From positions 1 through 30,891 of the forward strand of contig JBKOWA010000243.1 in the NCBI GenBank assembly GCA_046724155.1: a stretch of 30,891 nucleotides of DNA, read 5' to 3'. Below are positions 1-30,891 of the stretch, one piece after another. This stretch comes from Actinomycetota bacterium (GTDB taxonomy: Bacteria; Actinomycetota; Actinomycetes; Mycobacteriales; JACQDL01). Positions within the stretch are counted from its first letter, which is position 1. Each line of letters begins with the position of its first letter. The notes below the pieces were generated by a model. That model was given only the letters and a program-made list of their open reading frames with translations. It ran no database searches and was not told where the DNA came from. A program made the position numbers and the translations under genes.

Positions 1-116
1 GGCTGACGGTGCGGTCGAAGGAGGCTACGGCACCGACGCCGGGCACTTCGGGCGACGCTGCTGTTGACCGTTCCCAATCAGGTGCGTACACGTGGCCATC
101 CTTGAACACTGACCGG

Positions 117-887
117 GTGGATCAACGTCAGGGGATCGTGCGGTTGGTCAACGAGGCCATCGGGTCGAAGGCCCTGGGCAGCTACCTGCACGGATCTGCC
201 GTACGCGGCGGGCTCAAGCCCGCCAGCGATGTGGACGTCCTGGTCGTCACTCGGCAGGGCATGGACGATCGGGAACGGCGCGCGCTCGTCGACGGGCTCC
301 TCCCGATCTCCGGCCCACGGGTCGGTGCGCGGTCGATCGAGCTCACCGTCGTGGTCCAGTCCGAGGTCCGGCCCTGGCGGTACCCACCGACCGCCGACTT
401 CCGGTACGGCGACTGGCTACGCGAACAGATCGAGGCCAACGGTCCCCCGCAGCCGGCGCCGATGCCCGACCTGGCCATCGTGATCGCCCTGGCGCTGGCC
501 GGTGACCGCCCACTCGACGGCCCTCCACCGGCCGAACTCCTCGACCCGGTTCCGCCCGCCGACGTGCTCCGCGCAAGCCTGGCCGGCATCCCGGACCTGC
601 TCCATGACCTGCCCGGTGACACCCGCAACGTCGTGCTGACCCTCACCCGCATCTGGACCACGCTCGCCACCGGCGAGATCCGGTCCAAGGATGCCGCCGC
701 CGACTGGGCCCTCGCGCAGCTCCCGCCCGAACACCGAGCGGTCCTCGCGCACGCCCGGCAGCTGTACCTCACCCGGCGGTACACCGAGGAGACCTGGACG
801 GACGAACTCAAGGCGCAGGTCCGTCCGCACGTGGATGTGGTCCTCACCGAAATCCACAAGCTGGCCGTCAAGGAGAACTACAGGTAG
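117..887 (+). CDS. aadA: Aminoglycoside adenylyltransferase, AadA/ANT(3'')/ANT(9) family (nucleotidyltransferase + DUF4111-type C-terminus)
   Basis: Motif YLHGSAVRGGLKPASDVDVLVV (GS..D.D), RSIELTVV, DFRYGDWLR, DTRNVVLTLTRIWTTLATGEIRSKDAAADW. The ORF is open from 9, but GTG at 117 gives a length typical of the family. Confidence 0.85.
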   Translation: MDQRQGIVRLVNEAIGSKALGSYLHGSAVRGGLKPASDVDVLVVTRQGMDDRERRALVDGLLPISGPRVGARSIELTVVVQSEVRPWRYPPTADFRYGDWLREQIEANGPPQPAPMPDLAIVIALALAGDRPLDGPPPAELLDPVPPADVLRASLAGIPDLLHDLPGDTRNVVLTLTRIWTTLATGEIRSKDAAADWALAQLPPEHRAVLAHARQLYLTRRYTEETWTDELKAQVRPHVDVVLTEIHKLAVKENYR

Positions 888-930
888 AGCGCACGATCTG
901 GTGGTGGGGGGCGTGCCCCGGCTTCCGCCA

Positions 931-1108
931 CCGCCCCGACGCCACCGGAGGTTCCCGCCCAGCTCAACCCGCCGACCGCGCCCGAACTGCCGACCCAGCG
1001 GAGCAACCCGTGGAGAGCCTCGGCGCGTCGCGTGGCTGCTCGGCCCTCCGGCTCTATAGCATCTGCGCTATGACTTGGGGTACTGTGGAACTGGAGCCGG
1101 AGGTGCGG
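931..1108 (+). repeat. Left copy of a diverged direct repeat (TA promoter + toxin 5' end); partner at 29723-29873
   Basis: Shared blocks CCGCCCCGACGCC, CTGCCGACCCA, GGAGAGCC, GGCTGCTCGG, GCTCTATAGCATCTGYGCTATG and GTGGAACTGGAGCCGGAGGTGCGG occur in the same order at both loci. Confidence 0.9.
1056..1071. promoter_or_regulatory. Putative antitoxin operator overlapping the -10 region and start codon of the TA operon
   Basis: Inverted repeat ATAGC-atctgc-GCTAT overlaps a TATAGC -10-like hexamer and the ATG at 1070. The copy at 29821-29836 is a perfect ATAGCA-tctg-TGCTAT. Confidence 0.6.
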
Positions 1109-1421
1109 GAATGGTTGGAGCAACTGCCCACACATCTGTTCGCGACGGCGGCGTTCCACATCGACCTGTTAGCCGAGGACGGCGTGCTGCTGGGGGAGCC
1201 GTACACGAGGCAGCTCGACGGCAAGCTGCGCGAGTTACGGTTCTACCCGTCCGGACCGCCAGGCCACCCGGATCACCTACTGGGTGGCACCTGGCCGGCG
1301 GATCGTGCTGCTGACCATCTTCGGCAAGACCAGGATGCGCGAACAGGGCGAGATCAGCCGTGCCCGGCGGGTGCTCGCGCGCTGTATGGCCGAACAGCAC
1401 GTGGTAGATGAGGAGGTCTGA
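1070..1421 (+). pseudogene. Frameshifted RelE/HigB-superfamily (phage Gp49/DUF891-like) toxin
   Basis: Frame of 1070 reads MTWGTVELEPEVREWL...LLGEPYTRQLDGKLRELRFY. After about 1247-1253 the family-like sequence DRQATRITYWVAPGRRIVLLTIFGKTRMREQGEISRARRVLARCMAEQHVVDEEV* continues in the +1 frame to TGA 1419-1421. Confidence 0.8.
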
Positions 1422-1423
1422 GC

Positions 1424-1723
1424 ATGGCCGAGCGGAGTGACTGGGAGTCGGTGCGCGACCGGCGCATGGACGAGCCTGGAGCCCGGGCAGCGTACGAGGC
1501 CGCCCGGCGGGCGCACGAGCTTGGCCGCACTGTCCGCGAGCTGCGGGAGCAGCGGGGCTGGAGCCAGGCGGAGCTGGCCGGCGGTGCCGGTATGACGCAG
1601 TCCGCCGTGGCTCGCTTCGAGGCAGGCGGCATCGTCCCGACCCTGCCCGTGCTGGAACGGCTCGCCGGAGCGCTGGATGCCGAGCTGGTCGTCCAGGTCA
1701 GACCGCGAGAACACGTCGCCTGA
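1424..1723 (+). CDS. XRE-family HTH antitoxin (HigA-like)
   Basis: VRELREQRGWSQAELAGGAGMTQSAVARFEAGGIVPTLPVLERLAGAL is a classic Cro/C1 HTH. GGAGG RBS; directly follows the toxin. Confidence 0.9.
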   Translation: MAERSDWESVRDRRMDEPGARAAYEAARRAHELGRTVRELREQRGWSQAELAGGAGMTQSAVARFEAGGIVPTLPVLERLAGALDAELVVQVRPREHVA

Positions 1724-1729
1724 GAGGGG

Positions 1730-1745
1730 CGGCGGCGCGCCGCCG
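1730..1745. terminator. GC hairpin between convergent genes, possible terminator
   Basis: Perfect palindrome CGGCGGCGCGCCGCCG just after the antitoxin stop. No 3' U-tract. Confidence 0.3.
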
Positions 1746-1789
1746 AAAATGCTCACCGGGTAATCCTGCTGGCTACTCCGGTCAGGTGG

Positions 1790-2521
1790 TCACGGCCGGA
1801 GTGCGGCGGCGCGCAGCTGCTCGTAGTACGGCAGGTGGTAATCGCAGTGGGCCTGCAGCACCGGGTTCGCGGCGACCACTTCAGCCCGGCTGCCCGCCTC
1901 GCGCGTGAAGCCGGCGGTCCGGCTGGTCGACTCGTGCCACCGGCTGGTCGCCTGCCATTCCGACCGCATACCCGGCTGCCAGCTCAGCGCGTCCGGCAGG
2001 AAGGGGATGCCCACCGCCTGGCAATACGCCTCCACGGTGCCGGCCGGCCGGTCGAGCAGGTCGTCCGAGTCGATCACTACCGGCGTGGTGCCGGTGGCGG
2101 CTCGTACGGCGTTGAAGATCTCGTGCAGCCAGGCGAAGCCGACTTCGTCGCGGCCAAGGTCCGGGTTGAGCTTGTAGTGCGACGCGATGGCCTCGACCGG
2201 GTGGCGGATGATGAAGGTGTGTGTCGCGGCCGCAAGGAAGGCCTGGTCGGCGAGCAGCGCCGGGTAGTGGAAGTCCGTGGTGTCCTTGAAGAACACCGGC
2301 TTCTCCGCCGCGATGGCACGCAGCGCCGCGAGCACGTCCTGCTCGGTGCGCGCGACCCGGTCGCCGACCTTCACCTCGCCGAAGTCGACCACTTGCGAGA
2401 ACGGCTCGTGCACGACGACGCGGTCGTCCCGCTCCGCCATCATCCGCGCGAACGCGGTGGAGCGGCAGCGCGGCGCGCTCCACAGTGCGAGCACCGGGAT
2501 CCGCTCTGGCCTGTGCTCCAC
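1790..2521 (-). CDS. Sulfotransferase-family protein (P-loop-like, PAPS-dependent)
   Basis: LALWSAPRCRSTAF (5'-phosphosulfate loop), VVHEPF, VFFKD, FIIRHPVEAIAS, VVIDSDDLL, YCQAVGIPF. GTG at 2521 follows a GGAAGGGG RBS. Confidence 0.8.
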   Translation of the reverse strand: MEHRPERIPVLALWSAPRCRSTAFARMMAERDDRVVVHEPFSQVVDFGEVKVGDRVARTEQDVLAALRAIAAEKPVFFKDTTDFHYPALLADQAFLAAATHTFIIRHPVEAIASHYKLNPDLGRDEVGFAWLHEIFNAVRAATGTTPVVIDSDDLLDRPAGTVEAYCQAVGIPFLPDALSWQPGMRSEWQATSRWHESTSRTAGFTREAGSRAEVVAANPVLQAHCDYHLPYYEQLRAAALRP

Positions 2522-2621
2522 GGTTCCCCTTCCCTCTGGCGCGACTGGTGCACCAGGCGGAAAGCGCGGTGAACTACCGGGGCACGTAGTCGGAATTCGG
2601 TCAAGACTAGCACGGGCGGCG

Positions 2622-2747
2622 CCCGGGCGGGGTAAGCAAAATACGTAGCAGCGGGGCGCGAAGTCAACGCAATGCGTCCCGGCGGATGAGCTTGTCGCGG
2701 ACGCGCATGGTGTCGGCGTACCCGTAGCGTCCCTTTCGGCGCGGCAG
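2622..2747. promoter_or_regulatory. Divergent promoter region element, duplicated (inverted) at 15461-15586
   Basis: On the - strand TTGACT-N18-TATTTT faces the sulfotransferase. The palindrome ACGCA-A-TGCGT (2667-2677) abuts the -35. TGAGCTTGTCG at 2687-2697. Confidence 0.6.
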
Positions 2748-2794
2748 TTCATTTGTGCCGCCTGGTCAACCGGTGGCCCTACTGCGGAGGTCAC

Positions 2795-3673
2795 GTGTCA
2801 TCGACACCAGCGCACCCGGGTGCCGGGAGGATCGCCGTACTCGCCAGCCGGGTCGGCGCGGACGAGAAACGGCTGTTCGACGCACTCGGCCGGCGCGGTG
2901 TCCCCTTCGACCACGTCGACACGCGCGGACAGTGGTTCCTGGCCGGGCAGTGTGACCTGGCCTGGAGTCTCGTGCTGAACCGGGAGATCGGCCAGGTCCG
3001 TGCGGCATACGCAGCCCGCTGCCTCGCCTCGGCGGGAGTCGAGGTGGTCAACAACGCGGACGCGACCGAGGTGTGCGGTGACAAATGGCGCACCACGATG
3101 GCACTGCAGGCGGCCGGGGTTGCGACACCACGCACCGCGCTCGGCCTCACCCCGAAGGCCGCGCTGGCCGCGCTGGACTCCATCGGCTATCCGGCGGTGG
3201 TCAAACCACTGGTCGGCTCGTGGGGTCGGCTGGTGGTTCGGCTGCCCGACCGCGCCGCTGCGGAAGGTGTGCTCGAGTACGTCGCCGCGCTGCCCGGCCC
3301 GCAGTCGCACCTCGGGTACGTGCAGGAACTGGTCGACAAGCCCCGCCGGGACATCAGGGCGATCGTGGTCGGTGGCGACCTGCTGGGCGCCGTCTACCGG
3401 ACGGGTGAGCTGTGGCGCACCAACGTGGCGCTCGGCGCGCGGACCCAGCCGTGCGAGGCGACACCGGAGATCACCAAGCTGTCGGTCGACGCTGCCGCCG
3501 CCGTCGGCGCCGACATCGCCGGCGTCGACCTGGTCGAGGACCGCGACGGCCGGCCGCTGGTGCTGGAGGTCAACCACCGGGTCGAGTTCACCGGCTTCCA
3601 GACCGCGCTCGCCGACCGGGTCGATGTCGCGGACCGCATCGTCGAACACCTACTGGAACGAGCGCAACGATGA
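2795..3673 (+). CDS. lysX: LysX/RimK-family ATP-grasp ligase (loads glutamate on the amino-group carrier protein)
   Basis: CGDKWRTTMAL, PAVVKPLVGSWGRLV, YVQELVDKPRRDIR, WRTNVALG, VLEVNHRVEF. GGAGG RBS before GTG 2795; lysW is in the same cluster. Confidence 0.9.
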   Translation: MSSTPAHPGAGRIAVLASRVGADEKRLFDALGRRGVPFDHVDTRGQWFLAGQCDLAWSLVLNREIGQVRAAYAARCLASAGVEVVNNADATEVCGDKWRTTMALQAAGVATPRTALGLTPKAALAALDSIGYPAVVKPLVGSWGRLVVRLPDRAAAEGVLEYVAALPGPQSHLGYVQELVDKPRRDIRAIVVGGDLLGAVYRTGELWRTNVALGARTQPCEATPEITKLSVDAAAAVGADIAGVDLVEDRDGRPLVLEVNHRVEFTGFQTALADRVDVADRIVEHLLERAQR

Positions 3674-4758
3674 ACCGGGCCTTCACTTCGTCCGGCGATG
3701 TCACCGAGACGTACGCCGTCGGGCTGCTGCGCGGGATGCTGGAGATCCCTTCCTCGTCCTACCAGGAGCGCGCGCTGGCCGACTTCCTGGCCGAGGCGAT
3801 GGCGGACCTGGGGTTCCGGGCGCACATCGACGTGGTGGGCAACGTCATCGGCGTGATCGAACGCGGCGACGGCCCGACACTGATGCTGCTGGGGCACCTG
3901 GACACCATCCCGGGCCAGCTCCCGGTCCGCTCCGAGGACGGCAGGCTCTACGGCCGCGGCGCGGTGGACGCGAAGGGACCGCTCGCGGCGATGATCTGCG
4001 CCGCGGCCAGCGCGGTGGACTTCCCCGGCCGGATCGTGGTGATCGGCGTCGTGGAGGAGGAGACCCCGCGCTCCCGTGGGGCGATGGCGATCCGAGCCAC
4101 CCATGACCGGCCGGACGCGCTGATCGTCGGCGAACCGAGCGGCTGGTCGAGCGTGGTGCTCGGCTACAAGGGCAAGCTCGACCTGCGCTACACCGTCAAG
4201 TGCCCTGCCACCCACCCGAGCAACCCGGCGCCGAAGGCGTCCGAACTGGCCGTCGGCTGCTGGGCCGCGCTGGTCGACCTGCTCGGGCCGGACGCCGGCC
4301 ACGACGTGTTCGCCCGGCCGGGCGCGACGCTCTGCCGGCTCAACGCCGATCTGACCTCGGCGACGGCGGACCTCAGCGTCCGCACCCCACCGGGATTCGA
4401 CGTCGACACGCTGGTGCGCAGGCTGCGTGACCGCCTGCCGGTCGGCGAACTCGAAGTGCTGAACTCGGTGGCGGCCTGCCGGGTGGGCCGGGCCGACCCG
4501 GCGGTCCGCGCGCTGGTGTCCGGTATCCGGCGGCTGCACGCCCACCCCCGGCTGCTGGTGAAGACAGCCACCTCGGACATGAACACCCTCGCCGAGGTCT
4601 GGGACATGCCGATGGCGACCTACGGCCCAGGCGACAGCAGGCTCGATCACGCCGACACCGAGCACATCATGCTGTCGGACTACCTGCGAGGCATCGACGT
4701 GCTGTCCATTGCCGTCTCGGAGCTCGCGCCCTGCCCGCCCGCTCGGACAACCGGGTGA
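3670..4758 (+). CDS. lysK: LysK/ArgE-like M20 hydrolase (releases product from LysW)
   Basis: LLGHLDT, LYGRGAVDAKGP, VEEE, IVGEPSG, YGPGDSRLDH. ATGA overlap with the lysX stop. Confidence 0.88.
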   Translation: MNRAFTSSGDVTETYAVGLLRGMLEIPSSSYQERALADFLAEAMADLGFRAHIDVVGNVIGVIERGDGPTLMLLGHLDTIPGQLPVRSEDGRLYGRGAVDAKGPLAAMICAAASAVDFPGRIVVIGVVEEETPRSRGAMAIRATHDRPDALIVGEPSGWSSVVLGYKGKLDLRYTVKCPATHPSNPAPKASELAVGCWAALVDLLGPDAGHDVFARPGATLCRLNADLTSATADLSVRTPPGFDVDTLVRRLRDRLPVGELEVLNSVAACRVGRADPAVRALVSGIRRLHAHPRLLVKTATSDMNTLAEVWDMPMATYGPGDSRLDHADTEHIMLSDYLRGIDVLSIAVSELAPCPPARTTG

Positions 4759-4790
4759 CCGGTGCGCCGCTTCCCGAAAGGAGTCTGTCG

Positions 4791-7700
4791 ATGACCGACA
4801 TGACCCAGCGCCTCGCCGCGTTACCCGCGGAGCGCCGTGCGCAGTTCCTCGCGCAGCTGAGGGCGCAGGCGGAGGACGCGGCCGGACAAGGCCCGACGCC
4901 ACGCGGGGACACCGGTCCGGCACCGCTGTCGCACGCGCAGGAGACCTTGTGGTTCCTCAACCGCCTGGCGCCGGACAGTCCCACCGACAACGTGCCCTGG
5001 TGCACCCGGCTGCAGGGTGACCTGGACGTGAGCGCGTTGCGTTCGGCGCTGGCCGCGGTCGTGGCCAGGCACGAGGCGCTGCGGACCGCGATCGTGGCGC
5101 GCGAGGACGGCCCGGTGCAGGTGGTCGCCCCCGAGGTCCCGGTCGAGCTGCCGCTGGTCGAGGTGGCCGGTGACGACGACGAGCAGCGGCTCGCCGCCGC
5201 GCGGGCGCTCGTCGACGAACGGGTCAGAGCACCGTTCAACCTCGGCAGGATGCCGATGTGGCGCGCGGTGTTGGTCAGGGTGGCGCCGGACGACCACCTG
5301 TTCCTGTTCGACGCGCACCACATCGCGTTCGACGACTGGTCGCTCGGTGTGCTGACCGGCGAGCTGGCCGAGGTCTACCGGTCGCTGCGCGACGGCGACG
5401 AACCGCAGCTGCCCGATCTTCCGGTGCAGTACCCGGACTACGCGGTGTGGCAGCGCGACCGGCTCGACAACGGCGAGCTGGACAAGCTGGCCACGCACTG
5501 GCGGGACACGCTGGCGGGCGCCGAGGTGCTGGAGTTCCCGACCGACCGGCCACGTGGCGACGCGCAGACCTTCGCCGGCGGCGTCGGCAGTTTCACGGTC
5601 GGTCACGAGGGCCTGGAGCGGGCGAGGGAGCTGGCCCGAGAGGAGGGCACGACCCCGTTCGTCGTCCTCGTCGCCGCGTTCTTCACCCTGCTGCACCGCT
5701 ACTGCGGCCTGGACGACCTGGTGATCGGCTCGCCGGACGCGAACCGGCGGCACGACGCCGTGTCATCGATGTTCGGATTCTTCGTCAACATGATGGTGTT
5801 GCGCGGGGACGTCTCCGGCGACCCGACCTTCCGCGAGCTGGTCCAGCGGGTCAGGCGCGTGGCGCTGGACGCGCACGCGCACGGCGACCTGCCGTTCAAC
5901 AAGCTGGTCGACGCCGTGAACCCGACCCGCGACCCCGCACGCTCACCGGTCTTCCAGATCGTGTTCGCCCAGCAGGACGCGGGTACCACGACCGGCCTGC
6001 CCGGACTCGTGACGTCGGAGGAGGCGGTCCGGGTCGGCACCTCCCGGTTCGACATGAGCTGGAACGTGCAGGGGGCAACGGCTCCCGGCGCCGACGCGCT
6101 GCTGGGCATCGACGGGCTGCTGGGCACCGACGCGCTGCTGGGCATCGACGGGCTGCTGGGCATCGAGTTCAACACCGACCTGTTCGACGGCGAGAGCATC
6201 GCCAGGTTCGCCCGGCACTACGACGGACTGCTGCGCACCCTGACCGCCGACCCGGACGCCCCGTTGTCCGCCGCGGACGTGCTGAGCCCGGCGGACAGGG
6301 AGTTCCTCGCCGAGGTCAGCAGCGGGCCGGCGCGGCCGGTACGCGAAACCACTGTCGTGGAACAGTTCGAGGCGCGCGTCGAGGAGTCTCCGGACAGCGT
6401 GGCGGTCGTCGTCGAGGACATCGAGACCAGCTACGCCGAGCTCAACGCCCGGGCGAACCGGCTCGCAGCCCTGCTGCGCGAGCGCGGCGCCGAGCCGGGC
6501 ACGAGGATCGGCCTCTGCCTGCGCAGGAACGTGGACCTGCCGGCAGCGATGCTCGCGGTGCTCAAGACCGGCGCGGCCTACGTGCCACTCGACCCGGCGC
6601 ATCCCCCCGCGCGGGTCGCGGAGATCGCCGCCGACGCGGGTGTACGCGCGGTGGTCGCGCACGCCGACGTCGCCGGGACCGTGAGCGCGGTCACCGCGCC
6701 CGTCGTGGTGCTGGACGACATCCGCGCGGAACTGGCGGCGATGCCCGCCCCAAACCCCCCGCTCGCCGCGAAACCCGGCGGCGTCGCGTACATCATCTAC
6801 ACCTCCGGCAGCACCGGCAGGCCGAAGGGTGTACTGCTCGAACATCGCGGCGTGGTCAACTTCGCCGACTCCACGCGGGACCTGTTCGACCTGACACCGG
6901 ACGACCGGGTGCTCGGGTTCGCGTCGGTCACCTTCGACGTCTCGGTGTTCGAGACGTTCTCCGCGTTGCTGACCGGGGCACGCCTGTGCCTGGCGACCGA
7001 CGACGAACGGCTGTCCATCGACCGGCTCCAGTCGCTGATGGAACGAGCCGGCATCACCGTCATCGACCTGCCGCCGACCGTGATGCCGTTGCTGACGCCG
7101 GAGAGGTTCACCGACCTGCGGATCGCGTTCGTCGGCGGTGAGGCGTTCAGCGGCGAACTGGTGAACCGGTGGAACCGAGGCAGGCGGCTGTTCAACGGCT
7201 ACGGGCCGACCGAGTGCACGGTGACGATGATCGTCGAGGAGTGCGCGGGCACCTGGGACGCCTCGCCGCCGATCGGCCTGCCCATGGCCAACCACGTCGC
7301 GCACGTGCTGGACCGCGAGTTCCGCCAGGTGCCGGTCGGCGTGCCGGGCGAACTGGTGATCGGTGGTGCCGGGCTGGCGCGCGGTTACCTCAACCGCGCC
7401 GAGCTGACCGCGGAGAAGTTCGTCACCGACCCGTTCGGCACCGCGCCGGGCGGGCGGTTGTACCGGACCGGAGACCTGGTGAAGCGGCTGCCGGACGGGC
7501 GGCTGGTCTTCCTCGGCCGGCTCGACCAGCAGGTCAAGATCCGCGGCCTGCGGATCGAGCTGGGCGAGGTGGAGTCGGCGTTGGCCGGCGTCGCCGGAAT
7601 CGGGCCGGTCAGCGTGCAGCCGTGGACCGACGACGCCGGTGACAAGCACCTGGTCGGCTACCTGACGGGCGTCACCGAGCAGCAGGTGCCGGCGGTGCGC

Positions 7701-8177
7701 GAGCATCTCGGCACGCTCCTGCCGTCGTACATGATCCCGTCGTACTTCGTTGTCCTCGACGAACTTCCGCTCACCAGCAGCGGCAAGGTCGACTGGCGCA
7801 GGCTGCCCGCGCCGGACCCGAGCTCGGCGGGCGACGGGTCAGGCGGCGAACCGCGTACCGCGACCGAACGGGTGCTGCTGCGCGAAGTGCTCACCCCGCT
7901 GCTGCGCTACGACCGGCTCGGCGTGCACGACGACTTCTTCCAGGCCGGCGGCAACAGTCTCCAGGCCGCTCAGCTGATGTCGGCGATCAACCGCAGGTTC
8001 GAGGTGGAGATCGCGCTCGCCGACTTCTTCGTCGCACCCACCGTCGCGCACCTGGCCACCATCATCGACACCGTCCGCGCCGCGCGACTCAGTGACGACG
8101 ACCTGCTCGACATGCTGGAGAGCATGTCCGACGAGGAGGCGGTCCGGATGTTCGACGACCTGGACGGCCGGTCATGA
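4791..8177 (+). CDS. Single-module NRPS, C-A-T
   Basis: C domain with LSHAQETLWF, RHEALRT, HHIAFDD (5316-5336). A domain with YIIYTSGSTGRPKG, FDVS, NGYGPTE, GELVIGGAGLARGY, LYRTGDL, QVKIRGLRIELGEVE. T domain FFQAGGNSL (Ser 7956-7958). GAAAGGAG RBS before ATG 4791. Confidence 0.95.
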   Translation: MTDMTQRLAALPAERRAQFLAQLRAQAEDAAGQGPTPRGDTGPAPLSHAQETLWFLNRLAPDSPTDNVPWCTRLQGDLDVSALRSALAAVVARHEALRTAIVAREDGPVQVVAPEVPVELPLVEVAGDDDEQRLAAARALVDERVRAPFNLGRMPMWRAVLVRVAPDDHLFLFDAHHIAFDDWSLGVLTGELAEVYRSLRDGDEPQLPDLPVQYPDYAVWQRDRLDNGELDKLATHWRDTLAGAEVLEFPTDRPRGDAQTFAGGVGSFTVGHEGLERARELAREEGTTPFVVLVAAFFTLLHRYCGLDDLVIGSPDANRRHDAVSSMFGFFVNMMVLRGDVSGDPTFRELVQRVRRVALDAHAHGDLPFNKLVDAVNPTRDPARSPVFQIVFAQQDAGTTTGLPGLVTSEEAVRVGTSRFDMSWNVQGATAPGADALLGIDGLLGTDALLGIDGLLGIEFNTDLFDGESIARFARHYDGLLRTLTADPDAPLSAADVLSPADREFLAEVSSGPARPVRETTVVEQFEARVEESPDSVAVVVEDIETSYAELNARANRLAALLRERGAEPGTRIGLCLRRNVDLPAAMLAVLKTGAAYVPLDPAHPPARVAEIAADAGVRAVVAHADVAGTVSAVTAPVVVLDDIRAELAAMPAPNPPLAAKPGGVAYIIYTSGSTGRPKGVLLEHRGVVNFADSTRDLFDLTPDDRVLGFASVTFDVSVFETFSALLTGARLCLATDDERLSIDRLQSLMERAGITVIDLPPTVMPLLTPERFTDLRIAFVGGEAFSGELVNRWNRGRRLFNGYGPTECTVTMIVEECAGTWDASPPIGLPMANHVAHVLDREFRQVPVGVPGELVIGGAGLARGYLNRAELTAEKFVTDPFGTAPGGRLYRTGDLVKRLPDGRLVFLGRLDQQVKIRGLRIELGEVESALAGVAGIGPVSVQPWTDDAGDKHLVGYLTGVTEQQVPAVREHLGTLLPSYMIPSYFVVLDELPLTSSGKVDWRRLPAPDPSSAGDGSGGEPRTATERVLLREVLTPLLRYDRLGVHDDFFQAGGNSLQAAQLMSAINRRFEVEIALADFFVAPTVAHLATIIDTVRAARLSDDDLLDMLESMSDEEAVRMFDDLDGRS
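6093..6164 (+). repeat. In-frame 4 x 18-nt tandem repeat inside the NRPS C domain
   Basis: GACGCGCTGCTGGGCATC GACGGGCTGCTGGGCACC GACGCGCTGCTGGGCATC GACGGGCTGCTGGGCATC, encoding DALLGI DGLLGT DALLGI DGLLGI. Confidence 0.95.
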
Positions 8178-9070
8178 GCTTCCCGCTGGGGGACCGGGCG
8201 GGCAAGCTGACCGGGCCGCGCCGGGCGCTGCTCGAACGGCTGCTCGCGGACCGTCGCTCGGCCGCCGCGACGACGGACGCGACGGATGGCGGCCGGGCAC
8301 CGGTGCTGATGCGACCACCCGGCCCGGCGCGGGTGATCCTGGTGCACCCGTCAGGCGGTGAGCTGTTCTGCTACATACCGTTGGTCAGGGCGCTGCGCGA
8401 GGGCATCGGTGTGGCCGGGTTCGCCGCCGACCCACGGGATGCCGCCGTGCCTGCCCGGGACGGTATGACGGCGACTGCCACCAGGATCGCGCAGGCACTG
8501 ACCGCGACCGGCTTACCGGAGTCGTACTGCCTGGCCGGCTGGTCCTACGGGGGCGTGCTCGCCTTCGAGATCGCCAGGCAGCTGGAGCGGGATACCGGAC
8601 AACGGCCGCCGGTGGTGCTGCTGGACGCCTCCTACGACGAGGACGCCGTCCCGCTCGACGAGCCGACGGTGCGGCGGCGGTTCGTGCACGACGTCGCCAG
8701 GCTGGCCGGCCGGGACGGTCCGCCGGTGCGCGCGGTGCTGGACGACCGGGCCGCCGGCCTGGTCGACATCAGGGAGACGCTGGCGTCGCTCGAGGTCGAG
8801 CTGGAGCTGAGCGACGACGAGCTGGCCGGCCGCTACGCCGTCTTCCGGGCCTGCGCGCTGGCGTTGCAGTCGTACCGCCCGCCGGGCCCGTACGGCGGGC
8901 CGGTCACCCTGCTGGCCGTCCCGCCCCGCGCCGCCGTGGAAGGGCAGTGGCGGGCGGTGTGCACGGGCCCGTTCCGGAGCGACGACCTGCCCGGCGACCA
9001 CTACACGCTTTTCACCGAACCGGCGTTGAGCCGGATCGTCGCCGAGATCGAACGGACGCTCGCCCCCTGA
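8174..9070 (+). CDS. Stand-alone thioesterase with N-terminal extension
   Basis: LVHPSGG, LAGWSYGG (GxSxG), VVLLDA, PGDHYTL. ATGA overlap with the NRPS stop. Confidence 0.9.
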   Translation: MSFPLGDRAGKLTGPRRALLERLLADRRSAAATTDATDGGRAPVLMRPPGPARVILVHPSGGELFCYIPLVRALREGIGVAGFAADPRDAAVPARDGMTATATRIAQALTATGLPESYCLAGWSYGGVLAFEIARQLERDTGQRPPVVLLDASYDEDAVPLDEPTVRRRFVHDVARLAGRDGPPVRAVLDDRAAGLVDIRETLASLEVELELSDDELAGRYAVFRACALALQSYRPPGPYGGPVTLLAVPPRAAVEGQWRAVCTGPFRSDDLPGDHYTLFTEPALSRIVAEIERTLAP

Positions 9071-9080
9071 GGAGACGCAC

Positions 9081-10235
9081 ATGCGGTTCGGGTTCACCGA
9101 GGAACAACAACGGTTCCGGGCGGACGTGCGGCAGGCGCTGCGCTCCGCCGAGGTGCGTGCGGCGGTGGCGGACGCCACCGCCGCGGACGGCGTCGAGCCG
9201 GACGTGCGGCCGCTGTACCGCCTGCTCGGTGGGCTCGGGCTGCTCGCCGTGCACTGGCCCGCCGAGTTCGGCGGAGCAGGCCGCCCGCTCACCGATGCCG
9301 CGATCGTCGCCGAGGAACTGGTGCGCGCGGGAGTGCCGGACACGTTGCACGTCAACACCATCCAGATCGTCGGCCAGTTCCTGCTGATGGCGGGCAGCAC
9401 CGCGCAGAAGCGACGGCACCTGCCCGCGCTGGCGCACGGTGAGCGCTTCGCGTCGGTGCTCTACACCGAACCGGACGCGGGATCGGACCTCGGCGCGCTG
9501 CGGACCGTGGCCGAGCCGGACGGCGACGGCTACCGGATCACCGGCACGAAGGTGTTCAGCCTCAAGACCCGATTCGTCGATCTCGGGCTGTGCGCGGCCC
9601 GTACGACGCCGGAAGCCGGGAAGTACCAGGGGATCAGCCTGTTCCTGGTCGACCTGGGCGCCCCCGGCGTGACGGTGACGGTGATAGCCGGTGTCGGCGA
9701 CGAGCAGTTCCACCGGGTCGACCTCGACTCGGTGCCGGTGTCCGGCGACGACCTCTTCGGGCCGCGCGACCAGGGGTGGCCGCTGCTCAACCAGGCACTG
9801 GCCATCGAACGCACCGGCCTCGACTACTACCTCAAGGCAGAACACTGGCTGGAGGCCGCGCTGGAGGCACTGGTCGACCGCGGGCCGGACCGCCCGCCCG
9901 GCGCCTACCTCGAACAGATCGGCCGCTGGGACGGCGCGCTCACGGCCGACCACGCCCTCGCCTGGGAGGTGCTCACCGGACTCGCGGCCGACCGGGTCGA
10001 CCCGGTCGCGGCCGCCGTCGCCAAGTACCACAGCAGCGAGCTCGCCCAGAGCATCGCGGTGTGGGCCGCTGACATCCCCGGGCCCGAGCAGCGGGCGAAC
10101 CGCACCAGGGCGGCCGTGACACTGGACTCCGCCTACCGGGAGGCGCCGGGGCTCACGCTGTCGGCGGGAACCTCCGAGGTGATGCTGCAGATCATCGCCG
10201 CCGCGTTCGACTCCATCGGACAGGAGAAGCGCTGA
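9081..10235 (+). CDS. Acyl-CoA/acyl-carrier dehydrogenase, alpha subunit
   Basis: FTEEQQRFRADVR, WPAEFGG, LYTEPDAGSDLGALRT, ITGTKVFS, GWPLLNQALAIER, AGTSEV. GAGGAG RBS. Confidence 0.9.
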   Translation: MRFGFTEEQQRFRADVRQALRSAEVRAAVADATAADGVEPDVRPLYRLLGGLGLLAVHWPAEFGGAGRPLTDAAIVAEELVRAGVPDTLHVNTIQIVGQFLLMAGSTAQKRRHLPALAHGERFASVLYTEPDAGSDLGALRTVAEPDGDGYRITGTKVFSLKTRFVDLGLCAARTTPEAGKYQGISLFLVDLGAPGVTVTVIAGVGDEQFHRVDLDSVPVSGDDLFGPRDQGWPLLNQALAIERTGLDYYLKAEHWLEAALEALVDRGPDRPPGAYLEQIGRWDGALTADHALAWEVLTGLAADRVDPVAAAVAKYHSSELAQSIAVWAADIPGPEQRANRTRAAVTLDSAYREAPGLTLSAGTSEVMLQIIAAAFDSIGQEKR

Positions 10236-10236
10236 C

Positions 10237-11319
10237 GTGGACCCGACCCCCGATCCGCTCATCGTCCAGTTGCGCAGGGCGTTGCGTACGGCCCTCGCCC
10301 GGGTACCCGTGCGGTCGCAGGTGCACGGCGCGCCGGTGGCCGACGGAGCTTCCGGCCCCGCCCGGACCGTGCTCGACCAGCTGGGCGCGGCCGACTTCGA
10401 ACGACCCGCCTCCGCCGGCGGCCTCGACCTCGGCCTGACAGCCGGGGTGCTCGTCAGCGAGGAGCTCGGCCGCGCGGCATGCGGAAACCCTTACCGGGCC
10501 GACGCGATGGCAGCCGATGTGGGTTGCCCGGCAGGCGCGGCGCTGGCCGGACTGGAGGCACTGCCGGTCGGCAGCGGGGTCGCCGCGACACCGCGAGCGG
10601 GCGGCTGGGAGCTGACCGGCGCGGCCACGGTCGACGGCCCGGGACTCGGGCCGCTGCTGGTGGCCAGCAGGACAGGCGGCGATCCGGTGCTCGTCGCGGT
10701 GCCGCGCGGTGCGCCCGGCCGCAGTGTGGAGACCAGGTGCTGGCCGCCGGTCGTCCGGTTCGAGGCCACGCCGGTCACCGCAGTGGACGTGGTCGGGGAA
10801 CTGGACGACTCGCTTACCGGCCCGCTGGCGCGAGCGCGGCTCCGGCAGGCCGCCTACCTGCTGGGCATCGCCGACGGCGCGCACCAGGTCGCGGTGCGCT
10901 ACGCCGGTGTCCGGCGGCAGTTCGACACCAGGCTGCGTGACCTACCCGCAGTGGCCTTCCCGCTGGCACGTGCCGTGGTGGCGTTGCGCGCGACCAGGGC
11001 AGCGGTGTACCGGGGGGCCTGGCTGGTCGACTCCGGGCCCGGTCAGGCCGGCACCGCGCCGGTCGTGGCGCTGGCGATGGCCGCCGAGACCGCCCGCGAC
11101 GTGGTGCGGTTGTGCCTGCAGAGCTGCGGAGTGCGGGCGATGACGGCGGAGCTCGGTCTGCACCGGTACTTCCGGCTGGCCGCGGCCGAGTCCGTCCGGT
11201 ATGGCGAGCCGGCCGCGCTGTGGCGGCTGGCCGGCGCCGCCCGGCTCGACCTGGCCAGGCACACCGTCGCCGCCGACGACGGCACCGGACCTCCGGTCGT
11301 GGCGGCGGCCAGGCTCTAG
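10237..11319 (+). CDS. Acyl-CoA dehydrogenase-like protein, degenerate partner subunit
   Basis: LVSEELGRA, LRQAAYLLGIADGA, YAGVRRQFDTRLRDLPAVAFPLA, LQSCGVRAMTAE. Lacks the N-terminal TEP..GSD motif; starts 1 nt after the first ACAD stop. Confidence 0.8.
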   Translation: MDPTPDPLIVQLRRALRTALARVPVRSQVHGAPVADGASGPARTVLDQLGAADFERPASAGGLDLGLTAGVLVSEELGRAACGNPYRADAMAADVGCPAGAALAGLEALPVGSGVAATPRAGGWELTGAATVDGPGLGPLLVASRTGGDPVLVAVPRGAPGRSVETRCWPPVVRFEATPVTAVDVVGELDDSLTGPLARARLRQAAYLLGIADGAHQVAVRYAGVRRQFDTRLRDLPAVAFPLARAVVALRATRAAVYRGAWLVDSGPGQAGTAPVVALAMAAETARDVVRLCLQSCGVRAMTAELGLHRYFRLAAAESVRYGEPAALWRLAGAARLDLARHTVAADDGTGPPVVAAARL

Positions 11320-11322
11320 GGC

Positions 11323-12036
11323 TCAGCTCGCGCGCAGGTCCTCTTGCGGCCCGGGCTTCTCCTCGCCGGGAGCGCGTCCGGCCGGCTGGATGAGCCCGGA
11401 CCGGTACGCCAGTGACACGAGCTGGGCGCGGTCGCGGACACCGAGCTTGGTGCGCACCCGGTAGAGATGGGTACGAACGGTGGCCACGCCGATGGTCAGC
11501 GCGCGGGCCACCTCCTCGGTGGACATGCCCCGCGCCACCATCCGGGTCACCTCCCGCTCCCGCGGGGTCAGCTCGGTCACCTCCGGGCACGGCGCGGACT
11601 CCAGGGCGTCCGGCTGCTCGCGGAACCAGGTGACCAGGCGTTGCGCGACGGCCGGCGCGAGCATGGTTCGGCCCACGGCCGCCGCCCGGATCGCGGTGAC
11701 CAGCTCCGGTGTGCTCGCGTCCTTGCCGAGCAGGCAGCTCGCGCCGGCGTGCAGCACGTCGCTGACCGTCTTGTCGGCGTCGGATCCGGTGAACACCACG
11801 ATGTTGGGCCGGGCGTCCTCTTTGCTGAGCCGGCGGATCATCTCCAGGCCGGAAATGGTCCGCAGGCTCAGATCGGTGACCACGACATCGGGCCGGGCGG
11901 TGCGCACCAGGACGATGGCCTCCATGCCGTTGTCGGTCGTGTCGGTCACGTCGATGTCCGGCACGGCATCGAGTAGCGTCCGCAAGCCGTCCCTGACAAC
12001 TGGCAGCTCGTCGCAGATGAGTACCCGAATAGTCAT
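11323..12036 (-). CDS. NarL/LuxR-family response regulator (REC + HTH), no adjacent kinase
   Basis: IRVLICDE, PDVVVTD (phospho-Asp), LGKDA, ELTPREREVTRMVARGMSTEEVARALTIGVATVRTH. Confidence 0.92.
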   Translation of the reverse strand: MTIRVLICDELPVVRDGLRTLLDAVPDIDVTDTTDNGMEAIVLVRTARPDVVVTDLSLRTISGLEMIRRLSKEDARPNIVVFTGSDADKTVSDVLHAGASCLLGKDASTPELVTAIRAAAVGRTMLAPAVAQRLVTWFREQPDALESAPCPEVTELTPREREVTRMVARGMSTEEVARALTIGVATVRTHLYRVRTKLGVRDRAQLVSLAYRSGLIQPAGRAPGEEKPGPQEDLRAS

Positions 12037-12326
12037 CGTGTCCCGCCTCGATGAGGGGTGGCTGGCAGACCCGCTCGACCACCATACGTGACCAGGTCGA
12101 CGTCGCCGTCACAGTGACCGGGCACGGCGGGGATCCCGGCCAGGTCATTCGGCACGTGCTGCGTCAGGAAAGCTCCGCCGCGTCCTCATCGCCACCAGAT
12201 TCCGCCTTGCTCGGCCCGAACAGCCGACCCCCGCAGAAGTCCGGGCCATCCGCCCGGACCGGGAAGACTCAGCCGCATAGCAGCGAAACTTGAGCTTGTC
12301 GTCCACAGCGGACGCTACGCTGCTGC

Positions 12327-12377
12327 TCGATCGTTTCACCCGGTGTTTTCGAGCGAATGGCTGGTGTTTTCGAGCGA
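12327..12377 (+). promoter_or_regulatory. Direct-repeat array upstream of the amidinotransferase
   Basis: GGTGTTTTCGAGCGA at 12342-12356 and 12363-12377. TCGA(G/T)CG cores start at 12327, 12349 and 12370. Confidence 0.5.
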
Positions 12378-12423
12378 CCGACTGGCGCCGTGCTGGCGGC
12401 GCCCGGCAGGGGAGGGAAACCCG

Positions 12424-13464
12424 ATGAGCCTGGTCGATGTGCACACGGAATGGGATCCGCTCGAGGAGGTCGTCGTCGGGACCATGGCAGGCGCGCGGGT
12501 GCCGATCGTGGAGCGGAGCCTGCTCGCCACCGAATACCCGGACATAGACGATCCGCAGCAGGTTCCGTCCGGCCCGTATCCCGGCCACGTGGTCGAGCAG
12601 ACCGAGGCCGAGCTCGCAGAGCTGGTGGACCTGCTCACCGGCCTCGGCGTGTCCGTGCGGCGGCCCGGCGGGCGCGACCACAAGTCGGTCGTGTCCACCC
12701 CGGACTGGAGCACGGACGGGTTCTACGACTACTGCCCCCGGGACGGGTTCCTCACGGTCGGCAGCTCGATCATCGAGACACCGATGGTGCTGCGGTCCCG
12801 GTTCCTCGAAGGGTTCGCCTACAAGGACCTGTTCCTGGAGTACTTCGAGAGCGGTGCGCGGTGGCTGTCGGCGCCCAAGCCTCAGCTGACCGACGACATG
12901 TACGAGCCGACCGCGCCGCCGGGACAGCGGCTGCGCGATCTGGAACCGGCCTTCGACGCGGCGAACGTGCTCAGGTTCGGTACGGATCTGCTCTACCAGG
13001 TCTCCGACAGCGGCAACATGCTCGGCGCGCGCTGGCTGCAGTCGGTGCTCGGTGCGCAGTACACCGTGCACCCGTGCGAGGGCCTGTACACGTCCACCCA
13101 CATCGACTCGACGATCGTGCCGCTGCGACCCGGGCTCGTGCTGGTGAACCCGGCCCGGGTCAATGATGACAACATGCCCGCGTTCCTGCGTGGCTGGGAC
13201 CGGGTTGTCTGCCCGGAGCTGGTGGACACCGGCTTCGTCGGTGACCACCCGAGGTCGTCGGTGTGGATCGGGATGAACTTCCTGGTGGTCGCGCCCGGAA
13301 AAGCCATTGTGGACAAACGGCAGTCGGAGCTCATCCGGGTGCTGGAGCACCACGGAGTGGAGGTGGTCCCGGCGCAGCTCACCCACTCCAGGACTCTCGG
13401 CGGTGGGTTCCACTGCGTGACGCTCGACGTGCGCCGCACGGGCGCACTTGCCACCTACCGGTGA
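12424..13464 (+). CDS. L-arginine-dependent amidinotransferase (StrB1/glycine amidinotransferase family)
   Basis: MSLVDVHTEWDPLEEVVVG, YDYCPRD, PAFDAANVLRFG, HIDST, and C-terminal GGGFHCVTLDVRR with catalytic Cys. GGGAGGG RBS. Confidence 0.92.
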   Translation: MSLVDVHTEWDPLEEVVVGTMAGARVPIVERSLLATEYPDIDDPQQVPSGPYPGHVVEQTEAELAELVDLLTGLGVSVRRPGGRDHKSVVSTPDWSTDGFYDYCPRDGFLTVGSSIIETPMVLRSRFLEGFAYKDLFLEYFESGARWLSAPKPQLTDDMYEPTAPPGQRLRDLEPAFDAANVLRFGTDLLYQVSDSGNMLGARWLQSVLGAQYTVHPCEGLYTSTHIDSTIVPLRPGLVLVNPARVNDDNMPAFLRGWDRVVCPELVDTGFVGDHPRSSVWIGMNFLVVAPGKAIVDKRQSELIRVLEHHGVEVVPAQLTHSRTLGGGFHCVTLDVRRTGALATYR

Positions 13465-13492
13465 GGCGCGCCGCCGATCGGCAGTTGCCGGG

Positions 13493-14518
13493 TCAGGTCC
13501 GGTCGTGCAGGAGGGTGGGTGGGATGGTGTCCCAGGTGCCGCCGGTGCGGCGGTAGGCGATGCCGGACAGCAGTTCCAGCACGACCCGGTTGGCCAGCGC
13601 GGCGGTGATGTCGGCGTGGTCGTACGGCGGGCTGACCTCGACGACGTCGGCGCCGACGACGGGCAGGGTGACCGCGATCCGGCGGACCGCGTCCAGCAGC
13701 TCGCGGGCGGTCAGGCCGCCGGGCTCGGGGGTGCCGGTGCCGGGCGCCGCGCCGGGGTCGGCGACGTCGATATCGACCGAGACGAACACCCCGTCGCAGT
13801 CGTCGGTGGCGATCGCGAACGCCTCGTCCAGGCAGGCCGGCAGACCGCGGCGGACGATCTCGTGCATCTCGAACGAGCGCATCCGCTGGGCGGCCATCCA
13901 GTCCAGGGTGGGCGGCTCGGGCCAGTACCCGCGCAGGCCGAGCTGGACGAACCGGTCTCCGCGGCAGGCGCCGGACTCGATCAGCCGGCGCATCGGCAGC
14001 CCGTGCCCGATCAGCGAGCCGAACTGGAACTCGCCGGTGTCGGCGTGCGCGTCGAAGTGCAGCACGCTGACCCGGCCCCAGCCGACCGCCCGGGCCACCC
14101 CGGTCACGTCCGGCCAGGTGATGGTGTGGTCCCCGCCGAGCACCACCGGCACCGCCCCGGCCGTGGCCACCTGCTGCACCGCCGCCTCCAGCCGGTCCAG
14201 CGGCAGCCGCCCCTCCACCCCCGGCATCGGCACGTCGCCGGCGTCGGCGACGCGCAGGTCGGCCAGCGGGTCCACGCGCAGCGCCAGGTGCGGCCGGGAC
14301 CCGTCGTGCGACAGGTAGTCCGCGGTCCGGATCGCCTGCGGCCCGAACCGGGCGCCGGCCCGGTACGACGCCCCCGCGTCGTAGGGCGCACCCAGGATCA
14401 CCGCGTCCAGCCCGGACAGCGCGGCCGGATCGGCCAGGTCGCAGCGCGGCACACCCAGGAACGTCACGTCCGGCCCGTACATCCCCCCGACACGCACCAC
14501 GCCGCGATCATCCCACAC
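13493..14518 (-). CDS. speB: Ureohydrolase (agmatinase/guanidinobutyrase/proclavaminate amidinohydrolase-like)
   Basis: GARFGPQAIR, GGDHTIT, HFDAHADT, SVDIDVADP, PGTGTPEPGG. Start uncertain (alternative ATG 14482). Confidence 0.88.
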   Translation of the reverse strand: MWDDRGVVRVGGMYGPDVTFLGVPRCDLADPAALSGLDAVILGAPYDAGASYRAGARFGPQAIRTADYLSHDGSRPHLALRVDPLADLRVADAGDVPMPGVEGRLPLDRLEAAVQQVATAGAVPVVLGGDHTITWPDVTGVARAVGWGRVSVLHFDAHADTGEFQFGSLIGHGLPMRRLIESGACRGDRFVQLGLRGYWPEPPTLDWMAAQRMRSFEMHEIVRRGLPACLDEAFAIATDDCDGVFVSVDIDVADPGAAPGTGTPEPGGLTARELLDAVRRIAVTLPVVGADVVEVSPPYDHADITAALANRVVLELLSGIAYRRTGGTWDTIPPTLLHDRT

Positions 14519-14620
14519 CTCAAACGGTGCGCAGGTCGCGCCGGCGGTGAGCAGTTCGGTGGCCGAGCAGCGCCGGGTAGCGGCGCAGCGCGCGGATGTG
14601 GGTGCTGACGCCGATCCGGG

Positions 14621-15391
14621 TCAGTACCGGCTCTCCCGCTGGGCTGGCGGCCGCAGCCGCAGGCCGTGCATGCCGCCGTCCACGGCAAGCACCGTGCCCA
14701 CCGAAGCGCCCGACAGCGGGCTCGCCAGGTAGGCGATCGCGTTGGCCACCTCGTCGGCCGACACCAGACGCCCCATCGGCTGCCGCGCGTTGAGCGCGGC
14801 CCGTTCGGCCGCCGGATCCGCCGTCCGGTCGAGCAACCTGTCCACCCACGGCGTGTCCGCTGTACCAGGGGCGACGCAGTTGACCCGGATGCCCTCGCGG
14901 ACGTGGTCCGCCGCCATCGCCAGCGTCAGCGCGTACACCGCGCCCTTGCTGGCGGAGTACAGCACCCGCTGCTCCAGCCCGGCCCACGCGACGATCGAGC
15001 ACGTGTTGACGATCGCCGCGGCGGGTGAGCGCCGCAGGTGCGGCAACGCGTGCCGGGCGACCCTGACCATCCCGACCACGTTGACGTCCAGCACCCGCAG
15101 CCACTCGTCGTCGCTGTTCCCGGAGACATCCCCGACCGCGCTGATCCCGGCGTTGTTCACCACCACGTCCAGCCTGCCGAACCGCTCGACCACGGCGTCC
15201 ACGGCGGACCTGACCTGGGCGTCGTCGGTGACGTCGGCCTTGATGCCCATGATGCCGCCCGGGACGCCGTCCGGATCGAGATCGAGCGCGGCGACCTCGG
15301 CTCCCCTGCCGTGCAGCAGTTCCGCCGTGGCCAGGCCGATCCCCGACGCACCACCGGTGACGATCGCGACCAGTCCTTCGAAGTCACTCAC
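14621..15391 (-). CDS. Short-chain dehydrogenase/reductase
   Basis: VTGGASGIG, VVNNAG, YSASK, VNCVAPGT. GTG at 15391 follows a GGAGAG RBS. Confidence 0.92.
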   Translation of the reverse strand: MSDFEGLVAIVTGGASGIGLATAELLHGRGAEVAALDLDPDGVPGGIMGIKADVTDDAQVRSAVDAVVERFGRLDVVVNNAGISAVGDVSGNSDDEWLRVLDVNVVGMVRVARHALPHLRRSPAAAIVNTCSIVAWAGLEQRVLYSASKGAVYALTLAMAADHVREGIRVNCVAPGTADTPWVDRLLDRTADPAAERAALNARQPMGRLVSADEVANAIAYLASPLSGASVGTVLAVDGGMHGLRLRPPAQRESRY

Positions 15392-15460
15392 GAGTTCTCT
15401 CCCGTCCACTCCGGACCATCGTCCGGTTGCAGCATCGAGATCGCGCCGGCCGGCAGCGGT

Positions 15461-15586
15461 CTGCCGCGTCGCGAGGGACGTTACGGGTCCGCCGGCACCG
15501 TGCGCGTCCGCGACAAGCTCATCCCCGGGGACGCACTGCGTTGACCTTCCTCCCGGGTGGCTGCGTATTTCGCTTACCTGCCCGGG
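15461..15586 (+). repeat. Inverted, diverged copy of 2622-2747
   Basis: By-eye alignment gives 10 mismatches in the first 85 nt, an identical core TGCGCGTCCGCGACAAGCTCATCC, and retained ACGCA-N-TGCGT, TTGAC and CGTATTT.GCTTACC. Confidence 0.9.
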
Positions 15587-15595
15587 TTGCGCCCG

Positions 15596-15810
15596 ACTTC
15601 GACGACGGCTCGGTCGCGCGGGACCGCTGCGGGTCTCCGACTTTCTGGGCGGCGCCTGCATGGTTCGGCGAACTCAAGGCGTTTGAGAACCGGGTCATGC
15701 ACTATCCGCACCACGTGCAGCGGGGCGTGTCCGCGGTCATGCGGGCGCAGCGGGTGCCGGTCACCCGGCGTGCCGGCCTGGCCACCGTCCGGCTGCCCCG
15801 CAACATCGCG
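15596..15810 (+). repeat. Inverted copy of 27418-27632 (internal fragment of the aziU2-like gene)
   Basis: 215 bp with 7 substitutions and 2 single-base indels by eye. Both loci translate to FWAAPAWFGELKAFE..VMHYPHHVQRGVSAVM.AQRVPVTRRAGLA.VRLPRNIA. Confidence 0.95.
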
Positions 15811-15828
15811 GAAAGGGTGGACCACGCA

Positions 15829-17028
15829 ATGACTGACCGCTTGACGCCGGATGACCACATCGCCATCGCCGAGCGCTGGAGCGCGCACAACTACCACCCG
15901 TTGCCCGTGGTGCTCACTCATGGGGAGGGCGCCTGGCTGACCGATCTGAACGGCAGGCGCTACCTCGACTTCCTCGCCGGGTACTCCGCGCTCAACTTCG
16001 GCCACCGGCACCCGGACATCGTCGCCGCGGCCAAGGCACAGCTCGACCGGCTGACGCTGACCGGCCGCGCGTTCCACCACGACCAGTTCGGACTGTTCTG
16101 CCGTGAGCTGGCCGAGCTGACGGGCACCGACATGGTGCTGCCCGCCAACTCCGGCGCCGAGGCGGTCGAGTCGGCCCTGAAGATCGCCAGGAAGTGGGCC
16201 TACCAGGTCAAGGGCGTGCCGGACGGCGCCGCCGAGATCGTGGTCGCCGGCGAGAACTTCCACGGCCGCACGACGACCATCGTCTCGTTCTCCACCGACC
16301 CGGACGCCCGCAACGGGTTCGGCCCGTTCACCCCGGGCTTCACGGTGGTGCCGTACGGCGACATCGACGCGCTGCGCTCGGCGGTCACCGAGAACTCGGC
16401 AGCGGTGCTGCTGGAGCCGATCCAGGGCGAGGCGGGTGTGGTCGTCCCGCCGAAGGGGTACCTCGCCGAGGTCCGTCAGCTGTGCGACGACAGCTTCACA
16501 CTGTTCATCGCCGACGAGGTCCAGTCCGGACTGGCCCGCACCGGCGCGACGCTGGCGCTGGACCACGAAGGCGTCCGCGCGGACCTGTACGCCCTGGGCA
16601 AGGCGCTGGGTGGCGGGATCATGCCGGTGTCCGCGGTGGTCGGCCGGGCCGACGTCCTCGGCGTGCTCAAGCCCGGCGAGCACGGCTCGACCTTCGGCGG
16701 CAACCCGGTGGCGTGCGCGGTCGGCCGCGCGGTGGTGCGGTTGCTGGCGACCGGGGAGTTCCAGGAACGGTCCCGCGAACTCGGCGCGTACGTGCACTCC
16801 CGGCTCGGCGAACTGGAGGGCGTCGCCGAGGTCCGCGGCCGCGGCCTGTGGGCCAGCGTGCAGATCGCCGAGGGCAGCCGGACCGGACGCGAGGTGTCCG
16901 AGGCACTGGTCGAGCGCGGCGTGCTGTGCAAGGAATACCATTCGAGCCTCCGGGTGGCGCCGCCGCTGGTGATCACCCGTGCGGAGATCGACTTCGGCAT
17001 CGACGCGCTCGCCGCGGTTCTCGCGTGA
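15829..17028 (+). CDS. rocD: Ornithine--oxo-acid aminotransferase (class III PLP)
   Basis: AHNYHPLPVV, YLDFLAGYSALNFGHRHP, NFHGRT, EPIQGEAG, DEVQSGLARTG, LGKALGGG, HGSTFGGNP. Confidence 0.9.
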   Translation: MTDRLTPDDHIAIAERWSAHNYHPLPVVLTHGEGAWLTDLNGRRYLDFLAGYSALNFGHRHPDIVAAAKAQLDRLTLTGRAFHHDQFGLFCRELAELTGTDMVLPANSGAEAVESALKIARKWAYQVKGVPDGAAEIVVAGENFHGRTTTIVSFSTDPDARNGFGPFTPGFTVVPYGDIDALRSAVTENSAAVLLEPIQGEAGVVVPPKGYLAEVRQLCDDSFTLFIADEVQSGLARTGATLALDHEGVRADLYALGKALGGGIMPVSAVVGRADVLGVLKPGEHGSTFGGNPVACAVGRAVVRLLATGEFQERSRELGAYVHSRLGELEGVAEVRGRGLWASVQIAEGSRTGREVSEALVERGVLCKEYHSSLRVAPPLVITRAEIDFGIDALAAVLA

Positions 17029-17067
17029 CCCGCCCGGTGCGCCCGGACGAGGAAAACCGGGAATGGG

Positions 17068-18318
17068 TTGAGGACGGTGTGGCGGGGGCCGAAGGTGCGG
17101 CTTGACCAGTACCGGAAGGTGGTCGCCGTCCGGGGCTTCCCCCTGGTCATGGCGCTCGGGCTGCTCGCCAAGCTGCCGATCGTGGCGATCCCGATCATCC
17201 TGACCCTGCACGTGGCGACCGGGCTCGATCGCGGGTACGGGCAGGCGGGCCTGGTGATCGGGGCGTGGACCGCGGGGGTCACCGTCAGTGCGCCCGTCCT
17301 GGGCCGGTTCATGCAGCGGTACGGCCTTCGGCCGGTGCTGGCGGTCGTCACCCTGGCCCAGGGGGTGTTCTGGGGCCTGGCGCCGCAGCTGTCGTTCCCG
17401 GTCTTCGCGGCGGGTGCACTCGCCTCAGGGCTGCTGCTGGTGTCGGGCTCCACCGTGGTCCGGCTGGCCATCGGCGGGCTGGTCCCGCAGGAACATCGGC
17501 ACACGGCCTTCGCGGTGGACTCGGTGATCACCGAAGTCTCGATCATGATCGGCCCCGCCCTGGCCGTTCTGGTCACCTCTCAGACCTCCACGAAGGGTGC
17601 GCTGACCAGTCTCTGTGTCGCCCTGGTCATCAGCTGCGGCGCCCTGGCGGTGTTCAATCCCAGGATCGAAGGGGCGCCCGCGGCCGGCGGTACGAACGCT
17701 CCAGCCGCCGCAGCGCCGCGGAACTGGCTGACCGTCCGGTTGGTCGCCGTTCTCGCCTGCTCGCTGTCGGCCGGAGCGATCGTCACGGGGTACGAGGTCG
17801 TCGTCGTCGGCACGCTGCGGTCCACGGGCCAGCTCGGGTGGACGGGGCTGGTGCTCTTCGGATGCGGGGTGTGCTCGCTGGTCGGCGGGCTGGTGTACGG
17901 GGCTCTTCCGCGCGGCCTTCCGGTGCCGTTGATGATCGGTCTGCTGGCTTTGGCCACGATGCCCCTGGGGCTGGTGGGGCCGCGCTGGTGGGTGCTCGCC
18001 CTGGCGATCGTCCCGGCCGCGGCACTGGTCGCGCCGGGGTTCGCCGCGACCGCGAACGCTGTCAGTCAAGAGGCCGGGTACGGCAGCCAGGCGGTCGTCA
18101 TGAGCGTCTATGGATCCGCGCTCAGCGCCGGCAGCTCGATCGGCGCGCCACTGGCGGGAGCGGCCTTCGAGTCGGGTGGCGCCGAGGCCGGTTTCGCGTC
18201 GGTGGGCGGACTGGGCGTGATCGTCGCGGTCTCGGCCTGGACCGTGCTGGGGCGCCGTTCGGAACGGGTGCGCGAGGACTACGTCCCAGCTACCCAAGGT
18301 ATGCCGGTTGAAAGGTAA
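17068..18318 (+). CDS. MFS transporter (probable exporter)
   Basis: About 12 hydrophobic segments, motif-A-like GRFMQRYGLRPVL, two-halved architecture. Start may be GTG 17095. Confidence 0.88.
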   Translation: MRTVWRGPKVRLDQYRKVVAVRGFPLVMALGLLAKLPIVAIPIILTLHVATGLDRGYGQAGLVIGAWTAGVTVSAPVLGRFMQRYGLRPVLAVVTLAQGVFWGLAPQLSFPVFAAGALASGLLLVSGSTVVRLAIGGLVPQEHRHTAFAVDSVITEVSIMIGPALAVLVTSQTSTKGALTSLCVALVISCGALAVFNPRIEGAPAAGGTNAPAAAAPRNWLTVRLVAVLACSLSAGAIVTGYEVVVVGTLRSTGQLGWTGLVLFGCGVCSLVGGLVYGALPRGLPVPLMIGLLALATMPLGLVGPRWWVLALAIVPAAALVAPGFAATANAVSQEAGYGSQAVVMSVYGSALSAGSSIGAPLAGAAFESGGAEAGFASVGGLGVIVAVSAWTVLGRRSERVREDYVPATQGMPVER

Positions 18319-18321
18319 GGA

Positions 18322-18411
18322 ATGCCTGCTCCGCAGAATGTCGGCGTGGTCGGCTCGTATGCGTCGATGCGGTTGCTCGCGGAAGAGCTGAAGGCGGGAG
18401 TCGCGGCATGA
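18322..18411 (+). CDS. 29-aa small ORF or gene remnant
   Basis: MPAPQNVGVVGSYASMRLLAEELKAGVAA*. AAGG just upstream; the stop overlaps the ATG of the next gene (ATGA). Confidence 0.3.
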   Translation: MPAPQNVGVVGSYASMRLLAEELKAGVAA

Positions 18412-19658
18412 CGATCTTGGAACTCGACGGCGCCGAACATGTCGTCATCGTCAACCGGTGGGCGGAGCGCTACGCGGACTTCTCGCGGTACGCCGACCAT
18501 CGGGCACATCGGGTCACCTATGTGAGCACAGCGGTGGGGCTGTCCGCCATCCCCGCCGAGGCCACCGAGGTGGTCACGGTGAAGGCCACCGACGACCTGG
18601 CGGAAGTGACCGCCGCGGTGGACGGCCTGGCGCGCCGTCACGGGGCTCCGGACCGTATTGTGGCGCTGAAGGAGGACGATCTCCTGGTCGGTGCCGCCCT
18701 GCGGGAGAAGTGGGAGGTGCCGGGCCCCCGGGTGGACCAGCTGCTGCCGTTCCGGGACAAGTTCCTGATGGCGACGCGGGTGGCCGAGGCAGGGGTGGCG
18801 GTGCCGGATTTCGCCCTGGTGCCCGACGCGCAGGCCGTGCGGGGGTTCGCCGAGCGCGCCGGCTGGCCGGTCATCGTCAAACCGACGGTCGGCAGTTCCA
18901 GCGCCGGCGTGGTCCGGCTCGACGGACCGGGTGACCTGAGCGGGCTCTCCTTCGACGAGGGCCCCCTGCTGGCACAGGTGTTCAACCCGCACCAGATCTA
19001 CCACGTGGACGGGGTCTTCACCGGAGAACGACTGTTGGTCGTGCGCGCCTCCCGGTACCTGAACAACTGCCTGGGATTCCGTGGCGGTGGGACTCTGGGC
19101 TCGGTGGAGGAGAGCGACCCGGAAATCACGGGGATTATCGCCGAGTTCACGCTGCGGGCCATGCGTGCACTGTCGGACCGGGCCCTGGTCTTTCATCTCG
19201 AAATGTTCCTGGACGTGGATACGGGTTCCTGTGCCTTCCTGGAGGTCGGCGCCCGGGCGGGCGGCGCGGAGATCCCGCTGCTCTGGCGGGAGGTCCACGG
19301 GCACGACCTGATGGAAACCGCGTTCCGGATTCAGATGGGCCTGCGGATCCGTGCGGAGGCCCCACGGATCGCGGACGAGGTCGGCGGCTGGCTGCTCGTT
19401 CCGGCGCCGGTGAACCGTCCCTGCCGGATCACCGAGATCACACCGATGGTGGGCCGGCAGCCGGGCCCTTACGCCGAGGTGTTGCTGAGGGTGGGAGAGG
19501 TCCTGCCCGATGCCGACTCGTACTACGAGCACGTCGGCGGCCGCTTCCGGTTCCGGGGGGAGTCCAGCCAGGCCGTGGAGGCGGCGATCCGCACGATCGC
19601 GGCCGATTTCCGGGTGAGCGCGGAACCCGTGAGCCTGGTGCGGCGAACACCGGAGTGA
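18408..19658 (+). CDS. ATP-grasp ligase 1 (L-amino-acid ligase-like)
   Basis: FRDKFLM, GWPVIVKPTVGSSSAGV, YHVDG, FHLEMF, FLEVGARAGG. Confidence 0.88.
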   Translation: MTILELDGAEHVVIVNRWAERYADFSRYADHRAHRVTYVSTAVGLSAIPAEATEVVTVKATDDLAEVTAAVDGLARRHGAPDRIVALKEDDLLVGAALREKWEVPGPRVDQLLPFRDKFLMATRVAEAGVAVPDFALVPDAQAVRGFAERAGWPVIVKPTVGSSSAGVVRLDGPGDLSGLSFDEGPLLAQVFNPHQIYHVDGVFTGERLLVVRASRYLNNCLGFRGGGTLGSVEESDPEITGIIAEFTLRAMRALSDRALVFHLEMFLDVDTGSCAFLEVGARAGGAEIPLLWREVHGHDLMETAFRIQMGLRIRAEAPRIADEVGGWLLVPAPVNRPCRITEITPMVGRQPGPYAEVLLRVGEVLPDADSYYEHVGGRFRFRGESSQAVEAAIRTIAADFRVSAEPVSLVRRTPE

Positions 19659-19729
19659 AGAGGATGGGCATGGAATACGAGACCACGCCGGCGACGCGCG
19701 GTACCTCGGGCGTCAATGGAGCGCCAGAA

Positions 19730-21025
19730 TCACCTGGCAGGGAACGTCTTTCCTTGTCGAGGGTTGTCGTCGTAGAGGTAGTCGCGTTCGATTTGCCGCA
19801 GCTTCTCGTAGTCGGCGCGAATCTCTTCCGGATCATCGGAGATGAGAAATATCCACCCCGGCTGGGTCGCGACATCGATCGTTCGCGGAAGCGGGTGCCC
19901 TTCCGGATGCGCCATGAGGGTATGGGCGTAGGACGGTAGCGCGCGGATGGCGGCCATCGTCTCGTGGGACGGGACCACGCCGTGGTCCCTCGGGTTGATC
20001 AGAGACACGTCACGTGGGTGCTGCAGCAGCTGGTACACGGTGGTTGGCAGGCGGTTGAACTCGTCCGGGTCCACCACGGCCAGCGTGAAGAGCTCTATCT
20101 GGTTGGTGCCGAAACAGCGCGTGTTGATCTCCGGAACCTGGCCACCGCCGAAGCGTGCGGCACACTCGACGAGCACCGGCCCGCCGGCGGTCAGCATGAC
20201 CTCGGTGTGGGCGGCCCAGTTGCGGATCTCCAGGGCGTCGAGCACCTGGTGAGTGTAGGACTCCAGCTTTTTGGCGACCGGGTCGTCCGGCGCCAGCGGC
20301 TCGTCGTAGTCGTAGATGATGTTGCCGCCGGCGAGCCGAATCTTGTAGTACCGCCAGATCTCGACGGTGTGATGCCTGCCGTCACGACTGACCGTGTTGA
20401 CGAAGTACTCTTCCCCGGCCAGGAACTCCTGCGCGAGCACCACCGTATTGGGCTTCCCGTGACGGTCGGTACTGGTCATGATCTTTTCGTGGACGGCGCG
20501 AACCTGCTCCGGAGACGAACATGCCGCGACGTTGTCCGTGCCGGAGCTGGCGACCGGTTTCAGGACGACCGGGTAGCCTGCGGTCGTCTCGGCCCACGCG
20601 ATGATGTCGTCGGCATCGGATGCGACTGTGGTGGCCGCGTGTGCCAGTCCGGCATCGCGCAGTGCCAGGACCATGTCATATTTGTTGCGTCGGGCCGTCG
20701 GTCGGCTCATCCCGTTGCCGGGAGTGTCGAGCTCGGCGGAGAGCTGGTCGGCCAGCTCGACGCCCGACTCCCCGGCGGCGATCACGTAGCTGACCCCACG
20801 CGCACGCAGCGCGGCCGCCGTGGCCACGACGTCACCGTCATGGCGGACATTGTCGACGAAACCATCGGGGATCGGCAGCCGAGCCAGGTGAACGTCGGGG
20901 CTCGGCGACTGGACGTGCACACACTCCACGTCGTGCCGGTGCAGCGCGGGCAGCAGGTGGCGCCCCATCGAGTACGCGTCGACCAACGCCGCTCGTGTCG
21001 TCTGCGCGCGAGAACTGGTTGGCAT
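19730..21025 (-). CDS. ATP-grasp ligase 2 (NikS/L-amino-acid ligase-like)
   Basis: LVDAYSMG, RRNKYDM, YPVVLKPVASSGTDNV, QEFLAGEEYFVN, AHTEVML, LVECAARFGGG. Confidence 0.88.
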   Translation of the reverse strand: MPTSSRAQTTRAALVDAYSMGRHLLPALHRHDVECVHVQSPSPDVHLARLPIPDGFVDNVRHDGDVVATAAALRARGVSYVIAAGESGVELADQLSAELDTPGNGMSRPTARRNKYDMVLALRDAGLAHAATTVASDADDIIAWAETTAGYPVVLKPVASSGTDNVAACSSPEQVRAVHEKIMTSTDRHGKPNTVVLAQEFLAGEEYFVNTVSRDGRHHTVEIWRYYKIRLAGGNIIYDYDEPLAPDDPVAKKLESYTHQVLDALEIRNWAAHTEVMLTAGGPVLVECAARFGGGQVPEINTRCFGTNQIELFTLAVVDPDEFNRLPTTVYQLLQHPRDVSLINPRDHGVVPSHETMAAIRALPSYAHTLMAHPEGHPLPRTIDVATQPGWIFLISDDPEEIRADYEKLRQIERDYLYDDNPRQGKTFPAR

Positions 21026-21077
21026 CGTCAGCTCCTTCCTCAGTGAGTCGGGATAGTCCTCGGACGGGAGGTTCCGG

Positions 21078-21923
21078 TTATGCCGAATTCGTTGTCACCG
21101 AATTCGTTGTCACCGTGGTGCCGGACCCGGCCAGCGCTCGGCTGACCGGGCTGGGTACCCGCCCGTCCGCTATGCGTACCGACGCCACTCCGCCGGCCAG
21201 TGCCTCACGTGCCGCAACGAGTTTGAGTGCCATGCCACCGCCGGCGAACCGGCCCGGCGCGCCGGTCGCCGGCACCTCGTAGGTACTCAGCACGCTGGTG
21301 TCGTCGTCGGGATCGGCGAGTACCCCTGGTGCGCCGGTCAGCAGCACCAGCTGGTCAGCACCGAGTGCCGCCGCGAGCGCTGCCGCGACGCGGTCGGCGT
21401 CGACGTTCACCGGGTGGTCGTGCTCGTCGATCGCGGGCGGTGAGACCACCGGCACGAAGCCGGACCGCAGCAGGGTTTCCGCCAGTTCGGTGCGCACCTC
21501 GCTGAGCCGGCCGCTGAGGTTGTCCCGGACCAGTGTCGTCCGACCATCCACAACGGACCGGACGGCGGACTTGCGGCGGGCGCGCAGCATGCCGCCGTCC
21601 AGGCCGGTGAGGCCGACCGCGGGCACCCCGAGCCGGGACAGCTCCGCGACGATGCTTGGTTTGACCCCACCGGCCAGCGCGAGGATGACCACCTCCAGCG
21701 TCGCCGGGTCGGTGTACCTGGTGGACACCTTGTCCGGGGCGACGAGGGTGCGTTGCGGGACACCGAGTCTCCCGGCCAGTCGGGCGATCTCCCCAGAACC
21801 TCCGTGCACCAGGAGAACCGACTGCCCGGCACGGACGAGCCCGGCGACGTCGGCGCAGATGCCCGCGGCGTCGACGGCCGGGTTGCCGCCGCACTTGACG
21901 ACTGTCAGCGGTCTGGCGGTCAC
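21078..21923 (-). CDS. lysZ: [LysW]-glutamate/aminoadipate kinase (LysZ/ArgB family)
   Basis: VVKCGG, LVHGGSGEI, RYTD, GLTGLDG, NVDADRVAA, GGMALKL. GGAGA RBS before GTG 21923. Confidence 0.9.
   Translation of the reverse strand: MTARPLTVVKCGGNPAVDAAGICADVAGLVRAGQSVLLVHGGSGEIARLAGRLGVPQRTLVAPDKVSTRYTDPATLEVVILALAGGVKPSIVAELSRLGVPAVGLTGLDGGMLRARRKSAVRSVVDGRTTLVRDNLSGRLSEVRTELAETLLRSGFVPVVSPPAIDEHDHPVNVDADRVAAALAAALGADQLVLLTGAPGVLADPDDDTSVLSTYEVPATGAPGRFAGGGMALKLVAAREALAGGVASVRIADGRVPSPVSRALAGSGTTVTTNSVTTNSA
21083..21115. repeat. 15-bp tandem duplication at the lysZ 3' end
   Basis: CCGAATTCGTTGTCA x2 + CCG, giving C-terminal VTTNS-VTTNS. Confidence 0.9.
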
Positions 21924-21946
21924 GGTGTCTCCAGTTCGCCGGGGCC

Positions 21947-22972
21947 TCAGACGGGATGCAGGCCGGGGAAGGACAGGCCGAGTGCTTCCGGCCAGCCCAT
22001 GCGGATGTTCAGGCACTGGACCGCATTGCCCGCGCCGCCCTTCATGAGGTTGTCCAGTGCCGCGATGGTCACCAGCCGTCCGGCCTCCTCGTCGACGGCG
22101 TACCCGACATCGCAGAAGTTCGATCCCAGCAGGATCTTCGGCTCCGGGTAACGGAAAATGCCGCGCTGGTGGGCGACCAGACGGACGAACGGCTCGTTCT
22201 GGTACTGCTCGCGGAACGCCCTGCGCACCGCCGACTTGTTCACACCGGGGCGCAGCGTGGCGTGACAGACCGTCTGCACACCTCGTACCGCCTCGACTCC
22301 GGTCGCGGTCATGGTGGCCGGAATGCCGAGGTGCCGGGAGATCTCCGCCTCGTGCCGGTGCCCGGTCGGTGCGAACACCCGCATCGCCCCGCTGCGCTCG
22401 GCATGCAGGTTCGCCTCGCCCGCGGTGGCACCGGAACCGCTGGACCCGGTGCGCGCGTCGAGCCGGGCCATCGGCTCGACCAGGCCCCGGGCCACGAGTG
22501 GGTACAGCGCGAGCACGCCCGCCACCGCCATGCAGCCGGGCACGCTGACCAGGTCGGCGCTGCGCAGGCTCTCCCTGTGCAGTTCGGGTATCCCGGGGAC
22601 GAAGTCGCCGAGCAGGTGCGGCGCGGCGTGCGCGTTCCCGTAGTAGCGCTGGTAGACCTCGGTGTCGTCCAGCCGGAAGTCCCCGGTGAGGTCGATGACC
22701 TGCTTGGCCGGTCCGATCCAGCGGTCGATCTGTGTCATGGCGGCGCGGTGCGGCGTGGCCAGGAACACCGTGTCGCACTCATCCACCTCATCGGCCGAAC
22801 AGAACAGCAGGTCGGTGGCGGACCGCAGGTTCGGATGGACACCGTCGACCCGCTTGCCGGGGAACCGGGACGACACCGCGGCCGTCACCTCGACCTCGGG
22901 GTGGCCGATGAGTAGTCGCAGCAGCTCACCGCCGATGTATCCGGCCGCACCGACCACCGCGACGCGGATCAC
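21947..22972 (-). CDS. lysY: [LysW]-glutamyl/aminoadipyl-phosphate reductase (LysY/ArgC family)
   Basis: VAVVGAAGYIGGELLRLL, FLATPH, IDLTGDFRL, VPGCMA, SSGSG, LDNLMKGGAGNAVQCLN. Alternative start at 22990. Confidence 0.92.
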   Translation of the reverse strand: MIRVAVVGAAGYIGGELLRLLIGHPEVEVTAAVSSRFPGKRVDGVHPNLRSATDLLFCSADEVDECDTVFLATPHRAAMTQIDRWIGPAKQVIDLTGDFRLDDTEVYQRYYGNAHAAPHLLGDFVPGIPELHRESLRSADLVSVPGCMAVAGVLALYPLVARGLVEPMARLDARTGSSGSGATAGEANLHAERSGAMRVFAPTGHRHEAEISRHLGIPATMTATGVEAVRGVQTVCHATLRPGVNKSAVRRAFREQYQNEPFVRLVAHQRGIFRYPEPKILLGSNFCDVGYAVDEEAGRLVTIAALDNLMKGGAGNAVQCLNIRMGWPEALGLSFPGLHPV

Positions 22973-23012
22973 GACCAGGACCCGGTGCACGCCGCACGCC
23001 TGCGCACGACGA

Positions 23013-23186
23013 CTACTCTCCCCAGTCCTCTTCGACCTCGGGCGCGAGGGCGAGCACCACCGGGCTCAACGCCACGATCTCCAGTTCGTTTCGGCAGCCC
23101 GCACACTCGACGATCTCGTTGAGCCGCACCGAGTGGCCGATCTGCACCTCGTCCTCGCACTCCGGGCAGGTCTGCGCTGTGGTCAT
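23013..23186 (-). CDS. lysW: Amino-group carrier protein LysW/AmCP, 57 aa
   Basis: CPEC...CAGC zinc ribbon and the invariant C-terminal EDWGE. GAAAGGA RBS. Confidence 0.96.
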   Translation of the reverse strand: MTTAQTCPECEDEVQIGHSVRLNEIVECAGCRNELEIVALSPVVLALAPEVEEDWGE

Positions 23187-24151
23187 GTGGTGGTGTCCTT
23201 TCGGTCGGTCGTCCGGGAGCGGGCAGCCGTGTCGAGGGCGGTGCGGACCGTCCGCACGACCCGCTCCGCGGTGAGGTCGTAGTGCGTGACGAGGTGTTCC
23301 TGGCTGCCGACCGCGTCGACGAACTGATCCGGCATGCCCAGCCTCAACACCCTCGTGGGCGCTGCCTCCGCCAGTGCTTCGGCCACCGCGCCGCCGAGGC
23401 CGCCGTTGCGCCAGTGCTCTTCGACAGTCACGACGAGCGTGGCCGGTCGCGCCGCGGCCACCAGTGTCTCCGTGTCGAGCGGCCGCAGCGTGTGCAGGTT
23501 CAGCACGGTGGTTTCGATGCCTTGCCCGGCAAGGACATCCGCTGCGGCGAGGCAGGCGAGCACCGGGTACGGGCCGCAGCACGCGAGCACCACGTCGCCG
23601 CCCTGCCGCAGCGTCTGTGCCTGCCCGATGACCGGGGGAGGGGATGCGGGCAGCGGCGGTGACGGTTTGCGGCCGAGCCGGACGTAGAGCGGTCCGGCCA
23701 GGCTCAGGCTCTGCTCGACGAACGCCTCCGTGGCGGCGGCGTCGGCAGGCACCACCACCGTCATTCCCGGCAGCACCCGTAGCACGGCGAGGTCTTCCAG
23801 GGCCTGGTGAGTCGGACCGAGGTGGCCCGCGGCGAGCCCGCCGTGGGTGGCCATGATGCGGACCGGCAACCGGTTGTAGGCGATGTCGATCTTGACGGCT
23901 TCCAGCGCGCGGGATGCGGCGAAGGCGGCCATCGTGTTGACGAACGGAATCCGCCCGCACGCGGCCAGCCCGGCTGCTATGCCCATCAGGTTGTGCTCGG
24001 CGATGCCGAGGTTGAGGTACTGCTCGCCGGCCGCTGTGGCGTGCTCCGCGCTGAACAGGCCGGTGTCGGTGTCCAGGCAGATCAGGTCGGGATGCCGGTT
24101 CAGCAAGGGAAGCAGACAGTCCCGGTAGGCCTCTCGGGTCGAGCGGCTCAT
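23183..24151 (-). CDS. Transketolase C-terminal subunit (pyrimidine-binding + C domain)
   Basis: NLGIAEHNLMGIAAGLA, HLGPTHQALED, PLYVRLGR, RPLD, VTVEEH, GGLG. 4-nt overlaps with both neighbours. Confidence 0.92.
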   Translation of the reverse strand: MSRSTREAYRDCLLPLLNRHPDLICLDTDTGLFSAEHATAAGEQYLNLGIAEHNLMGIAAGLAACGRIPFVNTMAAFAASRALEAVKIDIAYNRLPVRIMATHGGLAAGHLGPTHQALEDLAVLRVLPGMTVVVPADAAATEAFVEQSLSLAGPLYVRLGRKPSPPLPASPPPVIGQAQTLRQGGDVVLACCGPYPVLACLAAADVLAGQGIETTVLNLHTLRPLDTETLVAAARPATLVVTVEEHWRNGGLGGAVAEALAEAAPTRVLRLGMPDQFVDAVGSQEHLVTHYDLTAERVVRTVRTALDTAARSRTTDRKDTTT

Positions 24152-24990
24152 CGGGCGGGATCCGTGGTCCGCAGCGCGCCGATCGCCCGTGCGTGGTTGC
24201 GCTTCGACAGCGTCACGTAGTGGCTGGCTGCCCGGCCGGCGAGGAACGGGAGCCCGTGGCCCTTGACCGTGCGGGCGATCAGCACGCTCGGCCGGCCCGG
24301 CTCCCACGGCGCGGCGGCGAGGTGGTCTGCCAGCTGGGCTGCGTCGTGGCCGTCCACGTCGCGGACCGCCCAGCCGAAACCGCGCCAGCGGTCGGCCAGT
24401 GGCTCCATCGGCGCGACTCGCTCGGTGGAACCGGTCAGCTGCAGCCCGTTGCGGTCCACCACGGCGACCAGCCGGTCCAGCCGCAGCGACGCGGCCGCGA
24501 TCGCCGCCTCCCACACCGAACCTTCCTGGAGCTCGCCGTCGCCGAGCAGCACGAAGCTGCGCGAGTCACGGCCGGCGTACCGGGTGGCCAGCGCGAACCC
24601 GCAGGCCAGCGCGAGACCGTGGCCGAGGGACCCGGTCGGCAGCTCCACGCCGGGCACCGCGCGTACCGGATGGCCCATCAGCCTGCTGCCGGGCCGGCCG
24701 TATCCGGCGAGTTCCTCGACCGGAAGGAAACCCCGTTCGGCCAGCGTCGCGTACAGGGCAACGGCGGCGTGGCCCTTGCTGAGCAGGAAACGGTCGCGGG
24801 CCGGGTCGTCGGGCCGCTGCGGGTCCACGTTCAGCACCGAGAAGTACAACGCGGTGAGCACCTCGACACAGGAGAACGCGCCGCCGAGATGGCCGCCTTC
24901 CGGTCCCGCACACATGTCGACGACGTGCGAGCGGATGCGTGCGGAGACCGACTCCAGCGTGTCCCGCGCCGGGACCGGGGCGGCGGTCAT
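24148..24990 (-). CDS. Transketolase N-terminal (ThDP-binding) subunit
   Basis: [59 protein letters not shown]. Confidence 0.92.
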
Positions 24991-26282
24991 GACGCTGCCG
25001 CCGCAAGGGTGGCCACCATGTCGGTGTTGGCCCACACCTTCTCGAAGGCGTCGGCGTAGAGGCGGAGCAGGTCGCCCGACCCTGGATGGAGGTGACGTTT
25101 CTGGAGGGTCAGCGAGTCGGCGATGACCGCGCGGGCCACCGGGTAGCCCGCACCCGCCACCGGTCCGGGTGCGCCGGTCACGGACCAGGGGTAGCCCGCG
25201 CCGAAGCCGATCCGGTCGACGAACACCTTCTGGTCGGGCAGCGGCATGAGCTGGTACTGCGACATCGGCACGCCCTCGGCGCGCAGCAGCCGCCGCAGGG
25301 CTGAGCGCAGGGCCTCCGGCCGCACCGCGTCCAGACCGAACGCGGCCGGGTCGAACCGGAACCGCAGGATGTGCCAGGCGTGGGTGGTGTGCGGGCGCGC
25401 GGCCGGCACGCGCAGGCCGGGCAGCGCCGCGAGCCGCGCGAGGAAGTCGCCGACGTTGCGTTGCCGCGCGCGTTCGTAGTCGTCGAACCGGGTGAGCTGC
25501 GCGTCGGCGAACGCGGCCTGGATGGCGTTCATCTTGTGGTTCCAGCCGAGGCCGTAGGACACGTAGTCGCGCTCGCGGCCGCTCTCGATCACCTCGCCGA
25601 ACTGCCTGCCCCTGCGCACCGACCCGGCCAGCTCGGCGTCGCGGGTCACGAGCAGGCCGCCTTCACCGCAGGTGGGGATGTTCTTGGTGACCTGGAGGCT
25701 GAACGCACCCGCGTCGCCGATCCCACCGACCGGCCGCCCGCGGTGGGTCGCGCCCGGGGCCTGCGCGGCGTCCTCGACCACGGCGAGGCCGTGCCTGCCC
25801 GCGATGTCGGTGAGCCGGTCCATGTCGGCGGGTGCGCCGTGCAGGTGCACCGGGATGATCGCCGCGGTCCTGGCGGTGATCCGGCGCTCCACGTCGTCCG
25901 GGTCGAGGTCGAAGGTGACCGGGTCGACGTCGGCGAACACGGGAACGGCCATCTGGTGCAGGGGCGCGAGCCCGGTGGCGATGAAGCTGAGCGCGGGCAC
26001 GATCACCTCGTCTCCCGGCCCGACACCGAGCGCGGCCAACGCGAGGGACAGTGCGGCGGTGCCGGTGGACACCGCGACGCAGTGGTCGAAGCCGAACCGT
26101 TGCGCCCAGTGCTCCTCGAGGGCGGAAACCGGGTTCGCACCGTCCGAGTTGGACACAAGTCTGGCGCTGTCGAGTGCGTCGATGACGGCCTTGCGGTCTT
26201 CGTCCTCGACCAGCGGCCAGTCCACGCGGCGCCGGTCCTTCGGCACGGCTGCGGTGCCGCCGAACGCTGCCAGCCTGCTCAT
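24987..26282 (-). CDS. DegT/DnrJ/EryC1/StrS-family PLP aminotransferase
   Basis: [49 protein letters not shown] (Schiff-base Lys), GEGG. Confidence 0.92.
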
Positions 26283-26321
26283 CGCTGTCCTCTCGACATG
26301 GTCACGGTGGCCGAACCACCG

Positions 26322-27374
26322 TCACAGTCGCGCCGCTGCCGCGTCCACGGCGTCGACCGCACCCGCGTACCTGCCGCGCAGCACGGTGGCGTGGTGCGCG
26401 ATGTCGGCTGAGACCGCACGGGGATCGCCGAGACCGTGCGCGCCGGTGATCCGCAGCCCGGTCCACGCGTGCGCGACAGACTCGACCGCCCGTCCGGCCC
26501 CGGCAAGCGCCGGATCGCCCCATTCCCGGCCGCAGCGGCGCAGAAGCTCACCGTGCAGTGCGGCCTGCGCCTGCATGCCCCAGCCGAACGAGTACAGCTC
26601 GCGTAGCGCGGTGGCGTCCCCGGCACGGCACCGGTCGAGGAGCTCCCCGGCGAACTCGTCGAATCCGGCGAGACCGGTGCGGGCCGAGGTGGCCGTGGTG
26701 AAGGCGGCGACGTCGGTGCGCAGGAAACCGCCGAGCAGTTCGGGGGTCAGCGGCGGGGGCGGGGCGTCGAGCCGGACGTCGAGACCGCGCCTGCCGATCT
26801 GCGAGTCACTGAAGAACGCGTCCTGGACGTCGGTGGGGTTGGTCGAACCCCAGCTGCGCAGGAACGCCTCGATCGGGACGGCACCGCGGAACGCGGGCGG
26901 CATCGCGTCCGAGACGTACACCAGCCCGCGGACCTCGTCCAGGCCGTAGACCACCACGAGGTGCGCGGCGTGCACGTCGCCGTACGCGGGCCGGAACGGC
27001 AGGTAGAAGTTGTCCACCGCGGCGATGACCAGCCGGTCGTCGGCCAACGTCCCGCGCACCTCCCGCCAGGGGTCGTCCTCATCGGCGGGCTGCCACCAGC
27101 GCGAGTGCAGTTCGTGGTGCGGTGCCAGGGCGGCACCGAGGTCAGCGCCGCCGGACTCCTCGGCAGGGCACGGGTAGTAGAACTCCTCGGACCTGACATC
27201 GCCGGGCAGGTGCAGGAACCGCCAGCCCGCTCCGAGCACGGTCAGCGGGTCGGCGCCGGCCCGTGCCAGCAGCGAGCCGAACGTGGCCTGAAGGCAGCTG
27301 ATCAGGTCGCGGTACCACCACTCTGGCTCCGGCCCGGTGACCAGGTACGTCCGTGCCGTCACGTCACTGGTCAT
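26322..27374 (-). CDS. BtrH-like (papain-fold) protein, probable AziU3/Vzb11-type aziridine-forming subunit
   Basis: SCLQ near the N-terminus, VDNFYLPFRPAYGDVHAAHLVVVYGLD, VYVSD. Overlaps the upstream gene stop by 11 nt. The AziU3 assignment rests on fold family and context. Confidence 0.72.
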   Translation of the reverse strand: MTSDVTARTYLVTGPEPEWWYRDLISCLQATFGSLLARAGADPLTVLGAGWRFLHLPGDVRSEEFYYPCPAEESGGADLGAALAPHHELHSRWWQPADEDDPWREVRGTLADDRLVIAAVDNFYLPFRPAYGDVHAAHLVVVYGLDEVRGLVYVSDAMPPAFRGAVPIEAFLRSWGSTNPTDVQDAFFSDSQIGRRGLDVRLDAPPPPLTPELLGGFLRTDVAAFTTATSARTGLAGFDEFAGELLDRCRAGDATALRELYSFGWGMQAQAALHGELLRRCGREWGDPALAGAGRAVESVAHAWTGLRITGAHGLGDPRAVSADIAHHATVLRGRYAGAVDAVDAAAARL

Positions 27375-27972
27375 GCTCGACCTCCGCCCGCTGCAGGGTG
27401 ACCGCGAAGACATGCATCGCGATGTTGCGGGGCAGCCGGACGCCGGCCAGGCCGGCACGCCGGGTGACCGGCACCCGCTGCGCCCACATGACCGCGGACA
27501 CGCCCCGCTGCACGTGGTGCGGATAGTGCATGACCGGGGTCTCAAACGCCTTGAGTTCGCCGAACCATGCCGGCGCCGCCCAGAAGTCGGAGACCCGCAG
27601 CGGTTCCGCGTCGACCGAGCCGTCGTCGAAGTTCAGCTCGACGGTGTCCTCGCTACGCCGTTCCGCCGCCGCCAGCACGTGCACCCAGTCGTAACGACCC
27701 GCCGGCACGGTGAGGAACTGTCCGGCGCAGCGGACGTTGTCCGGCCCGTCGCTGACCGGAGGGAACAGGAAGGGAACGCCGGCCACGTGGACGAGGCTTT
27801 CGCCCGCGGGCAGGTACTCGGCGGCAAACGAGTTCCTCCACACGTTGAACTCTCCCGCTTTGGTCTCCGTCGCCGCGGTGATGGCCGTGTTGTTGCGATG
27901 GCCGGAGATGTCGACCGGGTCGTACAGTCGGGTCATGGCGGAGGGCACCAGGATGTTCGTCAAGTGATCCAC
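27364..27972 (-). CDS. Beta-sandwich-like hypothetical protein, probable AziU2/Vzb10-type partner
   Basis: Clean 202-aa ORF with high-GC codon usage (GEFNVWRNSF, DNVRCAGQ, AAAERRSED, MHYPHHVQ), coupled to the BtrH-like gene. Alternative start ATG 27936. Function from context only. Confidence 0.6.
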   Translation of the reverse strand: MDHLTNILVPSAMTRLYDPVDISGHRNNTAITAATETKAGEFNVWRNSFAAEYLPAGESLVHVAGVPFLFPPVSDGPDNVRCAGQFLTVPAGRYDWVHVLAAAERRSEDTVELNFDDGSVDAEPLRVSDFWAAPAWFGELKAFETPVMHYPHHVQRGVSAVMWAQRVPVTRRAGLAGVRLPRNIAMHVFAVTLQRAEVEHDQ

Positions 27973-28200
27973 TCCAGAGGTTGGTGGAGGATGTCGGTCG
28001 CTCTGAACTAATTCGATGGAACGCCGCCCCGACAGCCGCTGTCAAGGAAATCCGGCCATCAGTTTATCGTTAATTCTTAAGGCGCGACCTTATTTTTTCA
28101 GGTGCCACCTTAACGAATGTGACGGCGCCGTTGAATTTACGGCGGAGCCGGCTGTGTGGAGTCTAGAAAACGCCGTGACCGGTCATCCCTGAAGGCGGGA
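27973..28200. promoter_or_regulatory. AT-rich divergent promoter region for the right-arm operon
   Basis: AT-rich runs (AGTTTATCGTTAATTCTTAA, TTATTTTTT). Palindromes GACAGC-C-GCTGTC (28031-28043) and TAAGG-cgcga-CCTTA (28078-28092). Confidence 0.5.
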
Positions 28201-28450
28201 CTGGTCCGGGAATGGTGCGGTCTGACGGCCGCGCCCCGGTCCGCGGCTGCGCCGCCACCGCCGGTGCCCGCCGTAGGTGGCCGCCAGCACCACCGCCGGG
28301 CGCGCACCGGCCCGCACACCAGCTCGACCAGCCGGGATGGCCGGCTACGAAAACGCTTGAGGACTACCTGAGGCCCCGCCCCGAAATACCGGCGTCGGCA
28401 CGGCTGTTATGCGTTCGGCAGAGTCAACCGAGGCGGTAGGAGGGATGCGC

Positions 28451-28744
28451 ATGCGCATCATCAGGTGGAGGCTGCGGATGGCAGCTGCCCAGCGTGAGGT
28501 GTGGACGGCTACCCAGCTACGTAAGCTGCTGATCGACCGGGCCGGCCTGGAGATGTCCATCGCCTCGGTCTCCGCCCTCTTCAGCAAGGAGCCCAGTCAG
28601 GTCAAGCTGTCCACCTTGCGCGCCCTGTGCACCGCCCTGCAGTGCACCCCGAACGACCTGTTTGACTTCGACACCGGCGCCCACCCCGGAGCCGGCAGCG
28701 CGTTCGGCTACAGAGCCGGCTCGATGGAAAAAGTCGCAGCGTAG
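28451..28744 (+). CDS. Cro/C1-type (XRE) HTH protein of the kind found in actinobacterial integrase modules
   Basis: WRLRMAAAQREVWTATQLRKLL...SVSAL...VKLSTLRALCTALQCTPNDLF. GGAGGG RBS; ATG at 28445 or 28451. Confidence 0.8.
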   Translation: MRIIRWRLRMAAAQREVWTATQLRKLLIDRAGLEMSIASVSALFSKEPSQVKLSTLRALCTALQCTPNDLFDFDTGAHPGAGSAFGYRAGSMEKVAA

Positions 28745-28896
28745 CCGGAATACCCGACCCGGTGGCGGACCCCAGGTGCCGAATGTCACCTGCTGGACGG
28801 CCGGGAACGGCGACCGACTTTGCGGCTGCGCGCGGACAGAGTGCAACCCGGTGAACGTCCCCCGCACCCGCGCGGCATTACCGGAAACGCCTGTAA

Positions 28897-28923
28897 CCAC
28901 CCCCGCACCGGGGACGGGGGTGG
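28897..28923. terminator. Stem-loop between convergent xre and vapC genes
   Basis: CCACCCCCG-N9-CGGGGGTGG, a perfect 9-bp stem. Confidence 0.55.
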
Positions 28924-28983
28924 CGGACGGCGGGACACAAGCTCAGGCCCCGGCAGGCTCATACCGCCCGGGCTGTGATCCGG

Positions 28984-29388
28984 TCACGGTGTCTTGCCGG
29001 GGACGATGTGTCGGACGGTCGGCACGCGGCTGACCGCGCGGTCGAACGATACCACCGCGCCGATGCCGGATACCTCGGCGCTGGCGACGAGATACGCCTC
29101 GGCGAAGTCCAGCCGGTCGACCTCGTACACCTCCAGTGCACGCAGGAGCAGCGGCTCGTCCACCACCGTGACCGGTGGGAAGGCGAGCACTGCCCGGACC
29201 AGCTCGGCGACCCGGCCGCGGGGCACCTCGTAGAAGGACTCCAGCACGTATACCGTCTCGGCGACGATCAGGTCCGCGAGGAGCAGTTCGTCGGCCGCGG
29301 CGAGGAACGCCGTGGCCTGCCGGGCCTGTTTCGGCGGGTCGCCGGTGAGATGCCTGATCAGGATGTTGGTATCGACGAATGCGCTCAC
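28984..29388 (-). CDS. vapC: PIN-domain VapC toxin
   Basis: AFVDTNILIR, IVAETVYVL, LDFAEAYLVA, VVSFDR. GTGA overlap with the antitoxin stop. Confidence 0.9.
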   Translation of the reverse strand: MSAFVDTNILIRHLTGDPPKQARQATAFLAAADELLLADLIVAETVYVLESFYEVPRGRVAELVRAVLAFPPVTVVDEPLLLRALEVYEVDRLDFAEAYLVASAEVSGIGAVVSFDRAVSRVPTVRHIVPGKTP

Positions 29389-29669
29389 CCGGCTCGTCGG
29401 CCGCCCGGCCGCGGCGAGGGGTTGGCAACGCGCTCGCCGCGGGCAGCCCTGGCCGCCCGGCGCACTTCATCCCATCGCGCTCCCCGCTTCGCGGCCGGCA
29501 CGCTGACTGCTCCGGCGAGGTCCAACAGGTCACGCGTCCGGGCCAGCGTCGCCCGGCCGCCCTCAACCCGGAACAGCACGTGGTCGCCCGCGACGATGCC
29601 GAGGGCCTCCCGGACCTGCTTCGGGATGGTCACCTGCCCCTTGCCGGTCACGGTGGCCGATACTTCCAT
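29385..29669 (-). CDS. vapB: AbrB/MazE/SpoVT-family antitoxin (VapB)
   Basis: ATVTGKGQVTIPKQVREALGIVAGDHVLF. GGAG RBS before ATG 29669. Confidence 0.9.
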   Translation of the reverse strand: MEVSATVTGKGQVTIPKQVREALGIVAGDHVLFRVEGGRATLARTRDLLDLAGAVSVPAAKRGARWDEVRRAARAARGERVANPSPRPGGRRAG

Positions 29670-29678
29670 GGCGTAGCT

Positions 29679-29702
29679 CCTTACATCGAAGACGAAGTAA
29701 GG
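29679..29702. promoter_or_regulatory. Putative VapB operator
   Basis: CCTTAC-a-TCG-aaga-CGA-a-GTAAGG inverted repeat about 10 nt upstream of the vapB start. Confidence 0.65.
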
Positions 29703-29722
29703 ATACCCGATGCGGCGGGAGC

Positions 29723-29892
29723 CCGCCCCGACGCCCGGTTCCTGCCCAGCCCGACCTGCCGACCCAACCCCGCATAGGAGAGCCTTGGCGCGACGCGCCG
29801 GCTGCTCGGTGCCCAGCTCTATAGCATCTGTGCTATGTCGTGGAGTGCCGTGGAACTGGAGCCGGAGGTGCGGAGGAGGTCTGAGCATGGCC
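29723..29892 (+). pseudogene. Internally deleted remnant of a Gp49/XRE TA operon paralogous to 931-1429
   Basis: Promoter + MSWSAVELEPEVR (29835-29873) joined directly to AGGAGGTCTGAGCATGGCC (identical to 1411-1429), then TAG and unrelated sequence. Confidence 0.88.
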
Positions 29893-30099
29893 TAGCGACT
29901 AACGCACTACAACGCTCGGCTGCCAGCATGCCCAGCACTCAGAGTAGGAGATGAAGATCAACATAGTGCTGGCAATGGGGGCCACTACTTCCTACTAACT
30001 GATGATCCCGGGGGTAGTGGACAAAATGTGGATATTCTCGGTCGGATCCCACTGGATCCCGGCGCACCTTTGCGACGTATGGGAGGTTCGCTGCAGCTG

Positions 30100-30480
30100 C
30101 TACAACGCGTGCAGCCGCAGGGGAACCCCGAGCGTCTTAGCCAACGCCGTGAGGTCGTGCGGATCGCTGGTGACGACCAGGTCTCCGCGGCGGGCCGCCG
30201 CGATCACCACCGCTGCGTCGACCAGATCCGATGTACCCGATGCCGTCAGCAGCCGACTGACCGCCCTGGCCATCTCCCTGCCGAACACCTCGACCTCGCA
30301 CCCAGCCAGCAGCTGCCCAAGCCGCGCCTGACGAGCGCCATCACGCCATACCTGAGCCAGCACCACCGCCGGCACGGTGATCTGGTCACGGCGCAGCAGA
30401 GCCGCTTTGTGGATCGTCCACAGCCGACGATCATTACGCTCTGCCGCAACCAAACCGCCAGCGTCGTAGGTGAGCCCCAC
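30100..30480 (-). CDS. vapC: PIN-domain VapC-like toxin
   Basis: LTYDAGGL, VPAVVLAQVWR, DLVDAAVV, VVTSDPHDL. Directly downstream of an RHH gene. Confidence 0.82.
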   Translation of the reverse strand: MGLTYDAGGLVAAERNDRRLWTIHKAALLRRDQITVPAVVLAQVWRDGARQARLGQLLAGCEVEVFGREMARAVSRLLTASGTSDLVDAAVVIAAARRGDLVVTSDPHDLTALAKTLGVPLRLHAL

Positions 30481-30493
30481 CGGCTAGCTCGGG

Positions 30494-30742
30494 CTAGCTC
30501 GTCTGCTGCGCCGACACCGGGTGGCCCAGCACGCTGTCGGCCCAGGCAAGTTCTTCCGCGGTTACCGGACCATTCTCCTCTTCCCACTCCGCCACTGCCC
30601 GCAAGCCCGCCGCGACTCTGGCCTCGTGCAGCGCCGCACGCGACAGCCAAGCCGACAGGCTCACCCCTTCGGCCTCAGCCTGCTCGACCGCCGCGTCGTA
30701 CGCCGCGTCGTCGAGACTCACACTGATCTTCCGCACGCCCAT
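30494..30742 (-). CDS. Ribbon-helix-helix (CopG-like) antitoxin
   Basis: RKISVSLDDAAYDAAVEQAEAEGVSLSAWLSRAA followed by an acidic tail (EWEEENGPVTAEELAWA). Confidence 0.82.
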   Translation of the reverse strand: MGVRKISVSLDDAAYDAAVEQAEAEGVSLSAWLSRAALHEARVAAGLRAVAEWEEENGPVTAEELAWADSVLGHPVSAQQTS

Positions 30743-30751
30743 CTTCGTAGA

Positions 30752-30770
30752 GTAGCACCTTTGGTGCTAC
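30752..30770. promoter_or_regulatory. Putative RHH operator
   Basis: Perfect inverted repeat GTAGCACC-TTT-GGTGCTAC about 10 nt upstream of the antitoxin ATG. Confidence 0.7.
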
Positions 30771-30891
30771 CAAACCCTCCCTGTCGGCACCGGATGGATC
30801 GAGCCGCGGGTGCCGCCGTAGTGCCGCCAGCGGTCGTCGCCGTTCCCCCGGTTTCGACAGCTCCGAGAACCGCCGGAGCAGCTCCTCGTAC

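Follow-up and report, generated by a model that had tools for sequence, protein, structure and literature searches.

We propose, with moderate confidence, that the direct repeats which bracket the biosynthetic cluster in the window (the whole stretch of 30,891 nt that was analysed) are neighbouring, decaying cassettes of a single array, that the cluster was inserted between higA-1 and vapC-1, and that the repeats did not make its junctions. The two repeats would be adjacent copies of a single cassette of higBA type, in which a Gp49/HigB-like toxin gene precedes an XRE antitoxin gene. Copy 1 has a frameshifted toxin and an intact antitoxin, and all that copy 2 retains is the promoter/operator with 13 codons and the junction of toxin and antitoxin. 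The array, probably seated in a type I restriction-modification locus that has degraded, would have the order vapC remnant, NTase, higBA-1, vapBC-1, higBA-2, PIN/RHH and hsdM fragment. A horizontally acquired aziridine-type LysW cluster and a small HTH gene, together about 27.3 kb (1726-28982), would have landed in the spacer of about 32 nt which separates the stop codons of the convergent genes higA-1 and vapC-1, and the repeats would bracket the cluster by position alone.

Results

Layout of the window

The window is a single contig with flanks consisting entirely of mobile cassettes (Table 1), from a MAG that is 65% complete (2.76 Mb in 617 contigs). The NTase occupies the place expected for vapB and the N-terminus of vapC; its gene has different downstream neighbours in each relative, and its homologues, at 77-84%, show no synteny past the gene itself. 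No tRNA or tmRNA was found in the window, where the Rfam scan was empty, and the Pfam scan of 33 ORFs detected no recombinase domain; no integration signature was found. An exact-protein look-up of the window antitoxin and PIN proteins gave no match, and scans for E. coli-type promoters and terminators returned nothing at the left or right higBA copy.

Table 1. Coordinates of features in the window, with strand and basis of assignment.
Feature	Coordinates	Strand	Basis or remark
vapC (PIN) 3' remnant, unit 0 of array	1-51	-	76% to 29028-29078, 86% to L110 16-66; cut off by NTase segment
NTase, aminoglycoside-adenylyltransferase family	138-887	+	Pfam AadA_C / NTP_transf_2; NCBIfam PRK13746 above cut-off
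Left higB promoter region	931-1069	+	operator-like palindrome, conserved in L006, L009, L010, L110
HigB/Gp49-like toxin pseudogene	1070-1421	+	+4 nt frameshift near 1250-1257
HigA-like XRE (HTH_31) antitoxin/repressor, intact	1424-1723	+	Pfam; 95% identity in L110/L111
Interval missing from L160-162	1726-28982	.	contig comparison
Filler, 30 nt	1726-1755		inside 1726-28982
LysW/AmCP aziridine-type cluster	1756-27968		inside 1726-28982
A+T-rich spacer	27969-28408		inside 1726-28982
Cro/C1-type HTH gene	28409-28744	+	inside 1726-28982
Second spacer	28745-28982		inside 1726-28982
vapBC-1 cassette, intact	28984-29669	-	VapC1 28984-29388, VapB1 29385-29669; Pfam PIN / MazE
vapBC-1 operator-like inverted repeat	29679-29702		CCTTAC-N12-GTAAGG
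higBA-2 stub	29723-29897	+	promoter copy, palindrome, ATG, 13 toxin codons, toxin-antitoxin junction
Low-GC spacer	29898-30099	.	matches nothing in any search
Second TA cassette, PIN/RHH	30100-30772	-	PIN 30100-30480, RHH antitoxin 30494-30742
hsdM (type I methylase) fragment, ~residues 160-172	30856-30891	-	92% to G001 hsdM

The repeats are two related higBA copies

An earlier note on this DNA had described a direct repeat of one TA operon on either side of the cluster, and the left operon, used as a BLAST query against all contigs of the MAG, recovered it in the same orientation: 980-1108 aligns with 29749-29873 (81% over 125-129 nt, E = 1.1e-25), a second match falls in the stub at 29873-29897 (96% over 25 nt, E = 5.6e-4), and a weaker patch extends the similarity back to 931-963 and 29723-29750 (79%, local BLAST). 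The similarity far exceeds chance, with a longest identical run of 24 nt between the copies. The jump of the right copy to the antitoxin start, with some 300 bp of toxin missing, was also confirmed: an out-of-frame deletion has taken out the 301 nt that correspond to left-copy positions 1109-1409, and after it comes an exact 20-nt match (1410-1429 = 29873-29892) within a 25-nt block containing one mismatch. This single mismatch makes antitoxin codon 3 of the stub a TAG, and the right copy does end two codons into the antitoxin (ATG GCC, then TAG), as had been read. The repeat is not the dispersed element that the note had considered as an alternative, BLAST having found two copies only, and no third, in the 2.76 Mb assembled for this MAG, which is only 65% complete.

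Homology upstream of the family-wide operator is limited to the left copy, the stub and the closest relative, L110, and by this measure the two higBA copies are true, specifically related paralogues. The left, right and L110 copies of the 130-nt promoter block are about equidistant. Collinear homology extends further, to positions 1-51, which match the 3' end of vapC at 29028-29078 (76%), and a vapC remnant is also found in L110 (3-121 of L110 with 29015-29132, 81.5%). Because the remnant matches VapC1, the locus reads as a cassette array, with a repeat unit larger than first noted.

Both toxins have decayed and two operator-like sites remain

The left operon has the gene order of higBA, with the Gp49 toxin gene directly upstream of the HTH_31/HTH_3 antitoxin gene (Pfam). 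Neither copy has an intact toxin frame: the 301-nt deletion removes that of the right copy, and alignment revealed 4 extra nt in the left toxin relative to the intact homologues of L010 and L006 and also to L110/L111, such that its two Pfam Gp49 halves fall in different frames. With the left toxin frameshifted, there would be no functional TA pair to do any policing. The decay of both copies follows a pattern that is usual for the family, as the L110 toxin has lost 2 nt, that of L009 has an internal deletion, those of L005, L008 and L011 are truncated and that of L007 is fused; a genome of the same family (G001) has the antitoxin and a truncated toxin, among neighbours not in common with the window. 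The locus supplies a series of well-documented cases in which a toxin was inactivated independently while the antitoxin was kept.

The left palindrome (1056-1071, ATAGCAT CT GCGCTAT) overlaps the toxin ATG at 1070, and the position of a -10-like hexamer within it (TAGCAT, 1057-1062) suggests a leaderless toxin start. In the stub, the palindrome (29821-29836) likewise overlaps an ATG (29835), which is followed by 13 toxin codons, the last 11 nt of the toxin, an RBS and ATG GCC TAG. The stub had been credited with a perfect operator; in fact it matches the family consensus ATAGCAT-N2-ATGCTAT at 13 of 14 positions, near-perfect only, yet better than the left copy (12 of 14); the L110 palindrome is perfect. 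The surviving HigA-like repressor, of 99 aa, may bind both predicted sites.

Cluster-free relatives place the junctions outside the repeats

Cluster-free relatives with a single higBA, foreseen by the earlier note as a check of its own, do exist, and the empty site takes two forms. In L160-L162, higBA and vapBC stand tail to tail, 32 nt apart, exactly as the window would be after removal of 1726-28982 (higA stop to vapC stop), with higBA 77% identical to window 1034-1725 and vapCB 82% identical to 28983-29706; the junction is clean, from stop codon to stop codon, and both cassettes are intact. In L110/L111, which are 93-95% identical to the window in the TA region, a complete left-type higBA is kept, and 2-6 nt past its stop the sequence resumes at about 30440-30453, within the 5'-terminal codons of the PIN gene.

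The boundaries accordingly lie at 1725/1726 and 28982/28983 (L160-162), or at about 1729 and about 30440-30453 (L110/L111), and the repeats (931-1108 and 29723-29897) lie elsewhere, the stub being 0.74 kb past the insertion boundary and behind an intact vapBC cassette. Neither form matches what recombination between the promoter copies should yield. The earlier proposal that an interval of about 28.6 kb entered by recombination at, or duplication of, the TA locus is not supported by these breakpoints, which fall outside the repeat in all cluster-free forms; excision by the same route is also disfavoured, since copies about 81% alike, with no identical run above 24 nt, are a poor substrate. No short near-identical direct repeats were found exactly at the insert boundaries.

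The cassettes themselves have sharp ends. The homology of vapBC-1 (28982-29706), in which an AbrB/MazE-fold antitoxin gene overlaps the downstream PIN toxin gene by 4 nt as in vapBC operons, recurs with identical ends in G001, L158 and L160 (cassette homologues at 76-89% nt identity), and the PIN/RHH homology in L145-147 and G002 spans exactly 30100-30772, with homologues in unrelated contexts too. The gene order in G001 is hsdM-hsdS-vapB-vapC-hsdR, and hsdM of contig C389 begins about 6 residues past the end of the hsdM fragment of the window. The locus shows cassette ends reused at several different junctions, and cluster-free alleles persist in soil metagenomes.

The cluster is circularly permuted and close to those of Actinophytocola

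Pfam searches identified a LysW carrier, LysX/Z/Y/K-type enzymes, a transketolase pair, an AziU2/U3-like pair, a sulfotransferase and an NRPS, a predicted gene content that places the cluster in the AmCP (LysW)-dependent azabicycle/aziridine type. Its blocks are collinear with G061, G063 and G064 at 80-92% nt identity, the homology to G061 beginning at 1756 and ending at 27968. Identity reaches 88-92% with the Actinophytocola clusters of G061/G063, in contrast to 66-83%, mostly about 70%, for core contigs; this difference suggests horizontal transfer, the host assignment and with it this argument resting on binning. AziU2 was not found among 60 relatives and, taken together with an identity to Actinophytocola far above that of the core, this absence indicates that the cluster was gained at some point.

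Of 80 related clusters, 70 have the sulfotransferase gene directly upstream of AziU3/AziU2, whereas in the window the sulfotransferase and AziU3 genes are 25 kb apart, at opposite ends of the cluster. The order is a circular permutation of that in these 70 clusters, opened at the sulfotransferase/AziU3 junction, and this permutation makes a circular intermediate, or a tandemly repeated one, the probable source of the block. Homologues of the HTH gene within the taxonomic order have only the coding core in common and give no sign of whether it derives from the cluster or from the array.

Discussion

The L160-type adjacency is most simply explained by insertion into the spacer between higA-1 and vapC-1, and we take the polarity to be gain, not loss, of the cluster. 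Against this, the adjacency of higBA and vapBC is seen in one independent lineage only (L160-162, which are near-identical contigs), at 77-82%, and the relatives could instead have lost the cluster. Integration of the Campbell type, in which the resident higBA recombined with a circle that bore its own higBA copy together with the cluster and vapBC, to give the two direct copies, the right one decaying later and excision remaining open by the same route, would fit the direct orientation and specific relatedness of the copies flanking the cluster, the permuted order, with its implied circular or tandem intermediate, and the existence of a cluster-free site with a single copy. It is nevertheless unlikely, and less economical than spacer insertion: the identity of the left copy to L110/L111 (93-95%) persists up to the stop and thus confines the crossover to the last few nucleotides, the donor circle must already have had the cluster between higA and vapC, at the cost of extra steps, and the vapC remnant left of the NTase is left unexplained. 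In addition, a repeat-derived junction occurs in no observed cluster-free form, and the homology today stands at 81% with its short identical runs (24 nt at most). It is conceivable, if doubtful, that an integrase-less biosynthetic cluster travels in circular form and settles in TA arrays via higBA homology or the hairpin-rich convergent ends of cassettes; if true, the TA array would serve as a recombination platform on which secondary-metabolite clusters are captured, and the stub would be the scar left by one capture.

Two other histories of the locus have to be weighed against spacer insertion. The cluster-bearing state could be ancestral in the group, with L110/L111, and perhaps L160-162, as deletion derivatives. 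The L110/L111 junction cuts the PIN gene and is certainly a deletion junction for that gene at least, and it must be old, since L110 and L111 have it in common although they differ by about 10%; the L160-type junction, however, runs cleanly from stop to stop between intact cassettes, and the cluster, far closer to Actinophytocola than the core is and not found in 60 relatives, must have been gained, before or after the split. We regard this reversed polarity as quite unlikely. We rate lower still the capture of an allele, whereby a fragment from a related strain (cluster, HTH gene, vapBC, higBA-2 and PIN/RHH) was anchored in the right flank by homologous recombination and joined illegitimately, at its left end, just past the resident higA, so that two alleles of the locus came to lie in partial tandem, by what we take to be homology-facilitated illegitimate recombination. 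The right arm does look ancestral (vapBC intact, no NTase) and the left arm has the derived NTase state common to L110, and all homologies between the two arms are similar (76-82%). The RHH flank, however, is 82-84% identical in all three pairs among the window, L110 and L111, and so gives no mosaic signal, the cluster permutation is left unexplained, and spacer insertion explains the L160 adjacency more simply. On the same RHH block comparison, a right flank from a more distant donor was rejected.

It is highly improbable that the contig is chimeric or foreign to the MAG. The MAG is indeed fragmented, and the window contig is its longest and without core genes, but the 19% difference between the copies could not have misled the assembler, and in two soil studies independent Logan contigs run across the higA/sulfotransferase junction (X3 spans 1553-1801 with 0 differences and X4 1479-2070 with 7), the same runs also containing the right arm. 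The flanks are, moreover, missing from the Actinophytocola genomes with the closest clusters (G061/G063), and mis-binning to Actinophytocola was rejected on this ground; a circular contig was rejected as there is no terminal overlap.

With insertion into the spacer as the preferred reading, the locus would show, in a clean natural case, where a biosynthetic cluster of DNA-alkylator type came to rest after transfer between actinobacterial families, namely in the spacer of two convergent TA cassettes in a decayed defence locus. The circular permutation provides a testable hint that clusters of this kind can move as circular or tandem DNA even where no integrase is recognised. Repeats on both sides of an island are not necessarily its attachment sites; here they appear to mark the neighbourhood and not the sites of cut and paste.

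The window copies resemble type II higBA operons in their toxin-first order, Gp49 toxin with HTH_31/HTH_3 antitoxin, 4-nt spacing and a palindrome over the promoter and start codon that relatives conserve. They differ in encoding no whole toxin: what remains of copy 1 is in effect an orphan repressor, and of copy 2 nothing but a promoter and a 39-codon nonsense frame. Arrays of TA cassettes occur in variable regions, as in Vibrio superintegrons, and the window has in common with them adjacent TA modules with sharp conserved ends (promoter/operator to stop) that recur in unrelated contexts, but it has no integron integrase, attC-like sites or known means of mobility, and its array lies in a decayed actinobacterial type I R-M locus. 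In genomic islands stabilised by TA systems, such as SGI1 with sgiAT (PMC5006074), as in the window, an acquired cargo block adjoins TA modules that could oppose its loss; in contrast to such islands, the window has no integrase, excisionase, tRNA target or att repeats at the true boundaries, and its TA cassettes would have occupied the site before the insert arrived, instead of being island-borne. With amino-group-carrier-protein clusters of the vazabitide A, ficellomycin and azinomycin type (the vazabitide work is cited in PMC9570651), the window cluster shares LysW/X/Y/Z-like genes, an M20 peptidase, a split transketolase, a DegT aminotransferase, the AziU2/AziU3-like pair, a sulfotransferase, a C-A-T NRPS and a thioesterase. 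It differs from them in its circularly permuted order, its setting between TA cassettes, and its extra arginase-family, MFS and ATP-grasp genes.

The repeats are probably successive units of a toxin-antitoxin array

The direct repeats that an earlier note had described at either end of the cluster, 931-1108 and 29723-29897, were confirmed: in a search against the whole MAG, of whose 617 contigs the longest (C14) makes up the entire window, 29749-29873 matched 980-1108 with 81% identity (E 1e-25), preceded by a weaker patch (931-963 and 29723-29750). The assembled MAG (2.76 Mb, 65% complete) held no third copy, and the dispersed repeat that the note had allowed for was thus not seen. The right copy (higBA-2) is a stub that keeps the promoter and, from the toxin ATG (29835), 13 codons; 301 nt are then deleted out of frame, and the last 11 toxin nucleotides, the antitoxin RBS and ATG GCC TAG follow. 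Its end (29873-29897) corresponds to 1410-1434 of the left copy (higBA-1), exactly over 20 nt and with a single mismatch over 25 nt.

The palindrome ATAGCAT-N2-ATGCTAT, whose last bases form the toxin start codon, occurs in all homologous operons found in other actinobacterial families. It is matched without mismatch in loci L006, L009, L010 and L110, with one in the stub, whose operator had been called perfect, and with two in the left copy. A TAGCAT hexamer 7 nt 5' of the toxin ATG suggests a leaderless higB transcript. Resemblance farther upstream is limited to the two window copies and L110, a cluster-free soil-metagenome contig, which argues that the window copies are specific paralogues, more than fellow members of the family; over the 130-nt promoter block, these three are about equidistant. 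The left toxin carries 4 extra nucleotides that are absent from L110, a second such contig (L111) and the intact L010 and L006. Loss of the toxin with retention of the antitoxin is recurrent in the family, through a separate 2-nt deletion (L110), an internal deletion (L009), truncation (L005, L008 and L011) or fusion to the antitoxin (L007). The stub can reasonably be considered a putative decoy for the repressor; since the left toxin is dead, such an effect would touch regulation rather than addiction.

Features of the locus, from left to right
Feature	Coordinates	Remarks
vapC 3' end	1-51	76% to VapC1; longer remnant in L110, 82%
Aminoglycoside-adenylyltransferase-family gene (NTase)		left of higBA-1
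Gp49/HigB-like toxin	1070-1421	left operon, first gene (Pfam)
XRE antitoxin	1424-1723	left operon, second gene (Pfam)
Cluster genes	1756-27968	LysX, M20 peptidase, LysZ, LysY; split transketolase, DegT aminotransferase; BtrH-like gene and partner (AziU2/AziU3-like), sulfotransferase; C-A-T NRPS, thioesterase, acyl-CoA dehydrogenases; LuxR-type regulator, arginase-family gene, SDR, class III aminotransferase, MFS transporter, ATP-grasp genes (Pfam)
A+T-rich spacer, then Cro/C1-type HTH gene		first elements right of cluster
vapBC, intact	28984-29669	right of HTH gene, before stub
Low-GC spacer, 202 nt		between stub and second PIN/RHH pair
Second PIN/RHH pair	30100-30742	after low-GC spacer
Type I methylase gene fragment, 36 nt	30856-30891	contig's right end

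We read the locus as a series of TA cassettes within a decayed type I R-M locus, with the two repeats as successive units. Its order would be vapC remnant, NTase (in the place of vapB and the VapC N-terminus), higBA-1, insert, vapBC-1, higBA-2 stub, spacer, PIN/RHH and hsdM fragment. Four contexts show the vapBC cassette with identical ends (28982-29706): within hsdM-hsdS-vapB-vapC-hsdR in a genome of the same family (L156, G001:C17), upstream of hsdM as vapB-vapC-hsdM-hsdS (L169), next to a PNPOx gene (L158) and next to higBA (L160). In the first two, vapBC forms part of a type I R-M operon. The PIN/RHH cassette always spans 30100-30772. Both, like the higBA cassette (1034-1725), have sharply conserved operator-to-stop ends reused in unrelated contexts. 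In C389 of the same MAG (3-1445), hsdM begins about 6 residues after the window's fragment breaks off; the two may be halves of a single gene that the array or the assembly has divided, or paralogues. Loci L019-L022 share an identical NTase protein but not all of the genes that follow it: AbiEi/AbiEii is accompanied in some by a GerE-TPR-methyltransferase block (about 3 kb). The site 3' of this NTase is variable, again with a TA-like module.

Junctions of the cluster

Single-copy, cluster-free sites, which the note had proposed to look for in relatives, were found in two forms. L110 and L111, 93-95% identical to the window over the TA genes and 92% over the NTase, run vapC remnant, NTase, higB, higA, first PIN codons and RHH gene, passing 2-6 nt beyond the higA stop to about 30440-30453 of the window. 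Since both keep a complete left-type higBA, they did not arise by recombination between the promoter copies, and their junction, which cuts the PIN gene, stems at least in part from deletion. In a second lineage, loci L160-162, higBA (77% to 1034-1725) is followed by 32 nt and a convergent vapC-vapB (82% to 28983-29706), an arrangement equal to the window minus 1726-28982, with clean edges at the two stop codons. This makes L160-162 the best candidate for the empty-site allele. In the window, the cluster sits between higA-1 and vapC-1. The higA 3' end takes part in three distinct junctions (window, L110/L111 and L160). That between higA and the sulfotransferase is bridged by Logan contigs from two independent soil studies, and the right arm is present in the same runs.

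The breakpoints in cluster-free relatives thus fall at the higA stop and at the vapC stop or PIN gene, and not at the repeats as had been proposed; on the right, the insertion boundary and the stub are separated by vapBC, which is intact and 0.7 kb long. Campbell integration through homology between higBA copies is conceivable but less economical: it requires a crossover within the last nucleotides of higA and a donor in which higA and vapC already flanked the cluster, and needs a separate account of the vapC remnant. Present-day excision by the same route is unlikely, given 81% identity and a longest identical run of 24 nt. What stands of the original interpretation is a true paralogous pair, the empty sites and a plausible circular intermediate.

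Such an intermediate is suggested by the order of the genes. The sulfotransferase lies immediately 5' of AziU3/AziU2 in 70 of 80 related clusters (53 co-directional, 17 divergent), whereas in the window it (1790) and AziU3 (27972) are at opposite ends, and the ends of the relatives' clusters (amidinotransferase and SDR sides) are joined mid-cluster. Homology to G061, an Actinophytocola MAG, starts at 1756, 34 nt beyond the sulfotransferase stop, and stops at 27968, the AziU3 start. Integration of a circle, or capture from a tandem array, would open the cluster at sulfotransferase/AziU3 and close its former ends. No homologue of the TA, NTase or HTH genes lay within 10 kb at any of the 80 related loci.

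Likely horizontal origin and content of the cluster

The cluster is 88-92% identical over about 24 kb to those of two Actinophytocola MAGs (G061 and G063), whereas two core contigs of our MAG are syntenic with same-family genomes at 74-86% and reach 66-83%, mostly about 70%, with those Actinophytocola genomes. Sixty relatives sampled from the order, the two same-family genomes among them, yielded no AziU2-like gene, and the window flanks were not found in the Actinophytocola genomes carrying the closest clusters. Together, these observations make horizontal acquisition across families likely, if the binning is right.

The gene set matches a LysW/amino-group-carrier cluster of the vazabitide, ficellomycin and azinomycin type; the AmCP route to the azabicycle is summarised in PMC9570651. 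The class III aminotransferase gene is preceded by a duplicate of some 215 nt from the 5' region of AziU3/AziU2 (15597-15811 and 27418-27632, 96% complementary), and the same stretch matches the AziU3 region of genomes G061, G063 and G064 at 83-88%. A 99-nt inverted repeat (2649-2747 and 15461-15559, 84%) in two divergent promoter regions is probably a common regulatory cassette. The LysX-like ORF (2753-3673) and the M20 ORF (3412-4758) have about 260 nt in common; in many related clusters LysX is missing from this position, and the sulfotransferase-M20 gap is only about 650 nt. Finally, the NRPS gene contains four to five tandem 18-nt units of six codons each (6087-6168), between the condensation and adenylation domains.

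Follow-up and report, generated by a model that had tools for sequence, protein, structure and literature searches.

The window (the whole stretch of DNA analysed, 30,891 nucleotides) comes from an uncultured actinomycete MAG of 617 contigs that is 65% complete; the composition of the contig is not able to prove its membership in this MAG. Using GC3 frame analysis together with Pfam, NCBIfam and PDB searches, 23 intact genes were found at positions 1790–27972, a region of about 26 kb (Table 1). The E-values of the assignments are all far beyond chance, and for all 23 genes the lengths are orthologue-like and the GC3 signal is strong. The longest-ORF starts were over-extended for the sulfotransferase, the amidinotransferase, the SDR and the aminotransferase, and were corrected to the orthologue lengths. 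For the sulfotransferase, the refined start is the GTG at 2521, where an RBS is present, and it fits the homologues of 243–244 aa; the true start of the AziU2-like subunit is probably at 27948 or 27963. The amidinotransferase gave no match in the Pfam search. All the genes named in the initial annotation, from lysW to the ATP-grasp ligases, were confirmed in this way. The response regulator, which is presumably the regulator of the cluster, was missing from that gene list.

Table 1. Genes and rearrangement scars of the window; "to fic" denotes amino-acid identity to the S. ficellus orthologue
Feature	Position	Strand	Evidence
Sulfotransferase (Sulfotransfer_5), 243 aa	1790..2521	-	Pfam; 79% to fic
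LysX-type ATP-grasp (putative: glutamate onto LysW)	2795..3673	+	RimK + LysX_preATP_grasp domains; 86% to fic
LysK-type M20 hydrolase (putative: frees amino acid from LysW)	3670..4758	+	Peptidase_M20; 89% to fic
Single NRPS module C-A-T	4755..8177	+	Pfam; 79% to fic NRPS
Thioesterase (TE), stand-alone gene	8174..9070	+	Pfam; ATGA start/stop overlap with NRPS
Acyl-CoA dehydrogenase-like protein 1	9081..10235	+	Pfam; 87% to fic
Acyl-CoA dehydrogenase-like protein 2	10237..11319	+	Pfam, only C-terminal domain recognisable; 78% to fic
LuxR-family response regulator	11323..12036	-	Response_reg + GerE; 87% to fic
StrB1-like L-arginine amidinotransferase, 346 aa	12424..13464	+	PDB 1BWD (StrB1), E 3.7e-170; 86.5% to fic
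Agmatinase-family ureohydrolase	13493..14518	-	Arginase Pfam, 4.4e-85
SDR, 256 aa	14621..15391	-	Pfam; 86.5% to fic
Rearrangement scars, SDR/aminotransferase intergenic region	15461..15810	.	Inverted repeats I2 + I1
Class III aminotransferase, 399 aa	15829..17028	+	Pfam; 82% to fic
MFS exporter	17068..18318	+	Pfam; 73% to Solwaraspora orthologue
L-amino-acid-ligase type B (ATP-grasp)	18408..19658	+	PDB 4WD3 L-amino acid ligase, 3.7e-14; NCBIfam ATP-grasp matches
L-amino-acid-ligase type C (DdaF/PRK07206-like ATP-grasp)	19730..21025	-	PDB 30vh L-amino acid ligase, 5.6e-64
LysZ-type amino-acid kinase	21078..21923	-	Pfam; 89% to fic
LysY-type semialdehyde dehydrogenase	21947..22972	-	Pfam; 90% to fic
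LysW amino-group carrier protein	23013..23186	-	Pfam Zn_ribbon_LysW; 86% to fic
Transketolase C-terminal half	23183..24151	-	Pfam; 89% to fic
Transketolase N-terminal (ThDP-binding) half	24148..24990	-	Pfam; 88% to fic
Fic25 orthologue, DegT aminotransferase	24987..26282	-	PDB 8GYH/8GYJ, E 1.7e-255, full length
AziU3-like subunit (BtrH_N), putative sulfate-eliminating aziridine synthase	26322..27374	-	PDB 7WUW_C AziU3, 6.9e-74; 85% to fic
AziU2-like subunit	27364..27972	-	PDB 7WUW_A AziU2, 2.7e-53; 82% to fic

Comparison with the ficellomycin (fic) locus of Streptomyces ficellus (CP034279.1, ~1.36–1.39 Mb) revealed that 19 of the 23 genes are orthologues of fic genes, with amino-acid identities of 77–90% (mean, 85%). 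The shared set consists of LysW/X/Z/Y/K, the split transketolase, Fic25, the sulfotransferase, the AziU3/AziU2-like pair, the NRPS C-A-T module, the TE, the two acyl-CoA dehydrogenase-like proteins, the LuxR regulator, the amidinotransferase, the SDR and the class III aminotransferase. Thus, the earlier statement that this combination is not recognised among characterised clusters was wrong. The fic cluster was already among the comparators named there. The match is, however, not gene for gene. One difference lies in the ligases: fic carries a single BacD/BL00235-like ligase (hereafter A), whereas the window carries two ligases, B and C. Another is that the MFS proteins differ and that an agmatinase-like ureohydrolase is present in the window but not in fic. 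The last is that cysC, cysD and cysN, which are embedded in fic, are missing in the window, where the gene order is also rearranged, with scars.

By orthology to characterised enzymes, LysX would couple glutamate to LysW (57 aa, with the zinc ribbon CPEC...CAGC in its translation) at its C-terminal EDWGE, LysZ and LysY would form the semialdehyde, and the split transketolase would supply two carbons. The Fic25 orthologue (88.9% identity to the S. ficellus protein) would then transaminate this intermediate to AmCP-bound 5S,6S-DADH, and LysK would release DADH. The structure 8GYJ is that of Fic25, which gives 5S,6S-DADH, while Vzb9 gives 5R,6R-DADH (PMC11726168). The sulfotransferase presumably activates the 7-OH of DADH by sulfation, and the AziU3/AziU2 pair would close the aziridine by eliminating the sulfate. 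The AmCP/DADH enzyme roles and the sulfate elimination have been described (PMC11726168, PMC9570651), and the route proposed in the initial annotation, in which AmCP-made DADH is sulfated and converted to an aziridine by elimination, agrees with the literature on these enzyme families.

The subsequent steps can be outlined more tentatively. The SDR is likely to oxidise the 5-OH, the class III aminotransferase to convert the 5-oxo to a 5-amino group, and the StrB1-like amidinotransferase to complete the guanidino group; the same guanidinylation trio is found in fic. To our knowledge, vazabitide has no guanidinylation set. The A-T portion of the NRPS may take up the guanidino-bearing basic amino acid. 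Its A-domain code, DVFDAVGVTK, which has an Asp at 278 and does not resemble that for Val, is identical in the window, in fic and in the family members L035 and L037. The C domain of the window carries the motif HHIAFDD and the T domain GGNS. The catalytic second His of the C domain is not conserved across the fic family, S. ficellus itself having HRLVCDG, consistent with an NRPS that serves for tethering and not for condensation. On the carrier, the acyl-CoA dehydrogenase-like pair may desaturate the amino acid, allowing closure of the pyrrolidine ring by the aziridine nitrogen, and the TE, a separate gene in the window but part of the NRPS protein in fic, L035 and L037, may free 2-(4-guanidino-1-azabicyclo[3.1.0]hex-2-yl)glycine. 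The warhead is very probably the guanidino-azabicyclohexane amino acid of ficellomycin, and the guanidinylated 1-azabicyclo[3.1.0]hexane amino acid predicted earlier is this very warhead.

The remaining part of the product depends on the ligases. Ligases B and C, two unrelated ligases, occupy the place of the single fic ligase. The former is 77% identical to its Solwaraspora counterpart, 66% to that of L037 and ~25% to the fic ligase; for the latter, the values are 75%, 82% and 26%, respectively. Against the PRK07206 model, ligase C scored 358 bits, above the cut-off, and against the DdaF model 217 bits, below the cut-off of 840 bits. The fic-like family is widespread, occurring in Streptomyces, Micromonosporaceae, Pseudonocardiaceae and Streptosporangiaceae. 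Among the ~20 fic-like clusters examined, ligase B was found in three: the window, Solwaraspora sp. WMMB335 (NZ_JBMHMF010000001.1, ~5.771–5.795 Mb) and the Pseudonocardiaceae MAG L037 (CDHSYD010000172.1). Ligase A is absent from all three and present in the others, and ligase C accompanies ligase B in all three; type C also occurs in other fic family members. The MFS of the window, which has no match in the fic region and is not orthologous to the fic MFS, travels with ligase B in two of the three clusters, and the window and Solwaraspora have an aminotransferase–MFS–ligase B block in common. The two relatives differ from the window in gene order (identities, 66–94%) and have no ureohydrolase in the cluster; L037 additionally carries a third ATP-grasp gene (D) and a DUF1062 gene, unlike the window. 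We know of no product for either cluster.

The mutual exclusion of A and B in these ~20 clusters, with C always accompanying B, is a pattern typical of a product-changing module swap. The two ligases may attach one or two amino acids to the warhead, type B replacing ligase A and type C being an add-on, and the co-inherited MFS may export the product, a putative "Trojan horse" di- or tripeptide congener of ficellomycin. We favour, with reasonable though not full confidence, the reading that the window holds a complete, intact member of the fic family, in which the ficellomycin warhead amino acid is made and different peptide ligases finish the product. The attached amino acid or amino acids probably differ from those of ficellomycin. 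Since the enzymes that attach them are exchanged, the product is probably an undescribed ficellomycin analogue and not a wholly new kind of compound.

Since the substrate choice of a ligase is unreadable from sequence, ligase B could also attach valine, which would make the product ficellomycin itself. In that case, ligases A and B would be isofunctional but non-orthologous, and ligase C, the ureohydrolase and the MFS would be accessories for salvage, immunity or minor congeners. The entire warhead pathway and the NRPS code match S. ficellus, and small ligases in natural-product clusters can be replaced non-orthologously with the product unchanged. Nevertheless, we consider this outcome rather unlikely, because ligases B and C share ~25% identity with ligase A and fall into different subfamilies of L-amino-acid ligases, and because the distribution of A, B, C and the MFS described above speaks against it.

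The ureohydrolase scored 184.7 bits against the TIGR01230 agmatinase model (cut-off, 174.3). No orthologue was found in the 54-kb fic region or in any other fic-like locus examined; it resembles a housekeeping agmatinase, has been seen in one lineage only, and an 86% homologue lies in a polyamine-catabolism context. One possibility is that it acts on a guanidino group, trimming either the warhead or an attached unit resembling Arg or agmatine; another is that it is a host gene that was captured. The contig carries no genes for PAPS supply, and a search of the 65% complete MAG revealed no APS kinase; cysCDN are also absent from the cluster in other fic family members. The non-orthologous ligases and exporter, the added ureohydrolase and the absence of cysCDN keep a new congener plausible. 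A new aziridine antibiotic class is not supported.

The gene order departs from the canonical order of the fic family, and two repeats lie between the SDR and aminotransferase genes. One (I2) is a 99-nt copy of the sulfotransferase/LysX divergent promoter region (2649–2747 versus 15461–15559, 84%), and the other (I1) is a 168-nt aziU2 fragment (15643–15810 versus 27418–27585, 96%). Such scars, together with the NRPS/TE split, the lack of cysCDN, the fragmented MAG and its uncertain binning, might indicate a decaying or chimeric cluster without a product, caused by breakdown after horizontal transfer or by an assembly or binning artefact. We regard this as improbable. All 23 genes are intact, as described above, and the NRPS/TE split is a clean ATGA overlap. 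The repeat copies have diverged and hence are not assembly collapses. A 99%-identical contig from a separate sample preserves the adjacency of the ureohydrolase, amidinotransferase and LuxR genes; independent assembly support for the rearranged order is confined to this junction. Moreover, Solwaraspora carries the same set of genes on a closed contig of 8 Mb, arranged differently again, with aziU2–aziU3 between the SDR and aminotransferase genes, where the window has its scars. The least credible reading, and a very improbable one, is an unprecedented assembly logic that leads to a new aziridine antibiotic class. In its favour, the fic locus contains nothing equivalent to ligase B, ligase C or the ureohydrolase. 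However, the 19 fic orthologues already largely refute this reading, the fic-like family is widespread, and leaving the peptide bonds to ATP-grasp ligases beside a single NRPS module, although correctly predicted in the initial annotation, is the existing fic architecture.

The vazabitide A (vzb) cluster, compared by description, resembles the window in its azabicyclo amino acid and in the AmCP-mediated formation of DADH (PMC11726168, PMC9570651), and a vzb-like cluster has several NRPS genes for the peptide part (PMC12690601); the window enzyme is 89% identical to Fic25. Azinomycin B (azi) shares the AziU3/AziU2 pair (E 7e-74 and 2.7e-53 to PDB 7WUW/8GS1) and is made through a DADH intermediate and sulfate elimination (PMC9570651), but azinomycin, which contains a naphthoate and an epoxide, is a large hybrid of PKS and NRPS origin, and the window lacks the genes for these parts. 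In the "Trojan horse" peptides made with bacilysin BacD, rhizocticin RizA and dapdiamide DdaF, a warhead amino acid is likewise capped by ATP-grasp ligases; the likeness is one of logic and not of membership, the scores being far below the equivalog cut-offs. The aziridine warhead of ficellomycin is DNA-damaging, and the cluster is a moderate genome-mining lead, whose Solwaraspora relative is a cultured strain.

The gene cluster at 1790–27972 of the window is a ligase-swapped member of the ficellomycin (fic) cluster family, and the view that it specifies a new compound class is not supported. The window is the entire contig C14, the longest of its MAG (2.76 Mb, 617 contigs, 65.5% complete), and its G+C content of 70–72% is that of actinomycete DNA. 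A tetranucleotide and GC comparison between the MAG and the contig found nothing unusual and cannot settle the binning. All the genes listed for the cluster in the initial annotation were confirmed by GC3 frame analysis and by Pfam, NCBIfam, and PDB searches, and a LuxR-type response regulator was added to them. The cluster genes are all intact, with lengths like those of their orthologues. The coordinates of the features are collected in the following table.

Features of the contig, in order of position
Feature	Position	Strand	Remark
AadA-like nucleotidyltransferase, 5′-truncated	3–887		contig edge; AadA_C and NTP_transf_2
Gp49/HigB-like toxin	1070–1411	+	left flank
HTH antitoxin	1424–1723	+	left flank
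Sulfotransferase/LysX divergent promoter region, copied part	2649–2747		
C-domain motif	5280–5300		NRPS residues about 186–192
18-nt tandem repeat	6087–6158		end of NRPS C domain, before A domain
NRPS/TE linker	8096–8260		insertion and frame change
NRPS stop/TE start	8174–8177		TGA overlapping ATG (ATGA)
LuxR-type response regulator	11323–12036		
Ureohydrolase	13493–14518		between amidinotransferase and SDR
Repeat tract	15461–15810		SDR/aminotransferase spacer
Ligase B	18408–19658		
Ligase C	19730–21025		
AziU3-like	26322–27374		
AziU2-like	27364–27972		11-nt overlap with AziU3-like
Copied part of aziU2	27418–27585		
Right flank as a whole, with HTH_26 protein and weak second PIN-like ORF	28409–30742		right flank
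PIN toxin with MazE/AbrB antitoxin	28984–29660		right flank
Copy of the left-flank toxin gene start, truncated	29813–29887		right flank; 83%

The roughly 90% identity between the window's DegT aminotransferase and Fic25, the DADH aminotransferase of Streptomyces ficellus, was judged insufficient as proof of a ficellomycin cluster, because this enzyme is 80–93% conserved across many genera; that of the s56-p1 producer, for example, is 83% identical to the window's. Since it is conserved in very many actinomycetes, the match was not relied on alone, and the S. ficellus locus was compared gene by gene: Fic25 was located in protein cluster P0128, and all the window proteins were compared with the 54 kb around it (CP034279.1). 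Orthologues in fic were found for 19 window genes, with identities of 77–90% (mean, 85%). These encode the sulfotransferase, LysX, LysK, the NRPS, the TE, ACAD1, ACAD2, the LuxR regulator, the amidinotransferase, the SDR, the class III aminotransferase, LysZ, LysY, LysW, both transketolase halves, Fic25, and the AziU3-like and AziU2-like proteins. The guanidinylation set is among the conserved parts (SDR, 86.5%; class III aminotransferase, 82%; amidinotransferase, 86.5%), and its amidinotransferase is StrB1-like (PDB 1BWD at E 3.7e-170); the paired ACADs are 87% and 78% identical to those of fic. These orthologues, together with an identical A-domain code, indicate that the ficellomycin warhead pathway is encoded in the window. 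Thus, the chemistry proposed in the initial annotation was right, and the guanidinylated azabicyclohexane amino acid predicted there is the known ficellomycin building block. The combination of genes, on the other hand, is not unprecedented, as 19 of them have orthologues in fic.

Several differences from fic were found. One is that cysC, cysD, and cysN are embedded in the fic locus, while the window contig does not carry them. Another is that the TE is fused to the NRPS in fic but is a separate gene in the window. The third is that the MFS exporter of the window has no counterpart in fic. A further one is that ligase A, the single L-amino-acid ligase of fic, is not encoded there, and two other ligases (B and C) are present instead: when ligase A was sought in the window and the whole MAG, the best hits were partial matches of 27% and 36%, to the window's ligases C and B, respectively. 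Lacking a type A ligase, the window cluster belongs to the family as regards the warhead but does not match a ficellomycin cluster gene for gene.

The genes for the AmCP (LysW) route to DADH are together in one locus. LysW was recognized by the Pfam Zn_ribbon_LysW model (1.7e-12), and its translation ends in EEDWGE; LysX, LysZ, LysY, LysK, the split transketolase, and the DegT-type aminotransferase are each 86–90% identical to their fic orthologues. The aminotransferase is 88.9% identical to Fic25, and the whole of it aligns with PDB 8GYH/8GYI/8GYJ (E 1.7e-255). The 8GYJ structure is that of Fic25, which forms the AmCP-bound 5S,6S-DADH for ficellomycin (PMC11726168); the window enzyme is therewith predicted from its sequence to be of the same stereochemical type. 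Another member of the GTDB family to which the MAG belongs has a DegT aminotransferase of 51% identity (G001:C135:1915-3195), possibly from a different AmCP/DADH-type cluster. For aziridine formation, a sulfotransferase (Sulfotransfer_5) was found, and the adjacent AziU3-like (BtrH_N) and AziU2-like proteins, the predicted subunits of a sulfate-elimination aziridine synthase (AziU3/AziU2, Vzb10/11), match chains of PDB 7WUW at E 6.9e-74 and 2.7e-53. As to the supply of PAPS, the incomplete MAG (65%) yielded no APS kinase, and other family members are likewise devoid of cysCDN inside the cluster. AlkZ-like glycosylases have been reported for some ficellomycin/vazabitide-like clusters (PMC9040887); an AlkZ-like gene (PF06224) occurs on another contig of the MAG (G000:C20:4851-5861), and none occurs in the window.

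The ten specificity residues of the A domain read DVFDAVGVTK and are identical in four clusters (the window, fic, and two further family members); the code was obtained with motif anchors (GrsA numbering) and not with a reference alignment. The identity among the clusters is solid; the assignment of the residues in absolute terms is a little less secure. A single C-A-T-TE protein is present in S. ficellus, in L035, which is a further family member, and in L037, the fic-like cluster of a Pseudonocardiaceae MAG. In the window, the NRPS is a single C-A-T module, the linker between the two separate genes shows an insertion and a frame change, and the tandem repeat at the end of the C domain codes for a (D/A)ALLG(I/T)DGLLG repeat. 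The HHxxxDG motif of the C domain is variable when the window is compared with fic (L030), L035, and L037: it is HHIAFDD in the window, HRLVCDG in fic, and HQIGFDD in L037, and HHIVFDG is also found in the family. The second His is missing in the ficellomycin producer itself, which suggests that the C domain has a non-condensing role and that the peptide bond would be formed by the ligase.

The ligase content was surveyed in roughly 20 fic-like clusters. Clusters of this kind are widespread in Streptomyces, Micromonosporaceae, Pseudonocardiaceae, Herbidospora, and metagenomes. Their canonical order consists of two divergent blocks, one containing ACAD2, ACAD1, NRPS-TE, LysK, and LysX, and the other containing the sulfotransferase, AziU2, AziU3, Fic25, the transketolase N and C halves, LysW, LysY, LysZ, the aminotransferase, ligase A, MFS, and SDR. 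Ligase A has ATPgrasp_N and LAL_C2 domains, and its nearest solved relatives are BL00235 and BacD; literature searches on the ficellomycin ligase or ATP-grasp work gave nothing relevant. Ligases B and C, both ATP-grasp proteins, are about 25% identical to ligase A and to each other. The nearest solved structure for ligase B is PDB 4WD3, while ligase C scores above the PRK07206 cut-off, is DdaF-like but under the cut-off of that model, and matches PDB 30vh at E 5.6e-64.

Among the clusters surveyed, ligase A was found in S. ficellus, L035, and 13 named genomes. An A-like ligase (70–73% to ligase A of fic) with an adjacent C-type ligase recurs in several genomes (G011, G013, G014, G016, and G018), and probably also in Micromonospora halophytica (L043/L044). 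Several Streptomyces genomes carry this pair on a contig other than that of the main fic-like cluster; the pair may be a mobile module of two ligases, or it may belong to a second cluster. Orthologues of ligase B (66% or more) were found only in the window, Solwaraspora sp. WMMB335, and L037, and in these three clusters ligase B is always accompanied by ligase C and never by ligase A. The Solwaraspora cluster shares with the window a block composed of the aminotransferase, MFS, and ligase B genes (85%, 73%, and 77% identity, respectively). By its gene content, the window cluster is thus of a minority subtype with ligases B and C, in which the ligase and the exporter were swapped together. A difference in the attached amino acid or amino acids, and hence in the exported product, would be expected to leave such a joint swap.

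The ureohydrolase, a protein of the arginase family, was found only in the window cluster among the fic-like clusters examined. It scores 184.7 bits with the agmatinase SpeB model TIGR01230 (curated equivalog cut-off, 174.3). It was rejected as a conserved cluster component: it has no match in the fetched cluster loci, and its nearest homologues are in polyamine operons. Homologues of 79–86% identity number in the thousands in metagenomes, and one of 86% is surrounded by genes for decarboxylase, aminotransferase, and amine oxidase, a context of polyamine catabolism; homologues of about 70% occur in four cluster-bearing genomes, apparently outside the fetched loci. On a 3.4-kb contig that came from a different sample, a copy with 99% identity stands next to the same genes (for a 346-aa protein and a LuxR regulator), so the adjacency is real in that population. 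The gene may have been recruited for guanidine trimming, or it may be a captured host gene.

A pathway can be proposed, of which the steps from the AmCP to the aziridine are backed by orthology to characterized enzymes (PMC11726168, PMC9570651) and the later ones are more conjectural. AmCP-tethered glutamate would be converted to 5S,6S-DADH and released by LysK; sulfation and closure of the aziridine by the AziU3/U2 pair would follow. The SDR, aminotransferase, and amidinotransferase would replace the C5 hydroxyl with a guanidino group. This basic amino acid would then be tethered by the NRPS, as the NRPS code differs from that for Val and includes an Asp at position 278. Desaturation of the tethered amino acid by the ACAD pair would allow the aziridine nitrogen to close the five-membered ring. 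Once the TE had released it, the ligases would add one or more amino acids, and export of the product would fall to the MFS. On balance, we lean slightly towards the reading that the clusters with ligases B and C (in the window, Solwaraspora sp. WMMB335, and the Pseudonocardiaceae MAG) direct an undescribed ficellomycin congener, with the same guanidino-azabicyclohexane warhead and either a different amino acid or two amino acids (a tripeptide), and that the window's ureohydrolase further edits a guanidino group, in a role like that of proclavaminate amidinohydrolase on the way to clavulanate. If so, the fic family would form a combinatorial set of natural origin, with swaps of L-amino-acid ligase and exporter altering the part of an aziridine antibiotic that serves its delivery.

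Ficellomycin belongs to the DNA-alkylating antibiotics of the 1-azabicyclo[3.1.0]hexane type, of which nature offers very few. It acts against resistant Staphylococcus aureus (PMC6804068). The analysis reveals no new enzymology; it places the ficellomycin cluster in a widely transferred family, where the warhead genes hardly vary and the exchanges concern the exporter and the peptide ligases. These exchanges point to congeners yet to be discovered, perhaps with differences in uptake and spectrum. The window cluster offers a reasonable starting point in the search for a new congener, testable in Solwaraspora sp. WMMB335, a cultured strain carrying the rarer ligase set.

The cluster is bracketed by toxin–antitoxin modules, as such genes lie on both flanks. 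A minus-strand ORF at 1277–1756, beside the sulfotransferase, is probably no gene, since the plus strand codes there for the left-flank toxin and antitoxin. The genes of the window are ordered much as if the Solwaraspora order had been circularly permuted, which raised the idea of a circular contig or plasmid; this was rejected, as there is no terminal overlap and there are no replication genes. The 437-bp spacer between the SDR and aminotransferase genes carries two inverted copies, one of 99 nt of the sulfotransferase/LysX divergent promoter region (84%) and one of 168 nt from inside aziU2 (96%), and in Solwaraspora the aziU2-aziU3 genes lie exactly at the position of this spacer. The window order therefore appears to derive from a recent intragenomic duplication and inversion, and the duplicated promoter piece is possibly a re-used bidirectional promoter. 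Finally, an RpoB fragment of the MAG is closest to those of 'Mycobacteriales bacterium' MAGs (90–91%) and is 84–85% identical to the RpoB of S. ficellus, Actinophytocola, Solwaraspora, and Herbidospora. This is the level of identity seen for the cluster proteins, which implies a horizontal spread of the cluster.

What the first reader, a model, noticed from the sequence alone, without database searches (positions are those of the whole stretch)
4791..6250. NRPS condensation domain with no donor module in the cluster
The only NRPS has an intact-looking C domain (HHIAFDD; His kept, terminal Gly changed to Asp) and an N-terminal docking-like helix (QRLAALPAERRAQFLAQLR). No other A-T module or free carrier protein is encoded in the interval. 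In vazabitide and ficellomycin an N-terminal valine precedes the azabicycle. Here the C domain may be vestigial, accept a donor in trans, or scaffold on-carrier dehydrogenation and ring closure.
Basis: partly seen in the sequence, partly recalled or inferred. Interest (0 to 1): 0.66.

Follow-up and report, generated by a model that had tools for sequence, protein, structure and literature searches.

The report
Leftover condensation domain in ficellomycin-type NRPS
The peptide-bond-forming domain at the front of this cluster's only NRPS is real and well folded, but comparison with about 125 relatives suggests it is an evolutionary leftover that no longer needs a partner module; ATP-grasp ligases in the cluster probably add the N-terminal amino acid instead.

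Summary
The window encodes one NRPS, C-A-T at 4791-8177, with a separate TE. Its full-length LCL-type C domain carries HHIAFDD at 5316-5336. No other A, T or C domain lies in the 30.9-kb contig.

The cluster is a ficellomycin-type AmCP/DADH aziridine cluster. It is collinear with the Streptomyces ficellus locus, whose NRPS is 79% identical.

In 110 orthologues the A-domain specificity code (DVFDFGGVTK) is invariant and the T-domain serine is present. The C3 motif, however, is hypervariable: 87 of 110 lack the catalytic second His. These include S. ficellus (HRLVCDG) and the window's nearest neighbour on the tree (HPLAFDH). None of the 13 such loci examined has a donor module.

A sister clade of 15 proteins keeps an invariant canonical HHxxxDGWS motif (14 of 15 read HHIVFDGWS). 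All 6 of its loci examined carry extra carrier-containing NRPS parts next to the same core genes.

My reading is that the C domain is a catalytically redundant relic of a multimodular ancestor, kept for structural reasons. LAL-type ATP-grasp ligases are the likely capping enzymes. A trans donor or an X-domain-like recruiting role is not excluded. This is a new member of a known kind, of moderate interest.

The parts
4791..8177 (+). NRPS, C-A-T. The probable start is ATG 4791 (1128 aa); an upstream in-frame GTG at 4755 would give 1140 aa (P0001).
   Evidence: Pfam domains. Homologues begin MTDMTQRL. The database protein P0002 is 1128 aa.
4794..4883 (+). N-terminal docking-like helices (P0001 residues 14-21 and 25-43)
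   Evidence: Predicted as helices at pLDDT 64-77. The segment is conserved in both clades of the family: 17 of 43 positions are invariant in the donor-bearing clade, and the window differs at 2 of them.
4920..6308 (+). Condensation domain, LCL-like fold
   Evidence: PF00668 full length. AF2 model with pLDDT 83.9 and pTM 0.81. The best Foldseek matches are Txo2, TycC6, DhbF and FscG C domains, TM 0.75-0.78. The best PDB sequence hits are the same.
5316..5336 (+). C3 motif HHIAFDD (canonical form HHxxxDG)
   Evidence: The motif is hypervariable among orthologues.
6087..6166 (+). In-frame 18-bp tandem repeat (4.2 copies). It adds an 18-residue loop found in the window's protein only, apart from stray aligned residues in four sister-clade rows.
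   Evidence: TRF. Absent from the homologues shown. pLDDT is below 50 in the model.
6366..7787 (+). Adenylation domain with specificity code DVFDFGGVTK
   Evidence: Pfam. The code was read against GrsA landmarks and is identical in all 126 family members.
7878..8060 (+). Thiolation (PCP) domain with GGNSL
   Evidence: The Ser motif is conserved in 125 of 126.
8174..9070 (+). Thioesterase on its own ORF (ATGA overlap with the NRPS stop). It is fused to the NRPS in most orthologues.
   Evidence: Pfam PF00975. GWSYG motif. Homologues of about 1360 aa carry PF00975.
9081..11319 (+). Pair of acyl-CoA-dehydrogenase-family genes directly downstream of the TE
   Evidence: Pfam. They follow the NRPS/TE directly in 17 of the 19 family loci examined; L004 ends too early to show them and L038 lacks them. 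They are fused into one ORF in L016.
18408..19658 (+). ATP-grasp ligase similar to L-amino-acid ligase; candidate N-capping enzyme
   Evidence: PDB 4wd3 L-amino acid ligase, E 3.7e-14. Weak ATP-grasp Pfam hits.
19730..21025 (-). Second ATP-grasp_4 ligase; candidate N-capping enzyme
   Evidence: Pfam. Orthologues are present in L001 and L006.

Best explanation
The C domain is a genuine, fold-intact LCL-type condensation domain. It was inherited from a multimodular assembly line in which this C-A-T(-TE) unit was the last module. In the ficellomycin-type branch that includes the window, the upstream carrier modules are absent, and the catalytic centre of the C domain is no longer maintained by selection. 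The window's copy still reads HH...D but is drifting, so it most probably forms no peptide bond. Inferred steps follow. The A domain loads the cluster's own DADH-derived aziridinyl amino acid onto the T domain. The two ACADs and the TE process and release it. ATP-grasp L-amino-acid-ligase-type enzymes encoded in the cluster add the N-terminal residue or residues to the free amino acid. The C domain is probably kept because the C-A-T module needs it structurally.
For: (1) Cluster identity. LysW/X/Z/Y, split transketolase, DegT aminotransferase, M20 peptidase and sulfotransferase are present. So are AziU3/AziU2 homologues (E 7e-74 and 3e-53) and a StrB1-like amidinotransferase (E 4e-170). The locus is collinear with that of the genome carrying the S. 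ficellus NRPS QGV82499.1/ARF06222.1. (2) The A-domain code is identical in 126 of 126 sequences and the T-domain serine motif in 125 of 126. (3) The C3 motif is hypervariable in the donor-less clade. 87 of 110 lack the second His, with at least 17 state changes on an A-T tree. S. ficellus has HRLVCDG. The window's neighbour P0007 has HPLAFDH. (4) Eleven sites are invariant in the sister clade but below 50% consensus in the donor-less clade. All 11 lie in the C domain or the C-A linker and include His189, Gly194 and Trp195. None lies among the 193 invariant A-domain sites or the 41 invariant T-domain sites. The window differs from sister-clade invariants at 15 of 113 C sites, against 5 of 193 A sites and 0 of 41 T sites. 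(5) All 15 sister-clade proteins keep a canonical HHxxxDGWS motif (14 of 15 read HHIVFDGWS). All 6 loci examined there have extra carrier-containing NRPS parts: C-A-T modules including a Ser-code module, C plus C-T, A-T-C-A-T, or a free 82-aa PCP. (6) None of the 13 donor-less loci has another A, T or C domain that could serve this module. M92 has a separate neighbouring NRPS with its own TE. (7) A Pfam-confirmed LAL ligase lies in the S. ficellus cluster and in L015. ATP-grasp ligases lie in or next to 12 of the 13 donor-less loci (not resolved in L016 and M92). None was found within 10 kb in 4 of the sister-clade loci.
Against: This copy keeps both His residues and the Asp. Published work shows that the second His is not essential in every C domain, and that an HQxxxDM domain (ORF18) is active (PMC11546977). 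The domain has not been deleted or truncated in any of about 110 orthologues. 36% of its sites are at least 90% conserved and the N-terminal helix is conserved, so it does something. Overall NG86 dN/dS of C relative to A is raised in both clades, so the relaxation is site-specific rather than domain-wide. The split between donor-bearing and donor-less loci is a single split on the tree, so the 6-versus-13 contrast is not 19 independent observations. The window's genome is only 65% complete. I could not read the primary ficellomycin and vazabitide papers.
Confidence: 0.58

Rival explanations
1. X-domain-like or interface-domain-like role. The degenerate C domain is kept as a docking platform that presents the T-bound aziridinyl amino acid to the trans-acting ACAD pair or other tailoring enzymes. 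It might also help the aza-Michael ring closure.
For: The fold is fully retained: pTM 0.81, with teicoplanin X-domain structures among the Foldseek hits at TM 0.74-0.76. 36% of C-domain sites are at least 90% conserved in the donor-less clade. The S. ficellus motif HRxxxDG resembles the X-domain motif HRxxxDD (PMC11546977). ACAD genes follow the NRPS/TE in 17 of the 19 loci examined.
Against: The ACAD pair also accompanies the canonical, presumably condensing C domain in the sister clade, so ACAD action does not require a degenerate C domain. There is no excess of sites that gained constraint in C (14) relative to A (15). The domain sits N-terminal to A, unlike X domains. There is no interaction evidence.
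Confidence: 0.2
2. The window's C domain is still an active condensing enzyme. It takes an aminoacyl or acyl donor in trans, from an A-T or carrier protein encoded elsewhere in the unassembled 35% of the genome, or from an acyl-CoA or ACP.
For: Both His residues and the Asp are retained. The N-terminal docking-like helices are conserved. The genome is 65% complete, and other NRPS fragments exist on contigs C353, C484, C520, C98 and C319.
Against: The closest relatives have lost the His (P0007, P0005, P0013, P0014). The ficellomycin producer has H-R. No donor lies in 13 donor-less loci. The only stand-alone A-T with a Val/Ile-like code in S. ficellus sits inside another NRPS cluster 5.6 Mb away and has no orthologue above 47% identity in five other cluster-bearing genomes. 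The best structural and sequence matches are LCL elongation domains, not starter C domains.
Confidence: 0.12
3. The domain has no remaining role of any kind and is simply not yet deleted.
For: The catalytic motif is hypervariable. A unique 18-residue repeat insertion is tolerated in this copy.
Against: There is no truncation, frameshift or deletion in about 110 orthologues across several actinomycete genera. Many sites are conserved.
Confidence: 0.08

Closest known systems
NRPS of the Streptomyces ficellus ficellomycin-type cluster (QGV82499.1 / ARF06222.1)
   Same: 79% identical overall, and 89% in the A domain with an identical specificity code. The neighbours are the same: LysX, M20, TE, two ACADs, LuxR regulator, amidinotransferase, SDR, class-III aminotransferase, AziU3/U2, sulfotransferase and the AmCP genes. 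There is no second NRPS module within 60 kb.
   Different: In S. ficellus the TE is fused and the C3 motif is HRLVCDG. Its capping ligase is a Pfam-typical LAL, only 26% identical to the window's ATP-grasp_4 gene. The window has two different ATP-grasp ligases and an arginase-family gene not seen in the other donor-less loci examined.
Sister clade of metagenomic and Streptosporangiaceae clusters (P0101, P0105-P0120)
   Same: The core is the same in 5 of 6 loci: AmCP genes, DegT, transketolase, M20, C-A-T, TE, ACAD pair, LuxR and MFS. AziU3/U2 homologues are present in 5 of 6. The A-domain code is identical.
   Different: These loci carry extra carrier-containing NRPS parts that can donate to this C domain. 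They keep a canonical HHxxxDGWS motif. Four of the six were checked for SDR, aminotransferase, amidinotransferase and ATP-grasp capping genes, and these were not found within 10 kb.
Glycopeptide NRPS X domain
   Same: A C-fold domain with a degenerate catalytic motif (HRxxxDD) that is retained for a non-condensing purpose (PMC11546977). X-domain structures are among the Foldseek hits.
   Different: The X domain sits between the last T and the TE and recruits P450s. Here the domain is N-terminal to A, still reads HH in this copy, and no recruited partner is shown.
Vazabitide A (vzb) and azinomycin (azi) AmCP/DADH aziridine pathways
   Same: DADH is built on an amino-group carrier protein and the aziridine forms by sulfation plus an AziU3/U2-type enzyme (PMC11726168 and PMC9570651). 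Homologues of these genes are present here.
   Different: I could not obtain the vzb gene list. The amidinotransferase, SDR and aminotransferase trio here points to a guanidino (ficellomycin-like) product rather than a hydroxy (vazabitide-like) product.

Membership tests
NRPS condensation domain (PF00668), LCL type | Full-length match to the family profile | tested here: met
   Residues 56-518 match model positions 5-455 of 456, 300 bits against a cut-off of 30.6.
NRPS condensation domain (PF00668), LCL type | Two-lobed CAT-like V-shaped fold, closest to elongation C domains | tested here: met
   AF2 pLDDT 83.9 and pTM 0.81. Foldseek matches to Txo2, TycC6, DhbF and FscG at TM 0.75-0.78, E about 1e-44.
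NRPS condensation domain (PF00668), LCL type | Catalytic HHxxxDG motif | tested here: inconclusive
   The motif is HHIAFDD: both His and the Asp are kept, and Gly is replaced by Asp. The effect of Gly to Asp on activity is unknown.
NRPS condensation domain (PF00668), LCL type | Catalytic His maintained by selection among orthologues | tested here: not met
   87 of 110 orthologues in the donor-less clade lack it, with at least 17 state changes on the tree.
NRPS condensation domain (PF00668), LCL type | An upstream donor carrier domain is available in the assembly line | tested here: not met
   There is no second T, A or C on the contig, nor one serving this module in 12 further donor-less loci. 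The rest of the 65%-complete genome cannot be excluded.
Ficellomycin-type AmCP/DADH aziridine gene cluster | AmCP machinery (LysW, LysX, LysZ, LysY), split transketolase, DegT-type aminotransferase and M20 releasing peptidase | tested here: met
   Pfam hits.
Ficellomycin-type AmCP/DADH aziridine gene cluster | Sulfotransferase plus AziU3/AziU2-type aziridine synthase | tested here: met
   PF19798. PDB 7wuw AziU3 E 7e-74 and AziU2 E 3e-53.
Ficellomycin-type AmCP/DADH aziridine gene cluster | Guanidinylation set (SDR, aminotransferase, amidinotransferase) and collinearity with the S. ficellus locus | tested here: met
   tblastn map of the 60-kb S. ficellus region shows 77-90% identity gene by gene.
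Ficellomycin-type AmCP/DADH aziridine gene cluster | The product is ficellomycin or an analogue | not testable with these tools
   Chemistry is needed. The capping ligases differ from the one in S. ficellus.
Glycopeptide-type X domain | Degenerate HRxxxDD motif, position between the last T and the TE, and recruitment of trans enzymes | tested here: not met
   The window has HH...DD and the domain is N-terminal to A. Recruitment is not testable here.
Starter (Cs) condensation domain | Closest similarity to acyl-accepting starter C domains | tested here: not met
   The best sequence and fold matches are LCL elongation domains. The CDA starter C domain scores only E about 5e-12.

The most novel reading that the evidence does not exclude
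The degenerate but strictly retained C domain has been repurposed, like a glycopeptide X domain. It would act as the platform on which the heteromeric ACAD pair desaturates the T-bound aziridinyl amino acid, and on which the aziridine nitrogen closes the 1-azabicyclo[3.1.0]hexane ring. This would be a new non-condensing function for a C domain placed at the N-terminus of a single-module NRPS.
Probability: 0.18. Interest if true: 0.7.

Novelty: new member of a known kind. Interest (0 to 1): 0.4.

Why it matters
This resolves an apparent paradox in genome mining, a C domain with nothing to condense. Ficellomycin-type clusters should not be read as incomplete dipeptide NRPSs. The peptide bond is probably made by an ATP-grasp ligase, which changes product prediction and engineering strategy.

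The family also offers a natural experiment. Sister clusters with and without upstream modules show which C-domain positions are held only by catalysis and donor use, and which are held by the fold. That information is useful for NRPS engineering and for recognising pseudo-C domains.

Tried and rejected
(1) Primary papers on vazabitide (10.1038/nchembio.2181) and ficellomycin (10.1007/s00253-017-8465-4) are not held. Reviews gave only pathway outlines. I therefore cannot say what those authors proposed for the valine step.

(2) Pairwise NG86 dN/dS gave C 0.58 against A 0.24 in the donor-less clade, and C 0.65 against A 0.39 in the sister clade. dS is compressed by GC3 of about 90%, and the C domain is faster in both clades. 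I rejected this as evidence for clade-specific relaxation and used site-specific contrasts instead.

(3) A class-wide genome sample found the NRPS in only 2 of 400 other genomes (3 of 401 with the window's own), too few for a systematic survey. Protein-database homologues and their contigs were used instead.

(4) A search for an orphan donor in the complete S. ficellus genome found a 662-aa A-T frame with code DAFFVGGTFK. It lies within another NRPS cluster and has no orthologue in five other cluster-bearing genomes, so it was rejected as a conserved partner.

(5) My first extraction of A-domain codes used the longest frame and gave nonsense for several loci. I redid it with BLAST-selected frames.

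(6) The exact look-ups of the S. ficellus NRPS P0037 and of the L009 neighbour protein, and the genome-handle search for L009/L010, all failed.

(7) I looked for neofunctionalisation, meaning sites conserved only in the donor-less clade. Counts in C (14) and A (15) are alike, so there is no signal.

Full report
**What is there.** The window is a whole 30,891-bp contig (C14) of a 2.76-Mb, 65%-complete assembly. It has about 70% G+C.

ORF 4755/4791-8177 (+) encodes a C-A-T NRPS. Pfam assigns:
- Condensation, residues 56-518, a full-length match at 300 bits;
- AMP-binding, residues 538-879;
- AMP-binding_C, residues 938-1011;
- PP-binding, residues 1042-1102.

The C3 motif reads HHIAFDD at nt 5316-5336. 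The protein most likely starts at the ATG at 4791, as its homologues do (MTDMTQRL...).

The N-terminal 30 residues are predicted as two helices. A separate TE gene (8174-9070) overlaps the NRPS stop codon, and two ACAD-family genes follow it.

Six-frame searches of the contig with PF00668, PF00550 and PF00501 find no other C, T or A domain, and neither does tblastn with the three domains.

**What the cluster is.** The surrounding genes are:
- LysX-like ATP-grasp, M20 peptidase and sulfotransferase;
- LysZ, LysY and LysW;
- a split transketolase and a DegT aminotransferase;
- an SDR, a class-III aminotransferase and an MFS transporter;
- an AziU3/AziU2 pair (PDB 7wuw, E 7e-74 and 3e-53);
- a StrB1-like amidinotransferase (E 4e-170);
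- two ATP-grasp ligases, one of them similar to an L-amino-acid ligase (PDB 4wd3).

This is the amino-group-carrier-protein/DADH/aziridine chemistry described for vazabitide, ficellomycin and azinomycin (PMC11726168 and PMC9570651).

The NRPS is 79% identical to the protein NCBI names for Streptomyces ficellus (QGV82499.1 / ARF06222.1). I located that protein exactly in a 7,078,240-bp genome (G373). Its 60-kb neighbourhood is collinear with the window at 77-90% identity per gene, and it likewise has no second NRPS module.

**The family comparison.** I aligned 125 homologues at 60-91% identity. They split into two groups with 99% local support.

Group 1 has 110 proteins, including the window and S. 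ficellus.
- The A domain is 80-94% identical to the window, but the C domain only 55-91%.
- The 10-residue specificity code DVFDFGGVTK is identical in all 126 sequences of both groups, and the carrier serine motif in 125 of 126.
- The C3 motif is hypervariable. 87 of 110 lack the second, catalytic His; S. ficellus reads HRLVCDG and most Streptomyces read DVPxxVCDxxS.
- The window's neighbours read HPLAFDH (P0007), HQIAFDA (P0005) and HDIVCDD (P0013).
- At least 17 changes of state are needed on a tree built from the A-T region alone.

Group 2 has 15 proteins. They are more divergent from one another, yet all keep a canonical HHxxxDGWS motif and 14 of 15 read HHIVFDGWS.

**Gene context tracks this split.**

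All six group-2 loci examined carry extra carrier-containing NRPS parts beside the same core genes:

| Locus | Extra parts |
|---|---|
| L009, L010/L011, L017 | Two C-A-T modules, including one with the serine code DVWHLSLI(D/H)K |
| L018 | A C protein plus a C-T protein |
| L038 | An A-T-C-A-T protein |
| L039 | A free 82-residue PCP |

None of the 13 group-1 loci has another A, T or C domain that could serve this module. These are the window, L001-L008, L015, L016, S. ficellus and Streptomyces sp. M92. M92 does have a separate multimodular NRPS with its own TE about 7 kb away.

Group-1 loci instead carry ATP-grasp ligases.
- S. ficellus and L015 have a Pfam-typical L-amino-acid ligase (ATPgrasp_N, ATP-grasp_4, LAL_C2).
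- L003, L004, L005, L007 and L008 have a related gene 3-5 kb beyond lysZ.
- The window, L001, L002 and L006 have one or two other ATP-grasp ligases.
- L016 and M92 are not resolved.
- Four of the group-2 loci (L009, L010/L011, L017, L018) were checked and show none of these within 10 kb, nor the SDR, aminotransferase and amidinotransferase set.

**Where constraint was lost.**
- Eleven positions are invariant in group 2 but below 50% consensus in group 1. All 11 lie in the C domain or the C-A linker, and they include His189, Gly194 and Trp195 of the C3 motif. None is among the 193 invariant A-domain positions or the 41 invariant T-domain positions.
- Of the positions invariant in group 2, 92% in A but only 45% in C are at least 95% conserved in group 1.
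- The window itself differs from group-2 invariants at 15 of 113 C positions, 5 of 193 A positions and 0 of 41 T positions. S. ficellus differs at 26 of 113 and 4 of 193.

The domain is nevertheless not junk.
- No orthologue is truncated.
- 36% of C positions are at least 90% conserved in group 1.
- The modelled fold is a normal C domain, with pLDDT 83.9 and pTM 0.81. The closest structures are Txo2, TycC6, DhbF and FscG, with glycopeptide X domains a little lower.
- Crude dN/dS does not separate the clades, so I do not use it.

**Interpretation.** The C-A-T(-TE) unit looks like the terminal module of an ancestral multimodular line. In the ficellomycin-type branch the donor modules are gone and the catalytic centre is unconstrained.

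This holds even in the organism named as the ficellomycin producer, whose product is a valyl dipeptide. That structural statement comes from the finding and from my own recollection; I did not verify it here.

The most economical reading has four parts:
- the C domain no longer condenses;
- A-T, the ACADs and the TE process the cluster's own amino acid;
- an ATP-grasp ligase adds the N-terminal residue;
- the C domain persists for structural reasons.

All mechanistic steps after domain assignment are inferred. I give this reading 0.58.

The rivals are an X-domain-like recruiting role (0.20), a still-active C domain with a trans donor (0.12) and a completely functionless remnant (0.08). Three points count against dismissing activity:
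- this copy retains HH and the Asp;
- the second His is not essential in every C domain, and an HQxxxDM domain is active (PMC11546977);
- the genome is incomplete.

In the complete S. ficellus genome the only stand-alone A-T with a Val/Ile-like code (DAFFVGGTFK) lies inside another NRPS cluster 5.6 Mb away. It has no orthologue above 47% identity in five other cluster-bearing genomes. The window's own assembly holds only fragments of other multimodular NRPSs.

**Caveat on statistics.** The donor-bearing and donor-less sets are two clades, so the 6-versus-13 contrast is one evolutionary event, not 19 independent ones. The independent evidence is the repeated loss of the His within the donor-less clade, against none in the more divergent sister clade.

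**Verdict.** This is a new member of the known ficellomycin-type family, with a useful but moderate insight about a pseudo-condensation domain. Interest 0.4.

Noticed in passing
window 6087-6166: An 18-bp unit repeated 4.2 times in frame adds an 18-residue loop (…ALLGIDGLLGTD…) to the C-terminal lobe of the C domain. In the 125-protein alignment only the window's protein fills these columns, apart from stray aligned residues in four sister-clade rows. The loop is disordered in the model. It may be a recent slippage event or an assembly effect.
   Followed up: partly
window 8174-9070: The TE is a separate ORF overlapping the NRPS stop (ATGA). Most orthologues (about 1360 aa) have it fused, while a minority (about 1110 aa, including the closest relatives) are split in the same way.
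   Followed up: partly
window 13493-14518 (-): An arginase/ureohydrolase-family gene lies tail to tail with the amidinotransferase. It was not found in L001-L008, L015, L016 or the S. ficellus locus. A sister-clade locus (L038) has one next to its sulfotransferase.
   Followed up: partly
window 18408-21025: The window's two ATP-grasp ligases differ from the LAL ligase of the S. ficellus cluster; the ATP-grasp_4 gene is 26% identical to it. The N-terminal cap of this cluster's product may therefore differ from valine or comprise two residues.
   Followed up: partly
L016 14151-16397: In one close relative the two ACAD genes are fused into a single 748-residue ORF. This supports the idea that the two proteins work as one heteromeric unit.
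   Followed up: no
L039 1-1624; L038 1-2034 and 14229-15920: The sister-clade clusters are diverse. One has a free 82-aa PCP next to a LanB-N-terminal-like (Lant_dehydr_N) gene and lacks AziU2/U3 within 10 kb. Another has an A-T-C-A-T NRPS, no ACADs and no transketolase in range. These may make different DADH-derived peptides.
   Followed up: no
L022-L024 (Streptomyces sp. M92, G291:C1:1789000-1802500): A multimodular NRPS with its own TE lies about 7 kb from the LuxR gene of the AmCP cluster. The cluster's own C domain there lacks both His residues (DVPAVVCDASS). A homologue deposit names the protein 'non-ribosomal peptide synthetase 4'.
   Followed up: no
L015 1-38: A FemAB-like gene (weak Pfam hit) sits at the edge of the closest relative's cluster. 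Such enzymes can use aminoacyl-tRNA to add residues.
   Followed up: no
window 3-887 and 28409-29388: The cluster is flanked by an AadA-type nucleotidyltransferase gene on one side, and by an HTH gene plus a PIN-domain gene on the other. These probably mark the cluster boundaries.
   Followed up: no

What the first reader, a model, noticed from the sequence alone, without database searches (positions are those of the whole stretch)
12424..17028. Candidate OH-to-guanidine tailoring trio: SDR, aminotransferase, amidinotransferase
Oxidation, transamination and amidino transfer is the established route to guanidino groups in streptidine biosynthesis. Ficellomycin carries a guanidine where vazabitide has a hydroxyl. 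All three activities sit together here and share promoter motifs with the core operon. The SDR and OAT look like ordinary catabolic enzymes, so this may be an independent, recent recruitment.
Basis: partly seen in the sequence, partly recalled or inferred. Interest (0 to 1): 0.68.

Follow-up and report, generated by a model that had tools for sequence, protein, structure and literature searches.

The report
Conserved ficellomycin guanidine-tailoring gene trio
Three neighbouring genes in a soil actinomycete's antibiotic gene cluster (a dehydrogenase, an ornithine-type aminotransferase and an amidinotransferase) are the same three genes found in the known ficellomycin cluster, so they are an inherited toolkit, not a new recruitment, that most likely turns a hydroxyl into the guanidine group.

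Summary
Window 12424-17028 encodes a StrB1-type amidinotransferase, a classical NAD-type SDR and a RocD-type ornithine aminotransferase (OAT). It also holds a fourth gene that this finding does not mention, an agmatinase-like ureohydrolase. The window is one whole contig of a soil MAG and carries a ficellomycin-type AmCP/azabicyclo cluster: its Fic25 homologue scores 851 bits to PDB 8GYH, and AziU2/AziU3, a sulfotransferase and LysWXYZK are present.

All three genes have orthologues at 83-87% identity in the Streptomyces ficellus fic cluster and in every other fic-type cluster examined, across at least five named genera plus MAGs and metagenome contigs. They have diverged as much as the core genes. 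The cluster OATs form one clade (SH-aLRT 99), separate from the housekeeping copies in the same genomes. Three azabicyclo cluster types that lack an amidinotransferase also lack the SDR and the OAT.

The oxidation, transamination and amidino-transfer reading is therefore supported by co-occurrence, though not proven. The "independent, recent recruitment" idea is refuted.

New in this lineage are a permuted gene order, about 350 bp of duplicated cluster DNA forming the SDR/OAT promoter region, and the ureohydrolase. The OAT active site is almost unchanged from RocD, so removal of the ornithine by-product remains a serious rival role. This is a new member of a known kind, of modest interest.

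The parts
12291..12301 (+). Exact 11-mer TGAGCTTGTCG, 122 nt upstream of the amidinotransferase start. The same motif lies upstream of LysX and of the SDR.
   Evidence: 3 exact and 2 one-mismatch matches against 0.4 expected. TGA(G/A)CTTGTCG is conserved in the sulfotransferase/LysX intergenic region of S. ficellus and five other fic-type loci. One search gives the neighbourhoods.
12424..13464 (+). StrB1-type L-arginine amidinotransferase (346 aa)
   Evidence: 569 bits to PDB 1BWD, with Asp108, Asp179, His227 and Cys332 aligned. ATG preceded by GGGGAGGG; 87% identity to the S. ficellus fic-cluster gene.
13493..14482 (-). Agmatinase-like ureohydrolase of the guanidino-acid hydrolase subgroup (329 aa; a GTG at 14518 would give 341 aa). 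It lies downstream of the SDR in the same orientation, separated by a 138-bp gap.
   Evidence: Arginase family 286 bits; TIGR01230 184.7 against a cut-off of 174.3; nearest PDB entries are 7ESR, 1GQ6 (proclavaminate amidinohydrolase), 3NIP and 3NIO; metal-ligand motifs intact; absent from all other fic-type clusters seen.
14621..15391 (-). Classical NAD-type short-chain dehydrogenase (256 aa)
   Evidence: adh_short_C2 188.6 bits. PDB 4DQX and BacC (5ITV); motifs; 87% identity to the S. ficellus fic-cluster SDR.
15461..15595 (.). Inverted copy (82-84%) of the core sulfotransferase/LysX divergent promoter region. It includes a TTGAC -35-like box, the palindrome and the 11-mer at 15511-15521 (- strand).
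   Evidence: (I2).
15596..15812 (.). Inverted copy (96%) of the 3' part of the AziU2-like gene. It ends 16 bp before the OAT start.
   Evidence: (I1).
15829..17028 (+). RocD-type ornithine aminotransferase (399 aa), first gene of the OAT-MFS-ATP-grasp unit
   Evidence: TIGR01885 457.9 against 378.4; 428 bits to PDB 3RUY; the equivalents of human OAT Y55, Y85, F177, R180, E235, K292 and R413 are kept; member of the cluster-specific OAT clade; 83% identity to the S. ficellus gene.
2613..2747 (.). Source copy of the duplicated promoter element. It lies in the sulfotransferase (start 2521, -) / LysX (start 2795, +) intergenic region and holds the 11-mer at 2687-2697.
27418..27632 (-). Source copy of the 215-bp fragment, the 3' part of the AziU2-like gene (27364-27972)

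Best explanation
The window is a rearranged ficellomycin-type biosynthetic gene cluster. The amidinotransferase, SDR and OAT are orthologues of three genes carried by the S. ficellus ficellomycin cluster and by every fic-type cluster examined. They are an old, co-inherited tailoring set of that family.

Most likely mechanism:
1. The NAD-dependent SDR oxidises the secondary hydroxyl on C5 of the 2,6-diamino-5,7-dihydroxyheptanoate (DADH) skeleton, which becomes ring C4 of the azabicyclohexane, to a ketone.
2. The OAT-type enzyme aminates that carbonyl. In primary metabolism this enzyme works on the delta carbon of a free alpha-amino acid, and C5 is the delta carbon here.
3. The StrB1-type amidinotransferase moves the amidino group of L-arginine onto the new amine through its Cys-His-Asp covalent mechanism. 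This gives the guanidine and releases ornithine.

Shown: gene identities, orthology, co-occurrence, intact catalytic motifs, and shared regulatory DNA. Inferred: the substrates, the order of steps, and the stage at which they act.

In this MAG the cluster order is permuted and partly inverted. That places the three genes side by side and puts the OAT operon behind a duplicated copy of the core sulfotransferase promoter. The SDR sits on the LysX-facing side of the same copy, with the shared 11-mer 119 nt upstream. A ureohydrolase has been added downstream of the SDR.
For: Cluster identity:
- The Fic25 homologue scores 851 bits to PDB 8GYH.
- AziU3 and AziU2 homologues are present.
- LysW/X/Y/Z/K, a transketolase pair, a sulfotransferase, an NRPS, a TE and two ACADs are present.

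The S. ficellus CP034279.1 cluster holds a 346-aa amidinotransferase, a 402-aa class-III aminotransferase and a 252-aa SDR. They are 87%, 83% and 87% identical to the window's genes; core genes are 77-90%.

Where the trio is found:
- All three genes in Actinophytocola, Rhizomonospora, Herbidospora and two Streptomyces.
- The OAT-SDR pair in Micromonospora halophytica, with the amidinotransferase on L013.
- Class-III aminotransferase and SDR on metagenome contigs L072 and P0008, and the aminotransferase alone on L078 before that locus ends.
- Identity of OAT and SDR tracks core-gene identity across clusters.

The OAT tree puts 13 cluster-linked OATs in one clade (SH-aLRT 99). Housekeeping copies in the same genomes are 62-73% identical.

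Three azabicyclo cluster types that lack an amidinotransferase also lack the SDR and the OAT.

Catalytic residues are intact in all three enzymes. The SDR's nearest characterised relative, BacC, oxidises a ring secondary alcohol of an amino acid. Its nearest non-cluster homologues (66-74%) sit beside enolase-superfamily dehydratases and a GntR regulator, which points to secondary-alcohol oxidation of hydroxy acids.

Shared regulatory DNA is shown.

From established knowledge: Fic25 makes AmCP-bound 5S,6S-DADH as a ficellomycin intermediate (PMC11726168, citing Kurosawa 2023), so a C5 hydroxyl must later be replaced by guanidine. Apart from Fic25, the OAT is the only aminotransferase conserved in the cluster.
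Against: - No biochemical or genetic data were obtainable for these three genes.
- The cluster OAT clade differs from housekeeping RocD-type OATs at only two diagnostic positions, V231 and E348. All ornithine-binding residues are kept. That is little sign of a change from an aldehyde to a bulky ketone substrate.
- A four-gene cassette (amidinotransferase, ATP-grasp, OAT, L-amino-acid ligase) pairs the amidinotransferase with the OAT without an SDR. This ties the OAT more closely to the amidinotransferase than to the SDR.
- The fic-type clusters also differ from the comparison clusters in other genes (LAL, MFS; NRPS and ACADs in some), so the co-occurrence is not specific to the guanidine.
- The compared clusters are related to one another, so the counts are not independent.
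Confidence: 0.6

Rival explanations
1. The amidinotransferase installs the guanidine, but the OAT is a true ornithine aminotransferase. Its job is to remove or recycle the ornithine released by the amidinotransferase. That relieves product inhibition and returns nitrogen and carbon to glutamate, the starter unit of the pathway. The SDR then has another role, and the C5 amine is made by a different enzyme.
For: - The OAT passes the OAT equivalog cut-off and keeps every ornithine-binding residue.
- Only two clade-diagnostic substitutions separate it from housekeeping OATs.
- An amidinotransferase-OAT pair recurs without an SDR in a four-gene cassette. In one genome (G046) that cassette holds the only fic-type amidinotransferase.
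- From established knowledge: ornithine inhibits arginine:glycine amidinotransferase, as in OAT-deficiency hyperornithinaemia.
Against: - Every genome checked already has a housekeeping OAT.
- Other amidinotransferase loci fetched here (64-68% identity; L019-L024) have no OAT within 10 kb.
- No other spare aminotransferase is conserved in the cluster to make the C5 amine.
- The SDR co-occurs strictly with the pair in full clusters.
- All cassette genomes also hold a full fic-type cluster with the SDR, so the cassette need not be autonomous.
Confidence: 0.25
2. One reading: the SDR and OAT were recruited recently and independently in this lineage from ordinary catabolic genes.
For: Both belong to common primary-metabolism families and have 66-78% homologues scattered in related genomes. 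The promoter region in front of them is a recent 96% duplicate.
Against: Orthologues at 82-91% sit in fic-type clusters of several genera, including the proven producer. They form a cluster-specific clade and have diverged in step with the core genes.
Confidence: 0.03
3. The interval is a piece of arginine/ornithine catabolism (ureohydrolase plus RocD plus a dehydrogenase) that lies inside the cluster by chance or through an assembly error, and it plays no part in the product.
For: The ureohydrolase is 84% identical to a housekeeping-looking gene of a same-order relative and is absent from other fic clusters. The contig comes from a 65%-complete, 617-contig MAG.
Against: The SDR and OAT are cluster orthologues, not the MAG's housekeeping type. 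Core cluster genes flank the block on both sides. Unitigs from soil metagenome runs bridge three of the junctions. The regulatory DNA is shared with the core.
Confidence: 0.04

Closest known systems
Ficellomycin biosynthetic gene cluster of Streptomyces ficellus (fic; MIBiG BGC0001593; Liu et al. 2017, cited in PMC6804068)
   Same: The gene families are the same: AmCP system, transketolase pair, Fic25, sulfotransferase, AziU2/AziU3, NRPS C-A-T with TE, two ACADs, LuxR-type regulator, amidinotransferase, class-III aminotransferase, SDR and MFS. Amino-acid identity is 77-90%.
   Different: - The order is permuted: the AziU2-to-LysZ block and the tail lie on the other side of the amidinotransferase-to-sulfotransferase block. 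The OAT-MFS-ATP-grasp unit is inverted, so the three tailoring genes are adjacent here, whereas they sit at opposite ends in S. ficellus.
- No CysC/D/N genes on the contig.
- The L-amino-acid ligase is replaced by two other ATP-grasp genes, as on metagenome contig P0008.
- TE is a separate gene.
- A ureohydrolase is added.
Streptidine branch of streptomycin biosynthesis (dehydrogenase, aminotransferase, StrB1 amidinotransferase)
   Same: The chemical logic is the same: oxidise a secondary alcohol, transaminate, then transfer an amidino group from arginine. The amidinotransferase is a close homologue of StrB1 (569 bits, catalytic residues kept).
   Different: From my own knowledge, the streptidine dehydrogenase and aminotransferase belong to other families (a DegT/StsC-type aminotransferase, not class III; not a classical SDR), and the substrate is an inosamine phosphate. 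Only the amidinotransferase is homologous.
RocD / ornithine delta-aminotransferase of arginine catabolism
   Same: It passes the TIGR01885 equivalog cut-off, is 62-75% identical to housekeeping copies, and keeps all substrate- and PLP-binding residues.
   Different: It forms a separate, cluster-linked clade with two diagnostic substitutions and sits in a secondary-metabolite operon.
Vazabitide A / azinomycin B type azabicyclo clusters
   Same: They share the AmCP, DADH, sulfation and AziU2/AziU3 aziridine machinery.
   Different: The three non-fic cluster types sampled here have no amidinotransferase, SDR or class-III aminotransferase within 10 kb. From my own knowledge, their products keep oxygen at the corresponding carbon. 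These sampled clusters are not the published vzb or azi clusters themselves.
BacC, dihydroanticapsin 7-dehydrogenase (PDB 5ITV)
   Same: It is a classical SDR that oxidises a ring secondary alcohol of an amino-acid-derived antibiotic to a ketone. It is the second-best PDB match of the SDR (149 bits).
   Different: It is only a distant homologue. The nearest non-cluster relatives of the SDR are sugar-acid pathway dehydrogenases.

Membership tests
Amidinotransferase (StrB1/AGAT) family | Full-length sequence similarity to solved amidinotransferases | tested here: met
   1BWD E=3.7e-170 over residues 29-373 of the long ORF. HsvA, SxtG and AGAT score E=1e-57 to 1e-68.
Amidinotransferase (StrB1/AGAT) family | Catalytic Cys-His-Asp triad (StrB1 Cys332, His227, Asp179) and substrate-binding Asp108 | tested here: met
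   In the alignment all four columns are identical. Residue numbering is from my own knowledge of the StrB1 structure paper.
Amidinotransferase (StrB1/AGAT) family | Arginine-dependent amidino transfer to the pathway amine | not testable with these tools
   Needs an enzyme assay or labelled-arginine feeding.
Ornithine--oxo-acid transaminase (TIGR01885 equivalog) | Score above the curated cut-off | tested here: met
   457.9 bits against 378.4. The related model NF003145 scores 496.7, below its cut-off of 656.
Ornithine--oxo-acid transaminase (TIGR01885 equivalog) | PLP lysine and ornithine-binding residues (human Y55, Y85, F177, R180, E235, K292, R413) | tested here: met
   alignment to human OAT chains. 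Residue list from my own knowledge.
Ornithine--oxo-acid transaminase (TIGR01885 equivalog) | Ornithine as the physiological substrate | not testable with these tools
   This is the open question between the best explanation and the first rival.
Classical short-chain dehydrogenase/reductase | TGxxxGxG cofactor motif, NNAG, catalytic Ser-Tyr-Lys | tested here: met
   TGGASGIG at 12-19, NNAG at 79, YSASK at 145. Asp37 at the end of beta-2 suggests NAD preference. One search gives the Pfam scores.
Ficellomycin-type BGC | AmCP system plus transketolase pair plus Fic25-type aminotransferase (DADH route) | tested here: met
Ficellomycin-type BGC | Sulfotransferase plus AziU2/AziU3 aziridine-forming pair | tested here: met
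Ficellomycin-type BGC | Amidinotransferase, class-III aminotransferase and SDR orthologous to the S. ficellus genes | tested here: met
Ficellomycin-type BGC | CysC/CysD/CysN sulfate-activation genes and LAL-type ligase in the cluster | tested here: not met
   They are absent from the contig. The same gene content is seen on metagenome contig P0008 and, for CysC/D/N, on L072. This is a sub-type difference, and the MAG is only 65% complete.
Ficellomycin-type BGC | Product is ficellomycin or a guanidino-azabicyclo dipeptide | not testable with these tools
   Needs chemistry.
Ureohydrolase (arginase/agmatinase) superfamily, for the fourth gene | Binuclear-metal ligand motifs GGDH, DAHxD, SxDxDxxD | tested here: met
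   family scores; nearest structures.

The most novel reading that the evidence does not exclude
The OAT and the amidinotransferase form a closed two-enzyme cycle fed by arginine alone. The amidinotransferase releases ornithine. The almost unchanged OAT uses that ornithine as amino donor to aminate the SDR-made 5-oxo (delta-oxo) intermediate. The amidinotransferase then caps the new amine. Arginine would supply both the amine nitrogen and the amidino group, and a delta-specific primary-metabolism enzyme would be reused with hardly any change because the target carbon is the delta carbon. The lineage-specific ureohydrolase would then act as a guanidine 'eraser' or an ornithine supplier that modulates this cycle.
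Probability: 0.15. Interest if true: 0.6.

Novelty: new member of a known kind. Interest (0 to 1): 0.3.

Why it matters
As far as I could find, the steps that give ficellomycin its guanidine have not been shown biochemically. This analysis narrows them to three conserved genes and gives a clear comparative argument: present in all fic-type clusters sampled, absent from guanidine-less azabicyclo clusters. It also sets out a sharp alternative for the OAT, catalyst or ornithine scavenger, that simple experiments can settle. It removes a misleading evolutionary reading. The rearranged MAG cluster is a natural 'compact' version of the tailoring module, three adjacent genes with shared regulatory DNA, and could be convenient for heterologous expression. 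It does not reveal a new kind of system.

Tried and rejected
- Pfam and NCBIfam alone do not recognise the amidinotransferase. The PDB sequence search settled it.
- My first context scan around amidinotransferase homologues seemed to show that the SDR and OAT were absent from related clusters. Extending the loci showed them at the opposite end of those clusters, which reversed that reading.
- The key ficellomycin papers (Liu 2017, He 2018, Kurosawa 2023) are not held. What I say about their proposals is from memory or from citing papers.
- I looked for clade-specific active-site changes in the OAT that would indicate a new substrate. Only two diagnostic positions were found.
- Read support: only short, low-depth Logan unitigs were available. 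Several junctions are bridged, but none was seen across 15812/15813.
- An assembly chimera was considered and judged unlikely. It would need two joins, the duplicated copies are distinct at 82-96% identity, and core genes lie on both sides.
- A search of intergenic regions for longer shared elements found only the SDR/OAT-to-sulfotransferase/LysX homology. The amidinotransferase shares just the 11-mer.

Full report
**What is at the coordinates**

The window is 70% G+C and is one whole contig (C14) of a 2.76-Mb, 617-contig, 65%-complete assembly. Runs that hold it are soil metagenomes.

Third-position GC and start-site inspection give four genes in 12424-17028:

| Gene | Coordinates | Length | Main evidence |
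|---|---|---|---|
| Amidinotransferase | 12424-13464 (+) | 346 aa | Pfam almost misses it (ADI, E=0.025). It scores 569 bits to StrB1 (PDB 1BWD) with Asp108, Asp179, His227 and Cys332 aligned. |
| Agmatinase-like ureohydrolase | 13493-14482 (-) | 329 aa | Not mentioned in this finding. Metal-ligand motifs are intact. The nearest structures are guanidine hydrolase, proclavaminate amidinohydrolase, guanidinopropionase and guanidinobutyrase. |
| Classical SDR | 14621-15391 (-) | 256 aa | Motifs TGGASGIG, Asp37, NNAG and YSASK. |
| RocD-type OAT | 15829-17028 (+) | 399 aa | TIGR01885 457.9 bits against a cut-off of 378.4; 428 bits to PDB 3RUY. |

**What the cluster is**

The surrounding genes are:
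- LysX, an M20/LysK-type peptidase, an NRPS (C-A-T), a TE, two ACADs and a LuxR-type response regulator on one side;
- an MFS, two ATP-grasp ligases, LysZ, LysY, LysW, a split transketolase, a DegT-type aminotransferase, a BtrH_N protein and a 202-aa protein on the other;
- a sulfotransferase next to LysX.

The DegT enzyme scores 851 bits to PDB 8GYH. I take 8GYH to be Fic25, described in PMC11726168 as the aminotransferase that makes AmCP-bound 5S,6S-DADH for ficellomycin. That paper gives no PDB code, but the window's gene is 89% identical to the S. ficellus gene at that position. The BtrH_N and 202-aa proteins match AziU3 and AziU2. This is therefore a ficellomycin-type azabicyclo cluster.

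**The comparative test**

Homologues of the amidinotransferase were fetched from species-representative genomes. At first the SDR and OAT seemed to be missing from the related clusters, because the amidinotransferase is an edge gene there. Fetching the other half of five clusters (Actinophytocola, Rhizomonospora, Herbidospora and two Streptomyces) showed OAT orthologues at 82-90% and SDR orthologues at 83-91% at the far end, after LysZ.

The proven producer S. ficellus (CP034279.1) has this order:
- amidinotransferase, LuxR, ACAD2, ACAD1, NRPS-TE, M20, LysX;
- then, divergently, sulfotransferase, AziU2, AziU3, Fic25, TK, TK, LysW, LysY, LysZ, CysC, CysD, CysN, class-III aminotransferase, LAL, MFS, SDR.

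The window's amidinotransferase, OAT and SDR are 87%, 83% and 87% identical to these genes. Core genes are 77-90% identical.

The class-III aminotransferase and the SDR are also present in a Micromonospora halophytica variant, where they are adjacent, and on metagenome contigs L072 and P0008; L078 shows the aminotransferase before that locus ends. Across clusters, OAT and SDR identity rises and falls with core-gene identity, as expected for co-inheritance.

In each of five genomes, the cluster OAT copy (82-90% to the window) is distinct from a housekeeping copy (62-73%). In a maximum-likelihood tree the 13 cluster-linked OATs form one clade (SH-aLRT 99) nested among RocD-type OATs.

Three azabicyclo cluster types with more distant AziU3 homologues (59-63%) contain no amidinotransferase, SDR or class-III aminotransferase within 10 kb.

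The three genes therefore travel together and with the fic type only. The compared clusters are related to one another, and the fic type also differs in other genes, so this is supportive rather than decisive.

The functional proposal is the most economical one.
- Fic25 yields a 5-hydroxy intermediate, so the hydroxyl must be replaced.
- Apart from Fic25, the OAT is the only conserved aminotransferase.
- C5 is the delta carbon of the alpha-amino acid, which is the position an OAT works on.
- The SDR looks NAD-dependent. Its relatives oxidise secondary alcohols: BacC, and homologues at 66-74% that lie beside enolase-superfamily dehydratases and a GntR regulator.
- The amidinotransferase is a close StrB1 relative.

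The idea of an independent, recent recruitment is refuted. The recruitment from primary metabolism predates the spread of the family across genera.

**What is peculiar to this contig**

Relative to S. ficellus, the two halves of the cluster are swapped and the OAT-MFS-ATP-grasp unit is inverted. This puts the amidinotransferase, SDR and OAT side by side.

The 437-bp SDR/OAT intergenic region is largely duplicated cluster DNA:
- 15461-15595 is an inverted 82-84% copy of the sulfotransferase/LysX divergent promoter region.
- 15596-15812 is an inverted 96% copy of the 3' end of the AziU2-like gene.
- Similarity stops 16 bp before the OAT ATG.

The orientation places a copy of the sulfotransferase-side promoter in front of OAT. 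The LysX-side element, with its 11-mer TGAGCTTGTCG, faces the SDR.

That exact 11-mer also lies 122 nt upstream of the amidinotransferase. The distances to the LysX, amidinotransferase and SDR starts are 97, 122 and 119 nt. The motif is conserved in the sulfotransferase/LysX region of S. ficellus and five other fic-type loci, and it lies upstream of the cassette amidinotransferase in L011 and L016. Co-regulation of the three genes with the core is therefore plausible.

Gene content matches metagenome contig P0008, which reads LysZ, ATP-grasp, OAT, SDR, MFS, 417-aa protein. Like the window, it has no CysC/D/N, no LAL, two other ATP-grasp genes and a separate TE. The ureohydrolase has no counterpart in any other fic cluster seen. 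Its best match (84%) is a gene of a same-order relative in an unrelated neighbourhood.

Short unitigs from soil metagenomes bridge three of the junctions. The source sample may be among those runs, so this is weak independent support.

**The open point**

The cluster OAT clade differs from housekeeping OATs at only two diagnostic positions, V231 and E348, and keeps all ornithine-binding residues.

A four-gene cassette (amidinotransferase, ATP-grasp, OAT, LAL) occurs elsewhere in several genomes. All of those genomes also hold a full fic-type cluster with a single SDR. In one genome (G046) the cassette carries the only fic-type amidinotransferase.

These facts keep alive the rival in which the OAT simply disposes of the ornithine released by the amidinotransferase. 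They also allow a hybrid in which ornithine is the amino donor for the ketone.

My estimates:
- about 0.85 that the amidinotransferase makes the guanidine;
- about 0.6 for the whole three-step scheme;
- about 0.25 for the scavenger role.

**Verdict**

This is a real, correctly located gene set. It is a rearranged member of the known ficellomycin cluster family. The tailoring hypothesis is reasonable and now comparatively supported, but it is neither new in kind nor a recent recruitment.

Noticed in passing
L011:10001-15155; also L012, L016, L018 and G041:C86: A compact four-gene cassette (amidinotransferase 80-82%, ATP-grasp 71-73% to the window's 19730-21025 gene, OAT 81-83%, LAL-type ligase) is flanked by unrelated genes. 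All cassette genomes checked also hold a full fic-type cluster. In G046 the cassette carries the only fic-type amidinotransferase. The TGAGCTTGTCG motif lies about 200 nt upstream in L011 and L016.
   Followed up: partly
window 1048-1122 and 29813-29887: A 75-nt direct repeat (83% identity) brackets the whole cluster. Each copy holds a TATAGC...GCTATG-like inverted motif and the start of a small ORF (MTWGTVELEPEVR...), which looks like paired toxin-antitoxin-type modules. A PIN-domain gene lies at 28984-29388.
   Followed up: no
window 13493-14482: The ureohydrolase lies tail to tail with the amidinotransferase and downstream of the SDR. It belongs to the guanidino-acid hydrolase subgroup, has intact metal ligands and is unique to this cluster among those compared. 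It could remove a guanidine, as proclavaminate amidinohydrolase does, or it could be a hitch-hiking housekeeping gene.
   Followed up: partly
window 17068-21025: The LAL-type ligase of S. ficellus is replaced here by two different ATP-grasp genes. One (18408-19658) has only weak ATP-grasp matches. CysC/D/N are missing from the contig. Metagenome contig P0008 has the same gene content in unrearranged order.
   Followed up: partly
window 6087-6158: Four head-to-tail 18-nt units lie inside the NRPS gene and encode a repeated hexapeptide near the C/A-domain boundary.
   Followed up: no
window 15427-15828: The reading frame stays open for 134 codons upstream of the OAT ATG, partly through the AziU2-derived fragment. 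Orthologues are 400-409 aa and an RBS precedes 15829, so the extension is probably not translated.
   Followed up: partly
window 12424-13464; L056:14345-15385: Pfam-A does not detect StrB1-type amidinotransferases of this clade (ADI model, E=0.025). The S. ficellus orthologue carries no Pfam family in the precomputed annotation. This is an annotation gap that can hide the gene in BGC surveys.
   Followed up: yes
G050:C28:49037-49801: The match to the SDR in one Streptomyces genome's fic-type cluster contains one in-frame TAG. It may be a pseudogene or a sequencing error.
   Followed up: no
window 3-887: An AadA-like nucleotidyltransferase (aminoglycoside adenylyltransferase C-terminal domain) lies at the contig edge, outside the repeat-bracketed cluster.
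   Followed up: no

What the first reader, a model, noticed from the sequence alone, without database searches (positions are those of the whole stretch)
15596..15828. A 215-bp piece of the aziU2-like gene pasted in frame in front of rocD
The fragment is about 96% identical by eye to 27418-27632, much closer than the neighbouring promoter copy is to its source, which implies two events of different age. Downstream of the second indel it runs without a stop into rocD. An ATG at 15697 would give a 44-residue extension (MHYPHHVQ...RNIAERVDHA). It could be a rearrangement scar, a nascent fusion or a new 5' leader. As an inverted repeat 11.6 kb from its source, it could also mediate inversion of 15811-27417 and truncate the aziU2-like gene, acting as a switch.
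Basis: partly seen in the sequence, partly recalled or inferred. Interest (0 to 1): 0.68.

Follow-up and report, generated by a model that had tools for sequence, protein, structure and literature searches.

The report
Decaying aziU2 gene scrap before rocD
A 215-base piece of an aziridine-forming gene really does sit in front of the rocD aminotransferase gene, but it looks like a decaying leftover of gene-cluster reshuffling inside the rocD leader, not a new protein fusion or a genetic switch.

Summary
Window 15596-15810 (+) is a reverse-complement copy of 27418-27632, an internal part (codons 102-173 of 190) of the full-length AziU2 homologue. Identity is 96.7%, with two compensating 1-bp indels, and the copy is in frame with rocD.

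RocD starts at ATG 15829, behind a Shine-Dalgarno stretch that is conserved in related clusters, and the fragment stops exactly where that native stretch begins. Six of the nine differences fall on columns invariant in 51 orthologues, and the full-length gene keeps the conserved letter each time, so the copy is decaying.

The neighbouring "promoter copy" (15461-15595) is not a copy of the window's own sulfotransferase promoter. It is an old member of a promoter-cassette family found at operon heads across this ficellomycin/vazabitide-type cluster family.

Relatives give context. Solwaraspora carries SDR, a divergent cassette, then aziU2-aziU3-rocD-MFS in the same slot. One metagenome contig (L106) shows a similarly collapsed operon with gene scraps in front of rocD.

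No recombinase lies on the contig, no RNA family or unusual fold was found, and none of the listed homologues has the extension. The verdict is a rearrangement scar carried in the rocD leader. A programmed switch, a functional fusion and an assembly artefact are each unlikely. Interest is low to moderate.

The parts
15461..15595 (+). P' promoter cassette between the SDR gene (divergent) and rocD. It carries TTGACC, a 19-nt spacer and TATTTC, with the palindrome ACGCA-N-TGCGT overlapping the -35. It belongs to a cassette family found at operon heads in related clusters.
   Evidence: Alignments; motif searches; cassette tree and identities. Function as a promoter is inferred, because the simple scan did not call it; it did call the paralogous cassette at 2667-2638.
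15596..15810 (+). aziU2' pseudogene fragment: codons 102 (partial) to 173 of the 190-codon aziU2. It is 96.7% identical to the source, has two compensating 1-bp indels, and is in frame with rocD.
15811..15828 (+). Native rocD ribosome-binding stretch (GAAAGGG plus 11 nt), conserved upstream of rocD in related clusters. The right junction of the fragment lies at 15810/15811.
15829..17028 (+). rocD, the cluster-type ornithine-oxo-acid transaminase (399 aa) and first gene of the rocD-MFS-ATP-grasp operon.
   Evidence: Pfam Aminotran_3 at 1.4e-115; TIGR01885 at 459 bits against a cut-off of 378; homologues of 395-422 aa
27418..27632 (-). Source segment inside the intact aziU2 gene; the other arm of the inverted repeat.
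27364..27936 (-). Full-length aziU2 homologue at the head of the aziU2-aziU3-DegT-transketolase-LysY-LysZ operon.
   Evidence: PDB AziU2 7WUW at E=4.6e-53; synteny
2613..2747 (-). Paralogous P cassette between the sulfotransferase gene and lysX (TTGACT, 18-nt spacer, TATTTT).
14621..15394 (-). SDR gene transcribed divergently from P'. Its 42-nt 5' region is conserved with Solwaraspora and with two metagenome contigs.

Best explanation
The fragment is a non-coding relic. It is a piece of the lineage's own aziU2 gene, left or captured between an operon-head promoter cassette (P') and the native ribosome-binding site of rocD when this cluster was rearranged. Both junctions were made by illegitimate joining with 0-4 nt of microhomology.

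It is now carried as about 215 extra nucleotides in the 5' leader of the rocD-MFS-ATP-grasp transcript and is drifting neutrally. RocD is made from its ancestral start at 15829.

Two origins remain open. The one I favour slightly is that a second aziU2-containing operon copy once sat here, as in Solwaraspora, and collapsed by two deletions. The alternative is that a single complex event copied 215 bases of aziU2 as filler into a deletion junction.

Shown: the repeat, the junction positions, the decay pattern, the conserved start, and the uniqueness of the fragment among relatives. Inferred: transcription from P', lack of function, and the order of events.
For: (1) The copy is closest to the window's own aziU2 (96.7%) and at most 90.2% identical to any of 51 orthologues, so it arose within this lineage.

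(2) Six of nine differences, including both frameshifting indels, hit columns invariant in 51 orthologues, and the full-length gene always keeps the conserved letter. Only one change is clearly synonymous. This is the pattern of relaxed selection on the copy alone.

(3) The fragment ends at 15810, and 15811-15828 is the conserved rocD ribosome-binding stretch seen in Streptomyces, Solwaraspora and metagenome relatives.

(4) None of about 20 rocD upstream regions in related clusters carries such a fragment.

(5) Solwaraspora (L046 plus L092) has SDR, a divergent P'-like cassette, then aziU2-aziU3-rocD-MFS-ATP-grasp. An intact aziU2 therefore occupies the same slot in the same orientation.

(6) Contig L106 shows a collapsed operon, P-sulfotransferase(1-204)-LysW-LysY(51 nt)-rocD. 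This is a direct precedent for deletion scars in front of rocD.

(7) The family is highly mosaic. L012 has two cassettes and two rocD copies, and L099, L101, L104, L105 and L107 all differ in layout.

(8) The leader has no Rfam match and folds no better than shuffles (z=+0.8).

(9) A sister contig with a 99.5%-identical RocD has an SDR-rocD spacer of 401 nt, against 434 nt here and about 219 nt without the fragment.
Against: There are no expression data, so a regulatory role of the longer leader cannot be excluded. The fragment is in frame with rocD and its two indels compensate; by my rough estimate this is about a 1-in-6 coincidence, not a negligible one.

Only one relative (Solwaraspora) has aziU2 in this slot. 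The closest rocD relatives have cysD-cysN upstream instead, which fits the filler-capture variant as well as the two-deletion variant. The right junction is supported only by the MAG contig itself and, indirectly, by the spacer length of the sister contig.
Confidence: 0.75

Rival explanations
1. Nascent fusion: RocD is translated from an upstream start (ATG 15697 or another) and carries an AziU2-derived N-terminal extension, for instance to dock onto AziU3.
For: The frame is open from 15361 to rocD. The fragment keeps the aziU2 frame, and its two indels restore the frame.
Against: The native Shine-Dalgarno stretch and ATG at 15829 are conserved, and no comparable stretch precedes 15697. The 120 best homologues listed are 363-419 aa. 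The one 685-aa cluster member is a read-through call on a collapsed operon. Residues invariant in AziU2 orthologues are replaced in the copy (W to R, G to T). Open frames of 405-906 aa upstream of rocD are common in relatives.
Confidence: 0.06
2. Invertible switch: homologous recombination between the two arms flips 15811-27417. That would toggle between an intact aziU2 operon and a state with truncated aziU2 fused to rocD.
For: The arms are 215 bp, 96.7% identical, inverted and 11.6 kb apart. One X1 contig has the copy-type left part and source-type letters from 15689 onward, as a crossover product would.
Against: No serine or tyrosine recombinase lies on the contig. The longest perfect identity block is 49 bp. 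The flipped state would leave no intact aziU2. The hybrid contig changes type within the 31-nt identical block 15658-15688, which equals the word length I recall for Logan assemblies. At about 2x depth a graph artefact is at least as likely. Rare RecA-type inversion may occur as an accident, not as a device.
Confidence: 0.05
3. Co-opted leader: the inserted 215 nt has acquired a regulatory role for rocD-MFS expression, through spacing from P', RNA stability, or shared recognition with the aziU2 mRNA.
For: It lies between the putative transcription start and the ribosome-binding site. It has the same sense as aziU2 mRNA, so any factor binding that stretch would see both transcripts (inference).
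Against: There is no Rfam hit and no fold stability above shuffles. The substitutions look random and include indels. No such fragment was found in the other related clusters examined.
Confidence: 0.08
4. Assembly artefact: the MAG contig is chimeric and the fragment is not adjacent to rocD in any real genome.
For: The genome is a 65%-complete MAG of 617 contigs from soil at low depth. No listed read piece bridges 15810/15811.
Against: Neither junction lies at a sequence repeated elsewhere, so repeat-driven misjoining cannot create them. An X1 contig spans the left junction and reproduces both indels. A separately assembled sister contig has an SDR-rocD spacer of 401 nt, too long for a fragment-free version.
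Confidence: 0.05

Closest known systems
Gene-fragment scars (pseudogene remnants) left by rearrangement of actinomycete biosynthetic gene clusters
   Same: It is a partial copy of a cluster gene with frameshifts and with substitutions at conserved sites. It lies at a junction between operon modules and is joined with little or no microhomology. A parallel collapsed operon exists in L106.
   Different: It is unusually tidy: in frame with the downstream gene, in the sense orientation, and exactly abutting an intact promoter cassette on one side and an intact ribosome-binding site on the other.
AziU2 of the AziU3/AziU2 aziridine-forming complex (PDB 7WUW/7WUX; azinomycin, ficellomycin and vazabitide pathways)
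   Same: The source gene is a clear AziU2 homologue, translationally overlapped with an AziU3 homologue, in a cluster that also holds a sulfotransferase, LysX/Y/Z-type genes and transketolase genes. Pathway background: PMC9570651.
   Different: The fragment covers only codons 102-173, is frameshifted over 9 codons, lacks the last 17 codons and has no aziU3 partner. It cannot encode AziU2.
Invertons and phase-variable DNA inversion switches
   Same: A pair of inverted repeats brackets a DNA segment.
   Different: Known switches use short repeats with a dedicated site-specific recombinase, and they flip a promoter or alternative gene ends. Here no recombinase is present, the arms are a decaying gene copy, and the flipped state would break an essential pathway gene.
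Reused promoter cassettes (regulon promoters) within one gene cluster
   Same: P' shares the -35, the palindrome and the -10 region with cassettes at other operon heads in this and related clusters. At least 34 elements were found, and about 10 loci hold a second copy.
   Different: This concerns the neighbour of the finding, not the fragment. No binding regulator has been shown.

Membership tests
Functional AziU2 gene | Full-length open reading frame (about 190-230 aa) alignable over most of AziU2 | tested here: not met
   The fragment covers codons 102-173 only, and two indels shift 9 codons. The full-length gene at 27364-27936 does meet this feature.
Functional AziU2 gene | Conservation of positions invariant among orthologues | tested here: not met
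   Six of nine differences hit columns invariant in 51 orthologues.
Functional AziU2 gene | Adjacent, translationally coupled aziU3 | tested here: not met
   No aziU3 remnant follows the fragment; rocD follows 18 nt later.
Programmed DNA inversion switch | Inverted repeats flanking the invertible segment | tested here: met
   Arms of 215 bp at 96.7% identity with 11.6 kb between them.
Programmed DNA inversion switch | Site-specific recombinase encoded nearby | tested here: not met
   The PF00239 and PF00589 matches in the genome lie on other contigs (C139, C35, C602), none on C14. Pfam scans of the window's genes show no recombinase.
Programmed DNA inversion switch | Both orientations present in the population | tested here: inconclusive
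   One hybrid Logan contig in X1; it cannot be told apart from a word-length artefact at about 2x depth.
N-terminally extended or fused RocD | Upstream start codon with a ribosome-binding site, and homologues that share the extension | tested here: not met
   No Shine-Dalgarno-like stretch precedes 15697. The conserved stretch and ATG are at 15829. The 120 best homologues listed are 363-419 aa, and the sister protein was called at 399 aa.
Ornithine-oxo-acid transaminase (TIGR01885), for the downstream gene | Score above the curated cut-off of the equivalog model | tested here: met
   459.3 bits against a cut-off of 378.4. The substrate in this pathway was not tested.
P-family operon-head promoter cassette | Shared -35 TTGAC, ACGCA-N-TGCGT palindrome, GCGACAAGCTCATCC box and TATTT -10 region in the same order | tested here: met
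   Promoter activity itself cannot be tested with these tools.

The most novel reading that the evidence does not exclude
The two aziU2 arms are a working recombination substrate. Occasional inversion of 15811-27417 would swap which operon the P' cassette drives: rocD-MFS-ATP-grasp in one state, and aziU3-DegT through LysZ in the other. It would also disable aziU2, giving a population-level on/off state for warhead synthesis. The X1 hybrid contig would then be a real recombinant.
Probability: 0.05. Interest if true: 0.6.

Novelty: new member of a known kind. Interest (0 to 1): 0.25.

Why it matters
The fragment itself is an ordinary scar. Its value is as a dated footprint of how this ficellomycin/vazabitide-type cluster family is rebuilt.

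Operon modules (aziU2-aziU3, the DADH core, rocD-MFS-ATP-grasp) are re-headed by a reusable promoter cassette, and leftover gene pieces mark the joins. Together with Solwaraspora's alternative layout and the collapsed operon in L106, this gives a concrete set of intermediates for studying module shuffling.

It is also a warning for automated annotation. A gene caller may extend RocD or call a spurious fusion, as happened with the 685-aa product on L106.

Tried and rejected
- An exact search for the right junction in JGI metagenome contigs gave 0 hits. This is uninformative, because a search for the conserved SDR leader also failed to return the sister contig.
- The two contigs found with the SDR leader (L102, L103) diverge from the window 26 nt upstream of the SDR start and have no P'.
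- The Rfam search and RNA folding of the leader found nothing.
- The simple sigma-70 scan does not call P', although it calls the paralogous P.
- I considered a single conservative inversion as the origin. I rejected it because it would split aziU2 rather than leave one intact copy plus a 215-bp piece, and because three or four novel junctions are needed.
- I considered gene conversion keeping an ancient second copy similar. It cannot be excluded, but the differences are spread evenly along the fragment and there is no conversion patch.
- DNA of the sister contig (JGI sample 3300041966) and of the contig carrying P0007 was not available.

Full report
**1. What is in the sequence**

The window is the whole of contig C14 of a 65%-complete metagenome-assembled genome (2.76 Mb, 617 contigs).

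Window 15596-15810 on the plus strand matches the reverse complement of 27418-27632. The repeat finder gives 168 nt at 96%. The gapped alignment extends the match to 215 nt, with one base missing after 15616 and one extra T at 15642. In the whole genome the match has E=7.7e-95 and there is no third copy.

The source lies inside the gene at 27364-27936 (-). Its product matches AziU2 of PDB 7WUW/7WUX at E=4.6e-53. The overlapping downstream gene matches AziU3 at E=5.8e-74.

The fragment corresponds to codons 102 (second base) to 173 of 190. It enters in the rocD reading frame, leaves that frame for 9 codons between the two indels, and returns to it. The frame is therefore open from 15361 into rocD.

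**2. The surroundings**

The window holds an amino-group-carrier-protein type cluster for an aziridine or azabicycle amino acid:
- sulfotransferase (1790-2521, -)
- LysX-like ligase, M20 peptidase, a C-A-T NRPS, a thioesterase and two acyl-CoA dehydrogenase-like genes
- a LuxR-type regulator
- an arginase-family gene
- SDR (14621-15394, -)
- rocD (15829-17028), an MFS exporter and two ATP-grasp genes
- LysZ, LysY, a split transketolase, a DegT aminotransferase, AziU3 and AziU2

The chemistry is that reviewed for azinomycin and vazabitide: DADH built on a carrier protein, then sulfation, then aziridine closure (PMC9570651).

rocD passes the ornithine-oxo-acid transaminase equivalog model. It is a regular member of this cluster family, not a recruited housekeeping gene. 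In each of five related genomes a cluster-linked copy is 82-90% identical and a second copy is 63-76% identical. The homologue in Streptomyces ficellus is 83% identical.

**3. Where RocD starts**

In related clusters the 18-21 nt before the rocD start read GAAAGG(G)TGA.C..GCC-ATG. This holds for seven Streptomyces loci, Solwaraspora and metagenome contig L104. The window has the same stretch at 15811-15828, and the aziU2-like sequence stops at 15810. The fragment therefore abuts an intact native ribosome-binding site.

Several further points argue against an extended RocD:
- No comparable stretch precedes the ATG at 15697.
- The 120 best RocD homologues listed are 363-419 aa.
- A 99.5%-identical sister protein was called at 399 aa.
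- Open frames of 405-906 aa upstream of rocD occur in relatives as well, so an open frame here carries little weight.
- From base composition I estimate roughly a one-in-four chance of no stop over 78 random codons. In-frame placement is a one-in-three event, and compensation of two single-base indels a one-in-two event. These figures are my own rough arithmetic, not a tool result.

**4. The fragment is decaying**

I aligned the 215 nt with 51 orthologous aziU2 segments. Nine positions differ between the copy and the source. At six of them, including both indels, all 51 orthologues agree with the full-length gene. At the other three the site is variable. Only one change is clearly synonymous. 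The others replace residues, for example W to R and G to T at invariant columns.

The copy is 96.7% identical to the window's own gene and at most 90.2% identical to any other. The two were therefore essentially identical when the copy stopped being constrained, and almost all later change is on the copy. That is the signature of a recent within-lineage pseudogene, not of a sequence kept for a coding function.

**5. The "promoter copy" is not a copy of the window's own promoter**

Segment 15461-15595 shares several features with the sulfotransferase/lysX intergenic cassette (2613-2747, -): a -35 TTGAC, the palindrome ACGCA-N-TGCGT, a GCGACAAGCTCATCC box and a TATTT -10 region.

I extracted at least 34 such cassettes from related loci. 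The window's own P is nearest to the cassette of contig L099 (88.9%) and of L065 (85.1%). P' is about 80-81% identical to cassettes of several genera and to the window's own P alike, and it branches apart from P. About ten loci hold a second cassette at another operon head: before DegT in L099, and before an ATP-grasp-rocD pair in L012.

P' is thus an old member of a promoter family. Its 19-nt spacer and TATTTC match the family consensus. Promoter activity remains inferred.

**6. Comparative layouts**

Of 80 related loci, about 55 close ones share one long operon, the canonical layout: P-sulfotransferase-aziU2-aziU3-DegT-transketolase-LysW-LysY-LysZ-(cysC/D/N)-rocD and onward.

The window differs in three ways:
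- The sulfotransferase and aziU2 are 25 kb apart. Homology to the canonical intergenic region stops at 1752 and at 27968.
- rocD is on the opposite strand from aziU2.
- cysDN are absent.

Solwaraspora sp. WMMB335 (L046 and L092) has the layout most like the window's left half. It runs lysX to ACAD2, then the 373-aa gene and SDR reversed, then a P'-like cassette, then aziU2-aziU3-rocD-MFS-ATP-grasp. Its sulfotransferase runs directly into DegT. An intact aziU2 therefore occupies, in the same orientation, the slot where the window has the fragment.

None of about 20 other rocD upstream regions has an aziU2 piece.

Contig L106 shows a collapsed canonical operon: P, sulfotransferase codons 1-204, LysW, 51 nt of LysY, then rocD. 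It was called as one 685-aa "protein". This proves that deletion scars in front of rocD occur in this family.

**7. How it most likely arose and what it does**

The left junction has 0-1 nt of microhomology and the right junction 2-4 nt (CGCG against CCGC(C/G) in relatives). Both are typical of illegitimate joining.

Two histories fit:
- (a) A second aziU2-containing operon copy stood behind P', as in Solwaraspora. With the intact copy elsewhere it became redundant and lost its 5' part and everything from codon 174 to the rocD ribosome-binding site in two deletions, as in L106.
- (b) One complex event removed whatever lay between P' and rocD, for example cysDN as in the nearest rocD relatives, and patched the gap with 215 nt templated from aziU2 11.6 kb away.

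I lean slightly to (a) because of the Solwaraspora slot and the L106 precedent, but I cannot separate the two. Either way the product is a scar.

If P' fires, the fragment is about 215 nt of sense-strand leader RNA. It has no Rfam match and folds no better than shuffled sequence (z=+0.8).

**8. The switch idea**

The arms are long enough for occasional RecA-type recombination; the longest perfect blocks are 49, 41 and 31 nt. But no recombinase gene is on the contig, and the flipped state would leave no intact aziU2.

In the Logan contigs of three soil runs the organism is at about 2-4x depth. One X1 contig (15552-15791) spans the left junction without gaps, which confirms both indels. From 15689 onward it shows the source-type letters. 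The change of type falls within the 31-nt identical block 15658-15688, which equals the word length I recall for those assemblies, so a graph artefact is at least as likely as a recombinant. No listed piece bridges 15810/15811.

**9. Is it an artefact?**

Neither junction lies at a repeat, so repeat-driven misassembly cannot create them. A separately assembled sister contig (JGI sample 3300041966) has SDR, RocD (99.5% identical), MFS and ATP-grasp with identical rocD-MFS and MFS-ATP-grasp spacers. Its SDR-rocD spacer is 401 nt, against 434 nt here and about 219 nt without the fragment. Its DNA could not be fetched.

**10. Verdict**

Fusion, switch, regulatory co-option and artefact each get about 5-8%. 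Interest is low to moderate. The worth of the finding lies in documenting module shuffling and promoter-cassette reuse in this cluster family.

Noticed in passing
window 1-1751 and 27969-30891: The sulfotransferase-aziU2 adjacency, present in about 55 related clusters, is broken here. Homology to the canonical intergenic region ends at 1752 and at 27968, so the contig's gene order is a cyclic permutation of the canonical cluster. Both outer flanks carry toxin-antitoxin-like genes (Gp49-like 1010-1411 plus HTH 1412-1723; HTH 28409-28744; PIN 28984-29466). They also share a 75-nt direct repeat, 1048-1122 / 29813-29887, at 83%.
   Followed up: partly
L106:1349-3406: ENA metagenome contig with a collapsed operon: P cassette, sulfotransferase codons 1-204, a LysW-like piece, 51 nt of LysY, then rocD. 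It was called as one 685-aa sulfotransferase-aminotransferase 'protein'.
   Followed up: partly
L012:600-3400 and L012:8840-18400: An Actinophytocola MAG holds two sister P cassettes and two rocD copies (81% and 88% identical to the window's). One cassette drives an ATP-grasp-rocD pair, so this is a partial cluster duplication.
   Followed up: partly
L107:7176-9969; L105:1-1952; L098:1-870: In canonical relatives, PAPS-supply genes (APS kinase, CysD-like, CysN-like) sit directly upstream of rocD. The window's cluster has none, although it keeps the sulfotransferase.
   Followed up: no
L101:5980-11700: Micromonospora sp. WMMD882 has an orphan set: an ATP-grasp gene, a homologue of the window's 373-aa gene (12343-13464), rocD, MFS and a broken second ATP-grasp. 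No core aziridine genes lie nearby, so this looks like a remnant cluster.
   Followed up: no
window 15552-15791 (run X1): A Logan contig with copy-type indels but source-type letters from 15689 onward, plus a private G>A at 15750. It is either a recombinant or conversion product, or a word-length assembly artefact.
   Followed up: partly
window 15557-15832: A 91-codon open frame in another frame of the leader ends with a TGA overlapping the rocD ATG (ATGA). The ATGA context is also found at rocD in relatives, so this is probably coincidental.
   Followed up: partly
window 2613-2747 and 15461-15595: The two P-family cassettes are themselves inverted repeats 12.7 kb apart (80-84% identical). Across the family, such cassettes sit at the boundaries of shuffled operon modules, so they may serve as recombination sites.
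   Followed up: no

Follow-up and report, generated by a model that had tools for sequence, protein, structure and literature searches.

[quoted passage not shown] All three open reading frames show a coding GC3 signature and lie where a preliminary description had placed them, the two ligase genes converging at 19658/19730. No terminator-like hairpin was found in the gap between them, and its RNA folds no better than shuffled sequences do (z = 0.19). The aminotransferase gene AT3 opens an AT3-MFS-LAL1 unit, in which MFS and LAL1 are 90 bp apart. LAL2 is the final gene of the minus-strand lysW operon (btrH-like, DegT, TK-N, TK-C, lysW, lysY, lysZ, LAL2) and lies 52 bp behind lysZ. The lysW product is over the PF21344 cutoff (46.3 bits) and ends in EDWGE, and the amidinotransferase has 'inosamine-phosphate amidinotransferase' as its first-ranked protein atlas match (score 0.99).

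Table 1. Features of the interval and of the parts of the window that bear on it.
Feature	Coordinates	Strand	Basis
LysX with pre-ATP-grasp domain, bona fide	2753-3673		
StrB1-like amidinotransferase	12343-13464	+	protein atlas rank 1
SDR	14621-15400	-	context: probable hydroxyl-to-guanidine tailoring with AT3 and amidinotransferase
99-nt inverted copy (84%) of the sulfotransferase/lysX divergent intergenic region (2649-2747)	15461-15559	.	repeat search
168-nt inverted copy (96%) of the aziU2-like 3' end/btrH-like 5' end (27418-27585)	15643-15810	.	repeat search
AT3, class III aminotransferase, start codon uncertain	15790-17028	+	Pfam Aminotran_3, E = 4e-115
MFS transporter, putative exporter of the finished peptide	17068-18318	+	Pfam MFS_1
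LAL1, RizA-like ATP-grasp enzyme of L-amino-acid-ligase fold, accessory ligase	18408-19658	+	PDB/Foldseek
Convergent LAL1/LAL2 intergenic gap, 71 bp	19659-19729	.	gene coordinates
LAL2, DdaF-like L-amino-acid ligase, resident ligase	19730-21025	-	Pfam, NCBIfam, PDB, Foldseek
lysZ-type amino-acid kinase, directly upstream of LAL2	21078-21920	-	Pfam AA_kinase, E = 1e-35
lysW, amino-group carrier protein	about 23013-23183	-	CxxC...CxxC and EDWGE tail

The transporter belongs to the major facilitator superfamily (82.6 bits against an MFS_1 cutoff of 33.4, E = 3e-23; nine hydrophobic segments on the Kyte-Doolittle scale), and its role in export is putative. It is 73% and 69% identical to the transporters encoded directly upstream of the LAL1 orthologues of Solwaraspora and Streptomyces sp. 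NPDC032472, respectively.

LAL2 exceeds the cutoffs of Pfam ATP-grasp_4 (PF13535; 36.8 bits against 27) and of NCBIfam NF005543 (358 bits against 302). It also aligns with the NCBIfam DdaF model NF041595 (E = 4e-64), its residues 14-417 covering positions 12-417 of the 424 in the model, but its 216.8 bits are so far under the 840-bit cutoff that we rejected it as a DdaF equivalog and call it DdaF-like. It matches the 'L-amino acid ligase' of PDB 30vh over its whole length (E = 5.6e-64); 30vh/30vq is its closest solved relative, with roughly 45% full-length identity by eye. Its AF2 model (pLDDT 88.3) has 3vot, 4wd3, 3wo1 and 3vmm as best Foldseek matches in a library copy without 30vh, the enzymes at the top being BL00235, RizA and YwfE/BacD. 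Matches to the LysX and RimK models of NCBIfam are weak (E = 1e-4 to 2.5e-5).

LAL1 passes no Pfam or NCBIfam cutoff (best E about 0.004 and 5e-11, respectively) and reaches 21.8 bits on the DdaF model. A phmmer search of the PDB leads to RizA (4wd3, E = 3.7e-14), which is also the best Foldseek match of its AF2 model (pLDDT 82.8; E = 1e-26), followed by 3vot and 3wo1 and with BL00235 and YwfE among the best matches. On the strength of this model, LAL1 is a RizA-like enzyme of LAL fold with predicted ligase activity. Across 21 sequences of the LAL1 family, K158, H263, E265, E279, R283, G285 and G286 do not vary, and the same is true of K156, H273, E275, E287, R291 and G294 across 23 of the LAL2 family. 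The E...E-x3-R-x-G-G block, invariant in both families, aligns with RizA and BL00235; together with the lysine of the K-P strand and the H-x-E motif, we take it to hold the nucleotide/Mg-binding and catalytic residues of ATP-grasp enzymes. The two proteins were said to be dissimilar, and their mutual identity is indeed 24% over 235 residues, while at profile level they are homologous (hhalign probability 98.7%). Both are thus assigned to the LAL-fold ATP-grasp enzymes, ligation being the predicted activity, and the analogies to dapdiamide and rhizocticin proposed earlier prove apt, since LAL2 aligns at full length with the DdaF model and LAL1 is structurally nearest to RizA.

These analogies have their limits, and the substrate specificity of an LAL cannot be deduced from its sequence. 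Structurally, both models come closest to RizA (rhizocticin), BL00235 and BacD/YwfE (bacilysin), with TM values of 0.66-0.75. These work as stand-alone enzymes and place a proteinogenic residue on a warhead amino acid. They are, however, Firmicute enzymes acting on different warheads; their identity to LAL1 and LAL2 in structural alignments is only 15-20%, and their specificity is not transferable. DdaF joins Val, Ile or Leu to the carboxylate of N-beta-fumaramoyl-DAP. The dapdiamide pathway relies on it, and not on an NRPS, for the second amide bond of its warhead-bearing pseudopeptide (PMC12568646). The warhead, the host phylum and the cluster all differ from those of LAL2. As further precedents for the reading proposed below, paired stand-alone ligases build warhead peptides in the phosphonoalamide pathway (PnaB/PnaC; PMC11867202), and the mangotoxin pathway has the ligases MboC and MboD with the transporter MboF (PMC13725569). 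In both, two dissimilar ATP-grasp ligases build a tripeptide around a non-proteinogenic residue, but the warhead chemistry is other and there is neither a LysW carrier nor an NRPS stage; no orthology is claimed.

The surroundings of the interval point to the warhead concerned. The core genes of the window are 77-90% identical to those of the ficellomycin cluster of S. ficellus and stand in the same order. They encode LysW/X/Z/Y/K, a split transketolase, a DegT aminotransferase, a sulfotransferase, an AziU2/U3-like pair, a C-A-T NRPS with thioesterase (TE), an ACAD pair, the SDR, AT3 (82% identical to the S. ficellus copy) and the amidinotransferase (86% orthologue beside the S. ficellus cluster), all of which S. 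ficellus shares, together with a LuxR gene. Judged by its genes, the window thus holds a ficellomycin-type AmCP/azabicyclohexane cluster. The ligases and exporters are the variable part of these otherwise conserved clusters, and an MFS adjoins the ligase in almost every variant. The equivalent slot in S. ficellus, as in three more sampled clusters with conserved cores, is arranged AT3-LAL3-MFS-SDR, again a ligase and an MFS beside AT3 and the SDR. However, LAL3, with its LAL_C2 domain, shares only 25-27% identity with LAL1 and LAL2, and the MFS of the S. ficellus slot is unrelated to ours (E = 0.012). S. ficellus has no orthologue of LAL1 or LAL2; conversely, LAL3 has none here, neither in the window nor elsewhere in the genome, which is 65% complete. 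Downstream of lysZ, S. ficellus carries CysC/D/N where the window has LAL2; it also has an extra PGM1-like ATP-grasp gene and, at the cluster edge, an extra M20 peptidase, while an agmatinase-like gene of the window is absent from its cluster. As the set of ligases and pumps varies in this way among relatives, the cluster probably makes a new peptide form of the known ficellomycin-like DNA-alkylating warhead. In the accessible literature we found no paper that assigns the attachment of valine in ficellomycin to an enzyme, and LAL3 is therefore a putative valine ligase.

The distribution of the three genes suggests two histories. The MFS-LAL1 order is kept in at least four further loci, and orthologues of the pair with 69-79% identity were found only within azabicycle clusters; in Solwaraspora the contiguous order is aziU2-like, btrH-like, AT3, MFS, LAL1. 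In Solwaraspora a transposase gene lies behind the pair, and in NPDC032472 a transposase fragment lies ahead of it. No IS element was found in the window, where MFS and LAL1 have normal GC3. LAL2 usually lies directly 3' of lysZ, in other genomes and in several architectures, and otherwise on a satellite locus without lysW (amidinotransferase-LAL2-AT3-LAL3). It adjoins AT3 in many loci, stands alone in the G756 cluster, where it has no partner ligase, and also exists fused to an EamA transporter in clusters without lysW; like the MFS beside a ligase in almost every variant, these fusions tie ligation to export. An AziU2-like gene (76-85% identity) is present in 8 of the 8 tested genomes with a LAL2 orthologue, while about 7 genomes of a 401-genome sample have one at 74% identity or more. 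By this comparison, azabicycle producers have long had LAL2 as a resident gene tied to lysZ, and MFS-LAL1 is an accessory two-gene unit, which would stand in, in this lineage, for the LAL3-MFS pair of S. ficellus. The idea of a plug-in trio therefore holds in part: as a resident behind lysZ, LAL2 does not belong to one cassette with the other two, whereas MFS-LAL1 adjoins transposase genes in two genomes. The search for the same trio in unrelated clusters returned a distant version, a block of S. viridochromogenes without lysW that encodes an ATP-grasp protein, an MFS (42% identical to ours), a LAL2-like (33%) and a LAL1-like (61%) protein.

The preliminary description had also noted, qualitatively, that A/T-ending codons looked more frequent in the interval than in the core genes. 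The other cluster genes have a mean GC3 of 0.901 (sd 0.030). Of the three genes, with MFS at 0.882 and LAL1 at 0.871, only LAL2 is low (0.826, z = -2.5), and lysZ, a core gene, is just as low (0.829). Among 1099 long coding-like ORFs of the genome, MFS, LAL1 and LAL2 stand at the 30th, 26th and 12th GC3 percentiles, respectively. In all 25 related loci compared, LAL2 has a lower total GC than the adjacent genes, with a mean GC3 difference of -0.002, and its low GC is hence largely a family trait of amino-acid composition. The excess is not borne out as described, and as evidence for a foreign origin the codon usage fails in the case of MFS and LAL1, while that of LAL2 is ambiguous.

We regard it as rather likely that the free azabicyclic amino acid receives one or two further amino acids from the ligases and that the MFS exports the resulting peptide. 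The interval would then supply the last steps of a ficellomycin-type pathway, the finishing of the peptide and its export, a proposal that builds on the observed gene identities, folds, motifs, synteny and distribution. The guanidino-1-azabicyclo[3.1.0]hexane amino acid would be built on the LysW carrier by LysX/Z/Y/K, the split transketolase and the DegT aminotransferase, with the sulfotransferase and the AziU2/U3-like pair also acting at this stage. The ring would be closed on the C-A-T NRPS with the pair of ACAD-like oxidases before the thioesterase releases the product, and the SDR, AT3 and the amidinotransferase would convert a hydroxyl into the guanidine. Each LAL would use ATP to turn the carboxylate of a free amino acid or peptide into an acyl-phosphate, which would then be coupled to the amine of a second one. 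Between them, the two enzymes would extend the free warhead amino acid by one or two proteinogenic residues, giving a di- or tripeptide for the MFS to pump out. Purely by analogy, the warhead might serve as the nucleophile for the RizA-like LAL1, which would place a residue at its N-terminal side, and the DdaF-like LAL2 might extend the warhead carboxylate with a C-terminal residue. We infer the substrates, the order of addition, its timing relative to TE release and the export step. Masking of the amine for self-protection and Trojan-horse uptake by peptide permeases, as suggested in the preliminary description, would be hypothetical further functions of the added residues. The upstream repeats agree with this capping reading: the 168-nt copy lies directly upstream of AT3 and the 99-nt copy between the SDR and AT3, so that MFS-LAL1, co-directional with AT3, sits behind copies of core-cluster control regions. 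The AT3-MFS-LAL1 unit may thus be co-regulated with the core, which we count as support. Against the capping reading, LAL1 stays below all curated Pfam and NCBIfam cutoffs, and its homologues with 58-61% identity belong to unrelated tryptophan/kynurenine-type clusters. Moreover, the intact-looking C domain of the NRPS might make the peptide bond instead of the ligases, and the tight linkage of LAL2 to AT3 and the amidinotransferase, seen also on the satellite loci without lysW, means that it could act on an intermediate or build a separate guanidino building block.

Other divisions of labour have to be weighed. One ligase, most likely LAL1, could make a proteinogenic dipeptide that LAL2 then joins to the warhead, giving an exported tripeptide. 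The two dissimilar LALs PnaC and PnaB set a precedent for such a convergent assembly in Streptomyces (PMC11867202), and the presence of LAL1-family enzymes in many unrelated clusters fits a generic dipeptide-forming role beside LAL2 as the pathway-specific ligase. However, the sequences do not separate convergent from sequential addition, and clusters with LAL2 only, such as that of G756, indicate that LAL2 needs no partner dipeptide ligase; we consider this assembly unlikely. Less likely still is that a ligase, especially LAL2, adds a residue as a handle or protecting group during the hydroxyl-to-amine-to-guanidine tailoring or handling of the aziridine, for later removal by a peptidase, so that the final compound would lack it. 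That LAL2 neighbours AT3 in many loci, and on satellite loci has the amidinotransferase beside it as well, would suit this, as would the extra M20 peptidase of S. ficellus and the mangotoxin pathway, in which a ligated residue is later removed (PMC13725569). The window, though, has no dedicated extra peptidase besides its LysK-type M20, and a retained residue is the simpler reading because known azabicycle products are peptides, ficellomycin and vazabitide being classed as nonribosomal ones (PMC9303977).

The remaining alternatives touch on the place of the genes in the cluster. The distantly related stand-alone block of S. viridochromogenes and the transposase genes beside MFS-LAL1 in two genomes could mean that the pair, alone or together with LAL2, serves to make and export a separate small peptide, unrelated to the azabicycle. 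We find this improbable given that its close orthologues were found only in azabicycle clusters, that in the window it runs with AT3 behind the control-region copies, and that LAL2 orthologues accompany AziU2-like genes in every genome tested. It is very improbable that LAL2 acts like LysX and loads or reloads the C-terminal glutamate of LysW with a substrate. Such a role would account for its position within the lysW operon, immediately behind lysZ in many genomes, and would agree with its weak similarity to LysX and RimK. But the window already has a bona fide LysX, the nearest relatives of LAL2 by sequence and fold ligate free amino acids, and LAL2 also occurs without lysW, on satellite loci and as EamA fusions.

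Returning to peptide finishing and export by the ligases and the MFS, we tentatively extend it to the family, as a proposal that is less likely than the reading of the interval itself. LAL2 may mark a second ligation step in most ficellomycin-type producers, encoded in cis after lysZ or, where the genome has a complete cluster already, on a separate satellite locus, and the exchangeable units may amount to a combinatorial capping of the warhead. If this were true, the products of the family would usually be longer than ficellomycin and vazabitide or differently capped, with S. ficellus as a reduced exception, and the LAL1-MFS, LAL3-MFS, LAL2 and EamA-LAL2 units would retarget one DNA-alkylating warhead to different uptake systems.

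The window is a single complete contig of 30.9 kb, from a metagenome-assembled genome (MAG) of a high-GC (72%) actinomycete that is 65% complete. It carries a single biosynthetic cluster, running from about 1790 to 27972, as delimited by GC3-guided gene calling and Pfam. The same analysis bore out the presence of the exporter gene (MFS) and of two genes for L-amino-acid ligases (LAL1 and LAL2), as well as the convergence of the latter two at 19658/19730. The StrB1-like amidinotransferase is recognized by a protein atlas score of 0.99, with zero Pfam matches, and LysW by its EDWGE tail and a PF21344 match above the cutoff. The agmatinase-like ureohydrolase, whose gene is convergent with that of the amidinotransferase, scores 184.7 bits against TIGR01230 (NCBIfam; cutoff 174.3). 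None of the about 100 related loci covered, S. ficellus included, has a counterpart of this gene, so that it is specific to the cluster of this lineage.

Features of the window in order of position
Position	Strand	Feature	Remark
3-887	+	AadA-type aminoglycoside nucleotidyltransferase gene	open at the 5' end of the contig, just outside the cluster
1048-1122		75-nt direct repeat, first copy	83% identical to the second copy
1790-15400	both	sulfotransferase (-), LysX, LysK (M20), C-A-T NRPS, thioesterase, two ACAD-like genes
1790-15400, continued	both	LuxR-type regulator (-), StrB1-like amidinotransferase, agmatinase-like ureohydrolase (-), SDR (-)
13493-14518	-	agmatinase-like ureohydrolase
15461-15559		99-nt inverted copy of the sulfotransferase/lysX intergenic region	84%; source 2649-2747; between SDR and AT3
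15643-15810		168-nt inverted copy of the aziU2/btrH junction	96%; source 27418-27585; between SDR and AT3
15790-19658	+	AT3 (class-III aminotransferase), MFS, LAL1
27972 (5' end) to 19730	-	AziU2-like, BtrH_N (AziU3-like), DegT aminotransferase, split transketolase, LysW, LysY, LysZ, LAL2
29813-29887		75-nt direct repeat, second copy

The two copies of the 75-nt repeat lie 28.8 kb apart and flank the entire cluster, each running from upstream of a Gp49/HigB-type toxin gene into its first codons (MTWGTVELEPEV..., MSWSAVELEPEV...). They may be the mark of an insertion of the cluster, or of a recombination between toxin-antitoxin modules. At 98-100% identity, the gene run LysW-LysY-LysZ-LAL2-LAL1-MFS-AT3-SDR of the window is found again on an 8.8-kb contig of another MAG record (L007, 'Actinomycetota bacterium isolate GS_EKS_MAG_00025'), which means that one population has been assembled at least twice.

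The AziU2-like protein led to a match in Streptomyces ficellus (P0260, 82% identity), where the ficellomycin locus has the gene set and order of the window at 77-90% identity (SDR 87%, AT3 82%, amidinotransferase 86%). These genes have been assigned to AmCP-mediated DADH formation, to sulfate-dependent aziridine formation and to NRPS-bound ring closure by an oxidase heterotetramer (PMC11726168, PMC9570651, PMC11880133). Together with the shared genes and order, these published roles identify the window as holding a ficellomycin-type cluster. The two clusters differ, however, in their ligases and exporter, which are not orthologous, and in the agmatinase-like gene, which is extra in the window. 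Downstream of lysZ, S. ficellus has cysC/D/N, then AT3-LAL3-MFS-SDR and, further on, one gene for a PGM1-like ATP-grasp protein and one for an M20 peptidase. Its ligase LAL3 contains a LAL_C2 domain and shares no more than 25-27% identity with LAL1 and LAL2, its MFS (hereafter fic-type) is unrelated to that of the window, and orthologues of LAL1 and LAL2 are absent from its genome. The cluster of the window probably makes a new congener. At the edge of the S. ficellus cluster (locus L098), the PGM1-like peptide ligase (PreAtp-grasp + PGM1_C; 5326-6603, minus strand) and the extra M20 peptidase (3807-5333, plus strand) find no mention in the accessible literature. For the addition of valine in ficellomycin or vazabitide, no enzyme is named in the accessible papers, which on this point were reviews.

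Both LAL proteins resemble L-amino-acid ligases of solved structure. LAL2 matches PDB 30vh over its full length (E = 5.6e-64) and RizA (1.9e-11), as well as BL00235 and BacD; it passes the cutoffs of Pfam ATP-grasp_4 and NCBIfam NF005543. Its alignment with the model of DdaF, the dapdiamide A synthase, covers both from end to end (E = 4e-64), yet the score falls far under the equivalog cutoff. Its AlphaFold model (pLDDT 88) finds BL00235, RizA and YwfE/BacD as best folds. An identification of 30vh as TabS was dropped, since the papers searched gave it no support. LAL1 stays under every curated Pfam and NCBIfam cutoff; it matches RizA by sequence (3.7e-14), and RizA is also the top fold match (E = 1e-26) of its model (pLDDT 83). 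The two proteins share 24% identity and are homologous at the profile level. In both families, the lysine of the K-P strand is retained, and so is an H-x-E ... E-x3-R-x-G-G block that can be aligned with RizA and BL00235.

LAL2 is a resident gene of the pathway and not an add-on. Sampling 400 genomes evenly across the class, which is sparse coverage, gave one orthologue (67% identity); the distribution of LAL2 was taken from a targeted scan of 80 LAL2-anchored loci and from an AziU2-anchored survey. In the anchored loci, orthologues of at least 65% identity nearly always accompany LysW/LysZ/LysY and/or AT3 and SDR, usually with a fic-type MFS as the next gene, and LAL2 starts 3-6 bp past lysZ in other genomes. 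Where the locus looked lysW-only, lysW-less or orphan, an AziU2-like gene (76-85%) was present in all 8 of the genomes tested; it lies 18-33 kb from LAL2, apparently on the same contig, in 4 of them, and on other contigs in the rest. The lysW-less loci are satellites, built as amidinotransferase-LAL2-AT3-LAL3, and at least three genomes are indicated to hold both a satellite and a cluster with LAL3 in cis. Such mini-loci are seen in Streptomyces at about 8.7-14 kb within L015, L017, L023, L024, L028, L031 and L032, in genomes that have a complete ficellomycin-type cluster on a different contig. Fusions of an EamA transporter to LAL2 form a separate subfamily, found in other kinds of cluster. 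These fusions, of about 720 aa (loci L035, L037-L040 and L047; proteins P0095, P0099 and P0103), neighbour genes for a lysine/ornithine N-oxygenase, PALP, a cupin and an N-acetyltransferase, without lysW, and the AziU2-like gene is absent from 3 of 5 genomes carrying one. The genomes with these LAL2 loci are relatives of one another, so that the counts are not independent.

MFS and LAL1 are an accessory unit of two genes. Pairs orthologous to it (MFS 69-73%, LAL1 77-79%) are present in Solwaraspora sp. WMMB335, in the order AziU2-like, BtrH-like, AT3, MFS, LAL1, DDE transposase, and in Streptomyces sp. NPDC032472, where a transposase fragment lies upstream of the pair and the cluster additionally has LAL2, LAL3 and a fic-type MFS. 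A metagenome contig with closer ligases (LAL1 90%, LAL2 87%) has the order LysZ-LAL2-AT3-SDR-MFS-LAL1. Three other genomes have LAL1 (66%) placed between transketolase and lysW, where it adjoins a third ATP-grasp gene; it is this gene, and not a window-type MFS, that is upstream of LAL1 at locus L025. In the window itself, the two inverted copies upstream of AT3 fit a recent rearrangement that left AT3-MFS-LAL1 under core-type control, and the btrH-like/AT3 adjacency of Solwaraspora suggests an origin for the 168-nt fragment. At 58-61% identity, the more remote homologues of LAL1 are part of unrelated clusters. A search there for the same three genes did recover a distant version, a stand-alone block in S. 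viridochromogenes made of an ATP-grasp gene, an MFS (42%), a LAL2-like (33%) and a LAL1-like gene (61%); further distant homologues sit in tryptophan/kynurenine-type clusters. Such a cluster (L135, L136 and L137, with its genes at about 6.6-16 kb) is conserved in Kutzneria, a Mycobacterium-labelled assembly and Acrocarpospora, in the order circularly permuted ATP-grasp, LAL1-like ligase, tryptophan dioxygenase (TDO), kynureninase-like, second TDO-like gene, FAD monooxygenase, class-IV aminotransferase and cyclase, and is probably a pathway to a kynurenine-derived amide or peptide.

The enrichment in A/T-ending codons that the preliminary description had seen across the three genes does not hold. 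GC3 is ordinary for the cluster in MFS (0.882) and LAL1 (0.871); LAL2 alone among the three is low (0.826, z = -2.5), but the adjoining core gene lysZ is equally so (0.829). The dip in GC3 along the window (-0.075), which is in the low tail, spans LAL2 and lysZ and not the three genes. Among the 1099 long coding-like ORFs of the genome, MFS, LAL1 and LAL2 stand at the 30th, 26th and 12th percentiles of GC3, and LAL2 at the low 1.4th percentile of total GC. The low GC is mostly a trait of the family, since in 25 of 25 related loci LAL2 is poorer in GC than the genes around it, while GC3 differs by about zero on average. The argument from codon usage for a foreign origin is rejected for MFS and LAL1 and is ambiguous for LAL2. 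No terminator or RNA structure was found in the convergent gap between LAL1 and LAL2. What had been described as one foreign cassette is instead two units with different histories, a resident LAL2 and an accessory MFS-LAL1.

The proposal of a modular finishing layer fared better, as the complement of ligases and exporters differs among clusters with conserved cores. The AziU2-anchored survey covered 401 Streptomycetaceae genomes, of which 26 have an AziU2-like gene. Four of the seven clusters nearest to the window by their core (66-91% identity) carry AT3-LAL3-MFS-SDR; one of the others has LAL2 in cis, one another ligase, and one no ligase within 20 kb. Over the window and about 100 related loci, the core genes that build the ring are conserved, whereas those for finishing ligation and export have been exchanged, duplicated or relocated to satellite loci. 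Cultured strains, too, have different sets: LAL3 only in S. ficellus, LAL2 in cis in Streptomyces sp. NPDC056479, LAL2 plus MFS-LAL1 in Solwaraspora sp. WMMB335, all of LAL1, LAL2 and LAL3 in Streptomyces sp. NPDC032472, and LAL3 in cis plus a LAL2 satellite in strains NPDC012637 and NPDC012769. Two regions with otherwise conserved cores, G756 (L099-L100) and G504 (L103-L104), have neither lysZ nor lysY at up to 20 kb from the AziU2-like gene; G504 also lacks SDR, AT3 and any ligase within this distance, and may be a hydroxyl-bearing, vazabitide-like variant.

The substrates of LALs are amino acids in free form or short peptides, which react by way of an acyl-phosphate. The warhead, a guanidino-azabicyclic amino acid, is free solely after hydrolysis by LysK, and then again upon its release from the NRPS by the thioesterase. 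In the simplest model, the free azabicyclic amino acid would receive one or two residues from LAL2 and LAL1, and the peptide so formed would be exported by the MFS; we hold this capping and export to be somewhat favoured. By analogy, the RizA-like LAL1 would ligate at the N-terminal side and the DdaF-like LAL2 at the C-terminal side. The earlier reading of the three genes as peptide-capping ligases with an exporter is retained in part, on the identity of the ligases (sequence, fold and motifs) and on the ligase beside an MFS in the S. ficellus slot, and is given up for the single cassette.

Other uses of the two ligases can be conceived. They could serve a convergent assembly, as in the phosphonoalamides, which is unlikely, or a transient aminoacylation, as in mangotoxin, which we rate a little lower still. 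An independent peptide cluster nested within the larger one is improbable, and the least probable of all is that LAL2 is a LysX-like carrier ligase standing in for LysX. If the ligases do cap the free warhead, the analogy with phosphonopeptides would make roles in a Trojan-horse strategy and in self-protection reasonable.

Among the azabicyclohexane peptides are ficellomycin, vazabitide and the azinomycins. They alkylate DNA potently, and the chemistry of their ring is now understood; to our knowledge, the step from the warhead amino acid to the exported peptide is far less documented. The present analysis corrects the view of the three genes as one foreign cassette, and LAL1, LAL2 and LAL3 would make a small panel of ligases for the enzymatic diversification of the warhead. 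It also leads to a testable prediction, namely that this MAG, and named cultured strains whose ligase sets differ, would make new congeners of ficellomycin.
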